From the NCBI RefSeq assembly GCF_000315625.1, contig NW_005434607.1, positions 55,040 through 119,039 of the forward strand: DNA of 64,000 nucleotides. Reading direction: 5' to 3'. This DNA comes from Guillardia theta CCMP2712. Its lineage: Eukaryota; Protista; Cryptophyta. Both the position numbers and the translations under genes were made by a program. The notes beneath the pieces are model-generated. The model did not search any database. It was not told the origin of the DNA and was given only the letters and a program-made list of their open reading frames with translations. Below, piece by piece: positions 1 through 64,000 of this stretch (within the stretch, counting starts at the first letter, position 1; every line of letters begins with the position of its first letter).

Positions 1-1
1 A

Positions 2-3000
2 TCCAGATGTCGGCCAGATCTTTTCGACCCGTACCCGTTGGTGATACACAAACCACGCCCCCTCTGTCTCCCTCGACCCTTCCCCGTACACTGACACTTG
101 CCCTGCCTCGCCGCGAGGAGACAGGCAGCTCACTTCCCACTCCGAAGTCACATTACACCTGGCCTGACGATCACCAAAGTTGATGTTCACCACCTCCTTT
201 GCATACCCATACCCCTCCACCCTGATCCAATCTCCTCCGTCCACGCCCCCGACTGAAGGCTCTATCCTCATCACCACAAACCCCGAAGTCCATTCGTACC
301 CAAACCCATGGGTGTCCCAGTCAACTCCATTCCTGCTGATCCCAACAGTCATGTTCCCCTGCCACGCTGACCTTGCACGCCCAGGCACCAACACTACCAC
401 CATGGTGGACGAGACATACTCGCTTACTTCTGCCCGCTGAGACCCGAGAGTGATCCCACACTCCCTGTCCAGATTCCTCCCGAGGATGGTGATCTTCTCC
501 TCTTGCCCCACCCTTGCTGCCGACGGCTTGATCTCATCGATCCGGGGTGGCTCGTAGTAAATGTAGCTTTGCTCTCCAACTATGTAATCAACGTCTCGTA
601 TCACAAGGCGAAGGCTCGTCCTCCCTCCTCCCTCAGACGACGCTGGCGCAACACACTCACAGACAGTACTCGATCGTACCTCTGCCCACACTCGCACTCT
701 TGCAAACGCACACAGCAACATCTCAGCCTCGAAGTCTTCTCCCTCGAGGAGCAAACGTGTCCCTCCCTGGCTGGGGCCTGACGTTGGATGTATGCTGGAC
801 ACAGAGGGTAAGCCCACGTATCGTACTACACACGCTGGGTTGATTTCCATGCTGTGTGCCGAGGGTCTCAGGCGATAGACTCCCTTGAGCTTGGGGGGGG
901 TCACGCATGTGGCCTGGTCCGAGTCTTGGACTTGACAAGACATCGCATGGTCGCCTACCAGCAACTCAAAGGTGACCCTGTGCATGAAGTGCCCCGACAG
1001 CGTGACCTCAGTGCCTCCAGTCTCGTAAACAGCCGATGGCCTGATAGCTTGTACCGATGCTTCGCCAAGGTAGGTGAAGTTGAAGCTGCTCTCGCAGTAC
1101 TTCACTCCTTGCATAGATAGCGATATCACCACCGAGCCTGCTGGATGCGGCGGCAGCTCGCAGGTCACGAGGCTTGACGAGAGCCACAAGCTCGTCGACT
1201 TTGCCGCCCCGAACCAGCACTCACGATCTTGTTCCTTCACAAACCCCTTTCCTGTCAGAATGACGCTTTCGTTCCTCCCGCTTGAGGAGCCCACGTCTGG
1301 CAACGCTGAAACTAGAGAGCACGCCTCCATGATCCGCACTTGACCGCTCGGATGCTCTGTGCACTCAGTATCTTCCATGCCTATGCCAATCGTCAGATCC
1401 TCCGGGACGGCTGTGGCAGGAATTGTGCACTCAATCTTGCTGTCAGACACAACCGACGAAGGCAAGACGGTCGTGCCCATACAGCAGAGAAACCCGTCTT
1501 GAAAGCCTGATCCCACAACCTCCAGCCTTGTAGGAACGGAGGTCACCCCTAGCGATGGCACTACATCTGTGATCTCAGGGGCTGCTATCACTTCCAGCAC
1601 GAGCTCTGATGTCATCGCGCCGCCATCTTGAGAGACATACAGCAGCTTTTCCCCTGGCGTCTGACTCGGCGACAGGCAAGCAAGCTTAGTCGAGGTCAGC
1701 CAGACTGCCAGTTGCGGATGCGCTTCATCATGTCGGAAGTCGCACCAGTATTCTGACTTATAGTCGAAGCCACGGCCAAACACCGTGATGCTGCCCGTCT
1801 GATGCGAGAAGAGCCTGCGAGGCTTCAAGTGCGAGACCGCGAAGCCTCGCAGAAACAAGAAGCTTGTCCCCGTGCTAAACCAGCTCCCTAACACCTGGAG
1901 ACTCAGAGTCGCGTTCCCGGCGTCGTGCCGTGGCGTCGTACAGCTAATCATGTTGGCAGCTATCCATCGCCCCCTGCTCGGCTCCGAGCCTTCTCCGAAC
2001 CTGCAACCCACCCCCGCGTCCGCTTCGAAGCCTCTCCCTATCAGCGTCACCGGGGTCTCCCCGCTCTCGGGTCCGCATGAGGGCTCGATCCGGTGCACCT
2101 CAGGCGCCTCGTAGAAGGATAACACCTTCTCGTCCTGCGTGAAGTCGACTCCGTTGAGCGACACCTCAACGTATACCTTCGGCTCCTCACGCGTTGCTGA
2201 GGCGATGCAATGCAGCAACGTCGAGGACGCAGTCCTTGCGGCGGTGACTTGAGTCCCCACTCGACACCACATGGAGTCCTCTCTGAAGTCTGTCCCGTAT
2301 ACTTGAATCTGCGTCTTTTGTTGGAGTTTGCAGAAGGAAGGTGTCAAATTCGTGATAGTGGGGGGTCTCACAAAAAGAAATTCTGCATTCCCAGAATGAA
2401 TTTCGTTTTCCATGCCAAGTATTTTGTCGATAGACATAGTTTGCTCTGTCGTTGTCATTGGTGTCAAACACTGTATTTGAGAGCTTGAAGGTCTTGATAT
2501 AAAATGGAATGGACGACAAGTAATTTTCTTTTTGATTATTGGATCGTAAGAAATAAGTATTTTGGTTCCTCCAGATATTGGACCAATAGTAGGATAAAAT
2601 CGAATCGAGCTGGTTATAATCTGGATGGCTGCGGTCAAAACACATCTTTCATCAGGATGTGAAATTCTAAACGAAAAATTACCCGCACGTTGCAAATAAA
2701 TGGTGCACTTCGCTGTAGTTGAGGAAATGATTTGAATGCCGGACCTTCGATTCTGAAACGAGCATAATGAATTGTTCAACATCTCCAAATTGCTGCCCCT
2801 CACAGTGATATCATGTTGGAGATCTTTGCTCCAGGAAATCACTGAAGGCATCACTTCCATGGACGGGAAAGAAGCAAATTTCAACAGGTGTCTATCACTC
2901 GTGCAGTCCTTCTCATTCAACCCGTACTCCACTGCTTGTACTGACGGGGAGACATAAGGAATGTGGCATACAAGCTTGGATGAGGTTACAAATCTTGTGG

Positions 3001-6000
3001 GTACAAATTTCTGTCCAACTTTGCACTTCCCCTGACTTTCAAAAGACGAACCAAAAATTGTTATCAAAGATGTATCATTGGTACAAACTTCGGAAGGAAA
3101 CAATGAAATTACTCGAGCAGCAAATTGAAGGAATTCAAATTTCAGTGTTTCCAACATGACCCGAGGATAGGAAGACGATTCATATACTTCCACCGTAACG
3201 AAACCTGCTGAGTGCTTTGGAGTAACACAGACAAACAACAATCGTGACTTTTTCTCACAGGACGATGCTGTGCGATCAAAGAGAACTTGCAAATTGTGTT
3301 GTTCAACATTCAAGACAACTGACACATAGTCTCCTCCTGCAGCTGATCCAGAACTTGGAACCAATTCGATATTACCACTTGAAATTGACAAAATACTGAA
3401 TTGTTGCGATGACCATTCAGTTTCAAATGCATCAGATACGAAGGATGGAGCACTGAAATATACTTGGAAGCTATGATTTCCTTCACGTAAAGAAAGCGAC
3501 ACACAAGTAAGTTTCGTGCTAGACGCCATGACAGTCATCATCATATGCTTTTCAGCTACGATGCATCTGTGTGATGACACATCAAAACTCTCTCCTATCA
3601 CTGTGACAATCGATGGTCGAAACGATCGAAGAACTTTCGGTGATATTTCCCAGACTCGTGGGGGTTTACGTACGATGATCTTGAGAGAATTCATGCTTGA
3701 TAGATGATCCATTCTTGCAGACACTTCAAATATTCCTTCAATCTCATTCGGAACTTGGCAGGTGATTGAATCAAAAGGAGCCGGGCTTGCCTCATATTGT
3801 TGAGATCGAACAATGCAAGAAATATTTTTGAATTTTGAAACAGATATGGAAAGCTTCAATAGCAAAAGAGTTGGTCGAAAAAGGAATCCAAAGGAAGGCT
3901 GGATAGACAAAATTCTGAAATCCTCACTCAAAAATTCAAAGTTCAACTTCGTTTGATACAGCTCGTTTTGGCCGTCAGTCACACGAAAGGAGTGATTACC
4001 CACAGTTCCTTCAGGAACGGTGCATTGAATGGAAGTAAAATTGATGTAGGCCGCTTTTGATCTGAATGATCCGAAAAGACATCTGTAGGTGGATTCCACC
4101 TGAAAATTATTGCCTAGGACCGTGACATAGGAACCACCCTGTTCGCTTCCATAAGAAGGAAAGATCGAGAGAACATAAGTATTCTGAAAAATCAGAACAT
4201 GTTCCATGAGGATTGACGGAAATTCCCTCCAAAACAGGTTGATTTTATTCTCCCCTACATTCAAAGAGACAAAAGTGCAACGAAGCATTGAAGAACTGAG
4301 AATAGAAGCCTCGTGATCCGCAATTTCACCCATTCGACATTTCAAGGTAAGGAACGGGGATGAAAGTCCAACACCAATCATGGTTATTGTGCTCACTTTG
4401 GTGTTTGTACGATTTGGAATGATTTGATCTATTCTCGGTCTTTGCACGAATGGAAACATGCCGCCGTTAGCAATATACTCTGATGAAGACGATTTGAGGC
4501 TGAACTTCACCTGCGAGGGAGCATCTAGAATCGGTGTATGACAAATGGCAAGTGATCGATTCACGACTGATGCACGTACGTTTTGGGATCCAAAGTAACA
4601 AGTTGTGGTCATATGCATGGAAAAGTTTTGTCCATGTACATATACACTGGTACTCTCATACAGAAATCCGACTGAAGGCTGGCATGTCACCAGTTCGACA
4701 GAGGGTACTTTCTGTGACATATTAGCTGTGACAAGGTTGAGTTTTGCTGAAGTTAATTCAAAGTCTATATTGTTGAAGCTCACATACATAGAAACATTGG
4801 AAATCAGTGGGACTGGCTCCAACGCGTACTGCACCTCGAAAGAGTTGTTTTGATTCTTCTGTGTGAGACGTTTCGATTGAACCTTTGCAAATTTCACCCG
4901 TACATCTGCATTCCAGTTAATGCTGCCAGTCACAGTCACAATACTTGCAGCATTTGCCAGGATCTGTGTAGGATTCACAAGAATATCTTGCGACGGCAGC
5001 CAGTGATGAAATATTTTTTCATCAGACATCAATTCATGAGCAACAAAGCTTATTCGAAACTCAGAAACAGCAACATTTGACTTTGGGGAAAGGCATTGCA
5101 AAGCAGTTGAAGACATGAATGTTCCAGCTGTAAAAATGGTGTGGGTCCCATTTCGAAACCTGAAAGTAAATGCACATTTCCAGTCATCTTGCACAAAATG
5201 GATGCCATAGATTTGAACTTTCGTGTTTCCTGTGCTCGGAGCATTATTCGGGAATATATCGAACAGTAAAGGCGTCGGAATCACATTCAAATGAGTTCTT
5301 GACAGTATACTGTCTCCCAAAAGCAACTCAAACTGCATTCTCTTAGGAGCCCCCCCTGGGAAAATACAGGAAACTGAAGTCGAATTCATCCACACAGTTC
5401 GCACACGATGACCATCAAAGTTGCAGGAGACATATGGAGAGAATTGAAAATCTACTTGGCCAGAGCATACAGCATACAATCTTGAGCCACCACAGCTATA
5501 TGCATATTCTGGAACAAGATTCCATTCATGTTGATCGGAGGTGTATAAGAATACAACTACTGATGTCTTGAGAGGTTGACTGTCTTGAACTAGAGTGAAT
5601 TGAACATAACCCAAGGCGTTCTTAGGTACCCAAGTGATAGCATGTGTCTTATTCACTCTATGAAGGTCTGCAATCGTCTCGCCAAATCTACACTTGACAG
5701 CAAAAGCATCTGGAAAGTATCCTAAGACAGTTATGGGATAACCACCCCGATGGCTCCCTGAAGTCGGGAATATACCTGCAAGAGAGAATCTGCTGTAATA
5801 TTCAAACCAAACGCCTCCATGCGATTGGGAAAATTTCGAAACAACGGAAACTTGCACCATGCCTTTAGCATGGGGCGGGGACAAACACGAACAAGACGTT
5901 GACGTCAAAAATCTGAAAGCAGCTCCCGCCTCATCGCCAAACCTGCAGAAAGATGACGAGACAATGAAGGTTCCTGTGATTGTCAGAACTGTTCCTCCAT

Positions 6001-9000
6001 CCAAAGGACCAGACGATGGAAAGGCACCAGAGATAAAAGTATCTTCAAATATTTCAATTTGCTTCGAATTTGTCATCACATTCGATGAGCGATCGAATGC
6101 AAATTGCAGCGAGACATTTGAAATACCAACTTGCCTTGCGAGAGGTACAAAGCATCGAGCAACACTTGAAGAAACCAACGCAAGATGAGTAAACTGCTGT
6201 CCAAACAAGCACTTCCATTGCTTGTAGGCGGGAGGAAAGATTCCTCTCAAGCTTATCAATTGACTGCCAAGCCTTGAAACTCTAGACGGAAACACTTCTA
6301 ATAGAGCTGGAGATTGAACAAACAAGAATTTGAAATCTAAATAAACAACGTGCGAATGCAGTAAAATCAAACTAAGAGTCGCGTTCCCGGCGTCGTGCCG
6401 TGGCGTCGTACAGCTAATCATGTTGGCAGCTATCCATCGCCCCCTGCTCGGCTCCGAGCCTTCTCCGAACCTGCAACCCACCCCCGCGTCCGCTTCGAAG
6501 CCTCTCCCTATCAGCGTCACCGGGGTCTCCCCGCTCTCGGGTCCGCATGAGGGCTCGATCCGGTGCACCTCAAGCGCCTCGTAGAAGGATAACACCTTCT
6601 CGTCCTGCGTGAAGTCGACTCCGTTGAGCGACACCTCAACGTATACCCTCGGCTCCTCACGCGTTGCTGAGGCGATGCAATGCAGCAACGTCGAGGACGC
6701 AGTCCTTGCGGCGGTGACTTGAGTCCCCACTCGACACCACATGGAGTCCTCTCTGAAGTTGACTCCTTCTACCTCCACAATCGTGTTGTCTACTCGTGGC
6801 ACTTGCAAAGGATGGATACCAGAAATGCTCGGAGGCATCGCAAACTCAAAGATCAGGTCAAGGCTGTCCCTTTCCTCCCGCTCTTGTCCTATTCCAAACT
6901 TGACGGCTCCTGGATATTCGACTGCTCGTGTTATGCAATAAGCCTTGTCGCTCTCAACTACTTCTGCTTCGACCGCTAGCTGCCCAAACCAGCATAAAGC
7001 ACCTCTCTGTGGCAAGTCGCTTGCCGACACCTCAACCCGAGTACCACCTCCCAATGGACCAATGGTAGGAGTGATCAAGATTGCCCTCGATCTTGGAACA
7101 GCCTCAAACACGACATCTCCAACACACTCATCAAGCCCAAACATCGAGACGCTCAGCGTTGTCGGACCTTCATGGCGTTGGGGAATCGAGCACTTCACCA
7201 GACTGGATGACAGCCACTGTCCGGGTTGAGATTGAGATGACGAGGCGTTCAAACGGCAGACAAGGTCCTCCACCGACAAGAAATGAGACCCGATCACTGT
7301 AATGGATGAGTGAAGTACCCCATTCACATATCCAGAAACCGTCGGGGCTGCTTCGTATGAAATGAGTATCTTGTTTGAGAAGCCATCTACTGCAGGTGTG
7401 TATATTGATAGCTCATACTTCCCCTGGGGCTGTGGAGAAAGATTGCATGTCACCATCGATCTGGAGTCTCCCATGACTGCAGTGCTGTCTCCGCCGACCT
7501 CGCAGAGGCTTAGTCCAGGCAAGAAATTCTGACCGTATATCGTCACCACTCCTCCTTTGTTGGATAAAGCTCGCCGAGGTATCACGTTGGATATTTCTGG
7601 GACTCCAGCGTCAACAAAAGAGAACGAGCTCGTTACAAGTGATCGCTTGTTTCCTATCAGCAGCTCGAGATGGACCTCCCCTGCATCATGCGGGGGAGCT
7701 GTGCACCTGACCTGAGTGGACGAGATGAGCGACGACTTGACTCTGAGCTGATCAAACACGCATTCGATTGAAGCATGCGGAGGGAATACCCCGCTGACGT
7801 AGACCGCTGTGCCGCCACTCACGTCTGCCATGGACGGCTGTGCGGTCATCACAGATTCACGAGAGTGAAACATGATCGTGTATGGCATGCTCTTGTGACT
7901 CGAATCCTCTGACTCCAAGGTCAACGACATGTTGCCCACGGCCTTTGTTGGTCGCTCACACACAACTGCCGAGGCCGAAAGCGGCGTCAACCTTGATCGT
8001 AGATGCTGATACCCAAACCGGCAGTACTGTAGCAAAGAACCGCTGAACCCCTCGCCAATCAACGTGATGAGATCTGTGGCACTATCGCTTTGTGTCGGCT
8101 GGACGTTCTTGATGTGTGGGACCTGCTTCAGCAGATACTGCACACTCTCTCCCTGCACCTTGTCATCCATGCTTCTGATTGTCACTTGGACACCGTCAGC
8201 TTGTAATGCCGGGACGACGCAGGTCAAAGATGTAGACGTCAAGACTTGAGCTGGTTCGCTCGAAGGTGTCTGATCGAACCAGCACGCAAGCCCGGCTTCC
8301 GCGAGGAAGTGAGAGCCCAATATCGTCACCATGGACTTCAATGCAGTGGGCCCTTCAGAAGGAAGCACAGCAGACACCTTCATAGGCTCATACACCAAGA
8401 ATCCCAGGCCTTGGCTGTGGTGGTTACCGATGTGTACCGAAATGCTCACCAGACCTTGCAAGACTGGTGGAAGGTAGCATTGCACAACGTCAGACTGAGT
8501 GAATGATCCAGGCGTCATGATGCCATTCATCTCACAGGCAGCACTCCCACCGAACGACCACCCTTGGTCGTCGAGAAGGACGTTTATCTCAACTCCACCT
8601 GCGGAAGGTCCTACGGAGGGGAAAATATTTTTTATCAAATGCATGTTTTCGTTCAGGAAGAATGGCCTGGAGAATATTTTTCCATCATTTGAAAGTGTTA
8701 CAGAGCTGTTTCTTGCAAGGATGTTTGTATGGGTCGAAATTGATAACAATATTGGAGATTTTTGATGTATCTCATCCTTGCCGAAGATGTGGGATCCAAC
8801 TTTGCATTTCGAAAGATTTGTTATTAGAAAATTGGATCCCGAAATTTCTAAGAGAACTTTTCCTGGGGTACTGATGTAGTCGACTGCTACTTGATCTATG
8901 CTGGGGATTGGTTCCATGAATGTCACATTCTCTCCGCTGCAGACAGAATCATTGCTGAATATTTCAAAATGGTTTATCTCAATTAACGATGGACTTCCAC

Positions 9001-12000
9001 ATGTTATACTAGTACTTGATATCATCATCGCCAGAAGACTGTAGGACGAATTAAATTTGCAATGATACGTCTGCCCAACAAGGAACTTTCCCAAAACCAG
9101 GATGTTTTCTTCATTCAAAAGAAATATTCTGTCAAACCTGCAAACAAATCTGTGAATCAATAATTCATTCTTTGACACTCTGATTCCTGAAAAGAACAAA
9201 GATAGCGTATGTGAACCTTCATCAAGAAATGGTAATCTACATCCTTGCAATTCAAACCCACACTGCTCAAGAGGTGACGAATAAGCTCCAATTTTACATG
9301 AGAGCGACGATGTCTGAGCAATTTGCGGCAGATCCTTTGCAATGATGGTGACCAAAAAAGAGTTGGTATCATGATACCATATTTGAGGAGATACAGATGT
9401 CAATAGTATTTGATCTATGACTGAAATCTGAGCTGTATAAACTGGCGAGAACGAATCATCAAGAATCGTGATCGACAAGTTCCCAGTGATTGTACGGTGT
9501 ATAGGAAAATGTCCAGAATCATCACTCAGGACAACAAGTTTTTCTTCGGGCGCTAATCCAGCTTTGATGTAAAGATTCTTCAGCGACAAACCAGATCCAA
9601 AAACGCTGATGCTGGAAGAGATATCCTTCAAGACTATCAAGGGTTTGATGAAGTCAATATGAGGTCGCTCAAAGAATTCGAAAACAAGATCCTCCGACAA
9701 TGCTTTCTTTTGAGACTGAAAAAAGAAACCAAAGTAGCAAACAGCAGGCGTATGACTCGGTGATCTGCACATGAAAACCTTTCTGTCCCTACTAAGAACT
9801 GCCTTGACAGATACATTGCAAAATTTGCAAAACCCATCCATTCCTGCAATCAATCCTGATTGTAAAAAGACCATCACAGTATCTCCACCTTCCAGTGAAC
9901 CAGATGTCGGCCAGATCTTTTCGACCCGTACCCGTTGGTGATACACAAACCACGCCCCCTCTGTCTCCCTCGACCCTTCCCCGTACACTGACACTTGCCC
10001 TGCCTCGCCGCGAGGAGACAGGCAGCTCACTTCCCACTCCGAAGTCACATTACACCTGGCCTGACGATCACCAAAGTTGATGTTCACCACCTCCTTTGCA
10101 TACCCATACCCCTCCACCCTGATCCAATCTCCTCCGTCCACGCCCCCGACTGAAGGCTCTATCCTCATCACCACAAAGCCCGAAGTCCATTCGTACCCAA
10201 ACCCATGGGTGTCCCAGTCAACTCCATTCCTGCTGATCCCAACAGTCATGTTCCCCTGCCACGCTGACCTTGCACGCCCAGGCACCAACACTACCACCAT
10301 GGTGGACGAGACATACTCGCTTACTTCTGCCCGCTGAGACCCGAGAGTGATCCCACACTCCCTGTCCAGATTCCTCCCGAGGATGGTGATCTTCTCCTCT
10401 TGCCCCACCCTTGCTGCCGACGGCTTGATCTCATCGATCCGGGGTGGCTCGTAGTAAATGTAGCTTTGCTCTCCAACTATGTAATCAACGTCTCGTATCA
10501 CAAGGCGAAGGCTCGTCCTCCCTCCTCCCTCAGACGACGCTGGCGCAACACACTCACAGACAGTACTCGATCGTACCTCTGCCCACACTCGCACTCTTGC
10601 AAACGCACACAGCAACATCTCAGCCTCGAAGTCTTCTCCCTCGAGGAGCAAACGTGTCCCTCCCTGGCTGGGGCCTGACGTTGGATGTATGCTGGACACA
10701 GAGGGTAAGCCCACGTATCGTACTACACACGCTGGGTTGATTTCCATGCTGTGTGCCGAGGGTCTCAGGCGATAGACTCCCTTGAGCTTGGGGGGGGTCA
10801 CGCATGTGGCCTGGTCCGAGTCTTGGACTTGACAAGACATCGCATGGTCGCCTACCAGCAACTCAAAGGTGACCCTGTGCATGAAGTGCCCCGACAGCGT
10901 GACCTCAGTGCCTCCAGTCTCGTAAACAGCCGATGGCCTGATAGCTTGTACCGATGCTTCGCCAAGGTAGGTGAAGTTGAAGCTGCTCTCGCAGTACTTC
11001 ACTCCTTGCATAGATAGCGATATCACCACTGAGCCTGCTGGATGCGGCGGCAGCTCGCAGGTCACGAGGCTTGACGAGAGCCACAAGCTCGTCGACTTCG
11101 CCGCCCCGAACCAGCACTCACGATCTTGTTCCTTCACAAACCCCTTTCCTGTCAGAATGACGCTTTCGTTCCTCCCGCTTGAGGAGCCCACGTCTGGCAA
11201 CGCTGAAACTAGAGAGCACGCCTCCATGATCCGCACTTGACCGCTCGGATGCTCTGTGCACTCAGTATCTTCCATGCCTATGCCAATCGTCAGATCCTCC
11301 GGGACGGCTGTGGCAGGAATTGTGCACTCAATCTTGCTGTCAGACACAACCGACGAAGGCAAGACGGTCGTGCCCATACAGCAGAGAAACCCGTCTTGAA
11401 AGCCTGATCCCACAACCTCCAGCCTTGTAGGAACGGAGGTCACCCCTAGCGATGGCACTACATCTGTGATCTCAGGGGCTGCTATCACTTCCAGCACGAG
11501 CTCTGATGTCATCGCGCCGCCATCTTGAGAGACATACAGCAGCTTTTCCCCTGGCGTCTGACTCGGCGACAGGCAAGCAAGCTTAGTCGAGGTCAGCCAG
11601 ACTGCCAGTTGCGGATGCGCTTCATCATGTCGGAAGTCGCACCAGTATTCTGACTTATAGTCGAAGCCACGGCCAAACACCGTGATGCTGCCCGTCTGAT
11701 GCGAGAAGAGCCTGCGAGGCTTCAAGTGCGAGACCGCGAAGCCTCGCAGAAACAAGAAGCTTGTCCCCGTGCTAAACCAGCTCCCTAACACCTGGAGACT
11801 CAGAGTCGCGTTCCCGGCGTCGTGCCGTGGCGTCGTACAGCTAATCATGTTGGCAGCTATCCATCGCCCCCTGCTCGGCTCCGAGCCTTCTCCGAACCTG
11901 CAACCCACCCCCGCGTCCGCTTCGAAGCCTCTCCCTATCAGCGTCACCGGGGTCTCCCCGCTCTCGGGTCCGCATGAGGGCTCGATCCGGTGCACCTCAG

Positions 12001-15000
12001 GCGCCTCGTAGAAGGATAACACCTTCTCGTCCTGCGTGAAGTCGACTCCGTTGAGCGACACCTCAACGTATACCCTCGGCTCCTCACGCGTTGCTGAGGC
12101 GATGCAATGCAGCAACGTCGAGGACGCAGTCCTTGCGGCGGTGACTTGGGTCCCCACTCGACACCACATGGAGTCCTCTCTGAAGTTGACTCCTTCTACC
12201 TCCACAATCGTGTTGTCTACTCGTGGCACTTGCAAAGGATGGATACCAGAAATGCTCGGAGGCATCGCAAACTCAAAGATCAGGTCAAGGCTGTCCCTTT
12301 CCTCCCGCTCTTGTCCTATTCCGAACTTGACGGCTCCTGGATATTCGACTGCTCGTGTTATGCAATAAGCCTTGTCGCTCTCAACTACTTCTGCTTCGAC
12401 CGCTAGCTGCCCAAACCAGCATAAAGCACCTCTCTGTGGAAAGTCGCTTGCCGACACCTCAACCCGAGTACCACCTCCCAATGGACCAATGGTAGGAGTG
12501 ATCAAGATTGCCCTCGATCTTGGAACAGCCTCAAACACGACATCTCCAACACACTCATCAAGCCCAGACATCGAGACGCTCAGCGTTGTCGGACCTTCAT
12601 GGCGTTGGGGAATCGAGCACTTCACCAGACTGGATGACAGCCACTGTCCGGGTTGAGATTGAGATGACGAGGCGTTCAAACGGCAGACAAGGTCCTCCAC
12701 CGACAAGAAATGAGACCCGATCACTGTAATGGATGAGTGAAGTACCCCATTCACATATCCAGAAACCGTCGGGGCTGCTTCGTATGAAATGAGTATCTTG
12801 TTTGAGAAGCCATCTACTGCAGGTGTGTATATTGATAGCTCATACTTCCCCTGGGGCTGTGGAGAAAGATTGCATGTCACCATCGATCTGGAGTCTCCCA
12901 TGACTGCAGTGCTGTCTCCGCCGACCTCGCAGAGGCTTAGTCCAGGCAAGAAATTCTGACCGTATATCGTCACCACTCCTCCTTTGTTGGATAAAGCTCG
13001 CCGAGGTATCACGTTGGATATTTCTGGGACTCCAGCGTCAACAAAAGAGAACGAGCTCGTTACAAGTGATCGCTTGTTTCCTATCAGCAGCTCGAGATGG
13101 ACCTCCCCTGCATCATGCGGGGGAGCTGTGCACCTGACCTGAGTGGACGAGATGAGCGACGACTTGACTCTGAGCTGATCAAACACGCATTCGATTGAAG
13201 CATGCGGAGGGAATACCCCGCTGACGTAGACCGCTGTGCCGCCACTCACGTCTGCCATGGACGGCTGTGCGGTCATCACAGATTCACGAGAGTGAAACAT
13301 GATCGTGTATGGCATGCTCTTGTGACTCGAATCCTCTGACTCCAAGGTCAACGACATGTTGCCCACGGCCTTCGTTGGTCGCTCACACACAACTGCCGAG
13401 GCCGAAAGCGGCGTCAACCTTGATCGTAGATGCTGATACCCAAACCGGCAGTACTGTAGCAAAGAACCGCTGAACCCCTCGCCAATCAACGTGATGAGAT
13501 CTGTGGCACTATCGCTTTGTGTCGGCTGGACGTTCTTGATGTGTGGGACCTGCTTCAGCAGATACTGCACACTCTCTCCCTGCACCTTGTCATCCATGCT
13601 TCTGATTGTCACTTGGACGCCGTCAGCTTGTAATGCCGGGACGACGCAGGTCAAAGATGTAGACGTCAAGACTTGAGCTGGTTCGCTCGAAGGTGTCTGA
13701 TCGAACCAGCACGCAAGCCCGGCTTCCGCGAGGAAGTGAGAGCCCAATATCGTCACCATGGACTTCAATGCAGTGGGCCCTTCAGAAGGAAGCACAGCAG
13801 ACACCTTCATAGGCTCATACACCAAGAATCCCAGGCCTTGGCTGTGGTGGTTACCGATGTGTACCGAAATGCTCACCAGACCTTGCAAGACTGGTGGAAG
13901 GTAGCATTGCACAACGTCAGACTGAGTGAATGATCCAGGCGTCATGATGCCATTCATCTCACAGGCAGCACTCCCACGGAACGACCACCCTTGGTCGTCG
14001 AGAAGGACGTTAATCTCAACGCCACCTGCGGAAGGTCCTACGGAGGGAATTACTTCTCGAGCTTGAAGATCCAGTGCCAACGGAAGTGAAATGAGGAGTT
14101 CAGATAGGATCTCTTGTTGAATAGAAATCGCGAATGTCTGATTTTCGGATTTCAAATTTGGTGGCAAAGGACATTTAACTGCATCTAGCGAACACTCGCA
14201 AGAATCTATTTTGTTTCGTCCAAGGTGAAACTCATAAGAGTTTTGGCATGATATGTTTGCAACCTTCACTTTGAACCATTCCGCAGCTCTGTCATAGCTT
14301 TGAAGATACAGAAGAATGGGAGTTTCATACACTTCAATTTCAAAATTACCAAAGTACGTCTGATTGTCTAAGAAAATCGTGCACCTGGTGTTACCAATTT
14401 CAAGCAGAGGGACTCTGCATACCACGTGTTGAGGTGGTTGGTAGTGTCCTCTAGTCTGTTCAGATTCCCAATGACAAGTGACATTCCCCAATAATTCATC
14501 ATACCACAAAGAATCTGATCTATTTATCTTGATCCTTACAACTTTCCCATCCATTCGTGGTAAGGCTCTTGGGTACGCATCAAGGGATAGCCCTTCACGG
14601 CTCTTTTCAAATCGTAACTCGATACCTGTCGGCAAGGTCTGATTCCCACAAACCAAAGTCAATGGGTATATTCCTGCTGAAACCCTTTCAAGTGTGCATG
14701 TCATCTTTTCTCTGCTCAGTACAACAGCGGGAAACGGCCTCGAAGAAATCAAACAGTACATACAATCCAAAACAAAATTTTCACCTTTGACAGTCAGCAC
14801 TGTTCTTTCATCTGAATGCAAAAAAGCAGGTTCAATCGTAAGAAACTTAATGTATTTGTTCAGCTGGACACTTGTATTGGCCAGTTGTAAGCTTTGCCCA
14901 GAAATGTCAATCAAGGAAATCGTAAAGTTTCCTTCCAAATGAGGAGGCCTCTCACAAACGATTATTTCATTGTCTACCAACGTTGCTGTTGCCTCAACAG

Positions 15001-18000
15001 ATCCAAAGAAGCATTTTCGTTGGAGGAATTGAAATGAATTGCCTACGATAGTGACTTGATCGTTGTACAGCGAAGTGGGTGTTATCGAAAGAAACGTGGG
15101 TCGAATCATGCATCGAATCATGATCGCATCTTGCAAGCAATTTCTGCGATCAAAACACAATTCCATTGTATGGTCACCATGCCTCGTACAATTCACGGAG
15201 ATTGCGATTGATGTTTGAGATATCTGAACAACTTCTGCAACTGAGCTTAATGTGCTTATGGATATCTGAGAGTTGTTTGGAAAATTCTTTCCGAAGACAG
15301 TAACGATAGAAGCTTCATATACGCCAACAGCAGACGGTCTTACTTCAATCACCACCGGAATAGTAGCTTTATCAAAGTCATCAGATTGCATTTGAGCGTG
15401 ATGTATCGATCTGTCAACATGCAATACTGCAGTTCTGCCAAAATCCATATTGAAAACACAATCGTTACCCACTTGGACAGTATGATTGCCGGGGTTGAGG
15501 ATTGTATCCAACGTTGCTGTCAACATAGTTGAGGACAACCATTCTACATTTTTGCACAGAGTCTGACCTAACCGAAGGCAGAGCGATTCCGCAAAGTGCA
15601 CTCCAAAGATGGTGACGAGTACACTCTCGAAGGTAGTTGTTCTTGATGGTTTGATGAAATTTACAATAGCGGCAGATGAAAAGGCAAGTAATACGCTATT
15701 GGAGTAGTGATATTCATCATATGTGAGTTGTACCTTGACTTGAGTTTTTTGAGGCAAGGAAGGAGTGGACACTATGACTTGACTCGATCCAATGAATTTA
15801 GCACTTCTCACTAAATGCGAGTCAAATACAACTTTCAAGATCAAATCTATTTGAAAGCCATGGTGGCTTTGTATTGTGATCACTGTACCGCCTCGTGTAG
15901 ATATGATAGAAGGATAGATTGTAGTAATTTTCAGCTGCGAGTAGTAAATAAAAACTTGCCTTGCTCCCACTCTAAAGTTGCCAAACGACAAGCCAACAAA
16001 AGTTTGCCCTGAATGAGGCGTCGCAGGAAGAATGCAATAGAATTCTGCTTCCTGTTGGTGAACTGGAACAGATTCGCTTCCAAAATAACATTGAGAATTC
16101 GGCCTTGGAGGGAATTCACCGTCCATGGTAACTCTCAAGCCACCGTGGATTGGACCCAATGAGGGGTAGAACTTAATCACGCTAGAGTTTATCGCTTCAA
16201 AGGTCATGTGATTGCTGCTAGTGACTTCATTAAATGATAGGAATAGGCCATAAAATCCTGGTCTCTCAACAGCAATGCTTGTTATGACCTTGGAGCTACT
16301 TACATAGGTCGCTGCAAACCTGCTATTGGAAAGGCATGCAGTCGGGTTATTTAAAAAGTGTTGACCAATTAAGGTGATTGTAGAATCCCCAGAATTGATA
16401 CGGGTTTGTCTTGGGAACAAATCAAGTAAAATTGGTTGATTGTAGAAATGGAACACAAACTGTGCGGTTGGGACATATGAATCCACGTCAAAAGCGAAAG
16501 ATCCTTCAGTATGAGGAGGTATATAGCAACGCAATCTTGTCGAGGAGATGAATTGAGTGATCAAGGTAGTGCTGCCCTCGTTACACCTTGAATCACTATC
16601 AAAACTGCTTCCTAATATCATTACCCAGAAATCACTGTTTGATGGTCCAAAATAAGGCATTATTGAAGTAATGGCAGGAGGCTCACGTATTTCCAAGACT
16701 CCAACAGAAAAATGAAAGTAAGTTTTCAGATCATTGGTGCAATTCAGGTATAAATTAACAAAACTGGTTGATAAAGCAGGTGTATCACATAAAATTTGTG
16801 TAGCATTCACATTTTTAGAAAGCATGCTGAGGTTTTCATACAAGCAGACGCACCTCTTGAAGTCAAACCCTTGTCCCTTAACGCTTATCGTGGTTGTTGA
16901 GCTTGAGCACACTTTAGTGGGCTCAAGTGTATACACTTTAGGAACCATCCTGACTTCATGCAAATGAATGTGAGAAAATTCGTTTACTCCGACGAAATTT
17001 TGAAAACGACTGTTCCAGATCGTGATTTCATAAATTCCAGGATCAAGGGCAGGAAGTCTGAAATGGAGCAGAGAAGTTGACAAAAAAGATGTGGGCAAGG
17101 ATACACGGTAAGGGAAATCCTTCGACGTCACGTAGATACTTAAGAATGAGTCTAGATTCTCCCCATGTACTGTGAGGATGTCAGATGACGCCGAAAGAGA
17201 AGTTGCTGGGATGATTGAGAATATCTTTTGAGACATTGCAGGGGTAGACAAGTTGTCACGATAGAGCTCAATTCCGTTGTAGATCAGGACAAACCCTTGC
17301 AATTTTGCTGTTGGCCGATGAGGAATGTTGCAAAAGATGAGAGATGGAGGTATAGTTTGCCCAAGGAAAATCTCATCATTTATTGTACAGTGTACAACTG
17401 AGCTGTTGGAAATCTCCTTCCCAATGAATTCAAGCCTGTCATACCTTTTGTTGTATGTTACTGATCGTATTTGTGGCATATCAATGTAAGTGAACATTTG
17501 ATTGCATTGAATTCTTTCACCTTCAATTTCAAAGAAAACCTGAAAACGTCCAGTGAGCTCGCAAGCAGGAAGTACACAGACTAAATCTGTTGCATTCAGT
17601 CGCATACATGTGGAATTTTTGGAAGAACTGTTCAAAACTCCGCAAACAGCATGTCCAACAATGCTGGCTTCCGATAATTTTACCGTAATACTCTGAGTGT
17701 AGCCCTTGATTCCAACAGAGGGTGAAATCAGCAGAACTCGAGGTAATGGTCGAAATTCGAATAGAAAATCTATGAATACTGTTAGACCGTTGTCGAATGA
17801 CAATGAAACTGTGCTATTTCCAATAGGAGAATATGGTACTTTACAACTCTTATTCTGAAAATCCATCAAGGCAGAAGTCTTATTGCTTCCAAATAGACAA
17901 TACACATCACCAGTATTCTCAGGCAATTGGCCAAGAATGGTCACATAAAAGCCTCCCTTGTGAGGACCTGATGAAGGATATACGGCTGGAGATGGACCTT

Positions 18001-21000
18001 TTGAATGAAATATTCTCAAATGATGTTGGTACAAAAGCTGATCTTCAAAAACGTGGAATTTGACATTTACATTGCTCGTGTTGAAGATCCCTTTTATCAA
18101 ACAACTAATCATTGATGACGTTAGATAGACAGCGCGCTCAGTCTTTCCCAGAGCAGTACAGTACAAAGTAATATCCTTGTGCATCCCTCGGCCTATTATA
18201 GTAATCGACTTCCTGCTAGCTGGCAGAGACAGAAAGGGGACTACCTTATCCACGATTGGTTGAGGAACTAGCAATAGTTCAGACATTGACAATGCTTCAG
18301 AAGAAGAGTGCGAGAAGAAACCAACTTTAATGCTTCCTGCTCGATGCATCTTTTGTAACACAAAGGAATTGTTGGTAATATCAGCGACGGTCTCGTTTAT
18401 GACTGCAAAATCTAATGGCAAACCAAGGAATTGGTAACCAGCTATTGAGATTGACATTCCACCTTCAACGAATGCGATAGATGGAATTAAAGAGACTTGT
18501 TTGACGTGTTCAGCCACTCGAATTTGATGTGAATTGTGCATGCAGGCATCAAAATTGAAACATATCTGCAATGCTACAAAATTTGAATGCATGGGCGACA
18601 TTAAGCAAGTGAGCTTTGTGGAACTTGTCAGCAAAGCGGTGACCAACTTACTCGCCCCAAACTTGCAAACCAGACTCTCTGATGGTACAAAGTCTTCCCC
18701 GATCACTGTGATCATTTGTTTCATCGTAGAGACCACAACCTCTGGATTTACCTGTAAAATCCTGGGAGATTTGCGATACATGAAAACAACAGCTTCGTTC
18801 AAGTCCAGTAGCGTTCCATTGTAGTAAAGAGCGATGGGGCTGGGTCCTGGCGGGTTGGGAGGAAGCGTGCAAAGCAACAAGGTCGAAGAGACAAAGGAGG
18901 TGATTGCAGTCTGCTTATCGAAAATGACTTCAAACAAGTTTGAGAGAAAATTTCCGCCGAAAATAGAAATTATCTGACCTCCGTCTCCTAGGGAACTCGT
19001 AGGTTTGACTGAATGAATGTGAGGCCTTTCCCAAAGATGGACGAACACTGAGTATATCCGACTTTGAGATTCCATATCGATGATGCTCAGCAGATGGGAA
19101 CCCTTGTAGCCATCTGGCAGGGTGCAACAACGAGAACGGTCACCGTGACACAAATACGAATTGCTGATTCTGGAATTGTTTACTTTGCATCCCAAAGAAC
19201 GGTCAAGAGTTTTGTTGATTCGAAGAGCGGCCAAGTTTAGGTTTGTTCCCTCAAACAAGGCAAGAACAGCCCCAACGCTTTGAATTTTAGGTAGCACTTG
19301 AAGCATGATTTGGCTAGATATCGCGCTGATTGAGTGAGGCGAAGTGACAACTGAGACAGAATAATTGCCCACTTTTTCAAGATCGACAAGGCATATGATT
19401 TTTGAACAAGTCAGCCACTCTCCCGTGAAGAACTGTTCGCTTAAAGAACAACTCACTTTGCGAGGATATGCAAAATTCATCTCAGTTACAACAGTGATTT
19501 TTGACCTTTGGTTTGGTATAAACCTTGGCAATACATCGAGTATTTTGAAGGAATGATAGAAGTGAAATGAAAGATTCGTTCTTGTGTAAGAGCTACCGTC
19601 AAATGAGATTTCAAGATGTACATATCTCGATCTATTCATCGGAGAGGTAACACACTGCACAAGAGAGGATGACAAAATACGAGCCTCAGTGACATTTTTT
19701 GATCCAAATCTGAGCAAAACTCGTGAAGCTGAGCCGAAAATGCCAGAAACTTTTACAATCGTCCCACCTTTCACAGGGCCTATCGAAGGTTCTACCATAT
19801 ACAATTTGACATCTTCTTGAAATATAAATGACATCGCATTGGAATGGCAATCCACTGTATCATTGTGCGAAGATAAAACGAAAGAAACTCTACAGGCCTT
19901 CATCATCGGTGGTGCCATACATCGGATGAAATTCTGGAATTTTTCGTGAATAGGAACACACACCATATCAAAGCAACAGCTCTGAGCAAGTTGAATCGAA
20001 TCTGAGAGTGTATGGACTTGGATTTCTGTTCCACCGAGAATTTCACTGCTAGATGGAAACAGACTAAGAACACTTAAAGATTGCATACTTTGTATCTGCA
20101 ATGAATTACTCTTCCTTCCTTCAATGTCGATGACAAAAATTTGCTTCTGCTCAGGGTCTATTGGAGGAGATGAACATTTCAGCATAGAATTAGAAAGGAC
20201 TGTGGCTTCCAGAACTGCTTTCGTACCCAAGATCGTACAATACTTTGGCGGGCCGTTGTCTAAAAATCTTCCTGTCAAAGTGAAAGTAACTCTAATGCGT
20301 GAACAGAAAAGAGATGGATGCACTGAGGATAAGAGCATGTGGCTTCTGCCTAATTGTAGAAAGTCAGATTTGAATAATGCAATATCATCTGTTGAGTCAG
20401 AAAGGACGAGAGAAATGTTTCCTATTTGTTCTGGTGGAATTTGACACTGAACGAGTGAGCTAGAAGTAAAAAGGACATGAAAATAACTCAATTGCTCCAA
20501 ACATGAAAACTGACAAATCAAACCAGAATGAAGATTTCTCCCCGTAATCATTATATTATTCCTCTGCAATAACCCAGCGCTTGGTATGACTCTGTCAATG
20601 TGGACCCTGGTACCAGCCGAAAAAGGAGTTGTTACCGTTGGATTGTGAAAGAAGCCACCATAAATTGGATTTAAACAGTCAGGTAAGTAAATTCCAAAGG
20701 TTGAATTGCCTCGAGGAAACAAATCCTGGGGGATGACACAATACGCAAGTGAGCTGGAAACTATTTGGAGATCAATCTTTGAATCTCTTGCCAGCAAAAT
20801 ATAGGCTTTTGTCAGAAAATTAAAATAGCTTCCAACGATTGTCACCATAAACTTTGGATCTTTTGAGGTGATCTCAGTGAAAGAAACTTGAGAGATCTGA
20901 GGAGAGATATGGTATTCAAAGAAACTTCCTGTTGGAAACATGAATTCTTTGTCTATCAAAAGAGAAAATGGTATGATCGAAGTTTGAGAATCTTGGAGTT

Positions 21001-24000
21001 TGTTCGACTCAAGGTTTGGTGGAAAGCAAACATATTGATTGTTTGAATATACAGCAAAACTCCAAAGCCCCTTCTCCCCAAAAATACAATCAATTCGATT
21101 GAATCGATGAAAGATTCCAGAAATTGTGATTGGGCATGCATTGTGTATGCTTCCACGGGTAGGATAAATTCGTACCTGATTTGATGCATTGACATATTCT
21201 ACTTTGATCTTTGGTGACAAGAATGCACTCGATGCGAGATTGTAATAGACTGAATGTATACCCAACGATCGTTTTGGCATCCAAACTCTATTTTCTGTCG
21301 ATGAAATCCATTGAGACCTGATCACTTCGTCATCCATGCTCCAACATGAACTGCAAGACCTAAAATTTTGTCCCAAAACTGTAACTTGCATACCCGAAAG
21401 ATATACGATCGATGGAAGGACTCTTAGAAGTAGCGGTGGCTGAAATGTTGACACAAGAAATACGTTTGAGTCGACATCAATCCCATTGTTTGAAACGCTA
21501 ATCGTGGAAAACCAAGATGAATTGCTGAATCGACTACAAGTAATTATGCTTGCTGAGGTCCAGATTCCATGAGCTTTCTTCTTGTCTAGGAAGCAGCTTA
21601 ACGAAGGCACATTCATGAAATTTTGACCCAGCAATGTGATTACATTATGTCTGAACGAAAAACGAGCATCTTGAATAACAATGGGAGGATAGAAAGAGAA
21701 GGGATGTTTTGCAAACGAATAGCTGCTTGCTACATTCAAGACTTCGAGTTGGATCATGGATTGCTTGTGAGTAGGTGAAATGCATATATACCTGCCAGAT
21801 CCATTGACTGGTTGAAGAGGAACCCTCAAAGAACCAAACGAACAAATGTAATTGTCTATCGGAAGTTTTTCGTGAAACTCAAAAGTGACGTGGGTGCCTC
21901 CTGAAGCCGGTCCAAATGAAGGGTACATTGTGTTCAAGACAAATTCACTGATGACGTGGAATTTCTCTGCACTCCAAAGAGTCTTATCAGAGTCTATTCT
22001 GATGCCGAAGTCGAAAAGTCCAACCTCCGAAAAGGCAGGAGACTCACAAATTACAAGCTGTGGGGAAGCAAGAGACGCGCTTGTTGTGAAATTGCCGAAG
22101 ATGCATGAAAGGGCTGAAAGATTGTCAAGGAAAAAGCCTTTGATCTGAACAGCTATTCTAGGGGCTCGATGAATCAGTGCAGCTGAAGGCTCAAGATTCA
22201 AAATCTCTGGCTTTGGAAGTATGTGCAAACAACAAAACGGGGTCGATACCTCCTTTCGTGTGTGGCTGTAAAGACTTATCGTCATGTTCCCCTGTATCGA
22301 ATGGCTTGGAAGGGAACAAATCAGGAAAGACTGTGTGACTCGGACACTGCTCAAGAACAAACGAGATCCCAAACTGCAATTCAACGGCAATCTATCATGA
22401 AAATTGGTTCCCAAAATCGTGATAGACAAAGCAGAATGTGTAATCAATGAGGGACGCAAGTCAAGGATCGTTGGCATCCCCAACACCTCAACGAACAAAT
22501 CACTCTCTCTTGCTATGTCATTGAATGGGTGAAGGATGGATTGGATGCCGGAATTCATCATCGGTGGCACTTCGCACAAGGCAATTGAAGATGAGACATA
22601 CTGCCCTGGGACAATGAAACCTTCCATGACAAAGCATGCTCCAAACAAAGATTGAGGGTATGGAAACCCCTCACCGATGAGACTTACCGTGCTGGCAGAA
22701 CCCATCGTGACAATGCTTGGACGTATTTCAATGAGATCAGCTCGCTGATCAAGCTCAAACGAAGCAGCAGCAGACTCATGCAAACAAACGACCTCTATAA
22801 TTGACCTTGCTGGTAGCTTGACTGATGATTCGCAGCTTATAAAGGTGGAAGTATGTAAATGCAGGCTTTTAGCATGCAAATGTGATAGCAGACATGAACA
22901 ACTAAGATCAAAACCGGTTCCATATATTTCAAAGGAATATCGGAGGAGGTTGAGATACTTTAGGCTGGCATTGAATATTCTCAAATTGATGTACTGAACT
23001 GAGAAAGGTATGGAAAAGTTGTAAAGATCTGATTCAATTGCCACTGAAGCTATTCCAGGCAATTCTGGGATGGTTTCTGTAGTGATCATCGAGAGAGAAA
23101 ACCACTGAATTTTGGTTTGCTTTCCGGACGGAAACTTCAGGTAGAAACCTATCCTTGGGTCAAAATGTTCTCCACGCAGGGTGATCGTGGTACGCCCTGA
23201 GCTGGTCACTTCTGAGGGGACCACTTGCAAAATCAGAGGTTCCTGAAAATACTCATAATTCGACTTATAAACCACGTCGTCATTTGCATCGAATAATGTC
23301 AAATCAAAGAGGCCTGATTCAGTTGAACGGGGAGCAACAATCTGAAAGACTAAGCCGCTGTAGTTTAACCTGAATGTCGAGTTCAGAAGATTCGCGACGA
23401 CAGGTTGCTTATCCATGGTAGGTATTCGAATTTCGACGGCATTTCCCTCTGTCGGTCCCTTAGAGGGAACAAGTAAAGCATTGAGAACCAGAGAGAAGGT
23501 CAAGTTGTTTGAGATTCCTCTGTAAGTAGTTCTGATTGCAACATGCATTCTGGTTGTATCTGTGCCCACTTGTGGGACAGAACATAACAACTTAAAAGCA
23601 TTGACGAAAACAGTTTGCACTTGTAGCATTCCAATTTCACATTTGCAACTCGAATCAAAGTTCTCACCGAAAACCGTTATGCCATTGGCAGTTGACTTTG
23701 AAACAACACTTGGTGATAAGGAAATTAGTCTTGGAAGATCAACGATTGTGAAAATCTGATTAAACTTGAAGACAAAGGAAGCATTGAGAGACAGCGATAC
23801 CGTGTAGTTTCCAGGGCTGCGTACAGGAATTGCGCATTTTAGAAGGCTGGAACTCTGCCAAATAGCACGAGCGTGAATGTTTAGACCAAAGACACACTGA
23901 AATGTAAAATGGCTTATCAAATTACGACCATAGATTGCCAAGGGAATTCCAGAATGTGCCTTTGTTTCCGTAGGTGAGAAATGTGAAAAAGATATTTCGA

Positions 24001-27000
24001 TTATCTCAAATAAAAGCGTGACCGGATTTCGATTCAAAACATTAGATGGTATATCAGAAAGTTGCAAATCAAAGTTGAATGTACCAAGAACATTGTGCCC
24101 TGGATGTGCACAATGAATGGCAGTTGAGGATTCTACTTTTGCTGGAGCGGGCAAACCACCGAACAAACATGTAAAGTTAGCATATTCGTAAAATTCTCCT
24201 CCAATAACAGTAACAACTGTAGGAAATGTACTGAAGACGAACGAGGGCGACAATTTTCTTACATAAAAGTTATTCGCAACAAGGAAGGGGAAGGAGGAGA
24301 GATGTAGGCCAGGCTCCGGAAGCAAGGATACAGAGAAAATGGTACGTTGAGGTCGTTCAGTCATTGGACAAGGACACAAAATTGAGGTTTCATTTCGGTG
24401 TATGCCTTTACAGCTCATCTCTCCGATAGTGCAAACAAAATTGCAGCTGCCTAACAAGTTGTCACCAAATACTGTGATGATGGTGGACGAAGAAGTTGAA
24501 GACCAGGTTGGTTCGATCCCATGAATTTGAAACTCTTTAACATTCAAAGTGATGTTGGTATCAATAAAAGTATCGGGCTCAAAGCTGAAACTGAAACCCA
24601 TGGTTCCAGCAGTGCTTGGGGGTTTGACACATTTCAATGTGGAGCTGCTGACATATACTGCATCCATGACTATACTCGCCCCAAACTTGCAAACCAGACC
24701 CTCTGATGGTACAAAGTCTTCCCCGATCACTGTGATCATTTGTTTCATCGTAGAGACCACAACCTCTGGATTTACCTGTAAAATCCTGGGAGATTTGCGA
24801 TACATGAAAACAACAGCTTCGTTCAAGTCCAGTAGCGTTCCATTGTAGTAAAGAGCGATGGGGCTGGGTCCTGGCGGGTTGGGAGGAAGCGTGCAAAGCA
24901 ACAAGGTCGAAGAGACAAAGGAGGTAAAGGCAAATTTGGAGCTGAATGTGACGCTCATATACGAATCCAAGAAATTTTCACCAAAAAGAGTTACCATTCG
25001 GCCACCATGAATAGGTCCTGTTCTCGGAATGGTATGTGTAATTTTAGCAGAGTACATATGTAAGTTGATCTTGTTTGAGACAACTTGTCCAATCAAGTCA
25101 ATCATGTATAGACTTATCATGCTGAAAGACACATGAAGCTGAGTGAAGCCGCATTGTACTTGCTCTGTCGATTCATAGATGGCCTCTACGCAACTAATAC
25201 CTGATAAACAGCATTTAAGAGAAGTTTGGTTATTGAAACCCGAGCCGGTAATTAGAATGAGGAAGCCTGTACCAATGGAATGATGTGATATATTTTGTAT
25301 TCTTACCATGTGCTTGACCACAAAAGAAACTTCGTTCGAAAACCTTTGGGTCCCATGCCAAATTGATAATGTCAGATTGGAACAGCCTTGATACTTGACA
25401 TTGCAAAGTAGAAGGCTCGAAGTCAAATACTGAGCATGAAACATTTCTCTCCCAAGCATGCAATGAATAGGGAATGCATCTGTCCAGTTCGATCCAGATA
25501 CTAAAACGTTTGATTGTCTGTCACTGTCAATGATTGATGGATTTACAGAAGTGACATGCATGACAGGGAGTAATTGGACGCTTCCTGCAAATTGTGCAGC
25601 ACTGTTGAAATGGTCAGAAATGAAAACGTGTTGGTTTCCAGTGACAGTTGAACGACTGTTGCACAGCACTTGAGTTGATGTTACGATTCTTGCAGAATCA
25701 TCATCATTTCCAATCTTGCAGCGAAGGTTGGACTTCAACCTAAACTGCCGTCCAATTACTGTCAGTATGGAACCTGCAATTACCAAAGATGGATTGACGG
25801 AGTATACTTGAAATTCAAATGTTTGCTTGAGTGCGAGCTTATTGGTCATACAGCCCAAGTATGTCGCAGAAACAGATGTATTTGTCATCACGACCTGAGG
25901 AATTTTCAAAGCAATATAATGGGCAGAGATTAGCGTTCCAATTACTGAAATATTTCCAAACAAGATTGGAATGCTCTCAGGAATTGAAGGACTCGGCTTG
26001 AAATCATCGCCGAATATGGTTATCATGGCTCCGGAAGCAAAACTGTGAGGATTGATTACACTGATCAATCTTGGAGGAGTGTGCAGCAAGACAGGGACGT
26101 GGGATGGATAGAATTCTCGGGAATTGAATGAAATTCTGAGATCGTATCGAGTTTCTTGCAGACAGGAAGAATTTAGGTAGCACAAGACAAGCGAGCCATT
26201 CACAACTTTCGCTGTCAGACTGTATGATCCCAACTTGCAGCTTGGCGCGTCTGTCCAAAATCCAGCTCCAAAGATGGAAAGGACTTTAGATTGGCCATGA
26301 CATATTACAGACGGTATTATGCTCGAAATTCGTGGATCTTCGTAGTACATAAAATTCAGTTCACGTGTAGAGGTATGATTTGTAGCGTCCTTGATATGAA
26401 ATTGAACCATCCCCGCGACACCGGGAGGTGAAAAACAAACAATTAAAGTCTCACTTCTCCAGATTGCCTCAACCTCTTTGGATCCGAAAACACATTTCAA
26501 AGGTGTGGAGATATAGGACACATTTGATATCACCAATTCAATTAGAGTCTTGCCGTGTATCGGACCTGTAGATGGGAAACACTTGAAGTTTGAAATTTCT
26601 TTGTGAGAAGAGAAGAATATCTCAGTTCTATGAAAATTGTACCCAAATACAATGAAATCAATGAAAAGTCTGCCTTCGAACTTTCTCGGAGGTAAATCAC
26701 AGTGCAATGCTGAAGTGGACACAAAGTCTGACCTTGTCGAAAGGTTCTGCACAACTATATACACAGGGGAGTCTCTATCAAAACGATGACCTAGAATCGT
26801 CAATGTGATCTGATCTTGAGCGATTACGATAGTTGGGAAAACTTGTTGAACGGAAGGTAAGGGCTTAGCTTCAAGTGTGCCAGCTTCTATTTCAAGGTGA
26901 GCAAACCGCAAAACGACGGTGTAATTTCCAATCTCAAGTGCAGGGATAGCACATCGCAGCAATTTTTGGTCAAGAGGTTGACCGTTCCCCATGGCCAAAT

Positions 27001-30000
27001 TGCCAAATTGACAAATGCATGGATCAAAGAACAAAGGGATAGGGGAAACGATTTCTAGGAAGAAATTGGGCTTGATTCGAGCAGGAGCTATTGTTTGAGA
27101 CATTGTCAGTGGAGACGGCAAGTCAAGATACGAGAAAGTTACGCTTGTGCTTGCAAATGAGTTTTTGTCGCTGCAAGTTATCAAAGTGATTCCTGGATTA
27201 CTCTGTGGTGCTTGCAAAATGATTCTTGAACGATCCACATCCAAGATTGCGGCTTTGATATCGCCAAAAAAACATCTTAGTGCATTGTTGCTCGTGAATC
27301 CAACACCAAACACGGTAACTGTGTAATGACCAGAAATGTGCCCTTCACTTGGAGATATTGAATTGATTTGAAATTCCTCATACAAGAGGTACTTTTCTTT
27401 TGCAAGGATTATCTTGCCATCATATCTTTGGATACCAAAAACGATTTGATTGTCTTCCGGATCCAACATGGAATGTGGAATATAGCATGTGCAGCGGTCG
27501 TTCGTGCAAGAGGCTCTGACATGAATGCTATCAAAGATACAGCTTGCAAAAGGCAGGAATGGGGGAAAAACAGTGATTTCGATGGATTTTCCAATCGGAC
27601 TTCGCGTTGGTGAAAAGGTGAGATCTTGATCTTTATATTCGAAAATCAGGTTTGATTGAAATGAGAATCCATGGCCGTCGTGGAAAGTAACGGTGACATT
27701 CCCTTGAAATAATCCCTTTGGTACGGTAGCAACCAAGGTGCCTGATGATACATTAAAATCCGTTGTGGTGACGTTTCCGAATGCTAGCAAGTATTGATGT
27801 TTCAACGGCATCACATACCGCGAAACGGCTAGAGAGACAATTATTCCTCCACGAGTGGGACCACTACTTGGAATGACACCATACAAGACTGGAGGCTGCA
27901 AAATATCAAATTTTCGACATACACTAATCTTTGTATCTGTCAAGCAAAACCTCGTTGCATAATTTTCAATCTTGGTGATCCTGGAAGTAGAACATAGAAC
28001 CTTGGTAGAGGTCTGCAACATCGCTCCTGAGTTGACGCCTGATCCAAACTGACAGAAATAATACGTAGTATGGAAATTAGTGCCTAATATTGTGATTCTG
28101 GTGTCATAGCCTGAATATCCATGACTAGGCAGCAATTCAATTACCGATGGTGGAGGGCACATCTGGATTGATGAAGCAAATATCACAATATTGGAATCGA
28201 AAGGAAGGGGAATGAACACTTCAAAGGAGAACTTTGAACAAATAGTTGTGTCAACATAATGCCATCCTTGCCTTTCAAATATCGTTTGCTTTGCAGGCAC
28301 TTGACATTCCAGCACTGTACTAGAGACAAAATACAGGTTTAGTTGATCCTTCTTTACGGAATTCCAGATAAAGTTCGCTCGCAGGTCGAAGTCTGACAAA
28401 ATGGAATCTCCGACTAATTTCATTTGCTGGGGTTGGTCATGAAAGTATAGGAGGCTAGTATGTGTAAAAAGCTTGGGTAGGTGATGAACAGTGTAAACGG
28501 ACGTCCAGATTGACAAATTTCCTACCATTGCTTTCAGCACAAAGACTCCAGCATCTAAATTTGTTACGTTGCATATCGCAGTGTGTTGTGACACAAAACA
28601 TCCATAGAGACGCTGATTGAAATGCAAAGAAATGTTGTTGAGACAGTAAAGATTCTTGGAATGTAATTTCAGTGTCTGTACTATCGGGCCTGAAAAGAGA
28701 ATTTTTGGTTCAATGCTATGAATCTCAATAACATCAAACAAGCAGATTTGTACCGTGCAATATGGTGAGATTTCTATAACATTGAACCCGGGAAAAGGTT
28801 TAGGCAAGGAGCAGATCAGCTCTGAAAAATCCGTTGACTGACAGATAGATGTAAAATTCACAAAAATTCCAACCACTGTGAAGTTTACGAAATTTTGTAA
28901 CTTTGCCACTGAAGGTGAAATGACACAGTCATCTTGCATTTCAACCACTTGGATGAGGTTCGAATCTCGGGGCATAACAACAAACTCATCGTATTTCAAT
29001 GTCAATTCATAAATTCCGGCTTTCAGTCTTGGAGATACACATCCAAAAGGTTCATGACTTACTGCTCCCTGTAGATCACCTACAAAACAACTCATTCTAG
29101 AAATGTTTGTCAAGTCTTTCGCAATGATCCTTATAAGCGCATGATAATTATGTGGAATTTTAGATGGGAATGTAGAAACCACCAAGGGTAGAGATTGTAT
29201 TTCAATGAGAAACTTCTTTGGAATGTATTGTCCATCAATGCCAAGGGATAGTGAGAAGTTCCCTGACTTTGACGTTGGAATTTCACATCTTAAGACGTTT
29301 GAACTTTGAATGATTGAATATATGCGAGTGTAACCAAGAAAACAATGACAGCCATCAGGTATCTGCTGTTGACCAGTTAGAGTGACTTCAAACCTCTCAT
29401 TTTGGAAAGCGCTGACTGGCCAGATCTCTAATGTTTGGAAAAAGTCATAGACTTGAAATTCAGCTTTGTAGTAATCAAACTCTGCAAGCTTGTCGATTAT
29501 GGCTACAGAGCCAATGCATCCCACTTTAAAAGATGGAGTTGAACAAACGACCCTCGTAGAGCTGATGACTTCAATGTTTGAATTCTGATTCTTTGAACAG
29601 GAAAATGAACATTGAGCTTGCAAGGAGTCAAGATTTTCCCCTGATATACTAATCAATGTCTGAATATTGATAGATGTAAAATTTGGAAACAATTTGAAAA
29701 TAACAGGAAGGGGGCTCTTTGTAAATCTCAAAAAGTTTTCAGAAAATATGTCCAAGACTCTAGTACGGACCTCCATTGTACCTTGAATTTCAGTTGAAGG
29801 ACAATCACACAGAATTGCTGACGAGGAGAGTATTTTTGCAAAATACGAATGATTGGCTCCGAATGTGCATGAATACATGAAATCATTTTCGACCGAGAAC
29901 CATTCACCGAACACTGTAAGCTGATCATTGAGAGGACAATGGCTAATATGCGGAATGATTTTGAGAAGGGTCATTTTATGAACTAGCTTCAAAGGGGTCT

Positions 30001-33000
30001 CAAACTTCACAAAATCCCTGAGATTCGTACTAAAACTCAGATTGGACTTGCTTGTTGAAATCCAAGGAAGTGCACAAAGTGCGGACAAATTGGATTTCTG
30101 GATACACAGCACTGGATGGGAGCCCTCAATTTTACAGAAAAGTGTTGTTCCATAAGCATAGAAGTTTCCTATGACTGTAACTGTCAAGCCAGAGGTAACT
30201 TGAATGTGAACGAGGGGAAAAACTTTATCTATTACAAGCAAAGTCTCATATTGCATTCTTTGAGTAAAGAGAATTGATCCGCCAAGTTCAAGTGATATTG
30301 TAGCTATTCCTGATATTCCCTCTGGAGATTGACAAAAAATGACACTTGATGTTTGAAACGTAGAAAGCGTCACAACAGAGCCAAAATGGCAATTGTAGTG
30401 GCTTGACCAGTCGAAGTTTGTTCCTATCACTGTAATGATAGACCTCTCCAGAAGTAATCTAGAGGACGGAGCAATCGAAAAGACCAGCGCTGCCTTGGTA
30501 AAGCGATATTTCACGGAATTGACGCTTTTGCGGTGTTTGGATAACAAGTCTACTTCTACTGTGCCTTCGGACTGTGATGGAATCATACAGTTTCCAAAAG
30601 AACTATTGAGAAGATATAGCTTGGACGTGGTTCCGTCAAAATTACAGTAGAATTGCTCTCCACCTATGAAGCCATCAAATTGAATGGTAACATTCCTCGC
30701 ACCCGAAATGCAACCTTCTGACGGAAAAAGACTTACTATGCTCAGATTTCCAAGCAGCAAGAATGCAAATTTTGTTTGCAGCAGGTCTTGACTGTCAAAA
30801 GAAAGCATGAAGGTGACATTTGAATTTTTCAATGCAGGTGCAACGCAAAGAATCAAGGTAGACGTGTATGATTTGGGTGGTCGAGAATTCATGCCAAACA
30901 CGCAATCAACAGGCCAAAAGAGAGGAAAATTTAAACCCCGTACCGACACTTCTATCCCTGGACTCCCTTGTAGAGGTTCCACAGAGAGTAAATGAATGGA
31001 CTCTAAAATATTGAACTGTACTTCGTTGGATTCGTACTCATGCGCAACGCTCAATCTGATTGCAAAGCTCGTGTCTTCGAAAAGTGTTAAGTTTGGAGCA
31101 GAGCATGTCACTGCGGATGAAGACAAGTATGTGGCTCGGATGGTATGCGAATCAAATATGCAATTCAACGAATCGTCCGCAATCAAATGTTTGCCAATTA
31201 AGGTTAGGACAGGCCTAGTATTCGGGTAACCGACTGAAGGGTAGACATGGTGCAGCTGAAAATGTTTGAAATACCTGAATTTGCAATGGTTTGTTTCTAA
31301 AATTGTGACATCACTTATGATCGACAATGTGACGGATCCCTCCGAGGGACTAGGAGGTGAAATGCACGTTATCACGGAATTAGATCCTGTCTGAGCAGCT
31401 GCCACCTTTTCTCCAAATAGGCAAGCAAATCTCCCCTGTGGTGCGTTCATCATTACGATTCGTACTTGTGTTCCACCCGACAATGGTCCCATACTTGGAT
31501 GCACTACAATTTCAAAGGATTTGTTTTCAATCAGTACTTCAATATCTTGAACACGGATATGCCCTTTGTATCCGATTTGGAATCGAAATTTCCCGGGAGA
31601 AATAAAGTGTTCAACTGTGCAGATTACTTGCTTGTAAGAGACATACGATTTGACACATTCGAATTTTCCGAGAGAAAGGATGACATCGCCGTGAAAATGT
31701 CTGCCTGACAATGTAAATGATATTGGTTGAAAAGCCAGACTTGCCGTGGGTGATAAGCTGTCAAGAAGTGGAAAATGCACTCGGAAAACAGTCAAACTCA
31801 TCTCGCTTCGGCAATTCGCCGATGAATATACCTGGAGCGGAACTACTCCAAATGGCCCACCAGGAATTACACATAACAACGAATTACTACCTATCACAAC
31901 AGAAGTTTGAAATTGCTCGTCTATTCGACAAAAATACTTCAACCCAGTCTGCATGAAACCAGCGGTTGTAATTTGTATGATGGTTTCATCCTCAACAAAT
32001 GCTGTAGGAGGCTGTATATCTACGATAAATTTTCCTTGTGTCCATGAAACAAGAGGGATGTGAAAAATGTTCGAAATCCGTTGGTGCTCGAGCAGAATAG
32101 AGACAGGTAGATCATTGGTGTCAACGATCATACAGCTTGCCATGCAGATGAGAGTCGTGTCGTCGATGAATTGAATGGGGACAATGCGTTGGACTATCTG
32201 GCAATATAAAGACGGATGGAACAAAAAATTTGTTCCCCTCACAAGTATCCTCGCTGAGCTAGTCTCAGGAATGAATGTCAGCTGCGCTGAACGTATGCAA
32301 GGATTTGTTTCTACAACTTGTACCATCAAGGCTGGTCCGATCATGTAAGCTCCGAATTGGAATGATACACTGTGATTTCCATGCTTTTCGAAGGATATTT
32401 GAAAGAGGAGTTCTTGGCGAGATACAAAAGTACATGAATTTGACTGTTTCGTTCCTATTTGCAATATCATATGGTTGCATGACTGAAAATGATTTCCAAA
32501 AACAGTGAGCGAATCGACTTTAGTTTGAACTAGAAGTGTCGGATGTATGCTGAAAATCTCTGGTGTAGACAAATATTGAATCCATAGTCCATTCCGGCTG
32601 ATGACGTTGCAAGGACCCACCACATGGATTAGGACATTTTGTCTTTCAAAATTTGTGATTGCACACAAGAGCTTTGTAGAGGATTGATATATTGCTTTAG
32701 TCAAATGATCTTGACCAATTTTGCAAAGGAGGCTTTCAAGGTTTGAGAATTCAGACCCAAATATGGTGATCACAGTATGTTGTCTTCGTGATGCTACTGT
32801 TGGCAGCACAGCATAAAGCTCAATATCTTGCTGGTAAGAAAAGTTCTTTTTGATTAACCCAACATCCAGAGAAAATGTTACATTTCCGAATGCAACTCCA
32901 GGAGGGCTGATGCATACAGTTTTGTGGTCATCAATCATCACAGTTACGTTTTGGTTTCCAAAGAAGCATACTGTAGGACTTAGATCGTTGAGCGTAAGTA

Positions 33001-36000
33001 CAATGCGTGTTCCACCCGAGATAGGACCGCATGTTGGGTTCAACTGAATCTGATATGAAACATTTACATATTCAAACCATAGAGCATTCAGCGAAATCAC
33101 CCTTTGACCTGAAAGAATCTTCACCAATAGATTGCCCGATGAATATTGCGGAGCCAGACACTGCAGAGAATTGTTTGACAAAATTTTTGACTGAGTGAGA
33201 AGTCTCCCAAACAAGCAGCTGATATTTAGATATGATGCAAGATTTGTATCAACGTGAAGGGTTACATAAAAGTTGCCTGTTGTTGGACCAGAAGTGGGGA
33301 TTACTTGAATGATTGTCAGGTTGCTGTGGACAAGAAAATCTTTACGATTACTCGACAAATTCCACCCATCCCAGCGCAATGAAAGATTTGATTGCCCAGG
33401 AATGAGACGTGGAAGGGTGCAGACGTGTTTCTGTTGCAAAATGTTGACTGGAGAACTATCCGAGCCCGAGCCAAAAACACATCGGCAAGTCCCATTCAAC
33501 ATACGGCCTGATACCTGAAGCTCTAACAAGATACCTCCAGAGGATGGGCCAACAGAGGGAACCACAGCGACAAGCTGTGGAACAGTCACAAATTTGTATA
33601 CGTTATCACACAAAGGTACTGATTGGTTTTCAGATTTCAAAACAAAGGGAACTATACCTTCCTTGTGATATGGTGAGATGCATGTGACATGGTTCACTGA
33701 AAGAGACGTGGGGAACACGACGAGTTCGCCGAAATGGCAGGAAGGTGAAATCCAGCTCAAAGTCATGTTGAACGTGACAGTTACAAGGGCTCCTCCGTCC
33801 CCTGGCCCTGCAGTACTGTCCAAATGACATTTAAATGGATGCACAATATGCAACGTCTTATTCAACAAAAACGGTCCAGAATTCTTCAGAAGCAGCGTTA
33901 TGGTGTGATTTCCTGGCTTTTCATGCGCAGGCAATTTACAGACGAATTCCTTCGTATTGAGCTGTTTTAGAGCATTTGCTTGTAAATTTCCGATCAAAAC
34001 TTTCTGGAGTGTGTCAATGGTGAAGATTTCACTTACAAGATGCAACTCTGCATTTGAATTAAGCAAAATATTCTCTGGATACACAACAACTTCAGCAACT
34101 CTGTGTGAAACCTGAACAGATGAATTGAAAACTGAGATGGAAGTAAAGTTGTGAGAAATGAAAACTTGTATTTTCAGAAGGCTGTCATACCCCAACCCTG
34201 CATAATGGTGCATTTTTAGCTCACACCTCAACACGGTTGAGGTCAAAATCTTGATGATTGAGCTCTTGTCCTGGACTCGGCAATATAGAGCTGATGAAAA
34301 TGATGATCCAAAGATTGTGACGGCGTTGTGACTGTTCAAAAACAGTCCTGTCGGATGTACAGAAAGAAATTGGAATGGACTGATAGACTTGAATTCCACG
34401 CTATTTGACGAGACATTTTGTGCCAAGTCTTTGACTGTCAAACGAATTATGCCTTCGATCATACTGGGTGTCACACAGGACAAAGATGTAGAGGATTGCC
34501 AGGACACTTCTACTTGTTTTTGGTCGAATTGGCACCTCAAATCACCATGTTTATTGAATTCACCACCAACAATTGCGATGACCATCCCTCCATGTGAAGG
34601 GCTTTGACTTGGGTTAACATCTATGAAGATAGACGGAATCCTGGGTGACAAGGCTCCACATTCGAAGTAGTACAAATTGTTGACTGACAAGACCACCATA
34701 CAAGTGTTGTTCTGAAAGGCAATTGAAAACGGACAAGAAACAAACTGCTGGGACAAGAATATCGCATTAACAGGTATAGTAGAGTATCTGCCATGACAGT
34801 TACATATGTAGTTCATTCGTTCATCAAAGCTCTGTCCAACAATCGTCAAGCGAGGGCTTATCGAAGGGTTGTAAAGGAGGGAATGGACCTTCAATGAAGG
34901 AGGATCGAATAGGATTTCTTCAGATATGCGTGCACCCGTCGTGTCCAATAGAAACACTTTAGTTGGTTGCGTGGTAATGAAATACCCGACCGTGCATTGA
35001 ACCTTGGTGGATGACACAGACAGCACAACAAAACTTTGATTGGAAAAAAAACAACGCAAATCTTCCCCAAACTGATTTCCTATGAATTGAATCTTCCATG
35101 AAGTCGATGAAACGTAAAAGTATTGCATTGAAATATCTCTATGAACAAACAAGAAAAACCTGCAGGAAGAAAATCCTTGGTGAGTGCAACAAAGCTTGTA
35201 CGTACCGTCATTGTTCGAGGGGAGTAAAAATGAAATCAAAGAATCGTTGTGGAGAACAAAATCATTGATGATTGAAGAAGCAATGAATAACTGATCAACA
35301 AGCAGCAAACCATTCCCTAGCACCGTGATCGAGTCCCCACCATTCACAGATCCCGCGCTGGGTTGTATCGATACTATCGTCACCCCGCTTACATATTGAT
35401 AGTTACAAACTGTCCTCGTGTAGTCTGCCCCGTTCACGGACAATGACAACGACACATTCCCCGCAACGTGGACTGGGCTTGTACAAACTGCCTGTGTGCT
35501 TGATTGAAATGTACCTTCTACCGTGCGTTCGCCAAACTTGCAGATCGGCTGGTAGCCTCTTTCAAAACCTCGTCCTACTACAGTCACCGTCGTTCCTCCA
35601 TCTGACGTCCCTGAGCTGGGATAAGCATGCAACACTTGAGCTTCAGCGATGTACTCAAACCAAGTGGAGCTGCCGTTCCTCGATGGGACATCTGACACAA
35701 TGAAGACATTGACAAGGCCTGGACTCTTTGATGGCGGGGTATTGCACAAAAGAGTAGTTGTCGTCTGTGCAGAACATGTCGTTTCATGCTTTCCAAATAC
35801 CCAGATGTAAGTATTCCTGTACGAGTGTCCCAAGTTCTCTCCTATCAAGGTTATCAAAGTATCTCCCGTGACTGGGCCTGTCGATGGTACCACCTCATAA
35901 AGTCTGGGAGGGTGTACCCTCGCAAAAGGCAGCTGGTTGCTGTGCTCAGTCGGCTGATTTCCCTGCATATTCCCCACGGAGACATAGTGCATACCGATAG

Positions 36001-39000
36001 GGAATGATCGTATCTGGGTTGCCGCCATACTGCTCGAGAGGATTGTAGCCTCATACTTGGCATCGGAGACTTGAATGTACAGATGATCCAAATCTCGAAA
36101 ATTCAGACCAAAAACTGTCAAGGCTGTTCCTGCTCTATGACAGATGGATGGCACGACACGGAAAATCGTAACCTCTCGCGTCAGAAACTCAAACGTGAGC
36201 GGTTCATTTACCAGCGATAAGCCCCTCCATGTGACATCAAGTCCCACCACCCCGTGCAGGCTAGGTGCGGCTATGTCACATACGATTTCCTTATCTGATA
36301 TCTGTCGGGCAGGATATGTGAAGGTGTGCGAAATGCGACAGAACAAAGTGTCAAACCCTGAAAACCCCCAGCCATGTACCGTCACAGTATTTTTGGAACT
36401 TGCATGCCCATGACTAGGAGACACTCTTGTCACCTGATCTCTGCCTCCAAACTCGGCTAGAAACCCATTCAACGCTGCAGACAGAGCCCCGTAGTAAATT
36501 GATATCAAGTATTTCCCTTCAAGTCGGTCGATGATGGGACATCTTAAAACCCTTGACGTCAGATACTGCGCCGAAGTACGTATGTCGGATCCAAACAAGC
36601 AGGTGTATTGATTGATTCCAACGAAACCCTCACCACTCACAAAGATCGATTTGCCTTTGCTCTTCTTGATCAGAGAAGGAACAATGCCTTCCAACCTGTG
36701 CGGCGGCATCAAAAGATATTGCACACAATCTGTTGACTTCCTGGTATCGTTCGAAAGCCTTTTGGTGTGCACGCAAATATGAACAAGTCCATCACCGTCT
36801 TGGATTTCTGGAATCGTGCACATTATGGTTGTAGAATTCATCACCATCGCTTGAGCAACACCATCTCGAACTTTGCAAAAATACTCTGTCTCTTCGTGGA
36901 AAGAGTTACCCCAGATGGTGACCGCGGTCGATCCCATTCGAGGTCCAACACTTGGGGTAACTCGCTCCAGAACAACCCGACTCACGATCTCGATCGATGC
37001 GTTGGCGGATTTCAGGTCATAGCCTGAGTCTGGGCAAAGAGCAATTACGTGCGATCCTATGCCTATCTCTTGTGTTGTCAGTTCGCACAGAAGCATGCTT
37101 GAAGACGGAGCTTCCACAACATACTGCAGGCTGGCAATCTGCAGGCACATAGGAGGGTTTGCAGAAAACCCTTCTCCAATTATCGTCAATATGCTTGTAT
37201 CCCCTGATTCAAAGACTTTGGGGATGAGAGCACTTATTTCGATCGATTGCCTCAAGACAATCGGGATCTTGTTCGATCGCAAGTCGGCATTTGCTTTCCG
37301 AGCTACCTCTATGAATGCTGTTTCTGAAGATAAAATCCGCGGCATAGCCACCTTACAGAGCAGTTGTCCATTCAACAAAGCGCCCGGCATCGACGATGAC
37401 GGCTCATGTGAGAAAATACAGAAATCGCCCTCCAACAAATCTACCCCTACCACTGTAACTGATGAAATTCCGGATGTGGTCAGCGACGACGGGTTTACGC
37501 TATATATGCGAGGGACGGACAAGTATTGAAATGAAATCTGCTGACCAGAAGTGTAACGCTGACCCGAGGACCAGAGGCTAAGCTCAGCAAGAAAGCTCCT
37601 CTCGAAGAAGGGAGAAACACATATGATCATGAACGAGCTCTTGAACGATGTGTCTGAAGATGAGCTTGAATCGAATTTGCATGAAAGTCCTGAAAAAAAA
37701 CCCGTACCTTGCACCGTGATCGAGTCCCCACCATTCACAGATCCCGCGCTGGGTTGTATCGATACTATCGTCACCCCGCTTACATATTGATAGTTACAAA
37801 CTGTCCTCGTGTAGTCTGCCCCGTTCACGGACAATGACAACGACACATTCCCCGCAACGTGGACTGGGCTTGTACAAACTGCCTGTGTGCTTGATTGAAA
37901 TGTACCTTCTACCGTGCGTTCGCCAAACTTGCAGATCGGCTGGTAGCCTCTTTCAAAACCTCGTCCTACTACAGTCACCGTCGTTCCTCCATCTGACGTC
38001 CCTGAGCTGGGATAAGCATGCAACACTTGAGCTTCAGCGATGTACTCAAACCAAGTGGAGCTGCCGTTCCTCGATGGGACATCTGACACAATGAAGACAT
38101 TGACAAGGCCTGGACTCTTTGATGGCGGGGTATTGCACAGAGTGAAACTAGTTGTGAGATAAAAACACTGAGCTTGAGCTTGTCCAAAGCGAATCTGTGT
38201 AACAGCTGAAAAACCAGATCCAAAAATTTGAACCTGTGTTCCTCCACCGTATTGCCCAAACGAAGGGGAGAGACCGGAAATTCGAACAAGGGAATTTGGG
38301 TTTCTTTGATGCTGGTCCACGACTGCAACGGAGAAGTCATTGGACCATTCAAGCCTGTTGGCACTGACCGACACATTCACTGCTTCACTCGAGGTCGGGG
38401 TGATGGTGCAGACAATCAGCGACGAGGATACTATCCGCGAGTCTACTACCTTTCTCCGGTCTTGCCTGCAAAGCATAGACTCCATCTCGAAATCTGCCCC
38501 TTGCACTGTTATGGGTGTCGAAAGCCCCCTCCGCACGCTCGATGGGAATACACCGTGTATCCTTGCCACCGGCCTGTACAAGTACGTGACCCCAGCATCT
38601 GAATAGAGCCCATCGTCGCCAAGCACGACAACCTCTACATCAGAGCTGACAAGCTGCTTTGGGCTCACGCACAACACCATTGTGCTCGACACCTGGGCCA
38701 AGGAATCTGTTCTGAGCCTCCCGAATCGACATGCTGATTGTCCTCCTACGAGATTCTTTCCTCGCACGGTCACAATGGTCCCACCACCAAGACTTCCCTG
38801 ACTTGGTACGCATGAATGAATTCGAGCGCCCCCTTGCTCTTCAAATATTTCAGGCTGTGCCACTATCTTGAATATATTGTCCCCCTCCGTCACCTCTATG
38901 GACAGGTTGAACACTTTCCTGCAACGCAAGGAATCGAAGTGGCAGAGCATCACATCCTCAGACACGAAGACTGCTTGGACATAAAGACTGTCAAGTTCAC

Positions 39001-42000
39001 ATCTGACAACCTTATCGTATGAGAACCCCGAGCCAACCAAACGAATGAATGATCTTTCAAGACCTCTGGCTCGTTGTCGGCATTGAGCCTTCACCACCTT
39101 CACAGGTTTTGTGACTATGACTTGGACTGATTCCGCGCTCAGGCCGTTGTCACTGCGTACGTACATAGAAAAATTTCCATGCTGTAATCCTTCAATTGCG
39201 CATTCGAGGTGTGTACTGGTATGAAAATATGGAATACCTTCTTTCCTGCCAAACATGCATCTCAAGCTCTCCCGATCCATGAAGTTTTCTCCAGATAAAG
39301 TCACTCTGGCCGTCGCCTGCCCTTCGACCACAAACAATGAAGGCCAAACTGTGCTCAGGATGGGATTTGGCATGTACGAATAAAGCAAGTCCCACTCAAC
39401 CATGCCCTTCACCACACTTATCACCCTCAGCTGCATCAGACCAGGCCTACCTGGTGGCGAAACACAGACAAGCCTTGATGTATTGGCGTCACTATACCCT
39501 TCCACAGTTGTCGCGCCGAATACGCACCGGACCGATCCAACAGTTTCCATACCATGACTTGTGCTGAAATGGATGACCGTCCCCCCCGAACAAGGTCCTT
39601 CCGATGGATGATAATCAAGCATGTGGACTGCATCGGTTGGTATGTAGAGGAAGGGAAAGCGTGGCGATTTGAAAGAATTTCTTCCTGTGCTGGTTATCAT
39701 CATCTCAACTGATCCAGCCTCGTGCGCGGGCGGCGCTGTGCATTGCAAAGTCTTATGGTCGACTATCTGAGCATCCACAGGGCTTTTTCCGAACAAGCAT
39801 CTCCAAGTCGTCGTTGGAAAAGCTGTACTTGCTAAGACGCTTATGACCGTGCCCCCTCCAACAGCTGAAGACGTTGGGTCAATAACGATGTCCAACGGAA
39901 ATGCCCAAGAGTGCAGAGTTCTCACGTTTGAGAGATGTCCTCCAACTTTGCTGCATCGAATCGAATGTTCCCCGGCAGGCAACCCCGGGATCTCCAATAC
40001 AGCACGAGATACATCCACCAACTCCATTGCAACAGCACTGATAGCCCCTACATCGCATAGCACCTTCTCGTCGAAGTTTGCCCCAAGCATTGTTATGCGC
40101 GAAGGCGTCTCAGCCAAACAGACCTCTGGAATGATCGCATCGAGCTGTACTTGGGTATAGAACTCGTACAACAAATAACCCCTGCTAAACACCTGGCTGT
40201 CAAGGCCCACAGACATAGAAATGGTTCCTGCTGGAGATTCTGGAGTCCGACACACTATTTTCCTCGAATCCACCACCGTGCTCAAAGTTGCAGACGTAGA
40301 GAAAAGACAATACAGGTCCTTTCCAGACAGAAAATTTCTTCCTACAATCGTTGCTATGCTGTTCCCCTGGGTCGGGCCAGATGACGGAAAGATCTCCTCG
40401 ACTACAAACAATGGAGCAAACATGAATTCAATGCCAGGTCCTGATAATGCCAAGCTGCCCTTGTACAGCTCTAAACGGACGGTACCTTCCTGATGTGATG
40501 GCGTGTAACACACTACTTCTTCTCTGCTCTTCCCTAACTTAGCATCCACCATCTCACCCTCAAATGAGCAAACAAGCGCATCTTTCACATGCAACTTGCT
40601 GATAGCAAACGTGACAAGGCTTCCACCATCGGTCGGACCTATTGTCGGGTAGACCAGCTTGACTATTCCCAACTCCTCATACTGGAACATGAAGTCCATA
40701 ACCTTCTCCTTTGCATCAGACATGACTAGGACGGATACATTCCCTGGGGAGGATCCTGTGGGGACGACACAGACAAATTTTCCTGGCAAGCTCTGTCCCT
40801 GTGCTACCTGATCTCTGAACTTAAAGCTGACATTTCGTGCAAGAATCAGACGTGAGTGAAAAACGGTCAGCGTTATCCCACCCACCATTGGCCCTTTCGA
40901 AGGAGTGATCAACAAAGCTTCAATCTGGGGTTCGAGTCGCACGGTCTGACTTGATAGACTGAAGTCCACTCCGTTGTTCGCGACTTTCAAGCTCATCTTC
41001 CCCTCCTCCAAGCTCGGTATATCACAGAGAACTTGCGTCGATGTTATCAAAGTAGCCATCTTGACATGCTTGTCGGCGAACAGACAAGAAATGTCGTGGC
41101 TCTGCTCAAAGTTTCGCCCGATCACAGTGAGATGAAGGTCAGGTGACAAGAACACTTCTCCAGGTAAGACAGCATCGACTTGCTCATCATCGTAGAATTT
41201 GAACGTCCATTCTTTTCCAGAGTGCCTTGATGCTGCAGTATCGTACTTGACTGATTCCCGCGATGCAAGCCTCATAGCCACTTCTCCTATCACTGTTGAA
41301 GGTGGCGCGACACACCGAAATTCATCATGTCTACTCCCTTTGATCAATCCAGTCCACTGTGCTCCTATCATACAGCCAAGATCCTTCTCGCTCAATGCAC
41401 CCCTAATACGTATGGATATGGTTGTTCCGCCCCGTGCAGGCCCGCAAGTCGGTCTGATCTCAAGTATGTTTGTGCTGGGCTCTACTGCGAGCTGAAGGTC
41501 ACTCGACAAAGGCTCAAGCCCGTGGATGTTGAACGTGATCCTGTAAAGTCCAACAGCCAGACCTTGAGGTACACGACAGACATAATCGCCCGAGCTCTCC
41601 CGTGAAAGCTTTGCCACAGCTCCCCCAATCCCACAGCCCGCTTCAAGAAGCGGAGCGAGGCCTTGTCCTTTCATTGTTATGACCGTAGAAATTTCTTGGT
41701 AAGCAATACTAGGCACGATCGACGTCACCTGTGGTTCGGGCCAGTAGAGGTATGCAAACTCGTTAGAGTTCAGCGCAGCAAAAGTGTACTCAGACTGGAC
41801 TATCGTCAATGGAACCAGTCCAGCTTGCATGGAAGGGCTCTCACATACAGCAAGACTGGCTGCTATTGTGATGGTCGCCCTTCCGACCGAAGATTGACCA
41901 AATTTACAGAAAGTAGTATTCCTTCCAAGCTGATTTCCGATCAAAGTAATCTTGGTTCCACCACGAGTTGGACCGGATGATGGAGTAATTTTCAGCACTG

Positions 42001-44197
42001 CAAAAGCTTCTTCGAAGTCAAAGCGCAAAACATTCGAGCATACTTGATCTTGTTCAGATATGCACAGCTTCAGCTCGACACGCCTTGCAAAAGAGCTCGA
42101 GATCTTGCACGCTGCCATCGACGATGAGATCATCACTGCACTGCTGTGCATAGAACCAAATCTGCACGTCGAATGCAGACCCATATGGTCAAGAGATCCA
42201 ACGACAGAGACAAACGTGTATACACCGACCAAACCTCGGCTTGGTAGTAGTCTCTGGATCTTTATCTGATCTAAGGAGATGAATAGAAGAGAGTTTGATA
42301 TAATATCATTACTCCCTACAGACAACGACACTGTTACATTCCCTGAAGCAAGTGCCGGGATACCGCATTGCACCCGGGAGGTAGATAGCCAGCGAGCTTC
42401 TGCATATGTCTTGCCCTGCCCGAAAACGCAGCGGGCATCGTTCATGTCAGTCCTGAAAACTCCTCGCAACTCGATCCAAGCTCCATCGCCCCCCCGACCC
42501 ACGGTGGGGCTCAAAGAGAGCAAGAGCACTTCCGACCAGTCGTCGTCCAGAATCCTCGCATCGATCAATTGATTGTCGCAGTAGAAGGTGAAAGACTGTG
42601 CCCTCGGGATGTCTCCGCGCGCTTTGCACAGAGACACGGTCGACGTCAGCCATACAGCCTGCAGCAACCTGTTGTCCTGTCCAATGCTGCATGATACCGC
42701 ATCCGGCATGAAGTTCTCTCCAACAACACGAATTACGTGCAATCCCGTCTCACTCTCAACATGCTGGGCCGTTGATTGGACGGTACATTGCAAGGTATAC
42801 TGTACGTTCATAGATCCGCTGACCACCAGACCATCCTCACCACATGTTACATGTACCTGCACAATGGATGGAATGTCGTGTGCTGGTGTGACGCAGATTA
42901 CTCTCGTAGACGACAGTACCCTCGCCTGGCTCATTCCGATGTCTTCGAAGACACACGTCACCAGCATGACGTCGGCTTGATCCCCAAGATGTTCACCAAC
43001 AACGGTTAGCTGCATTCCCCCCTTGACTGGTCCTGACGAGGGGATCAGCTTGTTGATCCGAGGTTCTCCCAATATCTGAAAAGGTGAGCTACACTTCATC
43101 CCAGACTCTCTTTTGTTGTTGCTCACCCGCAGGGTCACAAGCTGAGGCTCTAGGCTCAATACCAGACGGCAAGTTCCCATGGCTGTCGACAAGATGTCAC
43201 ATACCTGCCAGCCCAGCCCGTTGATCTGTACATAGAGCGACATCTCAAAGTGTCTTCCCCGTAATGTCACAACAGCGCTGGAATTACCCTGGACGGCCCA
43301 CGATGGTTGTATAGAGTCTATCTCGGGTGTTTGGAGCACATAGAACGCTCTGAGAGCTGAGACATGCTGCCCATCTGTCCCTTTCACTTGCCAAAATACA
43401 GGACCAGGAGTGCTCGGTAGCGTCTTGCAGCGAATCAATGAGGAAGACGCCCACAAGATCAAAGACTCTCGGGCCCCATATCGGCACCCAGGACGTTGGA
43501 TATCAAAGTGCTTGCCGACGATATCTACCCACAACCCGCCTTGAATAGAGCCAACGGACGGAAGTACCGCCTCTAGCATTGCCCTTTCTCGTTCCAAGTA
43601 TTGAAAGAATACATTGCTTTTCGATCGAGTAGTACCTAACCACAAAAATACCCGTACTCGAGCACTACTTGCTTTGGCTGCGGAGAAACATCCAAACTGT
43701 TGATCGCTTATCCGAATAGCTCCTGTCCTTGCTCCAAGCTCACCGAATTCACACTCCATAGGCATGTCAGGTATCGTCTCTGCAGTGGAAAAGCTCACGA
43801 AGGTGCCTCCGGCTGCTGGTCCGACACTGGGCGTTGCTGTTTGTGGTGTGGGCTCGGCAATGATATTCAAACTCAACCCGGGAACAGGTCGATATTGCCC
43901 GCCTCCAACACTTAAGAACAAGGTAAAGTTGCCTATCCTTCTTATCCCTTGAAACAGACAAAGCACCTTTGTGGAAGACTGGTAGCGAGTATCGCCCAGG
44001 AGATCACCGCCCACCATGCACGACATCTGGGGATTGGGTCGAAAGTTTGTTCCGACGACTGTCAAGAGAATTTGGCCAAGAATGGAAGAAGAAGGCTCAA
44101 ATCTTACAAATATTGCTCCGGTACAATGGCTAGAGTGAGGTTGGTGTTCGTTGTCAACGTTGGAGTCCACTTGACAAATAAAAAGTTTGTCGTCATT
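2..44197 (-). CDS. Giant tandem IPT/TIG (Ig-like) repeat protein, distal part; open frame of 14,732 codons running off the left edge (3'-partial)
   Basis: Hand translation with codons starting at positions 1 mod 3 gives IPT repeats at every site sampled: 44101 FEPSSSILGQILLTVVGTNF, 33058 SYQIQLNPTCGPISGGTRI, 19798 MVEPSIGPVKGGTIVKVSG, 10198 GYEWTSGFVVMRIEPSVGGVDGGDWIRVEG, 6058 IEIFEDTFISGAFPSSGPLDGGTVLTITG, window end RVRVEKIWPTSG. No minus-strand ORF in the track ends in this frame between 1 and 44197, as expected if there is no in-frame stop. The upstream bound is TGA at 44198-44200. Confidence 0.9.
3..2289 (+). repeat. Block A copy 1 (direct repeat of 9900-12186, offset 9897)
   Basis: Near-identical sequence with about five substitutions seen (281, 1133, 1202, 2178, 2252). 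It may extend beyond the left window edge. Confidence 0.95.
6375..8620 (+). repeat. Block B copy 1 (direct repeat of 11802-14047, offset 5427)
   Basis: Near-identical sequence with roughly ten substitutions seen. Shadow ORFs in the track are duplicated (e.g. 6680/12107, 8246/13673). Confidence 0.95.
9900..14047 (+). repeat. Full GC-rich cassette containing block A (9900-12186) and block B (11802-14047), which overlap by 385 bp
   Basis: Direct comparison with 3-2289 and 6375-8620. The 385-bp overlap is present three times (1905-2289, 6375-6759, 11802-12186). Confidence 0.95.
18649..18901 (+). repeat. Block C copy 1 (253 bp; repeat at 24673-24925, offset 6024)
   Basis: Identical except one substitution seen (cagactctct vs cagaccctct). 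Confidence 0.93.
24673..24925 (+). repeat. Block C copy 2
   Basis: Matches 18649-18901. Confidence 0.93.
35320..35748 (+). repeat. Block D copy 1 (429 bp; repeat at 37711-38139, offset 2391)
   Basis: No differences seen. Identical shadow ORFs at 35443-35703 and 37834-38094. Confidence 0.93.
37711..38139 (+). repeat. Block D copy 2
   Basis: Matches 35320-35748. Confidence 0.93.
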
Positions 44198-47100
44198 TCA
44201 TTTGTGCCAAACTTGGTTCGATGTGTCATTTGGCACAGAAGCAAGCTACTGCTAATCAATTGTAGTTGCAAATTTTCATGAAGCAGTGTGCAGTTGGCAC
44301 GATGTATGTTGTAAAAGTTTTTACCCAAGACAGTAATCGTCGTCCCCAAGCCAGATTGAACTTGAGTTGGATGCAAGTAAAAGAATTGAGCTGGAGATGC
44401 TGTGACATGAAAGTTTTGCTTTATATTCATTGTTTGACTAGCTGTGACATTGACGTGTATTGCATATATTCCAGTTGGAAAATGAAATATTTTGCACTGC
44501 AGTGCATCTTGATGTGACATATGCCCTTGAATGAGCATATTATGACAATCAGTTATAAAACAACCTTTGAAAATACTCGTCCATAAGGTGTTGTGGAGCT
44601 TGATCGACACATAATCACTTGAAAAACGTATTGTAAAGTTCTGAGAGAAACTTCGAGAGTTGTTATCTATGGCTTTTTTGTCGTAAGATAGGGGTACGGA
44701 TGACTTATACAGGAATAATTCTAGGAACGACCAACGCTGTAATTCGACTAAACAAGCACAAAGCAAATGTGAGCAATTTGCCTGCGACAAAAACAAAGAA
44801 TCAAACATGCAAACCACGTCCGACTCAACTGAACGCTTTAGTTCAAAGACGAGAACATTGTGAAAATGAGAATCGAATGCCTGGACTGGTCCAAAAGTAA
44901 CTGGATCGACGTAACTTTGAATAGAGAATGATGTTTCATAACAAGCAGCTCTAACAAAAACCTCAAATACCCCATCGACCTGGATGGGAGAAACTCTGAA
45001 CTGGAAAGAAGAAATCGATATAGAATCAGCAGGAATCTGTATCCTCAAAGTTGGAAACGACAAGGTAGGGTCTTGCAAATTCTGAAATCCAGAGCCATAC
45101 ACAGTTACTGTGGCACTGGCCCCTGCTACAAGGATGCTTGGTTCAATCGATTCAAATCGCGGTCTGGCAGAAATACTAATGTCAACCTTATTCGACTCTA
45201 CGGATGTCTCGCCTATCCTTGCTACGCTTACAGGGACGATCCCTTCGGCCATGGAGCCGGGTGACATGCAAGTGATTAGACTGCTGCTCAGTACAGTGCT
45301 TGAGGATACTTGTTGCCCAAATCGACACTCCCAAGCACCTGCCGCGAAATTACCGCGAATCGTTACAATCGAAGATCCACAGGATTGCTCGGAAAGCGCA
45401 CTCGGATGCACGCTGAGGATAACAGGTCTGGTAGAGTACAAGAACACTACTGGAGAGCTTACATTAGTACCCATCCCGTTCTCCAGCGATACATTCACTT
45501 TCCCTTGCTGGTTCTTTGGTGCCTTGCAAACAACCTGTGTTCCCGAGACAACCCTCCCACGACTTCTAGACTCTCCAAATATGCACCACGTTTCAAGTTC
45601 CGCTATGAAGTTACTTCCCATGATCGACAAATCTATCCCCCCTTCTACAGGACCAAACGATGGTAGCACCGCTGTCACAGTTGCCATGGGAACATAGATC
45701 ACTCGATGACCTGTGTCCACGAAGTGTATCCCATCTGAGCTCAGAAAGGCAGAGACAGCTCCAGGTCCGTTCGGAGGACTGAGACACTGTACCAGTGTTG
45801 AGCTGAATACAGTTCCATAACGTACAGTATCGGTATTGCCCCCAAACCGGCACAAGGCAGTAGATGAATTCCAATCCGAGACAGATATGTTTATTTGAGT
45901 TCGAACATTGCCATGCGGGTAAATAGACGTGCATATGTGAGTACATGATGGCAAAAAGTGTCGACTGATTGAGTCGTAGTTGGGCTGGGCAGCCATGATT
46001 GGGAATGTATTCGAATCATCTGATTGATTAATCTTGTTCTGTATCTCAATTGCTTGATGACATGGTATATCTAGGACTGCGGTTTTTATGATGATGGAAT
46101 AATTTCCGGCAATCAGTTCAGGGACCATACATTCAACAGATGTAGAATTCGAGCTTAGTGCATCTGTCATGGTATTTTGATCTCGATTTCTAAAAACGCA
46201 TTTCAAGGGCTTCGAGTCGTATAATACTCCGATCAATGCAACTAGAAAACCCTTATACGCAAAACCTCTAGAAGGGAAAACTGTGTATATTCGTGGCGCA
46301 GCGTCAATGCTTATTGCGTGATTGCTGGTAAAGAAAATGTTGCCATCAACACTCCAAGTCAAAGCAAAGGAACCAACCATGAATTTGTTAGCAGGCAAAT
46401 AGCATTCTAAAATATTGGAAGTCTTCTGAATTATCTTTAAAACTTTTTCATCCAAGCTTAGCTTGTGGATTCTTAAAATATCTTCACCAATCAAAGTTAG
46501 AATGTACGATCTATCATTGTAAATTCTCGATGGACGTATGTCTCTCAACAGCAATTGTGAGTGAACAGCTAGATATGAAGTCGAAAGAAAGGACAAATTT
46601 GATTCCATGACAGTTACCCGGAATTTTCCGACAGGAAACAAGGTTGTATTGCATACAACACAGGATGAATTCAGCAGCTGTGCCGGGACCCGGATATTCC
46701 CAATCAGACAGACAACAGAATCATGAAGGTTTGAGCTTAGAAGTACAGTAAGGCTTGTAGATTCTCCTTCCAGAATGGTGTGCGGATACACGGAGATAAC
46801 TTTGCCAATCTGAAGTACAGAAATGATCCATGAATCCAACCCCGGGAAAATGTGAGAATCGTGAAGGAGATTGAAATGGACTTTTTGTGAGGCGTTAGGA
46901 GGACATCGACAACCAAACGAATCTGAACTCAGTTCTTGGGGTTTTGATGCGAATCCATCGAATCTGCAAGTAATGTTTCTCCACAGGCTGGAGAAGATTT
47001 GAAATGTATCCCTGGTAACAACCATTGAAAGTAATTCGTTTGCATGACAACTTGACGGAACCAGGATGGAATTTGGATCTAAATGATATTCAAAATAGAG

Positions 47101-50100
47101 CTGTTGATTCAAATCGATTGCAACAGTCTGCTGTGATACAATTTCTAGGGTGACGCGAAAAGACTTGATCAAATCTTGCAAAGGTGGAACGATGCACACT
47201 AATAAAGAACTGCTCATCAATGTGGACCTGACACGATTCCCAAATCTGCACTCCAAGTCGTGAAACAGGTACAAGCCAACTACAGAAACCGCGTATCTCC
47301 CAGTTGGACGGCCGAAAGATGGATTGATTTGTAAGACTTGGACAGAATAATTGGTCTCGGAAAATAAGAATTGACCCAGAATCAAGTTTGGGAAAGAGGT
47401 GTTCTTGTAGACAACAGAAAGCTTTTCGAGGCCGGGAAGATTTGGTGGAGTGATGCATTCTACGTTCGATTGCCCATGCTCAGCTTGTACTTGTTGATCT
47501 CCAAACATACATTCTTGGATCATAGCTACCGATCCCACAAAATTGATCCTGACTTTTGTGCCTCCAATCCATGGTCCTTTGGATGGTTCAAAGGTCCACG
47601 TGCTGGAGGATATAACGTTCATTGGAATTTTGCTGATAGTGGAATCGCCATTCGCAAAGAGTAATCCAATACTGTAATTTCCTTGTGCAAGCTCAGGTAT
47701 GCTACATAGTACATCGCTTTCGGTACAAATTTTGGCAACAATCTGATGCATCCCCATCCGACAAACAGGGAGAGGGTTACAATCAAAATTTTCTCCAAAT
47801 ATTGTCAGCAAATGCTTTCCACCCATAACATTCAGACGGGGTGATATATCTTGAATCGTAGAAGATTTGAGATATTCGAATTTGTGACCTGTGTCATGAT
47901 TTCCATGAGAGTGGAATGAAATGTGTATGTTATGAATTCCACGGTGATTTACCTTTGGTGTGACAGATTGAATGATGCCCTCCTGACATACAATTGGGCA
48001 TGAAACTCCAGCGATCAGAATGTTAGAAATAATATTGCAAGAATCGCGCCCTTCAAATTGAATGGATATCAGCGTTCCACCATCTACTGGCCCTCGTGAC
48101 GGAATCACAGAAGTTGCAAAATGGTCAAAGAAGAGAAATGGAAGGGTCGATATTAATCTTCCGTTTCCAATCAAAGACAGCAACACCTCCTGTGGTTTTG
48201 AAGAGATGATCGTTGCAGAGATGGCAGAATAATTCAAATACTGCGCGTGAAAATACGATGAATCAAACACGACAAAGTACGTATTTTCACTTATAAAATC
48301 CATACCCATGATTGTAATCTGCGTGGGATTCAGTATTCTTCCCACCATCGGAGAACTTCTGAATATCGATGTACTACTGGTAAGAGCGACTGAATATATC
48401 TCGTTCGAACGAAACAAGCTACTTTCGATACCGATTCGCAGCTTGAAAGGGTTTGTATACCTGCTGTCAACTCCTTGAAATAATTGTGGCAAAGCACAAA
48501 TAAGAAGTGATCTATTCAATGCTTTGGCGGTGAGCACAACAGAATTATCAACGATGCATGTCCAATTTTGTTGCTGATCGAGTTCTGTAGCTATAGCATA
48601 AATCATACTTCTGCTGTGTGAGGCTTGTCGAAGAAGAAAGCTGTCCAACAACAAGATTTCGACTTCGTCAAGTAAAGCATTCCCATCTAGAAGAACCTGC
48701 AGCTTTTGCTTGCCAGGAGGTCCAGGGGGAGAATCACAGCTGATTGATGACTTTGAAATTTTTCGGCCGATCACAGTGAAATGTGACCATAGACACCAGG
48801 CTTCATGGAATGACAAGGGATGAATGAAGCTCACGACCATCTGCACACCACCTTCTGATGGGCCTAGAGAAGGAGATATGCTGGCTACGACAGGTTTGTG
48901 AGACAAGCTATCCCGAACTGTCACATTGCTCGGGACCATGATATCACCCACCATGATCGCAACTTGACAACCCGTGAAAACACCTTGATCTGTCGCTATA
49001 CTACATGAGATAGAAGACGAGGAAAGCAAAGTTCCTTGAAACGGATTTTTAGAACATGAGGCAAAGACGCATTGAAGATTGTATCCCTGTCTAAACCCAG
49101 TTCCAGAAACGATGACTTTGTATGAAGTCAACGAATATTCTACCGATATTGCTGAAAAGAGAACAGGAAGTGATTCAATCAGAAGAGTTTTTTGATTGCT
49201 GTAGAATGCATTATCTTTCGATGCCAGCCAGAAACTGTGATTTCCAATTGCAAGGAGCGGAACTTTGCAAGTGACAATATTGGCACTCATCATTCTAGCC
49301 AATACAATTGTCTTAGGTCCAAAATGGCACAAAATTGACTCGCCGAAGGAATATCCGCTGCTTCGCACAGAAATATTCGTAATAGACCTATGAAATAAGG
49401 CCGCTGGTACAATTTCTTTCAAAATCAGCTCTTTCCGTATGAAGAGCTGAAAGTTAAAGGATTCTGAACCAAAACCAATTTCAACTTTTCCTGCAAGTTT
49501 ACCAGGAGGCATTGCTGGCAAAAATGCTTTCAATAGACTCGAGGTCATCAAAACACTTCGCACAGGCGGATGGTTCTCCAAAGACAAAGCGGTATTCATG
49601 TGATCAGCAAAATTTAGTCCGTAAACTGTTAACGCCAGACGTCTGCTAGCAATAGCAATGCTTGGCAGGACGTTCAAAACCTTGGGATATATTTTCGATT
49701 CAGATACATTTTGAGAAGAACATGTCAGTTTCCTGGAAAGCACGCCGCACTGTTGAACGATGTCTAGGTGGTCAGATGAAAAATCATAAACGCTTTGACA
49801 CTCAAATGAGGAAATATTAGTAAGATAGGTCGAAAGGATAAAGGATTGTCCAAATATGCAATAAATGGGACAATCCAAGTCTGTTGAGTATGAAAATGAT
49901 ATACGATGAGAGTTTCCAACACGATAATGCGCTAGAATCTGACACGATAAGATTTGATGAGAAAGTTCGAAAACTATCCCTGGATCAACCTGGCTTGATC
50001 CAAGATGGACATGATGAAAACCACAATCAAAATCCTTTCTGATCAAGACTTTTAACTGGCTTGAGGAAACATAGTGAAAAGCTATTCGTTTGCTGCCAAA

Positions 50101-53100
50101 ATAAAATCCACTTTCGTATTTTTCAACGAAGGATATCCCTGTTACAGTGACCAGCTGCTCTTTTCCGCATACGCTTCTCTTAGGAAACAATGAGATTATC
50201 TTTGGAGCAGAAAAATACAAAAATGAAAACGAGTTGTGCAATGATGCACCATCTACTTGACTAAAGGAAAGCCGTACCAACCATGGTCCTGGAACATCGA
50301 CTGAATAGCATTGCAATAGGCTTGACGAGAGCAAAGTGCCGACACTCCAACCCGCATCGCCAAAGTGACAAACCCAATCCGAAAACGAATTGAAGTGTAT
50401 ACCATTCACTCGTATAAGTGTCTTTCCAGATGACGGGCCTGATGAGGGAGAAATATGCAAAGCTTGTGCATCTTCATGGAAAGTGAATGTGAACAACCCA
50501 TAGATCCTGTCTTGCTCCAAGTCAGATATGATTTGTAGTGGCATTTGGCCTATGGAGCTCTTTGGAGTTATGCAGTAATGTACTCTTGAGACACTTTTCA
50601 AAATCGGCGATTGGCTTTCACCAAAAAAACAAGAAACGCTTTGCTTTGGATCAAAGTTTCCGTGAATATGAACATTCGTTCCCCCGTCCACTGGACCATG
50701 CAAAGGAAAAATCTGTTGCACATTACTAGCAATGAAATACTCTACCCATGCTTCATTAGAATGATCGGACTGAAAGAATTTGGTGTGGGATAATTGGAGA
50801 GAAATATTCCCAGGAATACTATAGGGTGGTACCATGAACCGGTAAGAAGTAGACGACAAATATACTCCACCAGACAATGCACTCTGTCCTATCCACCCAA
50901 ACAAAGTAGTAGATGGAAAGTTTTTTCCAACCATAGTCAATGAGGATCCCCCAGATGTCGAAAACATGCTCGGATAAACGTAACTTATGATTATTTTGTC
51001 ACGAACTTGAATGTTGAATTGTATTGCAACAGCACACACTCCAACGGATATTGTCATCACACTTGTCCCTTGATTTCTACAAACAGGAATCGAACATAAT
51101 CCTTGCGAGTGAGTAAAGCGATCGATATACATCTTTGATTGGAGCCCACAAAGATTGCAAACTAAATGATCCGAAAAGCTCGAACCGTACACAGTTACTG
51201 TGGCACTGGCCCCTGCTACAAGGATGCTTGGTTCAATCGATTCAAATCGCGGTCTGGCAGAAATACTAATGTCAACCTTATTCGACTCTACGGATGTCTC
51301 GCCTATCCTTGCTACGCTTACAGGGACGATCCCTTCGGCCATGGAGCCGGGTGACATGCAAGTGATTAGACTGCTGCTCAGTACAGTGCTTGAGGATACT
51401 TGTTGCCCAAATCGACACTCCCAAGCACCTGCCGCGAAATTACCGCGAATCGTTACAATCGAAGATCCACAGGATTGCTCGGAAAGCGCACTCGGATGCA
51501 CGCTGAGGATAACAGGTCTGGTAGAGTACAAGAACACTACTGGAGAGCTTACATTAGTACCCATCCCGTTCTCCAGCGATACATTCACTGTCCCTTGCTG
51601 GTTCTTTGGTGCCTTGCAAACAACCTGTGTTCCCGAGACAACCCTCCCACGACTTCTAGACTCTCCAAATATGCACCACGTTTCAAGTTCCGCTATGAAG
51701 TTACTTCCCATGATCGACAAATCTATCCCCCCTTCTACAGGACCAAACGATGGTAGCACCGCTGTCACAGTTGCCATGGGAACATAGATCACTCGATGAC
51801 CTGTGTCCACGAAGTGTATCCCATCTGAGCTCAGAAAGGCAGAGACAGCTCCAGGTCCGTTCGGAGGACTGAGACACTGTACCAGTGTTGAGCTGAATAC
51901 AGTTCCATAACGTACAGTATCGGTATTGCCCCCAAACCGGCACAGGGCAGTAGATGAATTCCAATCCGAGACAGATACGTTCAAAAGTTTCGTATCCTTT
52001 ACAGAAATGTGTAGAATTGTCTTTATCGGAGGAACATTGCCTGTCCGGTACTGATATTTGAGAAAATTTTTGGAAAGCGTCTTGTTTTCGAATATTATTT
52101 GGACCGCAACAGTTTTAATTGTGTCAACCGATGGCGTGACACATGAGACGTGACTTTGAGATATTGTATCTACATTTGTAATGAGGTCATCGAATAAGCA
52201 TTCCAGCGTTTGATGAAATGACAAGACACGAAGATCGTAATTGTTGGTTGTGATTCTCACTGTTTGGCCTCCAAATGTTGGCCCTTCTGACGGATAAATA
52301 CTGAATATTTTCAGGTCAGTTTCAAAATAGAAAAACTTTTCCTTGAGAAGGATTAGGTCGCTTTGATGACACAATCCTAATGTCACGTTTCCAGCTGAAT
52401 GCCTCGCAGTCTTGCAAATAACAAGAGAATTGGATACTACACGAGCTGCAACCAAGTTTTGGCCAAACATACAATTCATTTCAACATCCATTGGAAAATT
52501 TCTGCCAAGAATTGAAACCGAAGTATGCCCATCTTTTGGCCCTTGGGTTGGAAATATCCGATAGATTTCTAGAGTCAGTGCGAAACATTCAAATCCTATT
52601 TGTGCAGTGGATTGCATTCTCAAGTCTGTAACAGCAACATGAACAAAGCCCTCACCGTGGCATTTCGGTGTGGCCATACGAATCATCGATGACGAGATTG
52701 AGGAGCTAAAGACCTGAGCTCCATCGAAATGAATAAGGGTATGCAGGTCAAAGTTTGATCCAAACACAGTTGCAATTAATCCTCCAGACACTGGACCGCG
52801 AGATGGAATGATTTCGAGTAGTTGAAGTACGCTACCATCGTTGTAGGCAAACTCCGCAAATCCAGCAACAGTCAATGATCTTTCACTTGATTGCCAATAA
52901 CAAAACAATCGCACTGTTCCTGATTTCCCTTGTGGCAATTCTGTCGTCAAAATAGATCCTGCTTCAAAGCTAGCGGATACCAAGTTGTTTTGAAAGTAGC
53001 AAGTTCCAGATCCATTTCCTGCAACTGCTGTAGTAAGGATGGAAATCCGAGTACCACCTTGAGTTGGCCCAATCGATGGAGAGATTGAAATAATCTGGTG

Positions 53101-56100
53101 CATATGTAGCTCTCCAACCTCAGTGGATTGATGATTGCTCGATTCAAATTCTATTACTGCTTTCGAAAAATTCAATGACGAAATAGGACATTCTGCCACT
53201 GATGAATTGATTACCAAAGCCATTGTTTGCACACCGTTGAGCCTGCAAGAAGCTTTGTCATTGGTTGAAAAGTTGGTGCCCATAATTAAGATATCTAAAA
53301 GATCTGAACGACTAAATGAAACAGTCCAACTCTTGACTTCCCACAGATCGGAGAAAACGGTTATGTCGGACATTGTTGATCGCACTGGCAGATCATAAGT
53401 ATAAAGGATAAATTGAAATGATCCAGGTTGATATCTGCCTATGACACAATGCAAAATAGAGCTCGTAAGATATTTTGAGCTGAAACGATACCCCACATAC
53501 ATATCTTCAGAGATTCCGCATCCCGTACTACCATCCACAAATTGAGAGCCGATAACAGTGATTTTCGCCCCACCTGCTGCAACAGCACTGGGAAACAATT
53601 TGAAGATCGATGGTTGTTTGATAAATTGAAAATTCAACTTAGAGCCTAATAGGTTGTAACCATCCAATGATATCGTGAAACGGACAAATTCAAGAGTTGA
53701 TGCTGGAGTAACACAAGCAATCAACGAGTTTGAGAGACGTGAGCCCATGACAACTTGGCTTCCAAAAACGCAATATGATGAATTTGCGTTCAAGTCTCCT
53801 TCCATAACAGCTTTGACTATGTTTCCTCCATCTGCAAATCCATAGTTTGGTTCTATCCGGAGCAAGAAGATCGGACTGAGAACCTGAATAAAGATGTGCG
53901 AATCAATGTAATTCGAGCAATCATTGCTGACTTGCAAATTGAGAAATGATATGCCATATGGTGAAACATGACATTTCGCAAGACTGCTCGTGAAAAATAT
54001 AGCTTTCTGTACGTTCTTGCCACTCTTGCAACAAAACTTTGCGGATTGGATGAAGTTACTTCCAAAGATCGTCAGCATGAACCTTGTGTTGGCGTGAATT
54101 GTTGTTGGTAAAACCGAAAGAACTTCAAGCTTTCCGTATACAAACAAATTACTAGCTCCAAGGCTTGCCGTTGTCGCATTTGAATATAGTTCCAGACTGA
54201 CCTTCCCCTCAATTTCTGGAGAAACATGACATATTAGATGAGATTTATTGTAATCGACCAATCTGCAATCTCCCTTTGTGATGTAGCACGACAATTCAAA
54301 GTTCAGATTTCCGCTGTAAGACAAAGTTAGAATTGAAACCCGATTCAGCTCAACCGTGCTTGGCTGAATCGATGTGATCATTAAATCTGTAAGAAATTGA
54401 AATTTGTTCAGATTGGACGAAATGTGTTTAGAGATCAATTTGAAATTCACGGTCCCCACCATAGAGGGTGGGGTAAAACATTGAACGAGTTCCGAAGACT
54501 TGAAAGAAGCAAGGACTGTAGTATCATTAAATGAGCACACGAGTTCAGACAAGTTTTCTGAGATCGCAACTTTGTCCATAGAAATCGAAATGAGCTCTCC
54601 ACCTGAAGCTCTACTCACGCTTGGTTTGACATTGAGAATACGCAAGGGACTTACGATGCGAAGTTCAACAGGGCTAAACGCATAGTCAACAGAGTTTAAC
54701 GAGACTGCAACTCGAACTGAAGACACATTAACAGCAGGAAGCCTGCTATGCAAAAGAGAGGAAGATCTGAATTCGCACTTCTCAGATACTACAGCTCCAA
54801 ATTTGCAAATCAAATCGATATCTGACAAAAATGATGAGCCATAAATAAGAATGACAGACGTGCTGTCAGCTGTAACAACCATCGGGTTGATTCCAATGAC
54901 AATTGGCGCATGGTAGAACAAGAATGAATTATCACCAACCAACTCTTCTTCACCGTAGGAGACTGAGAAAAACACGATTCCTATTATACCTGACCTTGGG
55001 GAGTTGCAAACAAGCTCTGTACTGCTCATGATTGTAGCTGTTGTCTGTCCAACTTCGGAAAATAGACAGCGCATCTGAGAGGATGGAGGGAATTCAATTC
55101 CGTGCACCTTCAATTGACTTCCACCTTGAACTGAGCCACAAGATGGTCTTACCCGATGCACAACGGATTGCGTCTTATAAAGGAACAAGTGGCTCGATTT
55201 GAAATCCAAACGATTTTTGAATCGTATACCAAAGGATTTCAAACCTGCTTCATTGGAGGGCAAAATGCAACATGATGTGGATGAGTTCACTCTGACGAGA
55301 GTGCTTGTGACATATCCAAAGACGCAAACTACCTCATTTGCAATCAAATCGTCATGTAACCAATGGATCGAAACATTGATTCCCCCAGCAAGTGGCCCAA
55401 TGGTAGGATACAAGCTCAACACACTTGGAGTATCAAGGAATCGAAAAGAAAAATTTGAAGAGACTCGTGAGCCCTCCAAAAAGACTGAGAATGGAACTTC
55501 GGAAGGAGGGTGCGCCGGAATATCGCAGGTGGCAAGAGAACTAGTCAGGATGACGGCCACAACGTGCTTGAATCCAAACGAACACTTCATGCCGGAATTG
55601 AAGGATTGTCCTTGCAAGGACACAAGCTCTCCTGAAAGACTGAATCCCTCAGATGGACTCATGGCCTTCAGGTACGGTAGTTCCTGATAACGAAGCAGGG
55701 CATAATTCTCACTGAAAGTCAATCCATTATTAGCAAATCTTAACTGCAGATTCAAAATATCCAATGCAGGAAGGTGGCAAAGTACCATAGAACTTGATAT
55801 CACGGTGGTCTCAAATTTCAAAGTGCTTGATAAGCCACAAGAGGCATTTGAGTTGTTGACTGCGAAGAAACCACCTTGCATTGAGACTGTCAGATCACTT
55901 TGTGGCTTTGCTATGGATGGAAAGATGTTAAAAATTTGCTCAGGTTGATAGGACTCATACAGAAAGTCACCTTTAGCACTGATTGTCGACACTGCAACCA
56001 TGATAGGATTATGCTGCTGACTCAATACTGCCAGCTTGCAAGAAATTGTATTGTTCGCAATTGTCAATTTTATGCACTCTGATGATCCCACCTTGCAAAC

Positions 56101-58523
56101 TACATCCGTAGCATTACTTAGATCGCGATCAAGGGTGATTTCCAAGATAGATCCACCAATTTGTGGGCCAGAGCTTGGAAAAATTGAAATGATATGGATG
56201 CTGGAACTATATGAAAAAAGTATGGATGACACGACGAAGTCCACACCATTGTTTGAAATCGCAAAGGGTATGGATATTTCAGACAGAGCTCCAGGAGACC
56301 TGCATGTAGCCTCATTTACATTCACAACCACCATGTTGACAATCACTTCGCCAAATCGACAGACTGACAGCGAATTCTTGAAGAATTGCTCCCCAATGAC
56401 TGTGACCAATGAGCCTTCTAAAGGCCCCACTATTGGGTAGAATTGCTTGATCAAAGGCGAAGCTAGAAAGAGAAAAGGAATGGAACTTGTAGACTGAAGA
56501 TTACTTCGAAACATGAACATCCTTGGCCAAATTTGAACCAAGATCTCTTTTTCAACGTGAGGAGGTGAAGGGCAAGTGACAATGGAAGACGTCAAGACAG
56601 TGCCTGTGGTCCAGGTAAAGTCAAATAAGCATCCACAGGAGAAATTTTCGGAAGATGAAAATGGGAAATTTGTTCCAGAAAGATTTACAATTGTGCTTCC
56701 GTTGACAGGCCCAATTGATGGGAAAATATGACTTATTATGGGAAAGATTGAGTATTGGTATGGCAGAGGCGCAAATACAAAATTTTGACCATCCAAAGCT
56801 AGGCTTAAATTCACACTTGCGGCTGCATAGGGTGGGGCTGTGCAAACAATTGAATTTGTTGACACAACTGAAGCAGGTACTTCGAGGTTTGAAAACTTGC
56901 ACATGGCCAAGTCTGTGAACAAAAACTCGTATCCTATGAGTGTTATGACATTATTTCCAGAAACTGGTCCAAGATTTGGTTGAAAGTCAGTGATGGTGGG
57001 TGATGAGAAGGATAGAAAACGTATTTGGTCTTCGCTCCAATCTAGCCCGTTGCTGCTTACTTGTATTAAGTAATTTCCGACGGCAAGGTTGGGTGAAATA
57101 CATATCACGAGAGTTGATGAAATGGTTGATGAGATGGTTGATGAGGTTGAGAGATTAACACTTGAAAGAACATCTGAGTATTTACAAAAAGCATGTTGGC
57201 CGAACGAGTCCCCAACCACGGTGACGAACGTTTCAGAGTTCTCCATTCCTAACGACGGGGTAATTGACCTGATGAAGGGCTTTTGAATGTACTGGAACGC
57301 AAATCCAGTATCGAAGAAGTCATTGTTATTGACAGAAAGTTCTACTGTACAAATGAATAATCCGAAAAAAATTGGTGAAAAGCAATTCAATTTCGTTGAT
57401 GAAATCAAGGCCGCCGTTACATTTTGACTCCTGCAAAATCTGCACCAACAACCTTCTGAACAGTCTAAAAAGTTGTTTCCAGCAACATCCAACATCGTGC
57501 CTCCTGCAAGTTCACCCTTGGAAGGGCTCAATCGGGATACATACCATGCTTCAACCACGGTAAGGGTTGCACCGAAGACAAAAAAGTCAACTCCATTCGT
57601 ACTGATTCCGACTGAAATAAGATTCCTTCTTAGACGCGGAGCATGACAGGCCACCAATGAAGATGATATGTACACGGCCGTTACAATTTTTGAATCGATT
57701 CGGCAAACCAAAGATTGACTATCAACGAATCCGAAGCCATAAAACTGAATCCGTGCATTACTGCCTCTTGCTAACAACCTTGGTCTTACATCACGGATTT
57801 GAAGTTGTGCTGTTCGAAAAGAGTCAGAATACAAGCCAAAAATGAAACGACACTGTGCATACCTGTATACACAAAATCAATCGAGCCGTAAGAAAAGTCT
57901 ACACCATTGCTGGATACACCCAGCCGTACGGTAGACTCCGGCATTGCAGGAGAGAAACACTCAATGAGCTGGCCAGATATCCAAGCAGCTGACACCACCG
58001 TTTCTCCAAATTTACAGGACAGCGAGGGGGTGTTCTCAAACCCGTTCCCAGATATACGAACAAGAGTTTCTCCGCGCTCAGGTCCATTGTTGGGGAAGAA
58101 GGTAGAGACAACATCTTGAGCTGCAAAAATGGATATTCAAAATCTTTCTGTGAGCAAGAAAAGGTTATTACCAGCATAATAGAACGCCAAAGATTCTTGA
58201 GAAAAAGAGTATCCGCCGTCTGTGGAAACCTTGAGAGCAACGCTCTTCGTGTTTGGCACATCTTGAGGAGGCGATGCACAAACTATGAGACTTGAGGAGA
58301 GAATGGCAGGCGATATAAGGTGAGATTCACCAAATTTGCAGAGAGTTAGATGATATCCATCAAGCTTTCCCAAAAGAAGATTGCTTCCCACAACAGTAAC
58401 TTCTGTTCCGCCGTGAGCTGGTCCAGCAGCAGGAAAGACCCCATCGATGTGTATATCAAGATTTGATTCGACAACACAAAGGCCAAGGAGAGAGAGGAGT
58501 AGAGAGAAATTGCAGTAAGGCAT
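44104..58523 (-). CDS. Giant tandem IPT/TIG repeat protein, proximal part (exons 58172-58523, 57863-58120, 44104-57809; 4,771 aa to the TAA as assembled)
   Basis: The 4576-aa ORF repeats the pattern P-x-x-G-P-x-x-G-G-T-x-V/I-x-V/I-x-G-x-N-F...C-x-F-G...C-x-x-P...S-x-N-G-x-D-F about every 90 aa. Splicing two GT-AG introns joins it in frame to ORFs 57786-57998 and 58137-58547, which encode the same domain type. Confidence 0.9.
45098..45887 (+). repeat. Block E copy 1 (790 bp; repeat at 51188-51977, offset 6090)
   Basis: The protein segment SVSDWNSSTALCRFGG...ASATVTVYG occurs twice in the 4576-aa ORF. Two substitutions seen, one giving QQGKV vs QQGTV. Confidence 0.95.
51188..51977 (+). repeat. 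Block E copy 2
   Basis: Matches 45098-45887. Confidence 0.95.
57810..57862 (-). other. Intron 2 of the giant IPT gene (53 nt, phase 1)
   Basis: GTATGC...CTGAC...CGAACAG. Removal gives FVYT-A-QLQIRDVRP in the frame of the 4576-aa ORF. Confidence 0.85.
58121..58171 (-). other. Intron 1 of the giant IPT gene (51 nt, phase 1)
   Basis: GTAATA...TTTTGCAG. It contains an in-frame TGA, and removal gives FYYA-A-QDVVSTFFPNNGPERG. Confidence 0.85.
58464..58523 (-). other. Predicted N-terminal signal peptide MPYCNFSLLLSLLGLCVVES
   Basis: First ATG of the locus, followed by a hydrophobic core (FSLLLSLLGLCVV) and then the first IPT domain (IHIDGVFPAAGPAHGGTEVTVVG). Confidence 0.7.
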
Positions 58524-58643
58524 ATCAACTATCAACCTTCCTTGCACTGCATGTCAACACGAATTCACGACAGCATGAACGAAACGAACATGCGATCTGA
58601 AACGGACGTCAAAATCTTTGAAAAGCAAGCATGATTCTCCATG

Positions 58644-58730
58644 CCGGGCCCGGGGGCCGGTCTCGGATCGGACCGGGAGGCCCGGGCCGCTCAGTTCAAC
58701 TGGCCAGTTGACCGGTGACCGTCACCGGTC
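58644..58730. repeat. Cluster of GC-rich palindromes and inverted repeats
   Basis: CCGGGCCCGG 58644-58653; CCGGTC-N8-GACCGG 58657-58676; GGCCCGGGCC 58679-58688; TCAACTGGCCAGTTGA 58696-58711; GACCGGTGAC-C-GTCACCGGTC 58710-58730. Confidence 0.85.
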
Positions 58731-58733
58731 CTA

Positions 58734-59097
58734 ACTCAAAGTTAAGTTGGAGATCTTTACTCAAAGTTAAGTTCACACAGGCTGTCGCACACCGGGCCAA
58801 ACGGCGAGAAGAGAAAAGACAGCGAGAACCAAACCTAATCCTGCCGACTGCTGTCCCCCAAACTTAACGGATACCTTCACTTAACTGCGCGCAGGACAAG
58901 TCCCCCTGTAGATCAGTACGAGGACAATACCGACTTATCCTTTACTCAAAGTTAAGTTAAAAAGATCATGATCAGTACGGTACGCTGAGGCGTTCGTGAC
59001 TCCAGCCTGAGTAACCCTCTTACTGCTTCTTGGACTTGGAGGCCCTCGTACCGTCCTGCGAGAGTCTGGCAGGCCGGGGTTTACTCAAAGTTAAGTT
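58734..59097 (+). promoter_or_regulatory. Four direct copies of the motif (TTT)ACTCAAAGTTAAGTT in the divergent intergenic region
   Basis: Copies at 58734-58748, 58756-58773, 58941-58958 and 59080-59097, all in the same orientation. The repeat is directly visible; a regulatory role is inferred from position only. Confidence 0.5.
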
Positions 59098-59350
59098 TGC
59101 CGGGCATGGCGGCCGCGCCGGCGGCCGCGCCGCCGTCCGATGGGGCCCGGCGCCGCCGGGCCGGCACTGCGGCAGAATCCGACTTGTCACTTCTGAGAGA
59201 AAAAAACTTCAATCGTGAATGAAAGGCGATAGGTGGTGAGGTTGGACAGCAGTCGAAAGGAAGGAGGGAGAAGGGCAGACTGAAAAAGAAAGCAAGAAAG
59301 ACAGGAAGCAGATATTTAAGGGGATCCCCGACTTGCAGGAAGGCGAAGAG

Positions 59351-60178
59351 ATGGAACGAAGAATTTTCGGGAAAGCAGCAACTGCTGTCAATAACAACAC
59401 AGATCTCAACGGTGGAAAAAAGAAGAAATTGAGCTTTGTTTCATCAACAAGAAAGTATAGTCTTTCTTCTCCCAAGTCAAAAGAGAGTGCAAATCAAAAG
59501 AGAGAATCTCTTGAAAGATTCCAGGAGCTCATCGAAACATGGTTAAACCAAAACTTTGCCGAGCTGCGATGGAGTAATCATCTTACAGGAAGCCTGCACC
59601 ACTACCCTTGGAAGACGAGACATCGAGAACCAGCAACTCTAAAGAAAAGCATACTTCATCCGACGATCTTGAAGCCAAAACAGCAACAATTGCAGGTCGA
59701 ACCATGCCTGTACATTTTTTTCCTTCATTCTTATCGGCCATGTAGACTTGGATCCGGATGTTGATTCCGACCTCCAACTACAGATTCGAGCGATGGAGTT
59801 GCGGTAATTCTTGTCACTGAAGAGGAGACTTTGTGACCAGCCACCTGGGCGGGTGCTTCGTTGCTTTTTCTCAGCCTCGAGAGTAAAATGCGTGCAATGA
59901 TGGTAGAAGCTGTGAAGGATATAGGGAATGCTTTGCTTCGTGAACTGTCCATCCGAGACAGAGAAACAAGGGAGAGAATCTCAGAAGAATTGAAACACGT
60001 GGTTGAGGAACAAGGTCAAGAAATGAAAGGTCCTGTCACGTGGTTTTTATTTTATCTTACACCTGTTGTCTCAGTGAAGCTGGATTCTATGATCAAGGAA
60101 TGTATCAAAGATTCAATAAGCTCAGCTGTAGGACACCATGGTGTGCCCACCAAGATCTCTATCCAAGGAAAGTTGTGA
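59351..60178 (+). CDS. Spliced hypothetical protein, K/S-rich N-terminus and probable coiled-coil C-terminal half
   Basis: GT-AG introns 59542-59588, 59696-59745, 59804-59874 and probably 60030-60074 join MERRIFGK...IETW / KPAPLPLEDE...TIA / DLDPDVDSDLQLQIRAMELR / LESKMRAMMVEAVKDIGNALLRELSIRDRETRERISEELK with consistent phases. The start and last exon are uncertain; further splicing could extend the CDS to TGA 60346-60348. Confidence 0.55.
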
Positions 60179-60374
60179 CAACTCTTCGCACAACATTCCA
60201 CCTTTGTCCCGTGAACTCTGCCCTCGGTCAGATCAAAATCTGCTCGTTTCGTATTTCACATGGTGCATTTGCTGTCTCCATAACGCTGCATTAGCCCGCC
60301 CATGAAAAAAATAAAAAATTGATCGAAATGAGTTTGATCAGACAATGACTATGTGGAAAGCGCTTGAGGCTGCA

Positions 60375-63300
60375 CTATGAAACAATTTGCTTTTTCTGGA
60401 AAACAGTGGCCAGTGGAAACTTATCCCTATGAAAGTTCTGAGATCGAACCATTCCAAAGGGAATAAGCATACCTCGCTCGTGCAGCAAAAGCTTCACATT
60501 TGTCGTCAGGAACTCCAGCTTCCTGATATCAATGACTCAACCACTTGTCAAATGCTACTTGACCAGATACCTTCATGTTGTTGTAAACATCACTGCACTC
60601 CTTCAAAGATACACTGCCAAGCTCTACTCCCTAGAACAACCCATTAATCAACATTGCAAATCCAATCTGGAGAACTAACCAGAACAATCTCAGCCGCTCG
60701 ATTTGCTTGCGACTGGTCCAGCTCAATTAGAGAACCTGCAGCTTTTGAACAACCATTATCACAACTGCATAGTATTCAAGATATACAGACAGCTACCTGC
60801 CATGGCGTGGGATATAGACACCTTCCCAAAGTGCTTCAAGTACTCATCATTGTACTGTTGCGCCGACTGATTCAAACCGGGTACACCCCACTGCTCTGAA
60901 TTGCTTAATTCACTGTCAAGTACCTGATAAATACAAAATGAGATCAGCAAATTGCTTTTCCTGGCATCAAAGACTGTGAATACCTGGCCGACTAAAGCAT
61001 GCAATTCACTTCTCTTCTGTTTCAAGTGCATGAGGAATCGAACAATTCTGTTGTTCACAAAAATCATTCATAAAGTAACTGCAAAGAAGTATGTATAACC
61101 CTCTGTGCAATCCCGGATGCCCCTCGGTGCGATCTTTGCAGCTCTCTTCAAAGCTTGCAAAACTTTGAGGAGTCTTGTCTTCCTCATATACACTTCCATA
61201 CTAAGCAGGTGCGTCTCAATCAGATTTCCAGCATGCTCCTGGAGAATTGAGACATATCTGCTCGCCTCATCCAACGGCTTCTCAACTTTCGCAAGTTGTT
61301 CGCCATCAGGATCAGGATCGTCCTGTTTGATTGTCTTTCCTTTACCCTTAGGATCATTCTTTTTCCCTTTGTCCTTGTTTTTATCATCTGCAGATTCCTC
61401 CTCGGCTCTGGCCTGCGCTTTTCTTCTTTTGCGGAGGATTTTCTTCACCTCGGCGTCAGAAAGGCCCTTGAGCTCTGGGTCTTCCTCCCCTTCCTGAGCT
61501 GATGCAGGATTGTCATGAAGAGCTATGTAACATTGTACAATAGAAAATGCTGCTCTGACAAAGAACTTGTGTTTGTAGATTGTATCCTCGCAGCGAAGTA
61601 ACATCATGTAGGCTCGCAGGGTCATTTTGCGTAAGCAATACGTATGAAAATCAAATTGGTCTTCAATTATGTCAGTGAAATGCTTATTTACAGCAGTAAG
61701 TTTCTTCAATGCTTTGCCATACAGTCGAGAGCGAAGACAACTTCGGCCAAACTCGATCTCATACCACATACACTGCATATCAAACAAATTGTTTGGATTG
61801 TCCCCATCTTTCGAAAATAATGTCACTGTGCCTTCAGCTGGTTGCCTCCTGTCTGCCCGCAGCATGTACTTCACACTCATCGTGTTCAAAAATCTATCAG
61901 CTAGGTCCATTTTTCGCGCTATTTCGCACTCATCAGAAGCCTTTTGAAAATCACCAGCATGCTTGTAAATACGAGCTTTGGTAAGATGCAAGTCGATAAC
62001 TGTTGGTGTGTAGTCCAACGCTTCATCAATAAGCTGAAGTGCTCTTGGACTGTCTCCTTTTCTGTCGAAATGGTTCGCAAGGTATTCAAGCACCCACAGC
62101 ACAGTAACAGGCGGGTCAACATCATCTTCGCCGACAAGTTTCTGCTCAGATCGTAATCTTTCAAGATTCTTAACCATAACTTCTTCCATTATCTGAACCT
62201 TGTCTGGTTTTGAATACAGCGGTTTCACATCAGAGAAAAGAGAGGGAACTCCTTTTCTCAAAAAGGGCTTCACATAACTAGAAAACGACTCCTTGAATCG
62301 ATCGCCTGTTAGGAAATCCAACGGGATTCGCTTGATCGCGTTTGATTTTGGGTGCATCTGACTCAATTCTCTGTAAATCGAAACAAGCTCGTCCTGCTTC
62401 ACACCCCCAGCTACAACATCATCTGTATAACCTCGTGCTTCCAACAGTCCCTTATGGTACTGATAGTTGTCGGAGTTGATACTCAAGAGCTCCCTGTACA
62501 TCGCTTCAGCATCTTCTAACCGGCCAAGTTTGAGCAAAAGCTCTGCTCGCTTCTCTCGAAAGGACTGTTTGTCAACAATGAGAGGTTCTGACTTTTCCAG
62601 ATGAGCCAAAGTTTTTTCCAATTCACCTTTTTCCTCAAGAACTTGAGCTTTGTAAAGCAACATCTCACTATGTTCATAATCAGCGTTGCTGGTATCTTCT
62701 AGAGTTCCTTCATACGATTCCAAGACCTTCAAGGCCATATCTAGGTCTCCAGCTGCATGATGGGAGACTGCAAACCCAACCCAGTTGTTCCGGTTTTTTG
62801 GATTTATGGCCAGTAGCTGCCTGCGTGTTTCTATAAATCCCGTAAGTTCACGGGTCTGAATCTGCAAGAGGCACAAATCTCTCAATATCTGGCCATTATC
62901 TTTGTCCCGTCGAAGAGCCTGTTTGTAGCATTTGATCGCCTCCTTGTAATCGCGATCAGACCTGTGATGGAATCAGTGCTCTGAGGCGCTAACTTGCAGA
63001 ACAGACCGGTAGAGAAGACCATACACATGCCAACAAACATGGCTCAACATGTTCTTCTTCAGAGCAAGTCGCACAAAGTCATAAGCTTCTTGCTTTCTGT
63101 CCATGCAATTGAGAGTCAACCCCTTCATGGCCAGAGTTTCACCTTGAAAAAAAAGTAAAGGCGAAAGGAATGTGATGAGCAAACACATACCATGTTCTGG
63201 ATACTTCTTGAGAATGGAGTCAGCTGCTTTCAAACCCTTTTTATATTGCTTTGTCTCGTAAAATTTCTGCCAGAAATGCATTAGATGACAGCAGTGTCTC

Positions 63301-63380
63301 CAACTAACCAGACGCACCACTATGGTTTTGAAAACAGCTGCTTCCTTTTGAGGCAACAACTGTGTGTTCGAAGACGACAT
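60375..63380 (-). CDS. NAA15: N-alpha-acetyltransferase 15/16, NatA auxiliary subunit (Nat1/NARG1 family, TPR repeats)
   Basis: Family-typical motifs: [119 protein letters not shown]-terminal FPLATVF. Introns at 63267-63317, 63143-63190, 62962-63006, 61048-61099, 60924-60983, 60742-60796, 60631-60679, 60523-60570, 60427-60472. Stop TAG at 60375-60377. The model needs one extra base near 61120-61127. Confidence 0.93.
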
Positions 63381-63699
63381 GGTCTGCACGTCGAGCCAAG
63401 GAAAGCTTCTTTCTACTGGTCAGCAAAAGCAGTCAATGACTTTATAACAGCCTTCAGTAACTTTCTGTATCACTGCATTTGGCACTAATACGAATATTTC
63501 TACGTCCGAAACCAGAAGCATCAAAAAGAGGGATCAGGGTATTCCTACCTCCTCCTGGACAGCTTCAACGAGGAGAATGGTTATTCCAGCAAGAAGCTGC
63601 TCGTTGGAACGAAGGGGAGGGGAGGCGGAGGTGGGAAGGCAGCGCACAAGCAAGACTGGCGACGAGGAGGGGAAGCAGCAGCAGGAGGAGGAGAACGCG

Positions 63700-64000
63700 G
63701 GCACGTGGTCTTTTTTCAGACCGTTACATTGCGAAACGACTTCACTGAGCCTGACTGTGTGAGCCGCCGCGTCTGCGGCACTCCGAGCCGGGCCGGGCCT
63801 GCAACCGGGGCGGCGGGGCCGGGCTGCCAGCTGCGGCCCGGGCTGTCGGAATCCCGGCCGGATTATGCGCCCAGTGAGACGCCGTGCCCAGGCTATGACT
63901 GCGCGACTTGAATAACGGTCGCAACACCGTAACTCCCGGCACAATGATATCCCGGTTTGCCAAGTCCGACTCTTTACCGCCGGTGACCCACTGTACGGTA
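63700..64000. promoter_or_regulatory. GC-rich upstream/intergenic region of NAA15
   Basis: Rich in CCGG/GGCC/CCCGGG words like the 58640-59170 spacer. It lies upstream of the NAA15 ATG and a putative spliced 5' leader. Confidence 0.35.

What the first reader, a model, noticed from the sequence alone, without database searches (positions are those of the whole stretch)
2..44197. A 44-kb open reading frame invisible to the ORF track; candidate mega-exon
None of the listed minus-strand ORFs below 44197 has a low coordinate of 2 mod 3, and spot translations in that frame all give in-register IPT domains. The frame therefore appears stop-free for 14,732 codons. Neighbouring genes have many 45-71 nt introns, yet this stretch needs none. 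If the 44120 break is an error, the exon is at least 57.8 kb. Staying open through AT-rich, highly diverged sequence implies purifying selection on the frame. Automated gene callers would probably fragment or miss it.
Basis: seen in the sequence. Interest (0 to 1): 0.85.

Follow-up and report, generated by a model that had tools for sequence, protein, structure and literature searches.

The report
Giant unannotated TIG-repeat gene, Guillardia
The 44-kb stop-free frame is real and is part of one roughly 64-kb gene of the alga Guillardia theta that would encode a secreted protein of about 21,000 residues made of some 240 Ig-like (IPT/TIG) domains, nearly all on one enormous exon that the public annotation cuts into a few wrong small genes or misses.

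Summary
Confirmed. The minus-strand frame 2-44197 has 0 stops in 14,732 codons, while the other five frames carry 528-830. It stays open for 1,750 more codons past the window edge, so the run is 16,482 codons (49.4 kb).

The window is Guillardia theta CCMP2712 scaffold JH993031.1. The gene has an ATG at 58523, a signal peptide, two short introns (51 and 53 nt), then one long TIG-coding stretch. It ends with about 280 residues that have no known domain and no membrane segment.

The frame break at 44.1 kb is a reference consensus error where two paralogous copies of a GC-rich cassette fork. Three independent DNA data sets carry one extra base there, which restores the frame. Whether the join codon is TCG (Ser, favoured) or TAG could not be read.

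If the frame is continuous, the exon is about 63 kb and the product is 21,223 aa (2.3 MDa).

Purifying selection is shown by synonymous excess against an environmental relative and between internal duplicates. Sister-genus (Hanusia phi) protein records are collinear over about 14 kb without indels.

GenBank holds only four fragmentary models here, three of them in the GC-rich blocks. No G. theta RNA support was found, so the single-exon reading rests on sequence and comparison. The scan had already noted this gene in other notes.

The parts
58172..58523 (-). Exon 1. The start codon is at 58523-58521, followed by a signal-peptide-like N-terminus (MPYCNFSLLLSLLGLCVVES) and the first TIG domain.
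   Evidence: Sequence read. This is the first in-frame ATG after a stop. PF01833 E 1.5e-09. The signal peptide is judged by eye, not by a predictor.
58121..58171 (-). Intron 1: 51 nt, GT..AG, phase 1, at a TIG domain boundary.
   Evidence: Read unspliced, the frame runs into TGA. Spliced, it continues as a regular TIG domain.
57863..58120 (-). Exon 2: one TIG domain. GenBank's 77-aa model (window 57867-58097) lies inside it.
57810..57862 (-). Intron 2: 53 nt, GT..AG, phase 1, at a TIG domain boundary.
   Evidence: Splicing joins exon 2 to the frame of 44107-57876.
44116..57809 (-). Upstream part of the giant exon: about 53 TIG domains, AT-rich.
   Evidence: Collinear with Hanusia phi protein P0271 over window 46612-55881 at 57% identity, with gaps of at most 3 residues.
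44103..44116 (-). Faulty consensus of the reference at the join of the two frames. One base is missing and 3-4 letters are taken from a paralogous copy.
   Evidence: Runs X1 and X2 show +C behind 44110, and X5 shows +G behind 44111; all three show T>G at 44113 and 44114. The X1 contig graph forks at 44102/44103 into two branches of depth 61.5 and 56.8.
1..44110 (-). The flagged stop-free frame: about 169 TIG domains. It continues 5,249 nt beyond window position 1 to a stop at L002 17663-17665.
   Evidence: Collinear with Hanusia phi P0160 over window 1931-6421 at 56% identity, with only 1-residue gaps.
38700..44102 (-). GC-rich cassette present at about 2.5 times the depth of the sequence upstream of the join. 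It is shared with at least one other locus.
   Evidence: X1 depth is 153.7 here against 61.5 upstream, and X2 depth is about 6 against about 3.5. The second branch leads to sequence absent from the window. The nucleus is haploid (PMC4007541).
9900..14047 (-). A 4.1-kb GC-rich block whose two halves recur in frame. Positions 9900-12186 match 3-2289 (99.8%), and 11798-14047 match 6371-8620 (99.5%).
35307..38139 (-). In-frame 442-nt duplicate pair: 35307-35748 matches 37698-38139 (99.1%).
45092..51981 (-). In-frame 800-nt duplicate pair: 45092-45891 matches 51182-51981 (99.4%).
35265..44026 (-). GenBank model GUITHDRAFT_113438 (XP_005827389.1, 2,904 aa). It starts at an internal Met, then has a 50-nt 'intron' and a 9-aa last exon.
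5731..13945 (-). GenBank model of 2,254 aa (P0152) with 453-nt and 997-nt 'introns' that cut out TIG coding sequence.
1..2413 (-). Start of the GenBank model of 2,442 aa (P0151). It runs off the window to L002 17402 and has a 73-nt predicted intron near its end.

Best explanation
The stop-free run belongs to one nuclear gene of the cryptophyte Guillardia theta CCMP2712, at scaffold JH993031.1, complement 49,788-113,562 (63.8 kb).

The gene starts with a signal peptide. The first two IPT/TIG domains sit on small exons separated by 51- and 53-nt phase-1 introns. Everything else is one exon of about 63 kb. Even if the join at 44.1 kb were not continuous, the exon would still be 49.4 kb.

The conceptual product has 21,223 residues (2.32 MDa). 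It consists of about 240 tandem, mutually diverged TIG domains (median pairwise identity 22%), then a C-terminal stretch of about 280 residues with no known domain and no membrane segment.

Shown: the open frame, the domain content, the reference error at the join, purifying selection, and collinear protein records from the sister genus.

Inferred: the protein enters the secretory pathway and forms a long, disulfide-bonded, glycosylated beads-on-a-string rod, in a cell-surface coat, fibre or adhesive role. It is made at very low level or only in a state not sampled by the public RNA runs.

The GC-rich blocks inside the gene are recently copied or homogenised cassettes shared with paralogous loci. 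GC-biased gene conversion is a plausible cause of their composition.
For: Open frame: 0 stops against 528-830 in the other frames, and it extends to 16,482 codons.

TIG content and an unbroken period of about 87 residues.

Organism and scaffold: the neighbouring protein is 100% identical to GUITHDRAFT_158303, and the DNA is identical to GCA_000315625.1.

5' exons and introns.

Join: three DNA data sets add one base, and contigs of all three span the join.

Selection: plus an in-frame 3-nt deletion in the relative.

Hanusia phi proteins P0271, P0160 and P0191 are 56-64% identical and collinear. The next-best in-gene matches reach at most 46% (22-30% apart from one block). So individual domains keep their identity across genera.

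No membrane segment or other Pfam domain in the tail.

608 Cys and 246 N-x-S/T sequons.
Against: No transcript evidence in G. theta. The one deep RNA run gave 6 reads on 6 kb, in both orientations. About ten smaller RNA-type runs hold none of the sampled words of two stretches.

The join codon may be TAG. The table read literally gives CCC TAG TTT, and the one unlisted T>G that would make it TCG could not be located.

The cassette at the join is multi-copy, so the assembly could have linked two paralogous giants.

Neighbouring-gene introns of 42, 45 and 48 nt are all multiples of 3, and two are stop-free in frame. A few hidden introns therefore cannot be excluded outside the roughly 14 kb checked against Hanusia.

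The function is pure inference. The C-terminal fold prediction failed (pLDDT 33).
Confidence: 0.65

Rival explanations
1. Assembly chimera. Two paralogous giant TIG genes were joined through the shared, near-identical GC-rich cassette (38.3-44.1 kb). The 5' part (44.1-58.5 kb) and some or all of the 44-kb frame would then belong to different loci. Each would still be a very large TIG exon.
For: The X1 contig graph forks at 44102/44103 into two upstream continuations of similar depth. The cassette has about 2.5 times that depth. The reference mixes letters of both branches. The second branch is not in the window. The nucleus is haploid, so the branches are loci, not alleles.
Against: Contigs of X1, X2 and the environmental relative X5 all cross from the upstream-specific sequence into the cassette, so that adjacency is real. 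The scaffold has no N across the gene. What is untested is only the exit from the cassette on its downstream side.
Confidence: 0.15
2. The gene is broken or silenced in strain CCMP2712. A TAG at the join ends translation after about 4,770 residues, and the 49-kb frame downstream is an untranslated, not yet decayed remnant.
For: The literal reading for X1 and X2 is CCC TAG TTT. RNA is virtually absent.
Against: Runs X1 and X2 each have a third T>G that the table does not list. It must lie between 44104 and 44112, where only 44104, 44105 and 44111 are T. At 44111 it gives TCG (Ser), one synonymous step from the relative's TCA; TAG needs two adjacent changes.

Differences between internal duplicates within this genome are biased to third positions.

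16,482 codons without a stop in sequence of 40-45% GC leaves no room for more than very recent loss.
Confidence: 0.1
3. This is not one exon. A few short introns whose length is a multiple of 3 and which lack stops are hidden in the frame, so the largest true exon is smaller.
For: Four of the five introns seen in the window are multiples of 3 (42, 45, 48 and 51 nt), and two are stop-free in frame. About 20 TIG periods are 92-116 residues long and could hold 14-16 extra residues.
Against: No profile insertion of 10 or more residues was found in any domain. No convincing GT..AG of the right length sits at the long periods. Over 9.3 + 4.5 + 1 kb, the Hanusia proteins align with gaps of at most 3 residues. 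Any intron not a multiple of 3 would have broken the frame, and none does over 63 kb.
Confidence: 0.15
4. The GenBank picture is right: several separate TIG genes of 77 to 2,904 residues with non-coding DNA between them.
For: These models exist in GCA_000315625.1.
Against: The sequence between the models is open in the same frame and encodes regular TIG domains. The three long models start at internal Met codons. Their 'introns' (453 and 997 nt) remove in-frame TIG sequence, and their last exons of 9-18 residues serve only to reach a stop. Hanusia P0160 spans the unannotated gap between two of the models (window 2414-5730) without a break, and P0271 lies wholly in sequence that carries no model where inspected (50,759-57,866).
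Confidence: 0.03

Closest known systems
Giant IPT/TIG-array proteins of stramenopiles and oomycetes (for example Heterosigma akashiwo 7,233 aa, Phytophthora fragariae PF005_g5786 7,171 aa, Albugo laibachii 7,926 aa), all uncharacterised
   Same: Long uninterrupted arrays of PF01833 domains in protists, with 21-25% identity at domain level.
   Different: All hits in the 5,500-17,500 aa range are at most 7,926 aa, a third of this product. Many carry extra domains (PF05587, PF07699, PF14545) that are not found here. No orthology is apparent.
IPT domains of plexin-A and MET ectodomains (PDB 5l5k, 7m0r, 7mo7)
   Same: These are the best solved-structure matches, at E 1.7e-13. They are extracellular Ig-like stalk domains.
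   Different: Those receptors have 3-6 IPT domains, a sema/PSI head, a membrane helix and a cytoplasmic domain. None of these is present here.
Fibrocystin (PKHD1) and PKHD1L1, large TIG-rich surface or ciliary coat proteins (from my own knowledge)
   Same: Signal peptide plus many TIG domains, and an extracellular rod or coat role.
   Different: Those have about 12-14 TIG domains plus G8, PbH1 and PA14 parts and a membrane anchor. Here there are about 240 TIG domains, no other Pfam domain and no hydrophobic segment.
Titin and other tandem Ig-domain giants (from my own knowledge)
   Same: Hundreds of diverged Ig-like domains. Adjacent domains are the least alike. Position-specific conservation between species.
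   Different: Titin is cytoplasmic, uses I-set and FnIII domains, and has over 300 exons. This product is secreted, uses one domain type and is essentially on one exon.
PKZILLA genes of Prymnesium parvum (bioRxiv 10.1101/2024.01.29.577497)
   Same: Giant protist genes that automatic annotation split into fragments. They are expressed at TPM 0.5-2 and were seen only with rRNA-depleted RNA-seq.
   Different: They are polyketide synthases of 137 kb with 17 exons. This gene is a structural repeat protein with 3 or 4 exons.

Membership tests
IPT/TIG domain family (Pfam PF01833) | Match to the profile above the gathering score (20.9 bits) | tested here: met
   Scores of 905.7, 567.8, 962.8, 730 and 314 bits for the five pieces, with 11-26 separately significant stretches each.
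IPT/TIG domain family (Pfam PF01833) | Ig-like beta-sandwich fold | not tested
   No TIG segment was folded. The only model made was of the C-terminal tail, and it failed. Sequence similarity to solved plexin and MET IPT domains is significant.
Plexin/MET-type receptors | Sema and PSI domains, a membrane helix and a cytoplasmic signalling domain | tested here: not met
   Only TIG-type families are found over all 21,223 residues. There is no 19-residue window above 1.55 on the Kyte-Doolittle scale in the last 1,750 residues.
Fibrocystin/PKHD1-like proteins | TIG array combined with G8, PbH1 or PA14 domains and a C-terminal membrane anchor | tested here: not met
   None of these Pfam families was hit, and no hydrophobic C-terminal segment was found.
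Giant stramenopile TIG proteins | Orthology or shared accessory domains (Anth_Ig PF05587, Ephrin_rec_like PF07699) | tested here: not met
   Identity is 21-25% only. PF05587 appears only at E 0.22 in exon 1.
Single-exon (intronless over the repeat array) gene structure | mRNA collinear with genomic DNA | tested here: inconclusive
   No usable G. theta RNA. The indirect test, collinearity with Hanusia phi proteins, covers about 14.8 of 63 kb and shows no indel above 3 residues. That these Hanusia records derive from a transcriptome is my recollection and was not checked here.

The most novel reading that the evidence does not exclude
G. theta carries a functional coding exon of about 63 kb. That would match or exceed the longest continuous eukaryotic coding exons I know of. 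It encodes a 2.3-MDa secreted chain of about 240 TIG domains, among the handful of largest proteins predicted in any eukaryote. Each domain is individually conserved between genera. Embedded GC-rich cassettes are kept 99% alike within the genome by ongoing gene conversion with paralogous giant genes, and a repeat layout is shared with Hanusia phi.
Probability: 0.45. Interest if true: 0.7.

Novelty: new member of a known kind. Interest (0 to 1): 0.6.

Why it matters
G. theta is the reference cryptophyte genome. A gene taking 64 kb and coding for a protein of 2.3 MDa is absent as such from its annotation and from protein databases, and the scan's other notes suggest it is one of several.

It shows that composition-trained gene callers drop the ordinary-GC two thirds of such genes and invent introns in the rest. 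Proteome-based comparisons of cryptophytes therefore miss their largest surface proteins.

If the exon is confirmed, it sets an upper mark for exon size in an intron-rich genome. It also gives a natural system for asking how hundreds of like domains are kept from misfolding and from recombining.

The function, possibly in the cell coat or periplast, in adhesion, or in a life-cycle stage, is open and testable by proteomics of surface fractions.

Tried and rejected
(1) A 49-nt GTAAGA..CAG candidate intron at 44107-44059 as the cause of the break. Rejected: the length needed was 2 mod 3, and it would delete the start of a TIG domain. The read data then showed a missing base instead.

(2) Programmed -1 frameshifting at the join. 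There is no slippery heptamer, and the read data make it unnecessary.

(3) Search for the second branch's upstream sequence in the window: absent. The same search in the scan's index was blank.

(4) Homologue search with the 340 residues upstream of the join, meant to recover a contig-derived protein crossing the join: no hit.

(5) Two scans of metagenome contigs for relatives of the join and of the window's low end: nothing.

(6) Hidden-intron hunt by profile insertions, by long periods and by GT..AG pairs: nothing convincing, though not exhaustive.

(7) Pfam on the two degenerate stretches (window 28136-28981 and 44374-44928): no family. The local profile gives weak in-register TIG signals.

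(8) C-terminal 280 residues: no Pfam family, only weak Atlas leads (LEA-2/DUF3712-like, score 0.80), and the single-sequence fold failed.

(9) Literature: no paper links Guillardia with TIG domains.

(10) The bacterial promoter/terminator scan is irrelevant for a eukaryote.

(11) Read laying is capped at one call, so only 38700-44699 was laid.
Full report
OBSERVATION. The reverse complement of window 2-44197 translates into 14,732 codons without a stop. Over the same span the other five frames hold 528 to 830 stops. A second open run of 4,590 codons lies at 44107-57876 on the same strand, one frame off. Both are IPT/TIG arrays. PF01833 scores are 568 to 963 bits per 4,600-4,900-residue piece, and no non-TIG family passes its cut-off. 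A profile built from the gene itself finds 162 domains in the first run and 49 in the second. The distance between domain origins is 78-98 residues in nearly all cases. The exceptions are one period of 104 and one of 116 residues, and clean multiples (165-175, 257, 346) where degenerate domains are missed.

WHERE IT IS. The neighbouring gene (61-63.4 kb, NatA auxiliary subunit NAA15) is 100% identical to GUITHDRAFT_158303 of Guillardia theta CCMP2712. Locus L001 shows that the window is scaffold JH993031.1 of GCA_000315625.1, with window position w equal to record position w + 55,039. An N gap starts just beyond window position 64000, and beyond it lies a dynein heavy-chain gene.

FULL EXTENT. 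A search of protein representatives with the last 1,200 residues of the frame returned a G. theta model, P0151. Its first 804 residues equal the end of the frame, and it runs on past the window edge. Its locus L002 overlaps the window identically and has no N. In it the frame stays open for 1,750 more codons, to a stop at L002 17663-17665 (record 49,788-49,790). The stop-free run is therefore 16,482 codons, or 49.4 kb. The extra part holds 17 more TIG domains. It is followed by about 280 residues with no Pfam match and no hydrophobic segment. A single-sequence fold of this tail failed (pLDDT 33), and Atlas look-alikes are weak.

At the 5' end the first in-frame ATG is at 58523 and is followed by MPYCNFSLLLSLLGLCVVES, which I read as a signal peptide. 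Exon 1 (58523-58172) and exon 2 (58120-57863) each carry one TIG domain. They are followed by GT..AG introns of 51 and 53 nt, both phase 1 and both at domain boundaries. Exon 3 starts at 57809 in the frame of the 4,590-codon run.

THE BREAK AT 44.1 KB. I laid one RNA run and three DNA runs on 38700-44699. Contigs of two G. theta runs (X1 from 2021 and X2 from 2011) and of a freshwater metagenome (X5) that holds a relative about 2-3% diverged all differ from the reference in the same way. They carry one extra base (behind 44110 in X1 and X2, behind 44111 in X5) and T>G at 44113 and 44114. One extra base is exactly what puts the two frames in register.

In X1 a contig of depth 153.7 (38,3xx-44102) forks into two contigs of depth 61.5 and 56.8. 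One leads into the upstream frame and carries the variant letters. The other carries the reference's letters up to 44115 and then continues into sequence that is not in the window. G. theta's nucleus is haploid (PMC4007541), so these are two loci sharing a cassette of at least 5.4 kb, not alleles. The reference consensus mixed them and lost a base. Contigs of all three data sets cross the join, so the adjacency of the two frames is real.

The relative reads CCG GAG CCC TCA TTT GTA, which is open (P-E-P-S-F-V). For X1 and X2 the listed changes alone give CCC TAG TTT. Both runs, however, have one further T>G that the table does not list. From the contig ranges it must lie between 44104 and 44112, where the only T positions are 44104, 44105 and 44111. 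At 44111 it makes TCG (Ser), a single synonymous step from the relative's TCA, whereas TAG would need two adjacent changes. I rate TCG at about 0.9, but it is not read.

With a sense codon there, the exon runs from 57809 to the stop and is 63,059 nt long. It would be 62.7 kb if the 73-nt intron of model P0151 is real. The product is then 21,223 residues and 2.32 MDa, with 608 Cys and 246 N-x-S/T sequons.

IS IT ONE EXON? Any intron whose length is not a multiple of 3 would shift the frame, and none does over 63 kb. Hidden in-frame introns are the only way out, and they are not far-fetched here. The three short introns of the NAA15 gene are 42, 48 and 45 nt, and two are stop-free in frame.

Three results argue against them:
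- No domain shows a profile insertion of 10 or more residues.
- The few long periods have no convincing splice-site pair.
- Three Hanusia phi protein records are collinear with the frame. They come from EukProt EP00960, which to my knowledge is built from a transcriptome; this was not checked here. P0271 (3,103 aa) matches window 46612-55881 at 57% identity with gaps of at most 3 residues. P0160 (1,498 aa) matches window 1931-6421 at 56% with only 1-residue gaps. P0191 (339 aa) matches at 64% with no gap.

About 23% of the exon has thus been checked against the sister genus's records without finding room for an intron. If those records are transcript-derived, they also show that the orthologue is transcribed there. 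The rest is unchecked.

Direct evidence from G. theta is lacking. The deep RNA run gave 6 reads of 60 nt on 6 kb, in both orientations, from the 6% of the run that was read. About ten smaller RNA-type runs hold none of the sampled words of 41200-47199 or 2290-6370. The PKZILLA genes, at TPM 0.5-2 and visible only with rRNA-depleted libraries, show that this does not prove silence.

SELECTION. Of 36 listed differences between the reference and the environmental relative in 38.9-40.7 kb, 18 are synonymous, against 23.5% expected for random changes. Twenty-one fall on third codon positions. The only length difference in 6 kb, apart from the reference error, is a 3-nt deletion.

Of 28 differences between the near-identical internal duplicates, 16 are synonymous and 17 fall on third positions.

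Domains are old. Median pairwise identity is 22%, neighbours are the least alike, and there is no super-repeat. Yet each Hanusia segment matches its own position at 56-64%, against at most 46% elsewhere in the gene (22-30% apart from one block). Domains therefore keep individual identities across genera.

CASSETTES. Five in-frame duplicate pairs of 0.26-2.3 kb at 99-99.8% identity sit in the gene. The large ones coincide with GC-rich blocks, where GC3 is 0.5-0.69. Elsewhere in the gene GC3 is 0.35-0.46, and in the neighbouring NAA15 exon it is 0.45. The ordinary composition is therefore the AT-rich one.

Hanusia P0160 begins and ends with the same seven residues. These lie at the same point of the 389-nt element that in G. 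theta recurs at 6371-6759 and 1901-2289. The repeat layout therefore seems shared between genera, while the copies are 99% alike within G. theta. Concerted evolution with GC-biased gene conversion would explain both, but this is an idea, not a result.

ANNOTATION. GenBank has four models on the gene:
- 77 aa inside exon 2.
- GUITHDRAFT_113438 (2,904 aa, window 44026-35265).
- A model of 2,254 aa (window 13945-5731).
- A model of 2,442 aa (window 2413 to L002 17402).

The three long models start at internal Met codons and lie in GC-rich blocks. They reach a stop through a contrived last exon of 9-18 residues. One of them removes 453 and 997 nt of in-frame TIG sequence as 'introns'. No model covers window 13,946-23,945 or 50,759-57,866. 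The span 23,946-35,264 and 44,027-50,758 was not inspected. About 36% of the product is annotated, in pieces.

WHAT IT IS LIKE. The best solved matches are the IPT domains of plexin-A and MET. The largest TIG-array proteins found in a search restricted to 5,500-17,500 residues are 5,600-7,900 residues long. They come from stramenopiles, oomycetes and metagenomes, match at 21-25% identity and are all uncharacterised. The gene is a member of the IPT/TIG family by profile. It is not a plexin/MET-type or fibrocystin-type protein, because head, anchor and accessory domains are absent.

My reading of the mechanism is inferred from the signal peptide, the Cys and sequon content and the lack of an anchor. 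I take it to be a secreted, glycosylated, disulfide-stabilised rod, of the order of a micrometre if each domain spans about 4 nm (the domain length is from my own knowledge), serving in a surface coat, fibre or adhesion.

VERDICT. This is a new, extreme and unannotated member of a known kind. The scan had already noted the same gene (s1-430459, s1-430500, s1-430775) and similar giants on other scaffolds.

Noticed in passing
window 62958-63308: The three short introns of the NAA15 gene are 42, 48 and 45 nt, all multiples of 3. Two of them read through in frame without a stop. With the 51-nt intron of the giant gene, four of the five introns in the window are multiples of 3.
   Followed up: partly
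window 38700-44699 (runs X5, X7, X8): Freshwater, aquatic and lake metagenomes hold a relative about 2-3% diverged from this marine culture strain. X5 covers the whole 6-kb stretch.
   Followed up: partly
window 1901-2289, 6371-6759, 11798-12186; Hanusia phi P0160: The Hanusia protein starts and ends with MMSCVTP, at the same point of an element that recurs in G. theta 1,490 residues apart. The repeat layout seems shared between genera while the copies stay 99% alike within G. theta. This suggests concerted evolution, perhaps GC-biased gene conversion.
   Followed up: partly
window 43218 and 44049: All three DNA data sets disagree with the reference (C>T and G>T) inside the multi-copy cassette. 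These are either further consensus errors or letters of a third copy.
   Followed up: no
window 58530-58553: A short upstream ATG (ATGCAGTGCAAGGAAGGTTGA, six codons then a stop) precedes the start codon of the giant gene.
   Followed up: no
L002 18564-27402: Downstream of the gene lie a 117-aa model, a TsaD-family gene on the other strand and several models without Pfam hits. The gene ends about 0.9 kb before the next model.
   Followed up: no
L001 6518-9380: An N gap of 2,863 bases starts right after window position 64000, between the NAA15 gene and a dynein heavy-chain gene.
   Followed up: no
window 28136-28981 and 44374-44928: Two stretches of 282 and 185 residues have TIG-like spacing but no Pfam hit. 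The second lies just upstream of the join.
   Followed up: partly

What the first reader, a model, noticed from the sequence alone, without database searches (positions are those of the whole stretch)
3..14047. In-frame cassette mosaic: overlapping halves of one 4.1-kb GC-rich block re-used between unique AT-rich domains
The block 9900-14047 reappears as two partial, overlapping copies (6375-8620 and 3-2289) separated by unrelated IPT sequence (8621-9899, 2290-6374). This is not a simple tandem duplication. Both offsets (9897, 5427) are multiples of 3. The junctions fall mid-domain, with different flanks continuing the fold in register: IQVYGTDF|REDSMWC vs VEVEGVNF|REDSMWC, GNATLS|LQVLG vs GNATLS|LILLH, IKNIF|PSVGPSAGG vs AREVI|PSVGPSAGG. 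Inference: homology-guided segmental gene conversion or cassette patching diversifies the protein. Mosaic VSG and vlsE surface antigens form in a similar way, but here it would act inside one giant exon.
Basis: partly seen in the sequence, partly recalled or inferred. Interest (0 to 1): 0.85.

Follow-up and report, generated by a model that had tools for sequence, protein, structure and literature searches.

The report
Old in-gene repeats kept identical
Inside a roughly 21,000-residue IPT/TIG-repeat gene of the alga Guillardia theta, three partial copies of a 4.1-kb block of domains are old duplicates that gene conversion keeps almost identical and GC-rich, so this is ordinary concerted evolution, not an antigen-style diversity generator.

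Summary
Block M (9897-14047) recurs as A (0-2289, 99.7%) and B (6371-8620, 99.5%). They share a 389-nt core Y. All offsets are multiples of 3 and the edges are razor sharp. The flanks are only generically TIG-like. GC is 55-60% in the blocks and about 40% outside.

The window is Guillardia theta CCMP2712 scaffold JH993031.1. The gene lies on the minus strand and holds about 224 TIG domains.

Independent DNA runs show the same junctions and 2-3x depth in the blocks, so this is not an assembly artefact and there is no donor archive. Transcript peptides of the sister genus Hanusia phi carry the same Y-U1-Y junctions, although the orthologues are only 54-77% identical. A 2-4% diverged relative has the same layout. 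It differs from the reference at 35 listed block sites where all reference copies agree.

So the duplicates are old and are homogenised by non-allelic gene conversion. GC3 rises with copy number: 0.39 unique, 0.57-0.65 for two copies, 0.75 for three. That fits GC-biased conversion. The process homogenises; it does not diversify. It is a clean new example of a known process. The scan noted similar composition mosaics in other giant genes of this genome; I did not check those notes.

The parts
1..1900 (-). Copy A of segment X, about 7.3 TIG domains. Its true edge is at window 0, just outside the window.
   Evidence: 99.7% identical to 9897-11797. GC3 is 0.65. The U0|X junction context appears as a loose end in three runs.
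1901..2289 (-). Copy A of core segment Y (389 nt), which is present three times.
   Evidence: GC3 is 0.75. Hanusia P0140 runs from U1 into Y across this junction.
2290..6370 (-). U1: unique AT-rich spacer of about 15.6 diverged TIG domains.
   Evidence: No repeat is found here. GC3 is 0.39. It is 54.5% identical to Hanusia P0140, which has Y on both sides.
6371..6759 (-). Copy B of core segment Y.
   Evidence: Contigs of runs X1 and X2 cross 6370/6371 by 34 nt.
6760..8620 (-). Copy B of segment Z, about 7.2 TIG domains.
   Evidence: 99.5% identical to 12187-14047. Word depth is 2.1-2.2x that of the unique segments in X1, X2 and X6.
8621..9896 (-). U2: unique AT-rich spacer of about 4.7 TIG domains.
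   Evidence: GC3 is 0.39. One X1 contig spans 8555-9929, and an X2 contig spans 6375-8861.
9897..14047 (-). Block M: the full X-Y-Z block (X 9897-11797, Y 11798-12186, Z 12187-14047), 16 TIG domains. Z sits here in its ancestral position.
   Evidence: Hanusia P0122 is colinear across 14047/14048 from U3 into Z.
14048..18496 (-). U3: unique AT-rich TIG domains upstream of M in gene order.
   Evidence: 53.6% identical and colinear with Hanusia P0122. GC3 is 0.39.
2..44197 (-). Downstream open frame of the giant gene. It continues left of the window to a stop at window -5249 and totals 16,482 aa.
   Evidence: It matches Pfam TIG at E 1e-173 to 1e-302. An iterated profile finds 175 TIG units.
44107..57876 (-). 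Upstream open frame of the same gene: 4,590 aa with 49 TIG units.
   Evidence: Hanusia P0180 joins the two frames in one continuous protein.
45092..45891 (-). Smaller converted pair: 800 nt, 99.4% identical to 51182-51981, offset 6090.
   Evidence: GC1, GC2 and GC3 are all raised against the flanks.
18649..18901 (-). Smaller converted pair: 253 nt, 99.6% identical to 24673-24925, offset 6024.
   Evidence: GC3 is 0.55 against about 0.40 in the flanks.
35307..35748 (-). Smaller converted pair: 442 nt, 99.1% identical to 37698-38139, offset 2391.

Best explanation
The window holds most of one giant minus-strand gene of Guillardia theta. It codes for about 21,000 residues and at least 224 IPT/TIG domains. 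In gene order the studied stretch reads U3-[Z Y X]-U2-[Z Y]-U1-[Y X]-U0.

The three bracketed pieces are old intragenic duplicates of a 16-domain block. They are repeatedly homogenised by non-allelic, non-crossover gene conversion. Conversion can act only where homology persists. So sequence outside the tracts has drifted to the roughly 25-40% identity typical of any two TIG domains, and the edges have become razor sharp.

Heteroduplex repair biased towards G/C, acting against an AT-leaning mutation input, has raised GC in the tracts in step with the number of conversion partners. This has also pulled amino-acid composition towards Gly/Ala/Arg/Pro.

The effect on the protein is that sets of domains stay identical, not that they diversify.

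Shown: the repeat anatomy, its presence in independent data, its presence in a relative and (for Y-U1-Y) in another genus, paralogues more alike than orthologues, and GC3 rising with copy number.

Inferred: that the homogenising process is gene conversion rather than another copying process, that the GC shift comes from biased repair, and how the duplicates first arose.
For: - Organism: the NAA15 neighbour is 100% identical to a G. theta CCMP2712 protein. The scaffold is JH993031.1, and window position 1 is record position 55040.
- Anatomy.
- Not an artefact: contigs of DNA run X1 cross 6370/6371 and 8620/8621. Loose ends reproduce the X|Y, Z|U3 and U0|X contexts exactly. Word depth is 63-78 in unique parts against 135-170 in the blocks. 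X2 and X6 show the same 2-3x step.
- Old layout: Hanusia phi P0140 is Y-tail + U1 + Y-head. It is colinear with window 1931-6421 and starts and ends on the same seven residues. Hanusia P0122 is colinear from U3 into Z and stops 6 residues before the Z|Y edge. One search gives the sources of these peptides.
- Paralogues more alike than orthologues: copies differ by 0.26-0.49%. The X6 relative differs from the reference by about 1.9% in the blocks and about 3.6% in unique parts. At 35 of its 39 listed block differences all reference copies agree, and 22 of those 35 are synonymous. At the other 4 sites X6 matches M. Identity to Hanusia is 67-77% in the blocks.
- GC signature: GC3 is 0.75 for Y (3 copies), 0.65 for X, 0.57 for Z, 0.55 and 0.47 for the small pairs, and 0.39 for unique segments. 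The neighbouring genes are at 0.42-0.45. A per-domain Mann-Whitney test gives p = 2.5e-9. The GARP/FYMINK amino-acid shift is the same in the Hanusia orthologues.
- All segments sit in one transcript, so expression-linked codon selection cannot explain the steps.
- Elevated GC in converted tracts is a known hallmark of gene conversion (PMC2720389).
Against: - No long read spans the whole 14 kb. The order of the blocks rests on the original Sanger assembly plus short-range junction evidence. At 9899/9900 the contigs overlap by only 30 nt.
- Logan contigs pop small bubbles, so the claim that X6 has collapsed, near-identical copies rests on depth and contig length.
- For X and Z, age beyond the X6 split is only suggested: by Hanusia amino-acid composition and by where P0122 ends.
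- The GC bias is not shown by polarised substitutions. The few polarisable paralogue differences are 5 S>W against 3 W>S. Block differences between X6 and the reference are symmetric, 14 against 14.
- The 35-44 kb part of the gene has GC3 of 0.51 without a long partner.
- The blocks are also more conserved as protein, so selection contributes something.
Confidence: 0.75

Rival explanations
1. Recent cassette patching: pieces of block M were copied recently into unrelated TIG domains to diversify the protein, in the manner of VSG or vlsE mosaics.
For: Copies are 99.5-99.8% identical with sharp edges inside domains, and the flanks are unrelated.
Against: The same junctions occur in Hanusia phi, whose orthologue is about 55% identical, and in a 2-4% diverged relative. 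Depth shows 2-3 copies only, so there is no donor archive. The copies are near-identical and are the most conserved parts of the protein, so nothing is being diversified.
Confidence: 0.04
2. Assembly artefact: reads from a simpler repeat were mis-joined in the 2012 Sanger assembly.
For: High-identity repeats of 2.2 kb are hard to assemble, and no long read was available to me.
Against: Contigs from other runs cross or abut every junction tested, and depth doubles exactly within the block limits. Y (389 nt) is shorter than a Sanger read. The copies carry their own private differences. Hanusia transcripts show two of the junctions independently.
Confidence: 0.03
3. Gene conversion homogenises the blocks, but their GC richness and amino-acid make-up reflect selection, or an inherited GC-rich state of a conserved functional module, and not biased repair.
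For: The blocks are more conserved between genera (67-77% against 54%) and between strains (1.9% against 3.6%). The 35-44 kb region is also GC-richer (GC3 0.51) and more conserved (62% to Hanusia P0180) without a long partner. Observed differences show no clear W>S excess.
Against: The largest shift is at third codon positions (0.39 to 0.57-0.75) within one transcript. It scales with copy number, and the small 253-nt and 800-nt pairs show it too. Protein-level selection does not predict this.
Confidence: 0.15

Closest known systems
Concerted evolution of duplicated genes by non-allelic gene conversion with raised GC (for example the mammalian pairs BMP8A/B, DDX19A/B and TUBG1/2, PMC2720389; histone and Hsp70 cases from my own knowledge)
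   Same: Paralogues are more alike than orthologues. Copy number is stable across lineages. Converted and divergent regions form a mosaic with sharp limits. GC3 is elevated inside the converted tracts.
   Different: Here the partners are multi-domain pieces inside a single open reading frame, dispersed between unique domains. The organism is a cryptophyte. A survey of GC-biased conversion that lists G. theta used a 3-chromosome, 26% GC genome, which I take to be the nucleomorph, and found no signal (PMC5635611).
Intragenic segmental duplications of giant muscle genes: the nebulin triplicate region and the titin segmental duplication (PMC9109913, PMC9142044)
   Same: Blocks of several domains are repeated with very high identity inside a giant modular gene. 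Such blocks are expected to be prone to copy-number change by non-allelic recombination.
   Different: Those blocks are tandem and contain introns. Here the copies are partial, overlapping, separated by 1.3 and 4.1 kb of unique domains, and lie in one uninterrupted frame.
VSG (Trypanosoma) and vlsE (Borrelia) segmental gene-conversion systems
   Same: Homology-guided copying of in-frame segments.
   Different: Those systems use many silent, differing donors, one expression site, and change between clones. Here there are 2-3 near-identical copies, a layout fixed across strains and genera, and homogenisation.

Membership tests
Concerted evolution by non-allelic gene conversion | Paralogous copies within a genome are more similar than orthologous copies between lineages that share the duplication. 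| tested here: met
   Copies differ by 0.26-0.49%, against about 1.9% to the X6 relative. At 35 listed sites all reference copies agree against X6. Identity to Hanusia is 67-77% at the amino-acid level.
Concerted evolution by non-allelic gene conversion | The duplication pre-dates the lineage split: same junctions and same copy number. | tested here: met
   The X6 contigs give the same loose ends and the same 2-3x depth. Hanusia P0140 carries both Y|U1 junctions. For X and Z in Hanusia the evidence is only indirect.
Concerted evolution by non-allelic gene conversion | Structure is preserved: conversion rather than unequal crossing-over. | tested here: met
   The unique spacers U1 and U2 are retained at single depth in three runs.
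GC-biased gene conversion | GC, especially GC3, is raised in converted tracts relative to the flanks. | tested here: met
   GC3 is 0.57-0.75 against 0.39 and scales with copy number. Mann-Whitney p = 2.5e-9.
GC-biased gene conversion | An excess of W>S fixations in polarised substitutions. | tested here: inconclusive
   Only 8 paralogue differences can be polarised: 5 S>W and 3 W>S. Differences between X6 and the reference are 14 against 14. No nucleotide outgroup was available.
VSG/vlsE-type cassette diversification | An archive of multiple, differing silent donor cassettes. | tested here: not met
   Depth fits 2 copies of X and Z and about 3 of Y. No other copy lies within 79 kb.
VSG/vlsE-type cassette diversification | The arrangement or content varies between clones or strains. 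| tested here: not met
   X1, X2 and X6 show the same junctions, and Hanusia shows the same Y-U1-Y.
IPT/TIG domain proteins (Pfam PF01833) | Significant match to the family profile. | tested here: met
   E values from 1e-173 to 1e-302, with many matched stretches per 5,000-aa piece.
Tandem intragenic segmental duplication (NEB/TTN type) | Head-to-tail copies of the whole block. | tested here: not met
   The copies are partial, overlapping and separated by unique spacers of 1279 nt and 4081 nt.

The most novel reading that the evidence does not exclude
This single open reading frame is an internally controlled record of GC-biased gene conversion in a cryptophyte nuclear genome. Third-position GC climbs from 0.39 (one copy) through 0.57-0.65 (two copies) to 0.75 (three copies) within one transcript. 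The process has run since before Guillardia and Hanusia split and has remodelled the amino-acid make-up of specific TIG domains. A bolder variant: identical multi-domain modules are kept by selection, for example for self-pairing of a roughly 21,000-residue filament.
Probability: 0.5. Interest if true: 0.5.

Novelty: new member of a known kind. Interest (0 to 1): 0.38.

Why it matters
It replaces an exciting but unsupported reading, antigen-like cassette shuffling in a free-living alga, with a well-supported ordinary one.

The locus is still a useful example. It shows long-lasting concerted evolution of dispersed multi-domain blocks inside one giant reading frame. The compositional signature is dose-like and changes the protein's amino-acid make-up. 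The lineage is the cryptophyte nucleus, where I found no paper describing biased gene conversion.

It also warns annotators in two ways. The current gene models cut this gene into fragments. And sharp GC steps inside G. theta giant genes need not mean foreign DNA.

Tried and rejected
- In-register remnants of an older, larger duplication in the flanks: none above background. 'U1 tail against Z tail' scores 125, close to the 95th percentile (128), so it is not significant.
- A simple tandem duplication model cannot produce X-Y-Z / U2 / Z-Y / U1 / Y-X without a second copy of U2. This is reasoning from the map.
- GC-rich donor copies elsewhere: none in the 79 kb around the gene, and depth allows no extra copies.
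- A Hanusia orthologue of U2, to date the X and Z duplicates: not found in the exhaustive representative search. Only an X fragment, P0222, turned up.
- A metagenome contig scan with U2 and its flanks found no relative.
- RNA evidence in G. theta: only 6 reads from the 6% of run X11 that was sampled, so expression and strand are unresolved.
- Paper searches found nothing on this gene or on TIG domains in G. theta. The only gBGC survey that lists G. theta used a 3-chromosome, 26% GC genome and found no signal.
- An intron at the 44.1-kb frame change: rejected, because the Hanusia protein aligns straight through with no residues missing.
Full report
**What the window is.** The largest open frames are on the minus strand: 2-44197 (14,732 codons, open at the window start) and 44107-57876 (4,590 codons). 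Both match Pfam IPT/TIG overwhelmingly and match nothing else of note. The next gene (61071-62972, minus strand) is the NatA auxiliary subunit. It is 100% identical to a Guillardia theta CCMP2712 protein. Look-ups place the window on scaffold JH993031.1, with window position 1 at record position 55040. Sequence fetched to the left shows the frame running on to a stop at window -5249, so the downstream frame alone has 16,482 codons. An iterated profile built from one domain finds 175 + 49 TIG units with a median spacing of 87 residues. The public annotation splits this gene into several models, for example GUITHDRAFT_113438.

**The observation.** BLASTN of the region against itself gives 0-2289 = 9897-12186 (99.74%, 2290 nt). 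It also gives 6371-8620 = 11798-14047 (99.51%, 2250 nt) and the three-fold core 1901-2289 = 6371-6759 = 11798-12186. None of these has gaps, and the offsets are 9897, 5427 and 4470, all divisible by 3. Identity drops to chance within the first 30 nt beyond each edge. I name the segments X (9897-11797), Y (11798-12186) and Z (12187-14047). The + strand then reads X Y U1 Y Z U2 X Y Z. In gene order this is U3-[ZYX]-U2-[ZY]-U1-[YX]-U0. Copy A ends at a true edge that happens to lie at the window start: the fetched sequence to its left is unrelated. The junctions lie inside TIG units, at about profile positions 6, 23, 66 and 10 of 81, so each junction domain is a chimera in register. Flanks compared in register score like any two phase-matched TIG segments. 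GC steps from about 40% to 55-60% exactly at the edges. The same gene holds three further in-frame near-identical pairs of 800, 442 and 253 nt.

**Is it an assembly artefact?** I laid four public runs on 4100-10050. In X1, a DNA run from a different study, one contig runs from U1 34 nt into Y. Another runs from 66 nt inside Z through all of U2 to 30 nt inside X. In X2 a 2,485-nt contig covers Y, Z and 241 nt of U2. Loose ends at 6371, 8620 and 9900 are exact matches to the other contexts in the assembly: the X tail, the U3 head and the U0 tail. Word depth is 63-78 in U1, U2 and U3, against 135-170 in the blocks. X2 (about 4-6 against 9.9) and X6 (about 5-8 against 13-18) show the same step. 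That fits two copies of X and Z and about three of Y, and leaves no room for further copies elsewhere. The 79 kb I could read holds no other copy. No long read was available, so the long-range order still rests on the original assembly. At 9899/9900 the contigs overlap by only 30 nt, one short of the tool's bridging rule.

**How old is the layout?** Searches with M and U1 returned transcript-derived peptides of Hanusia phi, the sister genus. P0140 (1,498 aa) aligns end to end with window 1931-6421. It comprises the last 17 residues of Y, all of U1, then the first 119 residues of Y. It begins and ends on the same seven residues, as expected when an assembler walks Y-U1-Y and closes the loop. 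Both Y|U1 junctions are therefore present in Hanusia, although U1 is only 54.5% identical between the two genera. P0122 (2,097 aa) is colinear from U3 into Z, so block M holds Z in its ancestral place. It stops six residues before the Z|Y edge, where a second incoming context would create an assembly branch. P0222 is an X fragment at 64% identity.

Run X6 is a metagenome that holds a relative 2-4.6% diverged from the reference. It shows the same loose ends, including a U1-like continuation after Y. It carries each block as single contigs, up to 1,309 nt long, at 2-3x depth.

**Concerted evolution.** The reference copies differ at 6 sites (A against M) and 11 sites (B against M). Twelve of these 17 are synonymous. 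X6 differs from the reference by 39 sites in 2,040 nt of block (1.9%) and by 105 in 2,896 nt of unique sequence (3.6%) (table 8). Of the 39 listed block differences, 35 are at sites where every reference copy carries the same letter, and 22 of those are synonymous. At the other four sites X6 agrees with M, so B carries the young change. The duplicates thus pre-date the split, yet they are more alike within a genome than between genomes. That is the definition of concerted evolution. Because the unique spacers and the copy number are retained, non-crossover gene conversion is the likely agent rather than unequal crossing-over. This is the same argument as in PMC2720389.

**The GC signature.** GC3 is 0.75 in Y (three copies), 0.65 in X and 0.57 in Z (two copies each). 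It is 0.55 and 0.47 in the 253- and 800-nt pairs, and 0.39 in U1, U2, U3 and the other unique stretches. Neighbouring genes have GC3 of 0.42-0.45. All three codon positions shift. Gly+Ala+Arg+Pro rise from 0.16-0.19 to 0.25-0.32, while Phe+Tyr+Met+Ile+Asn+Lys fall. Per-domain GC3 in M against unique domains gives Mann-Whitney p = 2.5e-9. The Hanusia orthologues show the same amino-acid shift: Z 0.267 against U3 0.182, Y 0.243 against U1 0.178, and the X fragment 0.286. So the contrast is old. All segments belong to one transcript, so expression-linked codon selection or transcription-linked mutation cannot produce these steps. Raised GC in converted tracts is a recognised hallmark of biased gene conversion (PMC2720389).

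This part remains an inference, for four reasons:
- The few differences I could polarise (5 S>W, 3 W>S) and the symmetric X6 differences (14 against 14) neither show nor exclude a fixation bias.
- The blocks are also the better conserved parts as protein: 67-77% against 54%.
- The blocks also diverge more slowly between strains: 1.9% against 3.6%.
- The 35-44 kb part of the gene has GC3 of 0.51 with only a 442-nt partner.

**Comparison with known systems.** The locus works like classical concerted evolution of paralogues with GC enrichment. In anatomy it recalls the high-identity segmental duplications inside nebulin and titin (PMC9109913, PMC9142044), but its copies are partial, overlapping and dispersed. 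It fails the defining features of VSG/vlsE-type diversification: there is no donor archive, no variation in arrangement, and no diversity among the copies. I found no paper on this gene or on biased conversion in the cryptophyte nucleus. A broad survey lists G. theta with 3 chromosomes and 26% GC, which I take to be the nucleomorph, and found no signal.

**Verdict.** This is a new member of a known kind, of moderate interest. Earlier first-reader notes of this scan mention similar composition mosaics in other giant genes of this genome (s1-432912, s1-433049). I did not test them.

Noticed in passing
window 44103-44121 (overlap of the two frames is 44107-44197): The two halves of the giant gene are in different frames. 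Hanusia phi P0180 aligns straight through this point with no residues missing. So the break in the CCMP2712 assembly looks like a one-base frame change, either a sequencing error or a real mutation, and not an intron.
   Followed up: partly
window 35001-44197, and left of the window at about -4270 to -2900: These parts of the same gene are GC-richer (GC3 about 0.51-0.67) than the 0.39 baseline, yet have no long near-identical partner within 79 kb. The 35-44 kb part is also better conserved against Hanusia (62%). The cause is unexplained. It could be former conversion partners, or a partner elsewhere in the genome.
   Followed up: partly
window 45092-45891 / 51182-51981; 35307-35748 / 37698-38139; 18649-18901 / 24673-24925: Three more in-frame pairs, 99.1-99.6% identical, with sharp edges and locally raised GC. 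They look like smaller instances of the same process.
   Followed up: partly
window 2-57876, continuing left to -5249: The public annotation cuts one continuous coding region of about 63 kb into several models of 77 to 2,904 aa. At least one of them, P0121, matches the open frame at only 78% with gaps, which suggests wrongly predicted introns.
   Followed up: partly
L001:6400-9850 (just right of the window end): This stretch has almost no G or C and is open in all six frames. It is most likely a run of N, a scaffold gap, beginning close to the window's right end.
   Followed up: no
run X6: A run labelled as a freshwater metagenome holds a Guillardia-like organism only 2-4.6% diverged from CCMP2712 at this locus.
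   Followed up: no

What the first reader, a model, noticed from the sequence alone, without database searches (positions are those of the whole stretch)
2..58523. Titin-scale secreted protein: at least ~19,470 aa of tandem IPT/TIG domains, still open at the window edge
Seen: a signal peptide followed by IPT repeats at every site sampled over about 58.5 kb, with a conserved C-x-F-G / C-x-x-P cysteine pair and frequent N-x-S/T sequons. No other domain type was noticed. Joining the two frames at ~44120 gives about 4,767 + 14,706 codons, or roughly 200 domains at ~90 aa each. Known: extracellular IPT arrays occur in plexins, MET, fibrocystin and the Dictyostelium TgrB1/TgrC1 allorecognition proteins, with far fewer domains. 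Inference: at about 4 nm per Ig-like domain this could be a filament approaching 1 micrometre. Candidate roles are a cell-surface fibril, adhesin, prey-capture structure or recognition/decoy protein.
Basis: partly seen in the sequence, partly recalled or inferred. Interest (0 to 1): 0.93.

Follow-up and report, generated by a model that had tools for sequence, protein, structure and literature searches.

The report
Giant 240-domain IPT/TIG secreted protein gene
A cryptophyte alga carries a gene that, as assembled, encodes a secreted 2.3-megadalton chain of about 240 immunoglobulin-like IPT/TIG domains and nothing else, one of the longest protein-coding genes predicted in any eukaryote; it is conserved domain by domain and transcribed in a sister genus, but its function is unknown.

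Summary
On the minus strand there is an ATG at 58523, a signal-peptide-like start and two GT-AG introns of 51 and 53 nt. The reading frame then runs 5,248 nt past the window's left edge to a stop conserved in Hanusia phi. The total is 21,228 codons (2.32 MDa), about 240 IPT/TIG domains of 87 aa, a 281-aa tail with no recognised domain, and no transmembrane segment.

The frame break near 44110 is not an intron. It is a hybrid assembly consensus: three read sets carry one extra base there, which restores the frame. The same reads show that the 5.8-kb block 38319-44102 exists twice, with one copy missing from the assembly, so the true locus is longer or split.

Evidence that the gene is real:
- A wild relative differs mostly at synonymous sites (22 synonymous, 13 not).
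- Three long Hanusia phi transcript fragments are colinear at 55-60% identity with almost no indels, while domains within the array share only about 20%.

The public model covers only the last 2,442 aa. The genome holds at least two more loci of this scale; this scan's first-stage readers had already noted giant IPT/TIG genes on other DNA of this genome. Full-length transcript, protein and function remain unshown.

The parts
58172..58523 (-). Exon 1: start codon at 58523, a signal-peptide-like N-terminus (MPYCNFSLLLSLLGLCVVES|N) and the first TIG domain
   Evidence: First ATG after an in-frame stop. A hydrophobic core is followed by V-E-S, and the first TIG domain begins at about residue 24, leaving no room for a plastid transit peptide.
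58121..58171 (-). Intron 1, 51 nt, GT..AG
   Evidence: Removing it keeps the frame and the usual linker between domains. No RNA confirmation.
57863..58120 (-). Exon 2 (TIG domain 2)
57810..57862 (-). Intron 2, 53 nt, GT..AG
   Evidence: No RNA confirmation.
44116..57809 (-). First part of the large exon (piece A, to residue about 4,770): 51 detected TIG domains
   Evidence: Pfam TIG E 2e-225. Contigs of run X1 reproduce the assembly from 45858 to about 58800. Hanusia phi transcript fragment P0079 (3,103 aa) is colinear with residues 847-3936 at 56.8% identity with 12 gap columns.
44103..44115 (-). Hybrid assembly consensus that causes the apparent -1 frame break
   Evidence: Runs X1 and X2 have +C behind 44110 and T>G at 44113 and 44114. 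Run X5 has +G behind 44111 and the same two changes. A second X1 contig matches the window exactly up to 44115 and then continues into sequence absent from the assembly.
1..44102 (-). Rest of the large exon inside the window (piece B). It continues 5,248 nt beyond the left edge to the stop, giving 16,457 codons with 178 detected TIG domains and a 281-aa tail
   Evidence: One open frame of 16,482 codons. Pfam finds TIG only. Differences from the wild relative X5 are 22 synonymous and 13 non-synonymous, plus one 3-nt indel. Hanusia fragment P0156 covers residues B2846-4544 with 0 gaps, and P0002 covers B15142-16456 to the last residue.
38319..44102 (-). Block R1, 5.8 kb and GC-rich: two copies in the reads, one in the assembly
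   Evidence: One X1 contig of 5,784 nt at depth 154 splits at 44102 into two contigs at depths 61.5 and 56.8. The R1 to piece A depth ratio is also about 2 in X2 and X5. The assembly holds a single copy.
9897..14047 (-). 4.15-kb GC-rich cassette whose two overlapping halves recur at 1-2289 (99.7% identical) and 6371-8620 (99.5%)
   Evidence: Both offsets (9,897 and 5,427 nt) are multiples of 3. GC3 is 0.60-0.67 here against 0.40 in the unique parts.
45092..45891 (-). 800-nt repeat, 99.4% identical to 51182-51981
   Evidence: An X1 contig of 5,360 nt spans exactly the interval between the two copies, confirming the arrangement.
35307..35748 (-). 442-nt repeat, 99.1% identical to 37698-38139. 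A 253-nt pair also lies at 18649-18901 and 24673-24925
   Evidence: Both offsets are multiples of 3.

Best explanation
This is a real, selectively maintained nuclear gene of a cryptophyte alga. The organism is most probably Guillardia theta, but that is inferred, not given. The gene encodes a giant secretory-pathway protein made almost entirely of about 240 directly abutting plexin/MET-type IPT/TIG domains, followed by a conserved 281-aa tail of unknown fold.

Proposed mechanism, inferred from here on. The signal peptide takes the chain into the ER. Each domain is locked there by its conserved disulfide. The chain is N-glycosylated, and probably O-mannosylated on the conserved B-strand Thr/Ser by TMEM260-like enzymes. 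It is then exported as an unanchored beads-on-a-string rod roughly 0.9-1 micrometre long that forms or scaffolds an extracellular filament, such as a surface coat, a periplast-associated fibril or a flagellar appendage.

Each domain keeps its own identity and position between genera, and almost no indels occur. The array therefore behaves like a position-specific scaffold or ruler, as titin does, rather than a freely expandable spacer.

The frame break in the window is an assembly artefact. The real locus carries an extra copy of a 5.8-kb block, so the true product is probably longer than 21,228 aa.
For: Shown:
- An open frame of 16,482 codons plus one of 4,771, with only TIG-clan Pfam hits.
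- 229 profile hits at an 87-aa period.
- A three-domain AlphaFold model (pLDDT 84.6, all beta) whose best structural matches are plexin A1 IPT3-6 (E 8e-14) and the MET IPT domains. Sequence search of solved structures also gives plexin and MET.
- The Cys pair in 179 of 229 domains, sequons 246 against 155 +/- 10, and no membrane span.
- Median identity between domains of 20%, so the array is old and not a recent expansion.
- Purifying selection against a roughly 97%-identical wild relative: 22 synonymous and 13 non-synonymous changes, codon positions 6/7/22, and one in-frame 3-nt indel.
- Three Hanusia phi transcriptome fragments of 3,103, 1,729 and 1,321 aa, colinear with the 5', middle and 3' parts at 55-60% identity with 12, 0 and 31 gap columns. 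The third runs through the tail to the same stop.
- One extra base at the frame break in three read sets, and contigs that bridge the junction in X1 and X2.
- The 3' 4 kb held at 1.00, 0.97 and 0.40 by runs that look like RNA.

Inferred:
- O-mannosylation. Nine TMEM260-like loci are present. The MET O-mannose sites Thr676 and Thr761 (PMC10214176) fall on profile column 18, which is Thr in 124 and Ser in 27 of 229 domains.
Against: - No full-length transcript or peptide evidence exists. The same presumptive RNA runs hold none of 41500-47400. A raw RNA run gave 3 reads over 5.9 kb in a 6% sample.
- The assembly collapses block R1. The link between the 5' 14 kb and the 3' 43 kb is verified only across the 44.1-kb junction, not at the left end of R1.
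- As listed, the X1 and X2 differences would create an in-frame TAG at the junction. I read it as TCG only from the tallies of change types and by analogy with X5.
- The signal peptide has no basic n-region and was judged by eye.
- The introns are unconfirmed by RNA.
- The tail has no recognisable domain and could not be folded.
- The extracellular role is inference only.
Confidence: 0.7

Rival explanations
1. Assembly chimera. The 5' 14 kb (piece A) and the 3' part left of block R1 belong to two different TIG-array genes, either paralogues or divergent alleles, that share the near-identical 5.8-kb block. The assembler joined them through the collapsed block.
For: - R1 has two right-hand continuations of equal depth in run X1. 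One of them, called U here, is absent from the assembly.
- The window's 13 nt at 44103-44115 come from the U path, which is the signature of a collapsed repeat.
- The genome holds many giant TIG paralogues.
- The left end of R1, about 38319, was not examined with reads.
Against: - The piece A to R1 junction is bridged by contigs in X1 and X2 and is present in X5.
- U reads in frame as a normal TIG-domain end plus linker into R1 (and notebook), which fits an internal tandem copy equally well.
- No other copy of R1 or U exists anywhere in the 87-Mb assembly. The missing piece is therefore probably short rather than a whole second giant gene.
- Even under this rival, one uninterrupted frame of at least 16,482 codons remains.
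Confidence: 0.15
2. Broken or decaying gene. A nonsense codon (TAG) or frameshift at about 44110 ends translation after about 4,770 aa. The 43 kb downstream are untranslated, or are expressed only as short 3' products from internal starts such as the public 2,442-aa model.
For: - The listed X1 and X2 differences literally give ..VPEP-TAG-FV...
- RNA evidence in this organism covers only the 3' 4 kb.
- The public annotation starts at an internal Met.
Against: - 16,457 codons without a stop downstream of the junction.
- Synonymous-biased divergence downstream of the break, at 41300-42700.
- The wild relative reads TCA (Ser) at that codon.
- The tallies of change types require one further T>G in both X1 and X2. 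The simplest place is 44111, which gives TCG (Ser).
- Hanusia phi transcribes colinear orthologues of both halves.
- The 3' bias is what poly(A)-selected libraries give for a transcript of about 64 kb.
Confidence: 0.1
3. Membrane-anchored receptor stalk. Like other giant IPT/TIG genes noted in this genome, the array is the ectodomain of a receptor, and its membrane module is missing here through misassembly or an unrecognised downstream exon.
For: - Earlier first-stage notes on other pieces of this genome describe IPT stalks fused to multi-pass modules.
- The locus on contig C40 has about 9,000 non-TIG codons after its TIG array.
Against: - The Hanusia phi transcript fragment ends one residue after the same final residues, so the stop is conserved.
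- No hydrophobic span exists anywhere in the 21,228 aa.
- The tail has no paralogue in the genome.
- The public model's 3' intron is contradicted by the Hanusia alignment.
Confidence: 0.05

Closest known systems
Plexin and MET/RON ectodomain IPT domains
   Same: They are the best sequence and structure matches. They share the same Cys pair, the same GGT-x-x-T-x-x-G B-strand motif that carries the TMEM260 O-mannose in MET (PMC10214176), and an extracellular setting.
   Different: Those proteins have 3-6 IPT domains (from the PDB entry titles for plexin and from memory for MET), sitting between a Sema/PSI head and a membrane span with a cytoplasmic signalling domain. Here there are about 240 domains and nothing else.
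Fibrocystin (PKHD1) and PKHD1L1
   Same: Large proteins of about 4,000 aa, extracellular and rich in IPT/TIG. PKHD1L1 forms a surface coat (from memory).
   Different: They also carry G8 and PbH1 domains and a membrane anchor (from memory). None was found here. This array is about five times longer.
Titin and other giant Ig-array proteins
   Same: Hundreds of Ig-like beta-sandwich domains occur in series. Identity between neighbouring domains is low, while each position is conserved between species. This suggests a ruler or scaffold about a micrometre long.
   Different: Titin is cytoplasmic, built of I-set Ig and Fn3 domains with a kinase and elastic segments, and spread over hundreds of exons (from memory). 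This gene is secretory, disulfide-bonded, all IPT/TIG, and almost entirely one exon.
Giant bacterial repeat adhesins (for example the Marinomonas ice-binding adhesin extender and SiiE)
   Same: They are secreted rods of about 100 Ig-like domains that project from the cell. A tetra-repeat of one such extender appears among the structural matches (entry 6xi3).
   Different: Their repeats are near-identical and variable in number, and they carry terminal ligand-binding and anchoring modules (from memory). Here the domains share about 20% identity and their number and order are fixed between genera.
Protist IPT/TIG arrays already in databases
   Same: They belong to the same domain family and many are secreted arrays. 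They come from stramenopiles (Heterosigma, brown algae, the diatom Chaetoceros, Aureococcus, oomycetes), other cryptophytes (Baffinella, Rhodomonas) and some bacteria (Kineosporia). They are 21-31% identical to this gene.
   Different: The longest among the best 150 of 1.84 billion representative proteins is 7,822 aa. Many also carry other domains such as PF05587, PF07699 and PF13385. None is described in the papers I could search.
PKZILLA-1 of Prymnesium parvum
   Same: It is a microalgal gene whose giant size (45,212 aa, larger than titin) escaped standard annotation (10.1101/2024.01.29.577497).
   Different: It is a multi-enzyme polyketide synthase, not a structural repeat protein, and is supported by transcript and peptide data that are lacking here.

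Membership tests
IPT/TIG domain family (Pfam PF01833, clan E-set) | Profile match above the curated cut-off | tested here: met
   Scores of 730, 909, 572, 950 and 314 bits on five chunks against a cut-off of 20.9.
IPT/TIG domain family (Pfam PF01833, clan E-set) | Ig-like beta-sandwich fold closest to solved IPT domains | tested here: met
   Three-domain model with pLDDT 84.6, all beta. The top Foldseek matches are plexin A1 IPT3-6 (E 7.9e-14), plexin A2 and A4, and MET.
Extracellular (plexin/MET-type) IPT subgroup | Conserved intradomain cysteine pair and entry into the secretory pathway | tested here: met
   Both Cys are present in 179 of 229 domains, and sequons are enriched. The N-terminus looks like a signal peptide but was judged by eye, with no predictor available.
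Plexin family | Sema and PSI domains, a membrane span and a cytoplasmic GAP domain | tested here: not met
   Only TIG-clan families were found over all 21,228 aa, and there is no hydrophobic span.
Fibrocystin / PKHD1 family | G8 and PbH1 (parallel beta-helix) domains plus a C-terminal membrane anchor | tested here: not met
   No such Pfam hit and no membrane span.
Titin / obscurin-type muscle giants | Cytoplasmic I-set Ig and Fn3 arrays with a kinase domain | tested here: not met
   The start is secretory, the domains are IPT/TIG, and no Fn3 or kinase hit was found. Titin appears only as a generic Ig-fold match.
TMEM260 (GT117) substrates | Thr/Ser on the IPT B-strand at the position O-mannosylated in MET, and the enzyme present in the genome | tested here: inconclusive
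   Profile column 18 is Thr or Ser in 151 of 229 domains and aligns with MET Thr676 and Thr761 (sites from PMC10214176). There are 9 PF11028 loci. Glycosylation itself cannot be tested with these tools.
Single-gene, single-product giant protein | One transcript and one polypeptide over the full length | not testable with these tools
   Only the 3' 4 kb is held by presumptive RNA runs.

The most novel reading that the evidence does not exclude
The true gene, with the collapsed 5.8-kb block restored, would exceed 23,000 aa. It would make a single micrometre-long, heavily mannosylated IPT filament in which every domain has a fixed address. Such a filament would be an extracellular molecular ruler or scaffold that sets the dimensions of a cryptophyte surface structure, such as a flagellar hair, a periplast fibril or a scale tether. 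Together with at least two sister loci of 21,000 to more than 31,000 codons, this would form a previously unrecognised class of titin-scale extracellular proteins in chromist algae.
Probability: 0.15. Interest if true: 0.85.

Novelty: new variant of a known kind. Interest (0 to 1): 0.62.

Why it matters
If the product is made as predicted, it would be among the largest proteins of any eukaryote. At 21,228 aa or more it compares with about 35,000 aa for titin and 45,212 aa for PKZILLA-1, and it would be the largest known secreted array of a single domain type.

It also shows that a reference algal genome published years ago still hides titin-scale genes behind fragmentary models. The public model covers 11% of this one.

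The domain-by-domain conservation without indels between two genera offers a natural test of what constrains very long Ig-like arrays outside muscle. The gene also gives a candidate for the unidentified proteins of cryptophyte surface or flagellar filaments.

The co-occurrence with an expanded TMEM260-like family makes IPT-specific O-mannosylation testable outside animals.

Tried and rejected
- Intron at 44058-44107. The GTAAG..CAG pair of 49 nt gives the wrong phase. The only phase-compatible GT..AG is 29 nt, against 51-53 nt for the real introns. The linker spacing fits a 1-nt shift, so the intron reading was rejected, and the reads then confirmed the shift.
- Search with the 337 aa upstream of the junction, hoping to recover read-derived protein fragments that cross it. 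Nothing was found at E <= 0.001.
- Search with the first 1,000 aa after the junction. Only paralogue-level hits of 21-28% identity came back, apart from the Hanusia fragment P0156, which maps further downstream.
- Two metagenome-contig scans, one with a protein and one with a DNA pattern across the junction. Neither found anything.
- The look-up of encoding contigs on the public model was withheld.
- The 30-nt start of the alternative path U is not in the assembly, even with 2 mismatches allowed.
- C-terminal tail: no Pfam family, no paralogue in the genome, Atlas scores below 0.8, and a failed AlphaFold model from two sequences with pLDDT 28.7. The two internal gaps that I translated and read (one also run through Pfam without a hit) look like degenerate TIG domains rather than other domains.
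- Higher-order super-repeats: no lag from 1 to 79 domains gives a mean identity above 0.30.
- Diatom origin: there is no silicon-transporter family hit.
- Literature: no paper in the held library links Guillardia or cryptophytes with IPT/TIG arrays or giant proteins.

Full report
WHAT IS THERE

The window has two very long open frames on the minus strand: 44107-57876 (4,590 codons) and 2-44197, which runs off the left edge. The window is G000:C67:55040-119039 of an 87.1-Mb assembly in 669 contigs. After fetching the contig to its start, the second frame continues to contig position 49791, window -5248. That gives a single frame of 16,482 codons without a stop.

Upstream, an ATG at 58523 is the first in frame after a stop 10 codons earlier. 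Two short GT..AG introns (58171-58121, 51 nt; 57862-57810, 53 nt) join three exons in frame and keep the inter-domain linker pattern. The conceptual product is 4,771 + 16,457 = 21,228 aa, 2.32 MDa, pI 6.4.

DOMAIN CONTENT

Pfam finds only the TIG clan over the whole length. PF01833 scores 314-950 bits on each of five chunks. PF17960 and PF20144 also hit, along with a weak Ig-like PF09099.

A profile iterated on the protein itself detects 229 domains (51 + 178) with a median period of 87 aa. The gaps of 60 aa or more would hold about 11 more domains, roughly 240 in all. The two internal gaps I translated and read look like degenerate TIG domains.

The consensus is I..I.PS.G...GGT.VTV.G..F.......C.FG.....A...SSS...C..P....G. 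Both cysteines are present in 179 of 229 domains. Sequons are enriched (246 against 155 +/- 10 in shuffles), and no 19-residue window is hydrophobic enough for a membrane span.

A three-domain segment folds as three beta-sandwiches (pLDDT 84.6). Its best structural matches are plexin A1 IPT3-6 (E 7.9e-14), plexin A2 and A4, and MET. Sequence search of solved structures gives the same proteins.

The N-terminus, MPYCNFSLLLSLLGLCVVES|N, looks like a signal peptide. The first domain follows at once, which leaves no room for the transit peptide of a cryptophyte plastid protein. This was read by eye. The last 281 aa match no family, have no paralogue in the genome, and could not be folded.

THE FRAME BREAK IS AN ASSEMBLY ARTEFACT

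The GTAAG..CAG pair at 44107-44058 gives the wrong phase. The residues on either side fit one linker only if one base is missing.

Contigs from three read sets were laid on 41200-47100, and all carry one extra base exactly there.
- Run X1 (2021, possibly the source strain) and run X2 (2011) have +C behind 44110 and T>G at 44113 and 44114.
- Run X5, a metagenome holding a roughly 97%-identical wild relative, has +G behind 44111 and the same two changes.

With the extra base the frame runs through. X5 reads ..LAIVPEPSFVRFEPSSS...

As literally listed, X1 and X2 would read TAG at that codon. However, X1's tally of change types (T>G 4, C>T 2) and X2's (T>G 3) each need one more T>G and one more C>T than are listed. 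The other records are fully accounted for. The graph forces a change at 44103, where the reference base is C. The remaining T>G is most simply at 44111, which gives TCG (Ser), a synonymous partner of X5's TCA. I put this at about 85%; raw reads would settle it.

A COLLAPSED DUPLICATE

In X1 a single 5,784-nt contig (window about 38319-44102, called R1 here) has depth 154. At 44102 it splits into two contigs of depths 61.5 and 56.8. One is the path into piece A. The other matches the window exactly up to 44115 and then continues for at least 584 nt into sequence, called U here, that is absent from the whole assembly.

The window's 13 nt at 44103-44115 therefore come from the U path and the following sequence from the piece A path, which makes a hybrid consensus. 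R1 is present once in the assembly. Its depth is about twice that of piece A in X1, X2 and X5.

Read on the minus strand, U gives ..SQILQILACP|IFVRFEPSSS, a normal domain end and linker in frame with R1. The second copy therefore also lies inside a TIG array.

Either the gene contains R1 twice, making the true product about 23,000-24,000 aa, or an allele or paralogue shares it. I could not test the left end of R1.

Elsewhere the reads confirm the assembly. One 5,360-nt contig spans exactly the interval between the two copies of the 800-nt repeat, and another runs from the second copy to about 58800.

IS IT A LIVE GENE?

- A stop-free frame of 16,482 codons cannot arise by chance.
- Among the 35 listed differences between the window and X5 in 41300-42700, downstream of the break, 22 are synonymous and 13 are not. 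They fall at codon positions 6/7/22, and the one indel is 3 nt.
- The domains share only 20% identity with each other (5th-95th percentile 12-30%).
- Three proteins from the Hanusia phi transcriptome are colinear orthologues:
  - P0079 (3,103 aa) matches residues A847-3936 at 56.8% identity with 12 gap columns.
  - P0156 (1,729 aa) matches B2846-4544 at 55.4% with no gap.
  - P0002 (1,321 aa) matches B15142-16456 at 60.2%, running through the tail to the last residue.

Order, number and length of domains are thus fixed between genera, and the orthologue is transcribed in its 5', middle and 3' parts.

In this organism, runs that look like RNA hold the 3' 4 kb at 1.00, 0.97 and 0.40 but none of 41500-47400. 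A raw RNA run gave 3 reads on 5.9 kb in a 6% sample. This fits the 3' bias expected for a transcript of about 64 kb, but it does not prove a full-length transcript.

ORGANISM AND ANNOTATION

The genome has 23 hits to the cryptophyte phycoerythrin alpha family and no silicon transporter. The nearest orthologues are from Hanusia phi.

The public protein for this locus (P0001; NCBI and UniRef) has 2,442 aa. It equals residues B13904-16339, starts at an internal Met, and ends with a predicted 3' intron that the Hanusia alignment contradicts. I found no paper in the held library on cryptophyte IPT arrays.

A FAMILY OF GIANTS

The TIG profile finds 1,350 first-look candidates in the genome, with other open frames of 8,500-11,300 codons.

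| Locus | Strand and range | Size | ORFs | TIG-like domains |
|---|---|---|---|---|
| C56 | + strand, 182,231-244,910 | 21,033 codons | six abutting ORFs | 215 |
| C40 | + strand, 431,333 to beyond 525,000 | more than 31,000 codons | ten ORFs with N gaps | 236, plus about 9,000 non-TIG codons |

Earlier first-stage notes of this scan describe such loci on other DNA of this genome. Outside this genome, the longest of the best 150 relatives among 1.84 billion representative proteins has 7,822 aa. Named relatives come from raphidophytes, brown algae, diatoms, pelagophytes, oomycetes, other cryptophytes and some bacteria.

HOW IT LIKELY WORKS (INFERRED)

- Signal-peptide entry into the ER, then disulfide locking of each domain and N-glycosylation.
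- Probably O-mannosylation. The MET sites Thr676 and Thr761, which TMEM260 modifies on the IPT B-strand (PMC10214176), align with profile column 18, which is Thr in 124 and Ser in 27 of 229 domains. The genome also has nine TMEM260-like loci.
- Export without a membrane anchor.
- With an 87-aa period and an 84-position domain there are no flexible linkers. At roughly 4 nm per domain, about 240 domains give a rod of about 0.9-1 micrometre.
- Position-specific conservation without indels argues for a scaffold or ruler with addressable sites rather than an expandable spacer.

Part of the array is nevertheless dynamic. The GC-rich cassettes (GC3 0.52-0.67 against 0.40 elsewhere) coincide with the near-identical in-frame duplicates. 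That pattern would fit GC-biased gene conversion.

VERDICT

The gene is real and under selection, and the frame break is an artefact. The exact structure of the locus, the full-length product and the function remain open. I class it as a new variant of a known kind: an extreme, single-domain-type member of the extracellular IPT/TIG arrays.

Noticed in passing
G000:C56:182231-244910 (L019-L025) and G000:C40:431333-525000+ (L009-L018): Two further loci of titin scale lie on one strand each. C56 has 21,033 codons in six abutting ORFs with 215 TIG-like domains. C40 has more than 31,000 codons in ten ORFs separated by frame switches and N gaps, with 236 TIG-like domains and about 9,000 non-TIG codons. 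Other frames of 8,500-11,300 codons lie on C25, C2 and C134.
   Followed up: partly
window 58734-59097 (minus strand), upstream of the gene: The motif AACTTAACTTTGAGT occurs four times between GC-rich palindromes. The 18-mer AACTTAACTTTGAGTAAA occurs 1,179 times in the genome (546 forward, 633 reverse) against 0 for the reversed control. It is a dispersed repeat or a common regulatory element.
   Followed up: partly
G000: C107:121365, C58:495254, C208:65978, C15:986065, C45:449840, C69:140894, C16:218689 and two weaker sites: Nine matches to the TMEM260-like family (PF11028). The human member of this family is the O-mannosyltransferase specific for IPT domains. These loci sit in a genome with more than 1,350 candidate TIG domains.
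   Followed up: partly
window 1-16000 and 35300-44100: The GC-rich blocks (GC3 0.52-0.67 against 0.40 elsewhere in the same ORF) coincide with the near-identical in-frame duplicates and with the block that is collapsed in the assembly.
   Followed up: partly
window 43218, 44049, 45500: These are single bases where every read set that covers them disagrees with the window: X1, X2 and X5 at the first two, X1 and X5 at the third. They are probably consensus errors of the assembly.
   Followed up: no
L003:4752-5100 (3' end of the gene, outside the window): The public 2,442-aa model splices out about 80 nt near the 3' end and ends in a different frame. The unspliced reading is conserved to the last residue in the Hanusia phi transcript.
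   Followed up: yes
runs X5, X7, X8: Metagenomes labelled freshwater, aquatic and lake water hold a roughly 97%-identical relative of this gene. X5 holds 0.46 of the sampled words at depth about 14. This is unexpected if the organism is the marine alga it appears to be.
   Followed up: no
window 61071-62972 (minus strand): The upstream neighbour is an ordinary N-terminal acetyltransferase A auxiliary subunit gene (PF12569, E 1e-184).
   Followed up: yes
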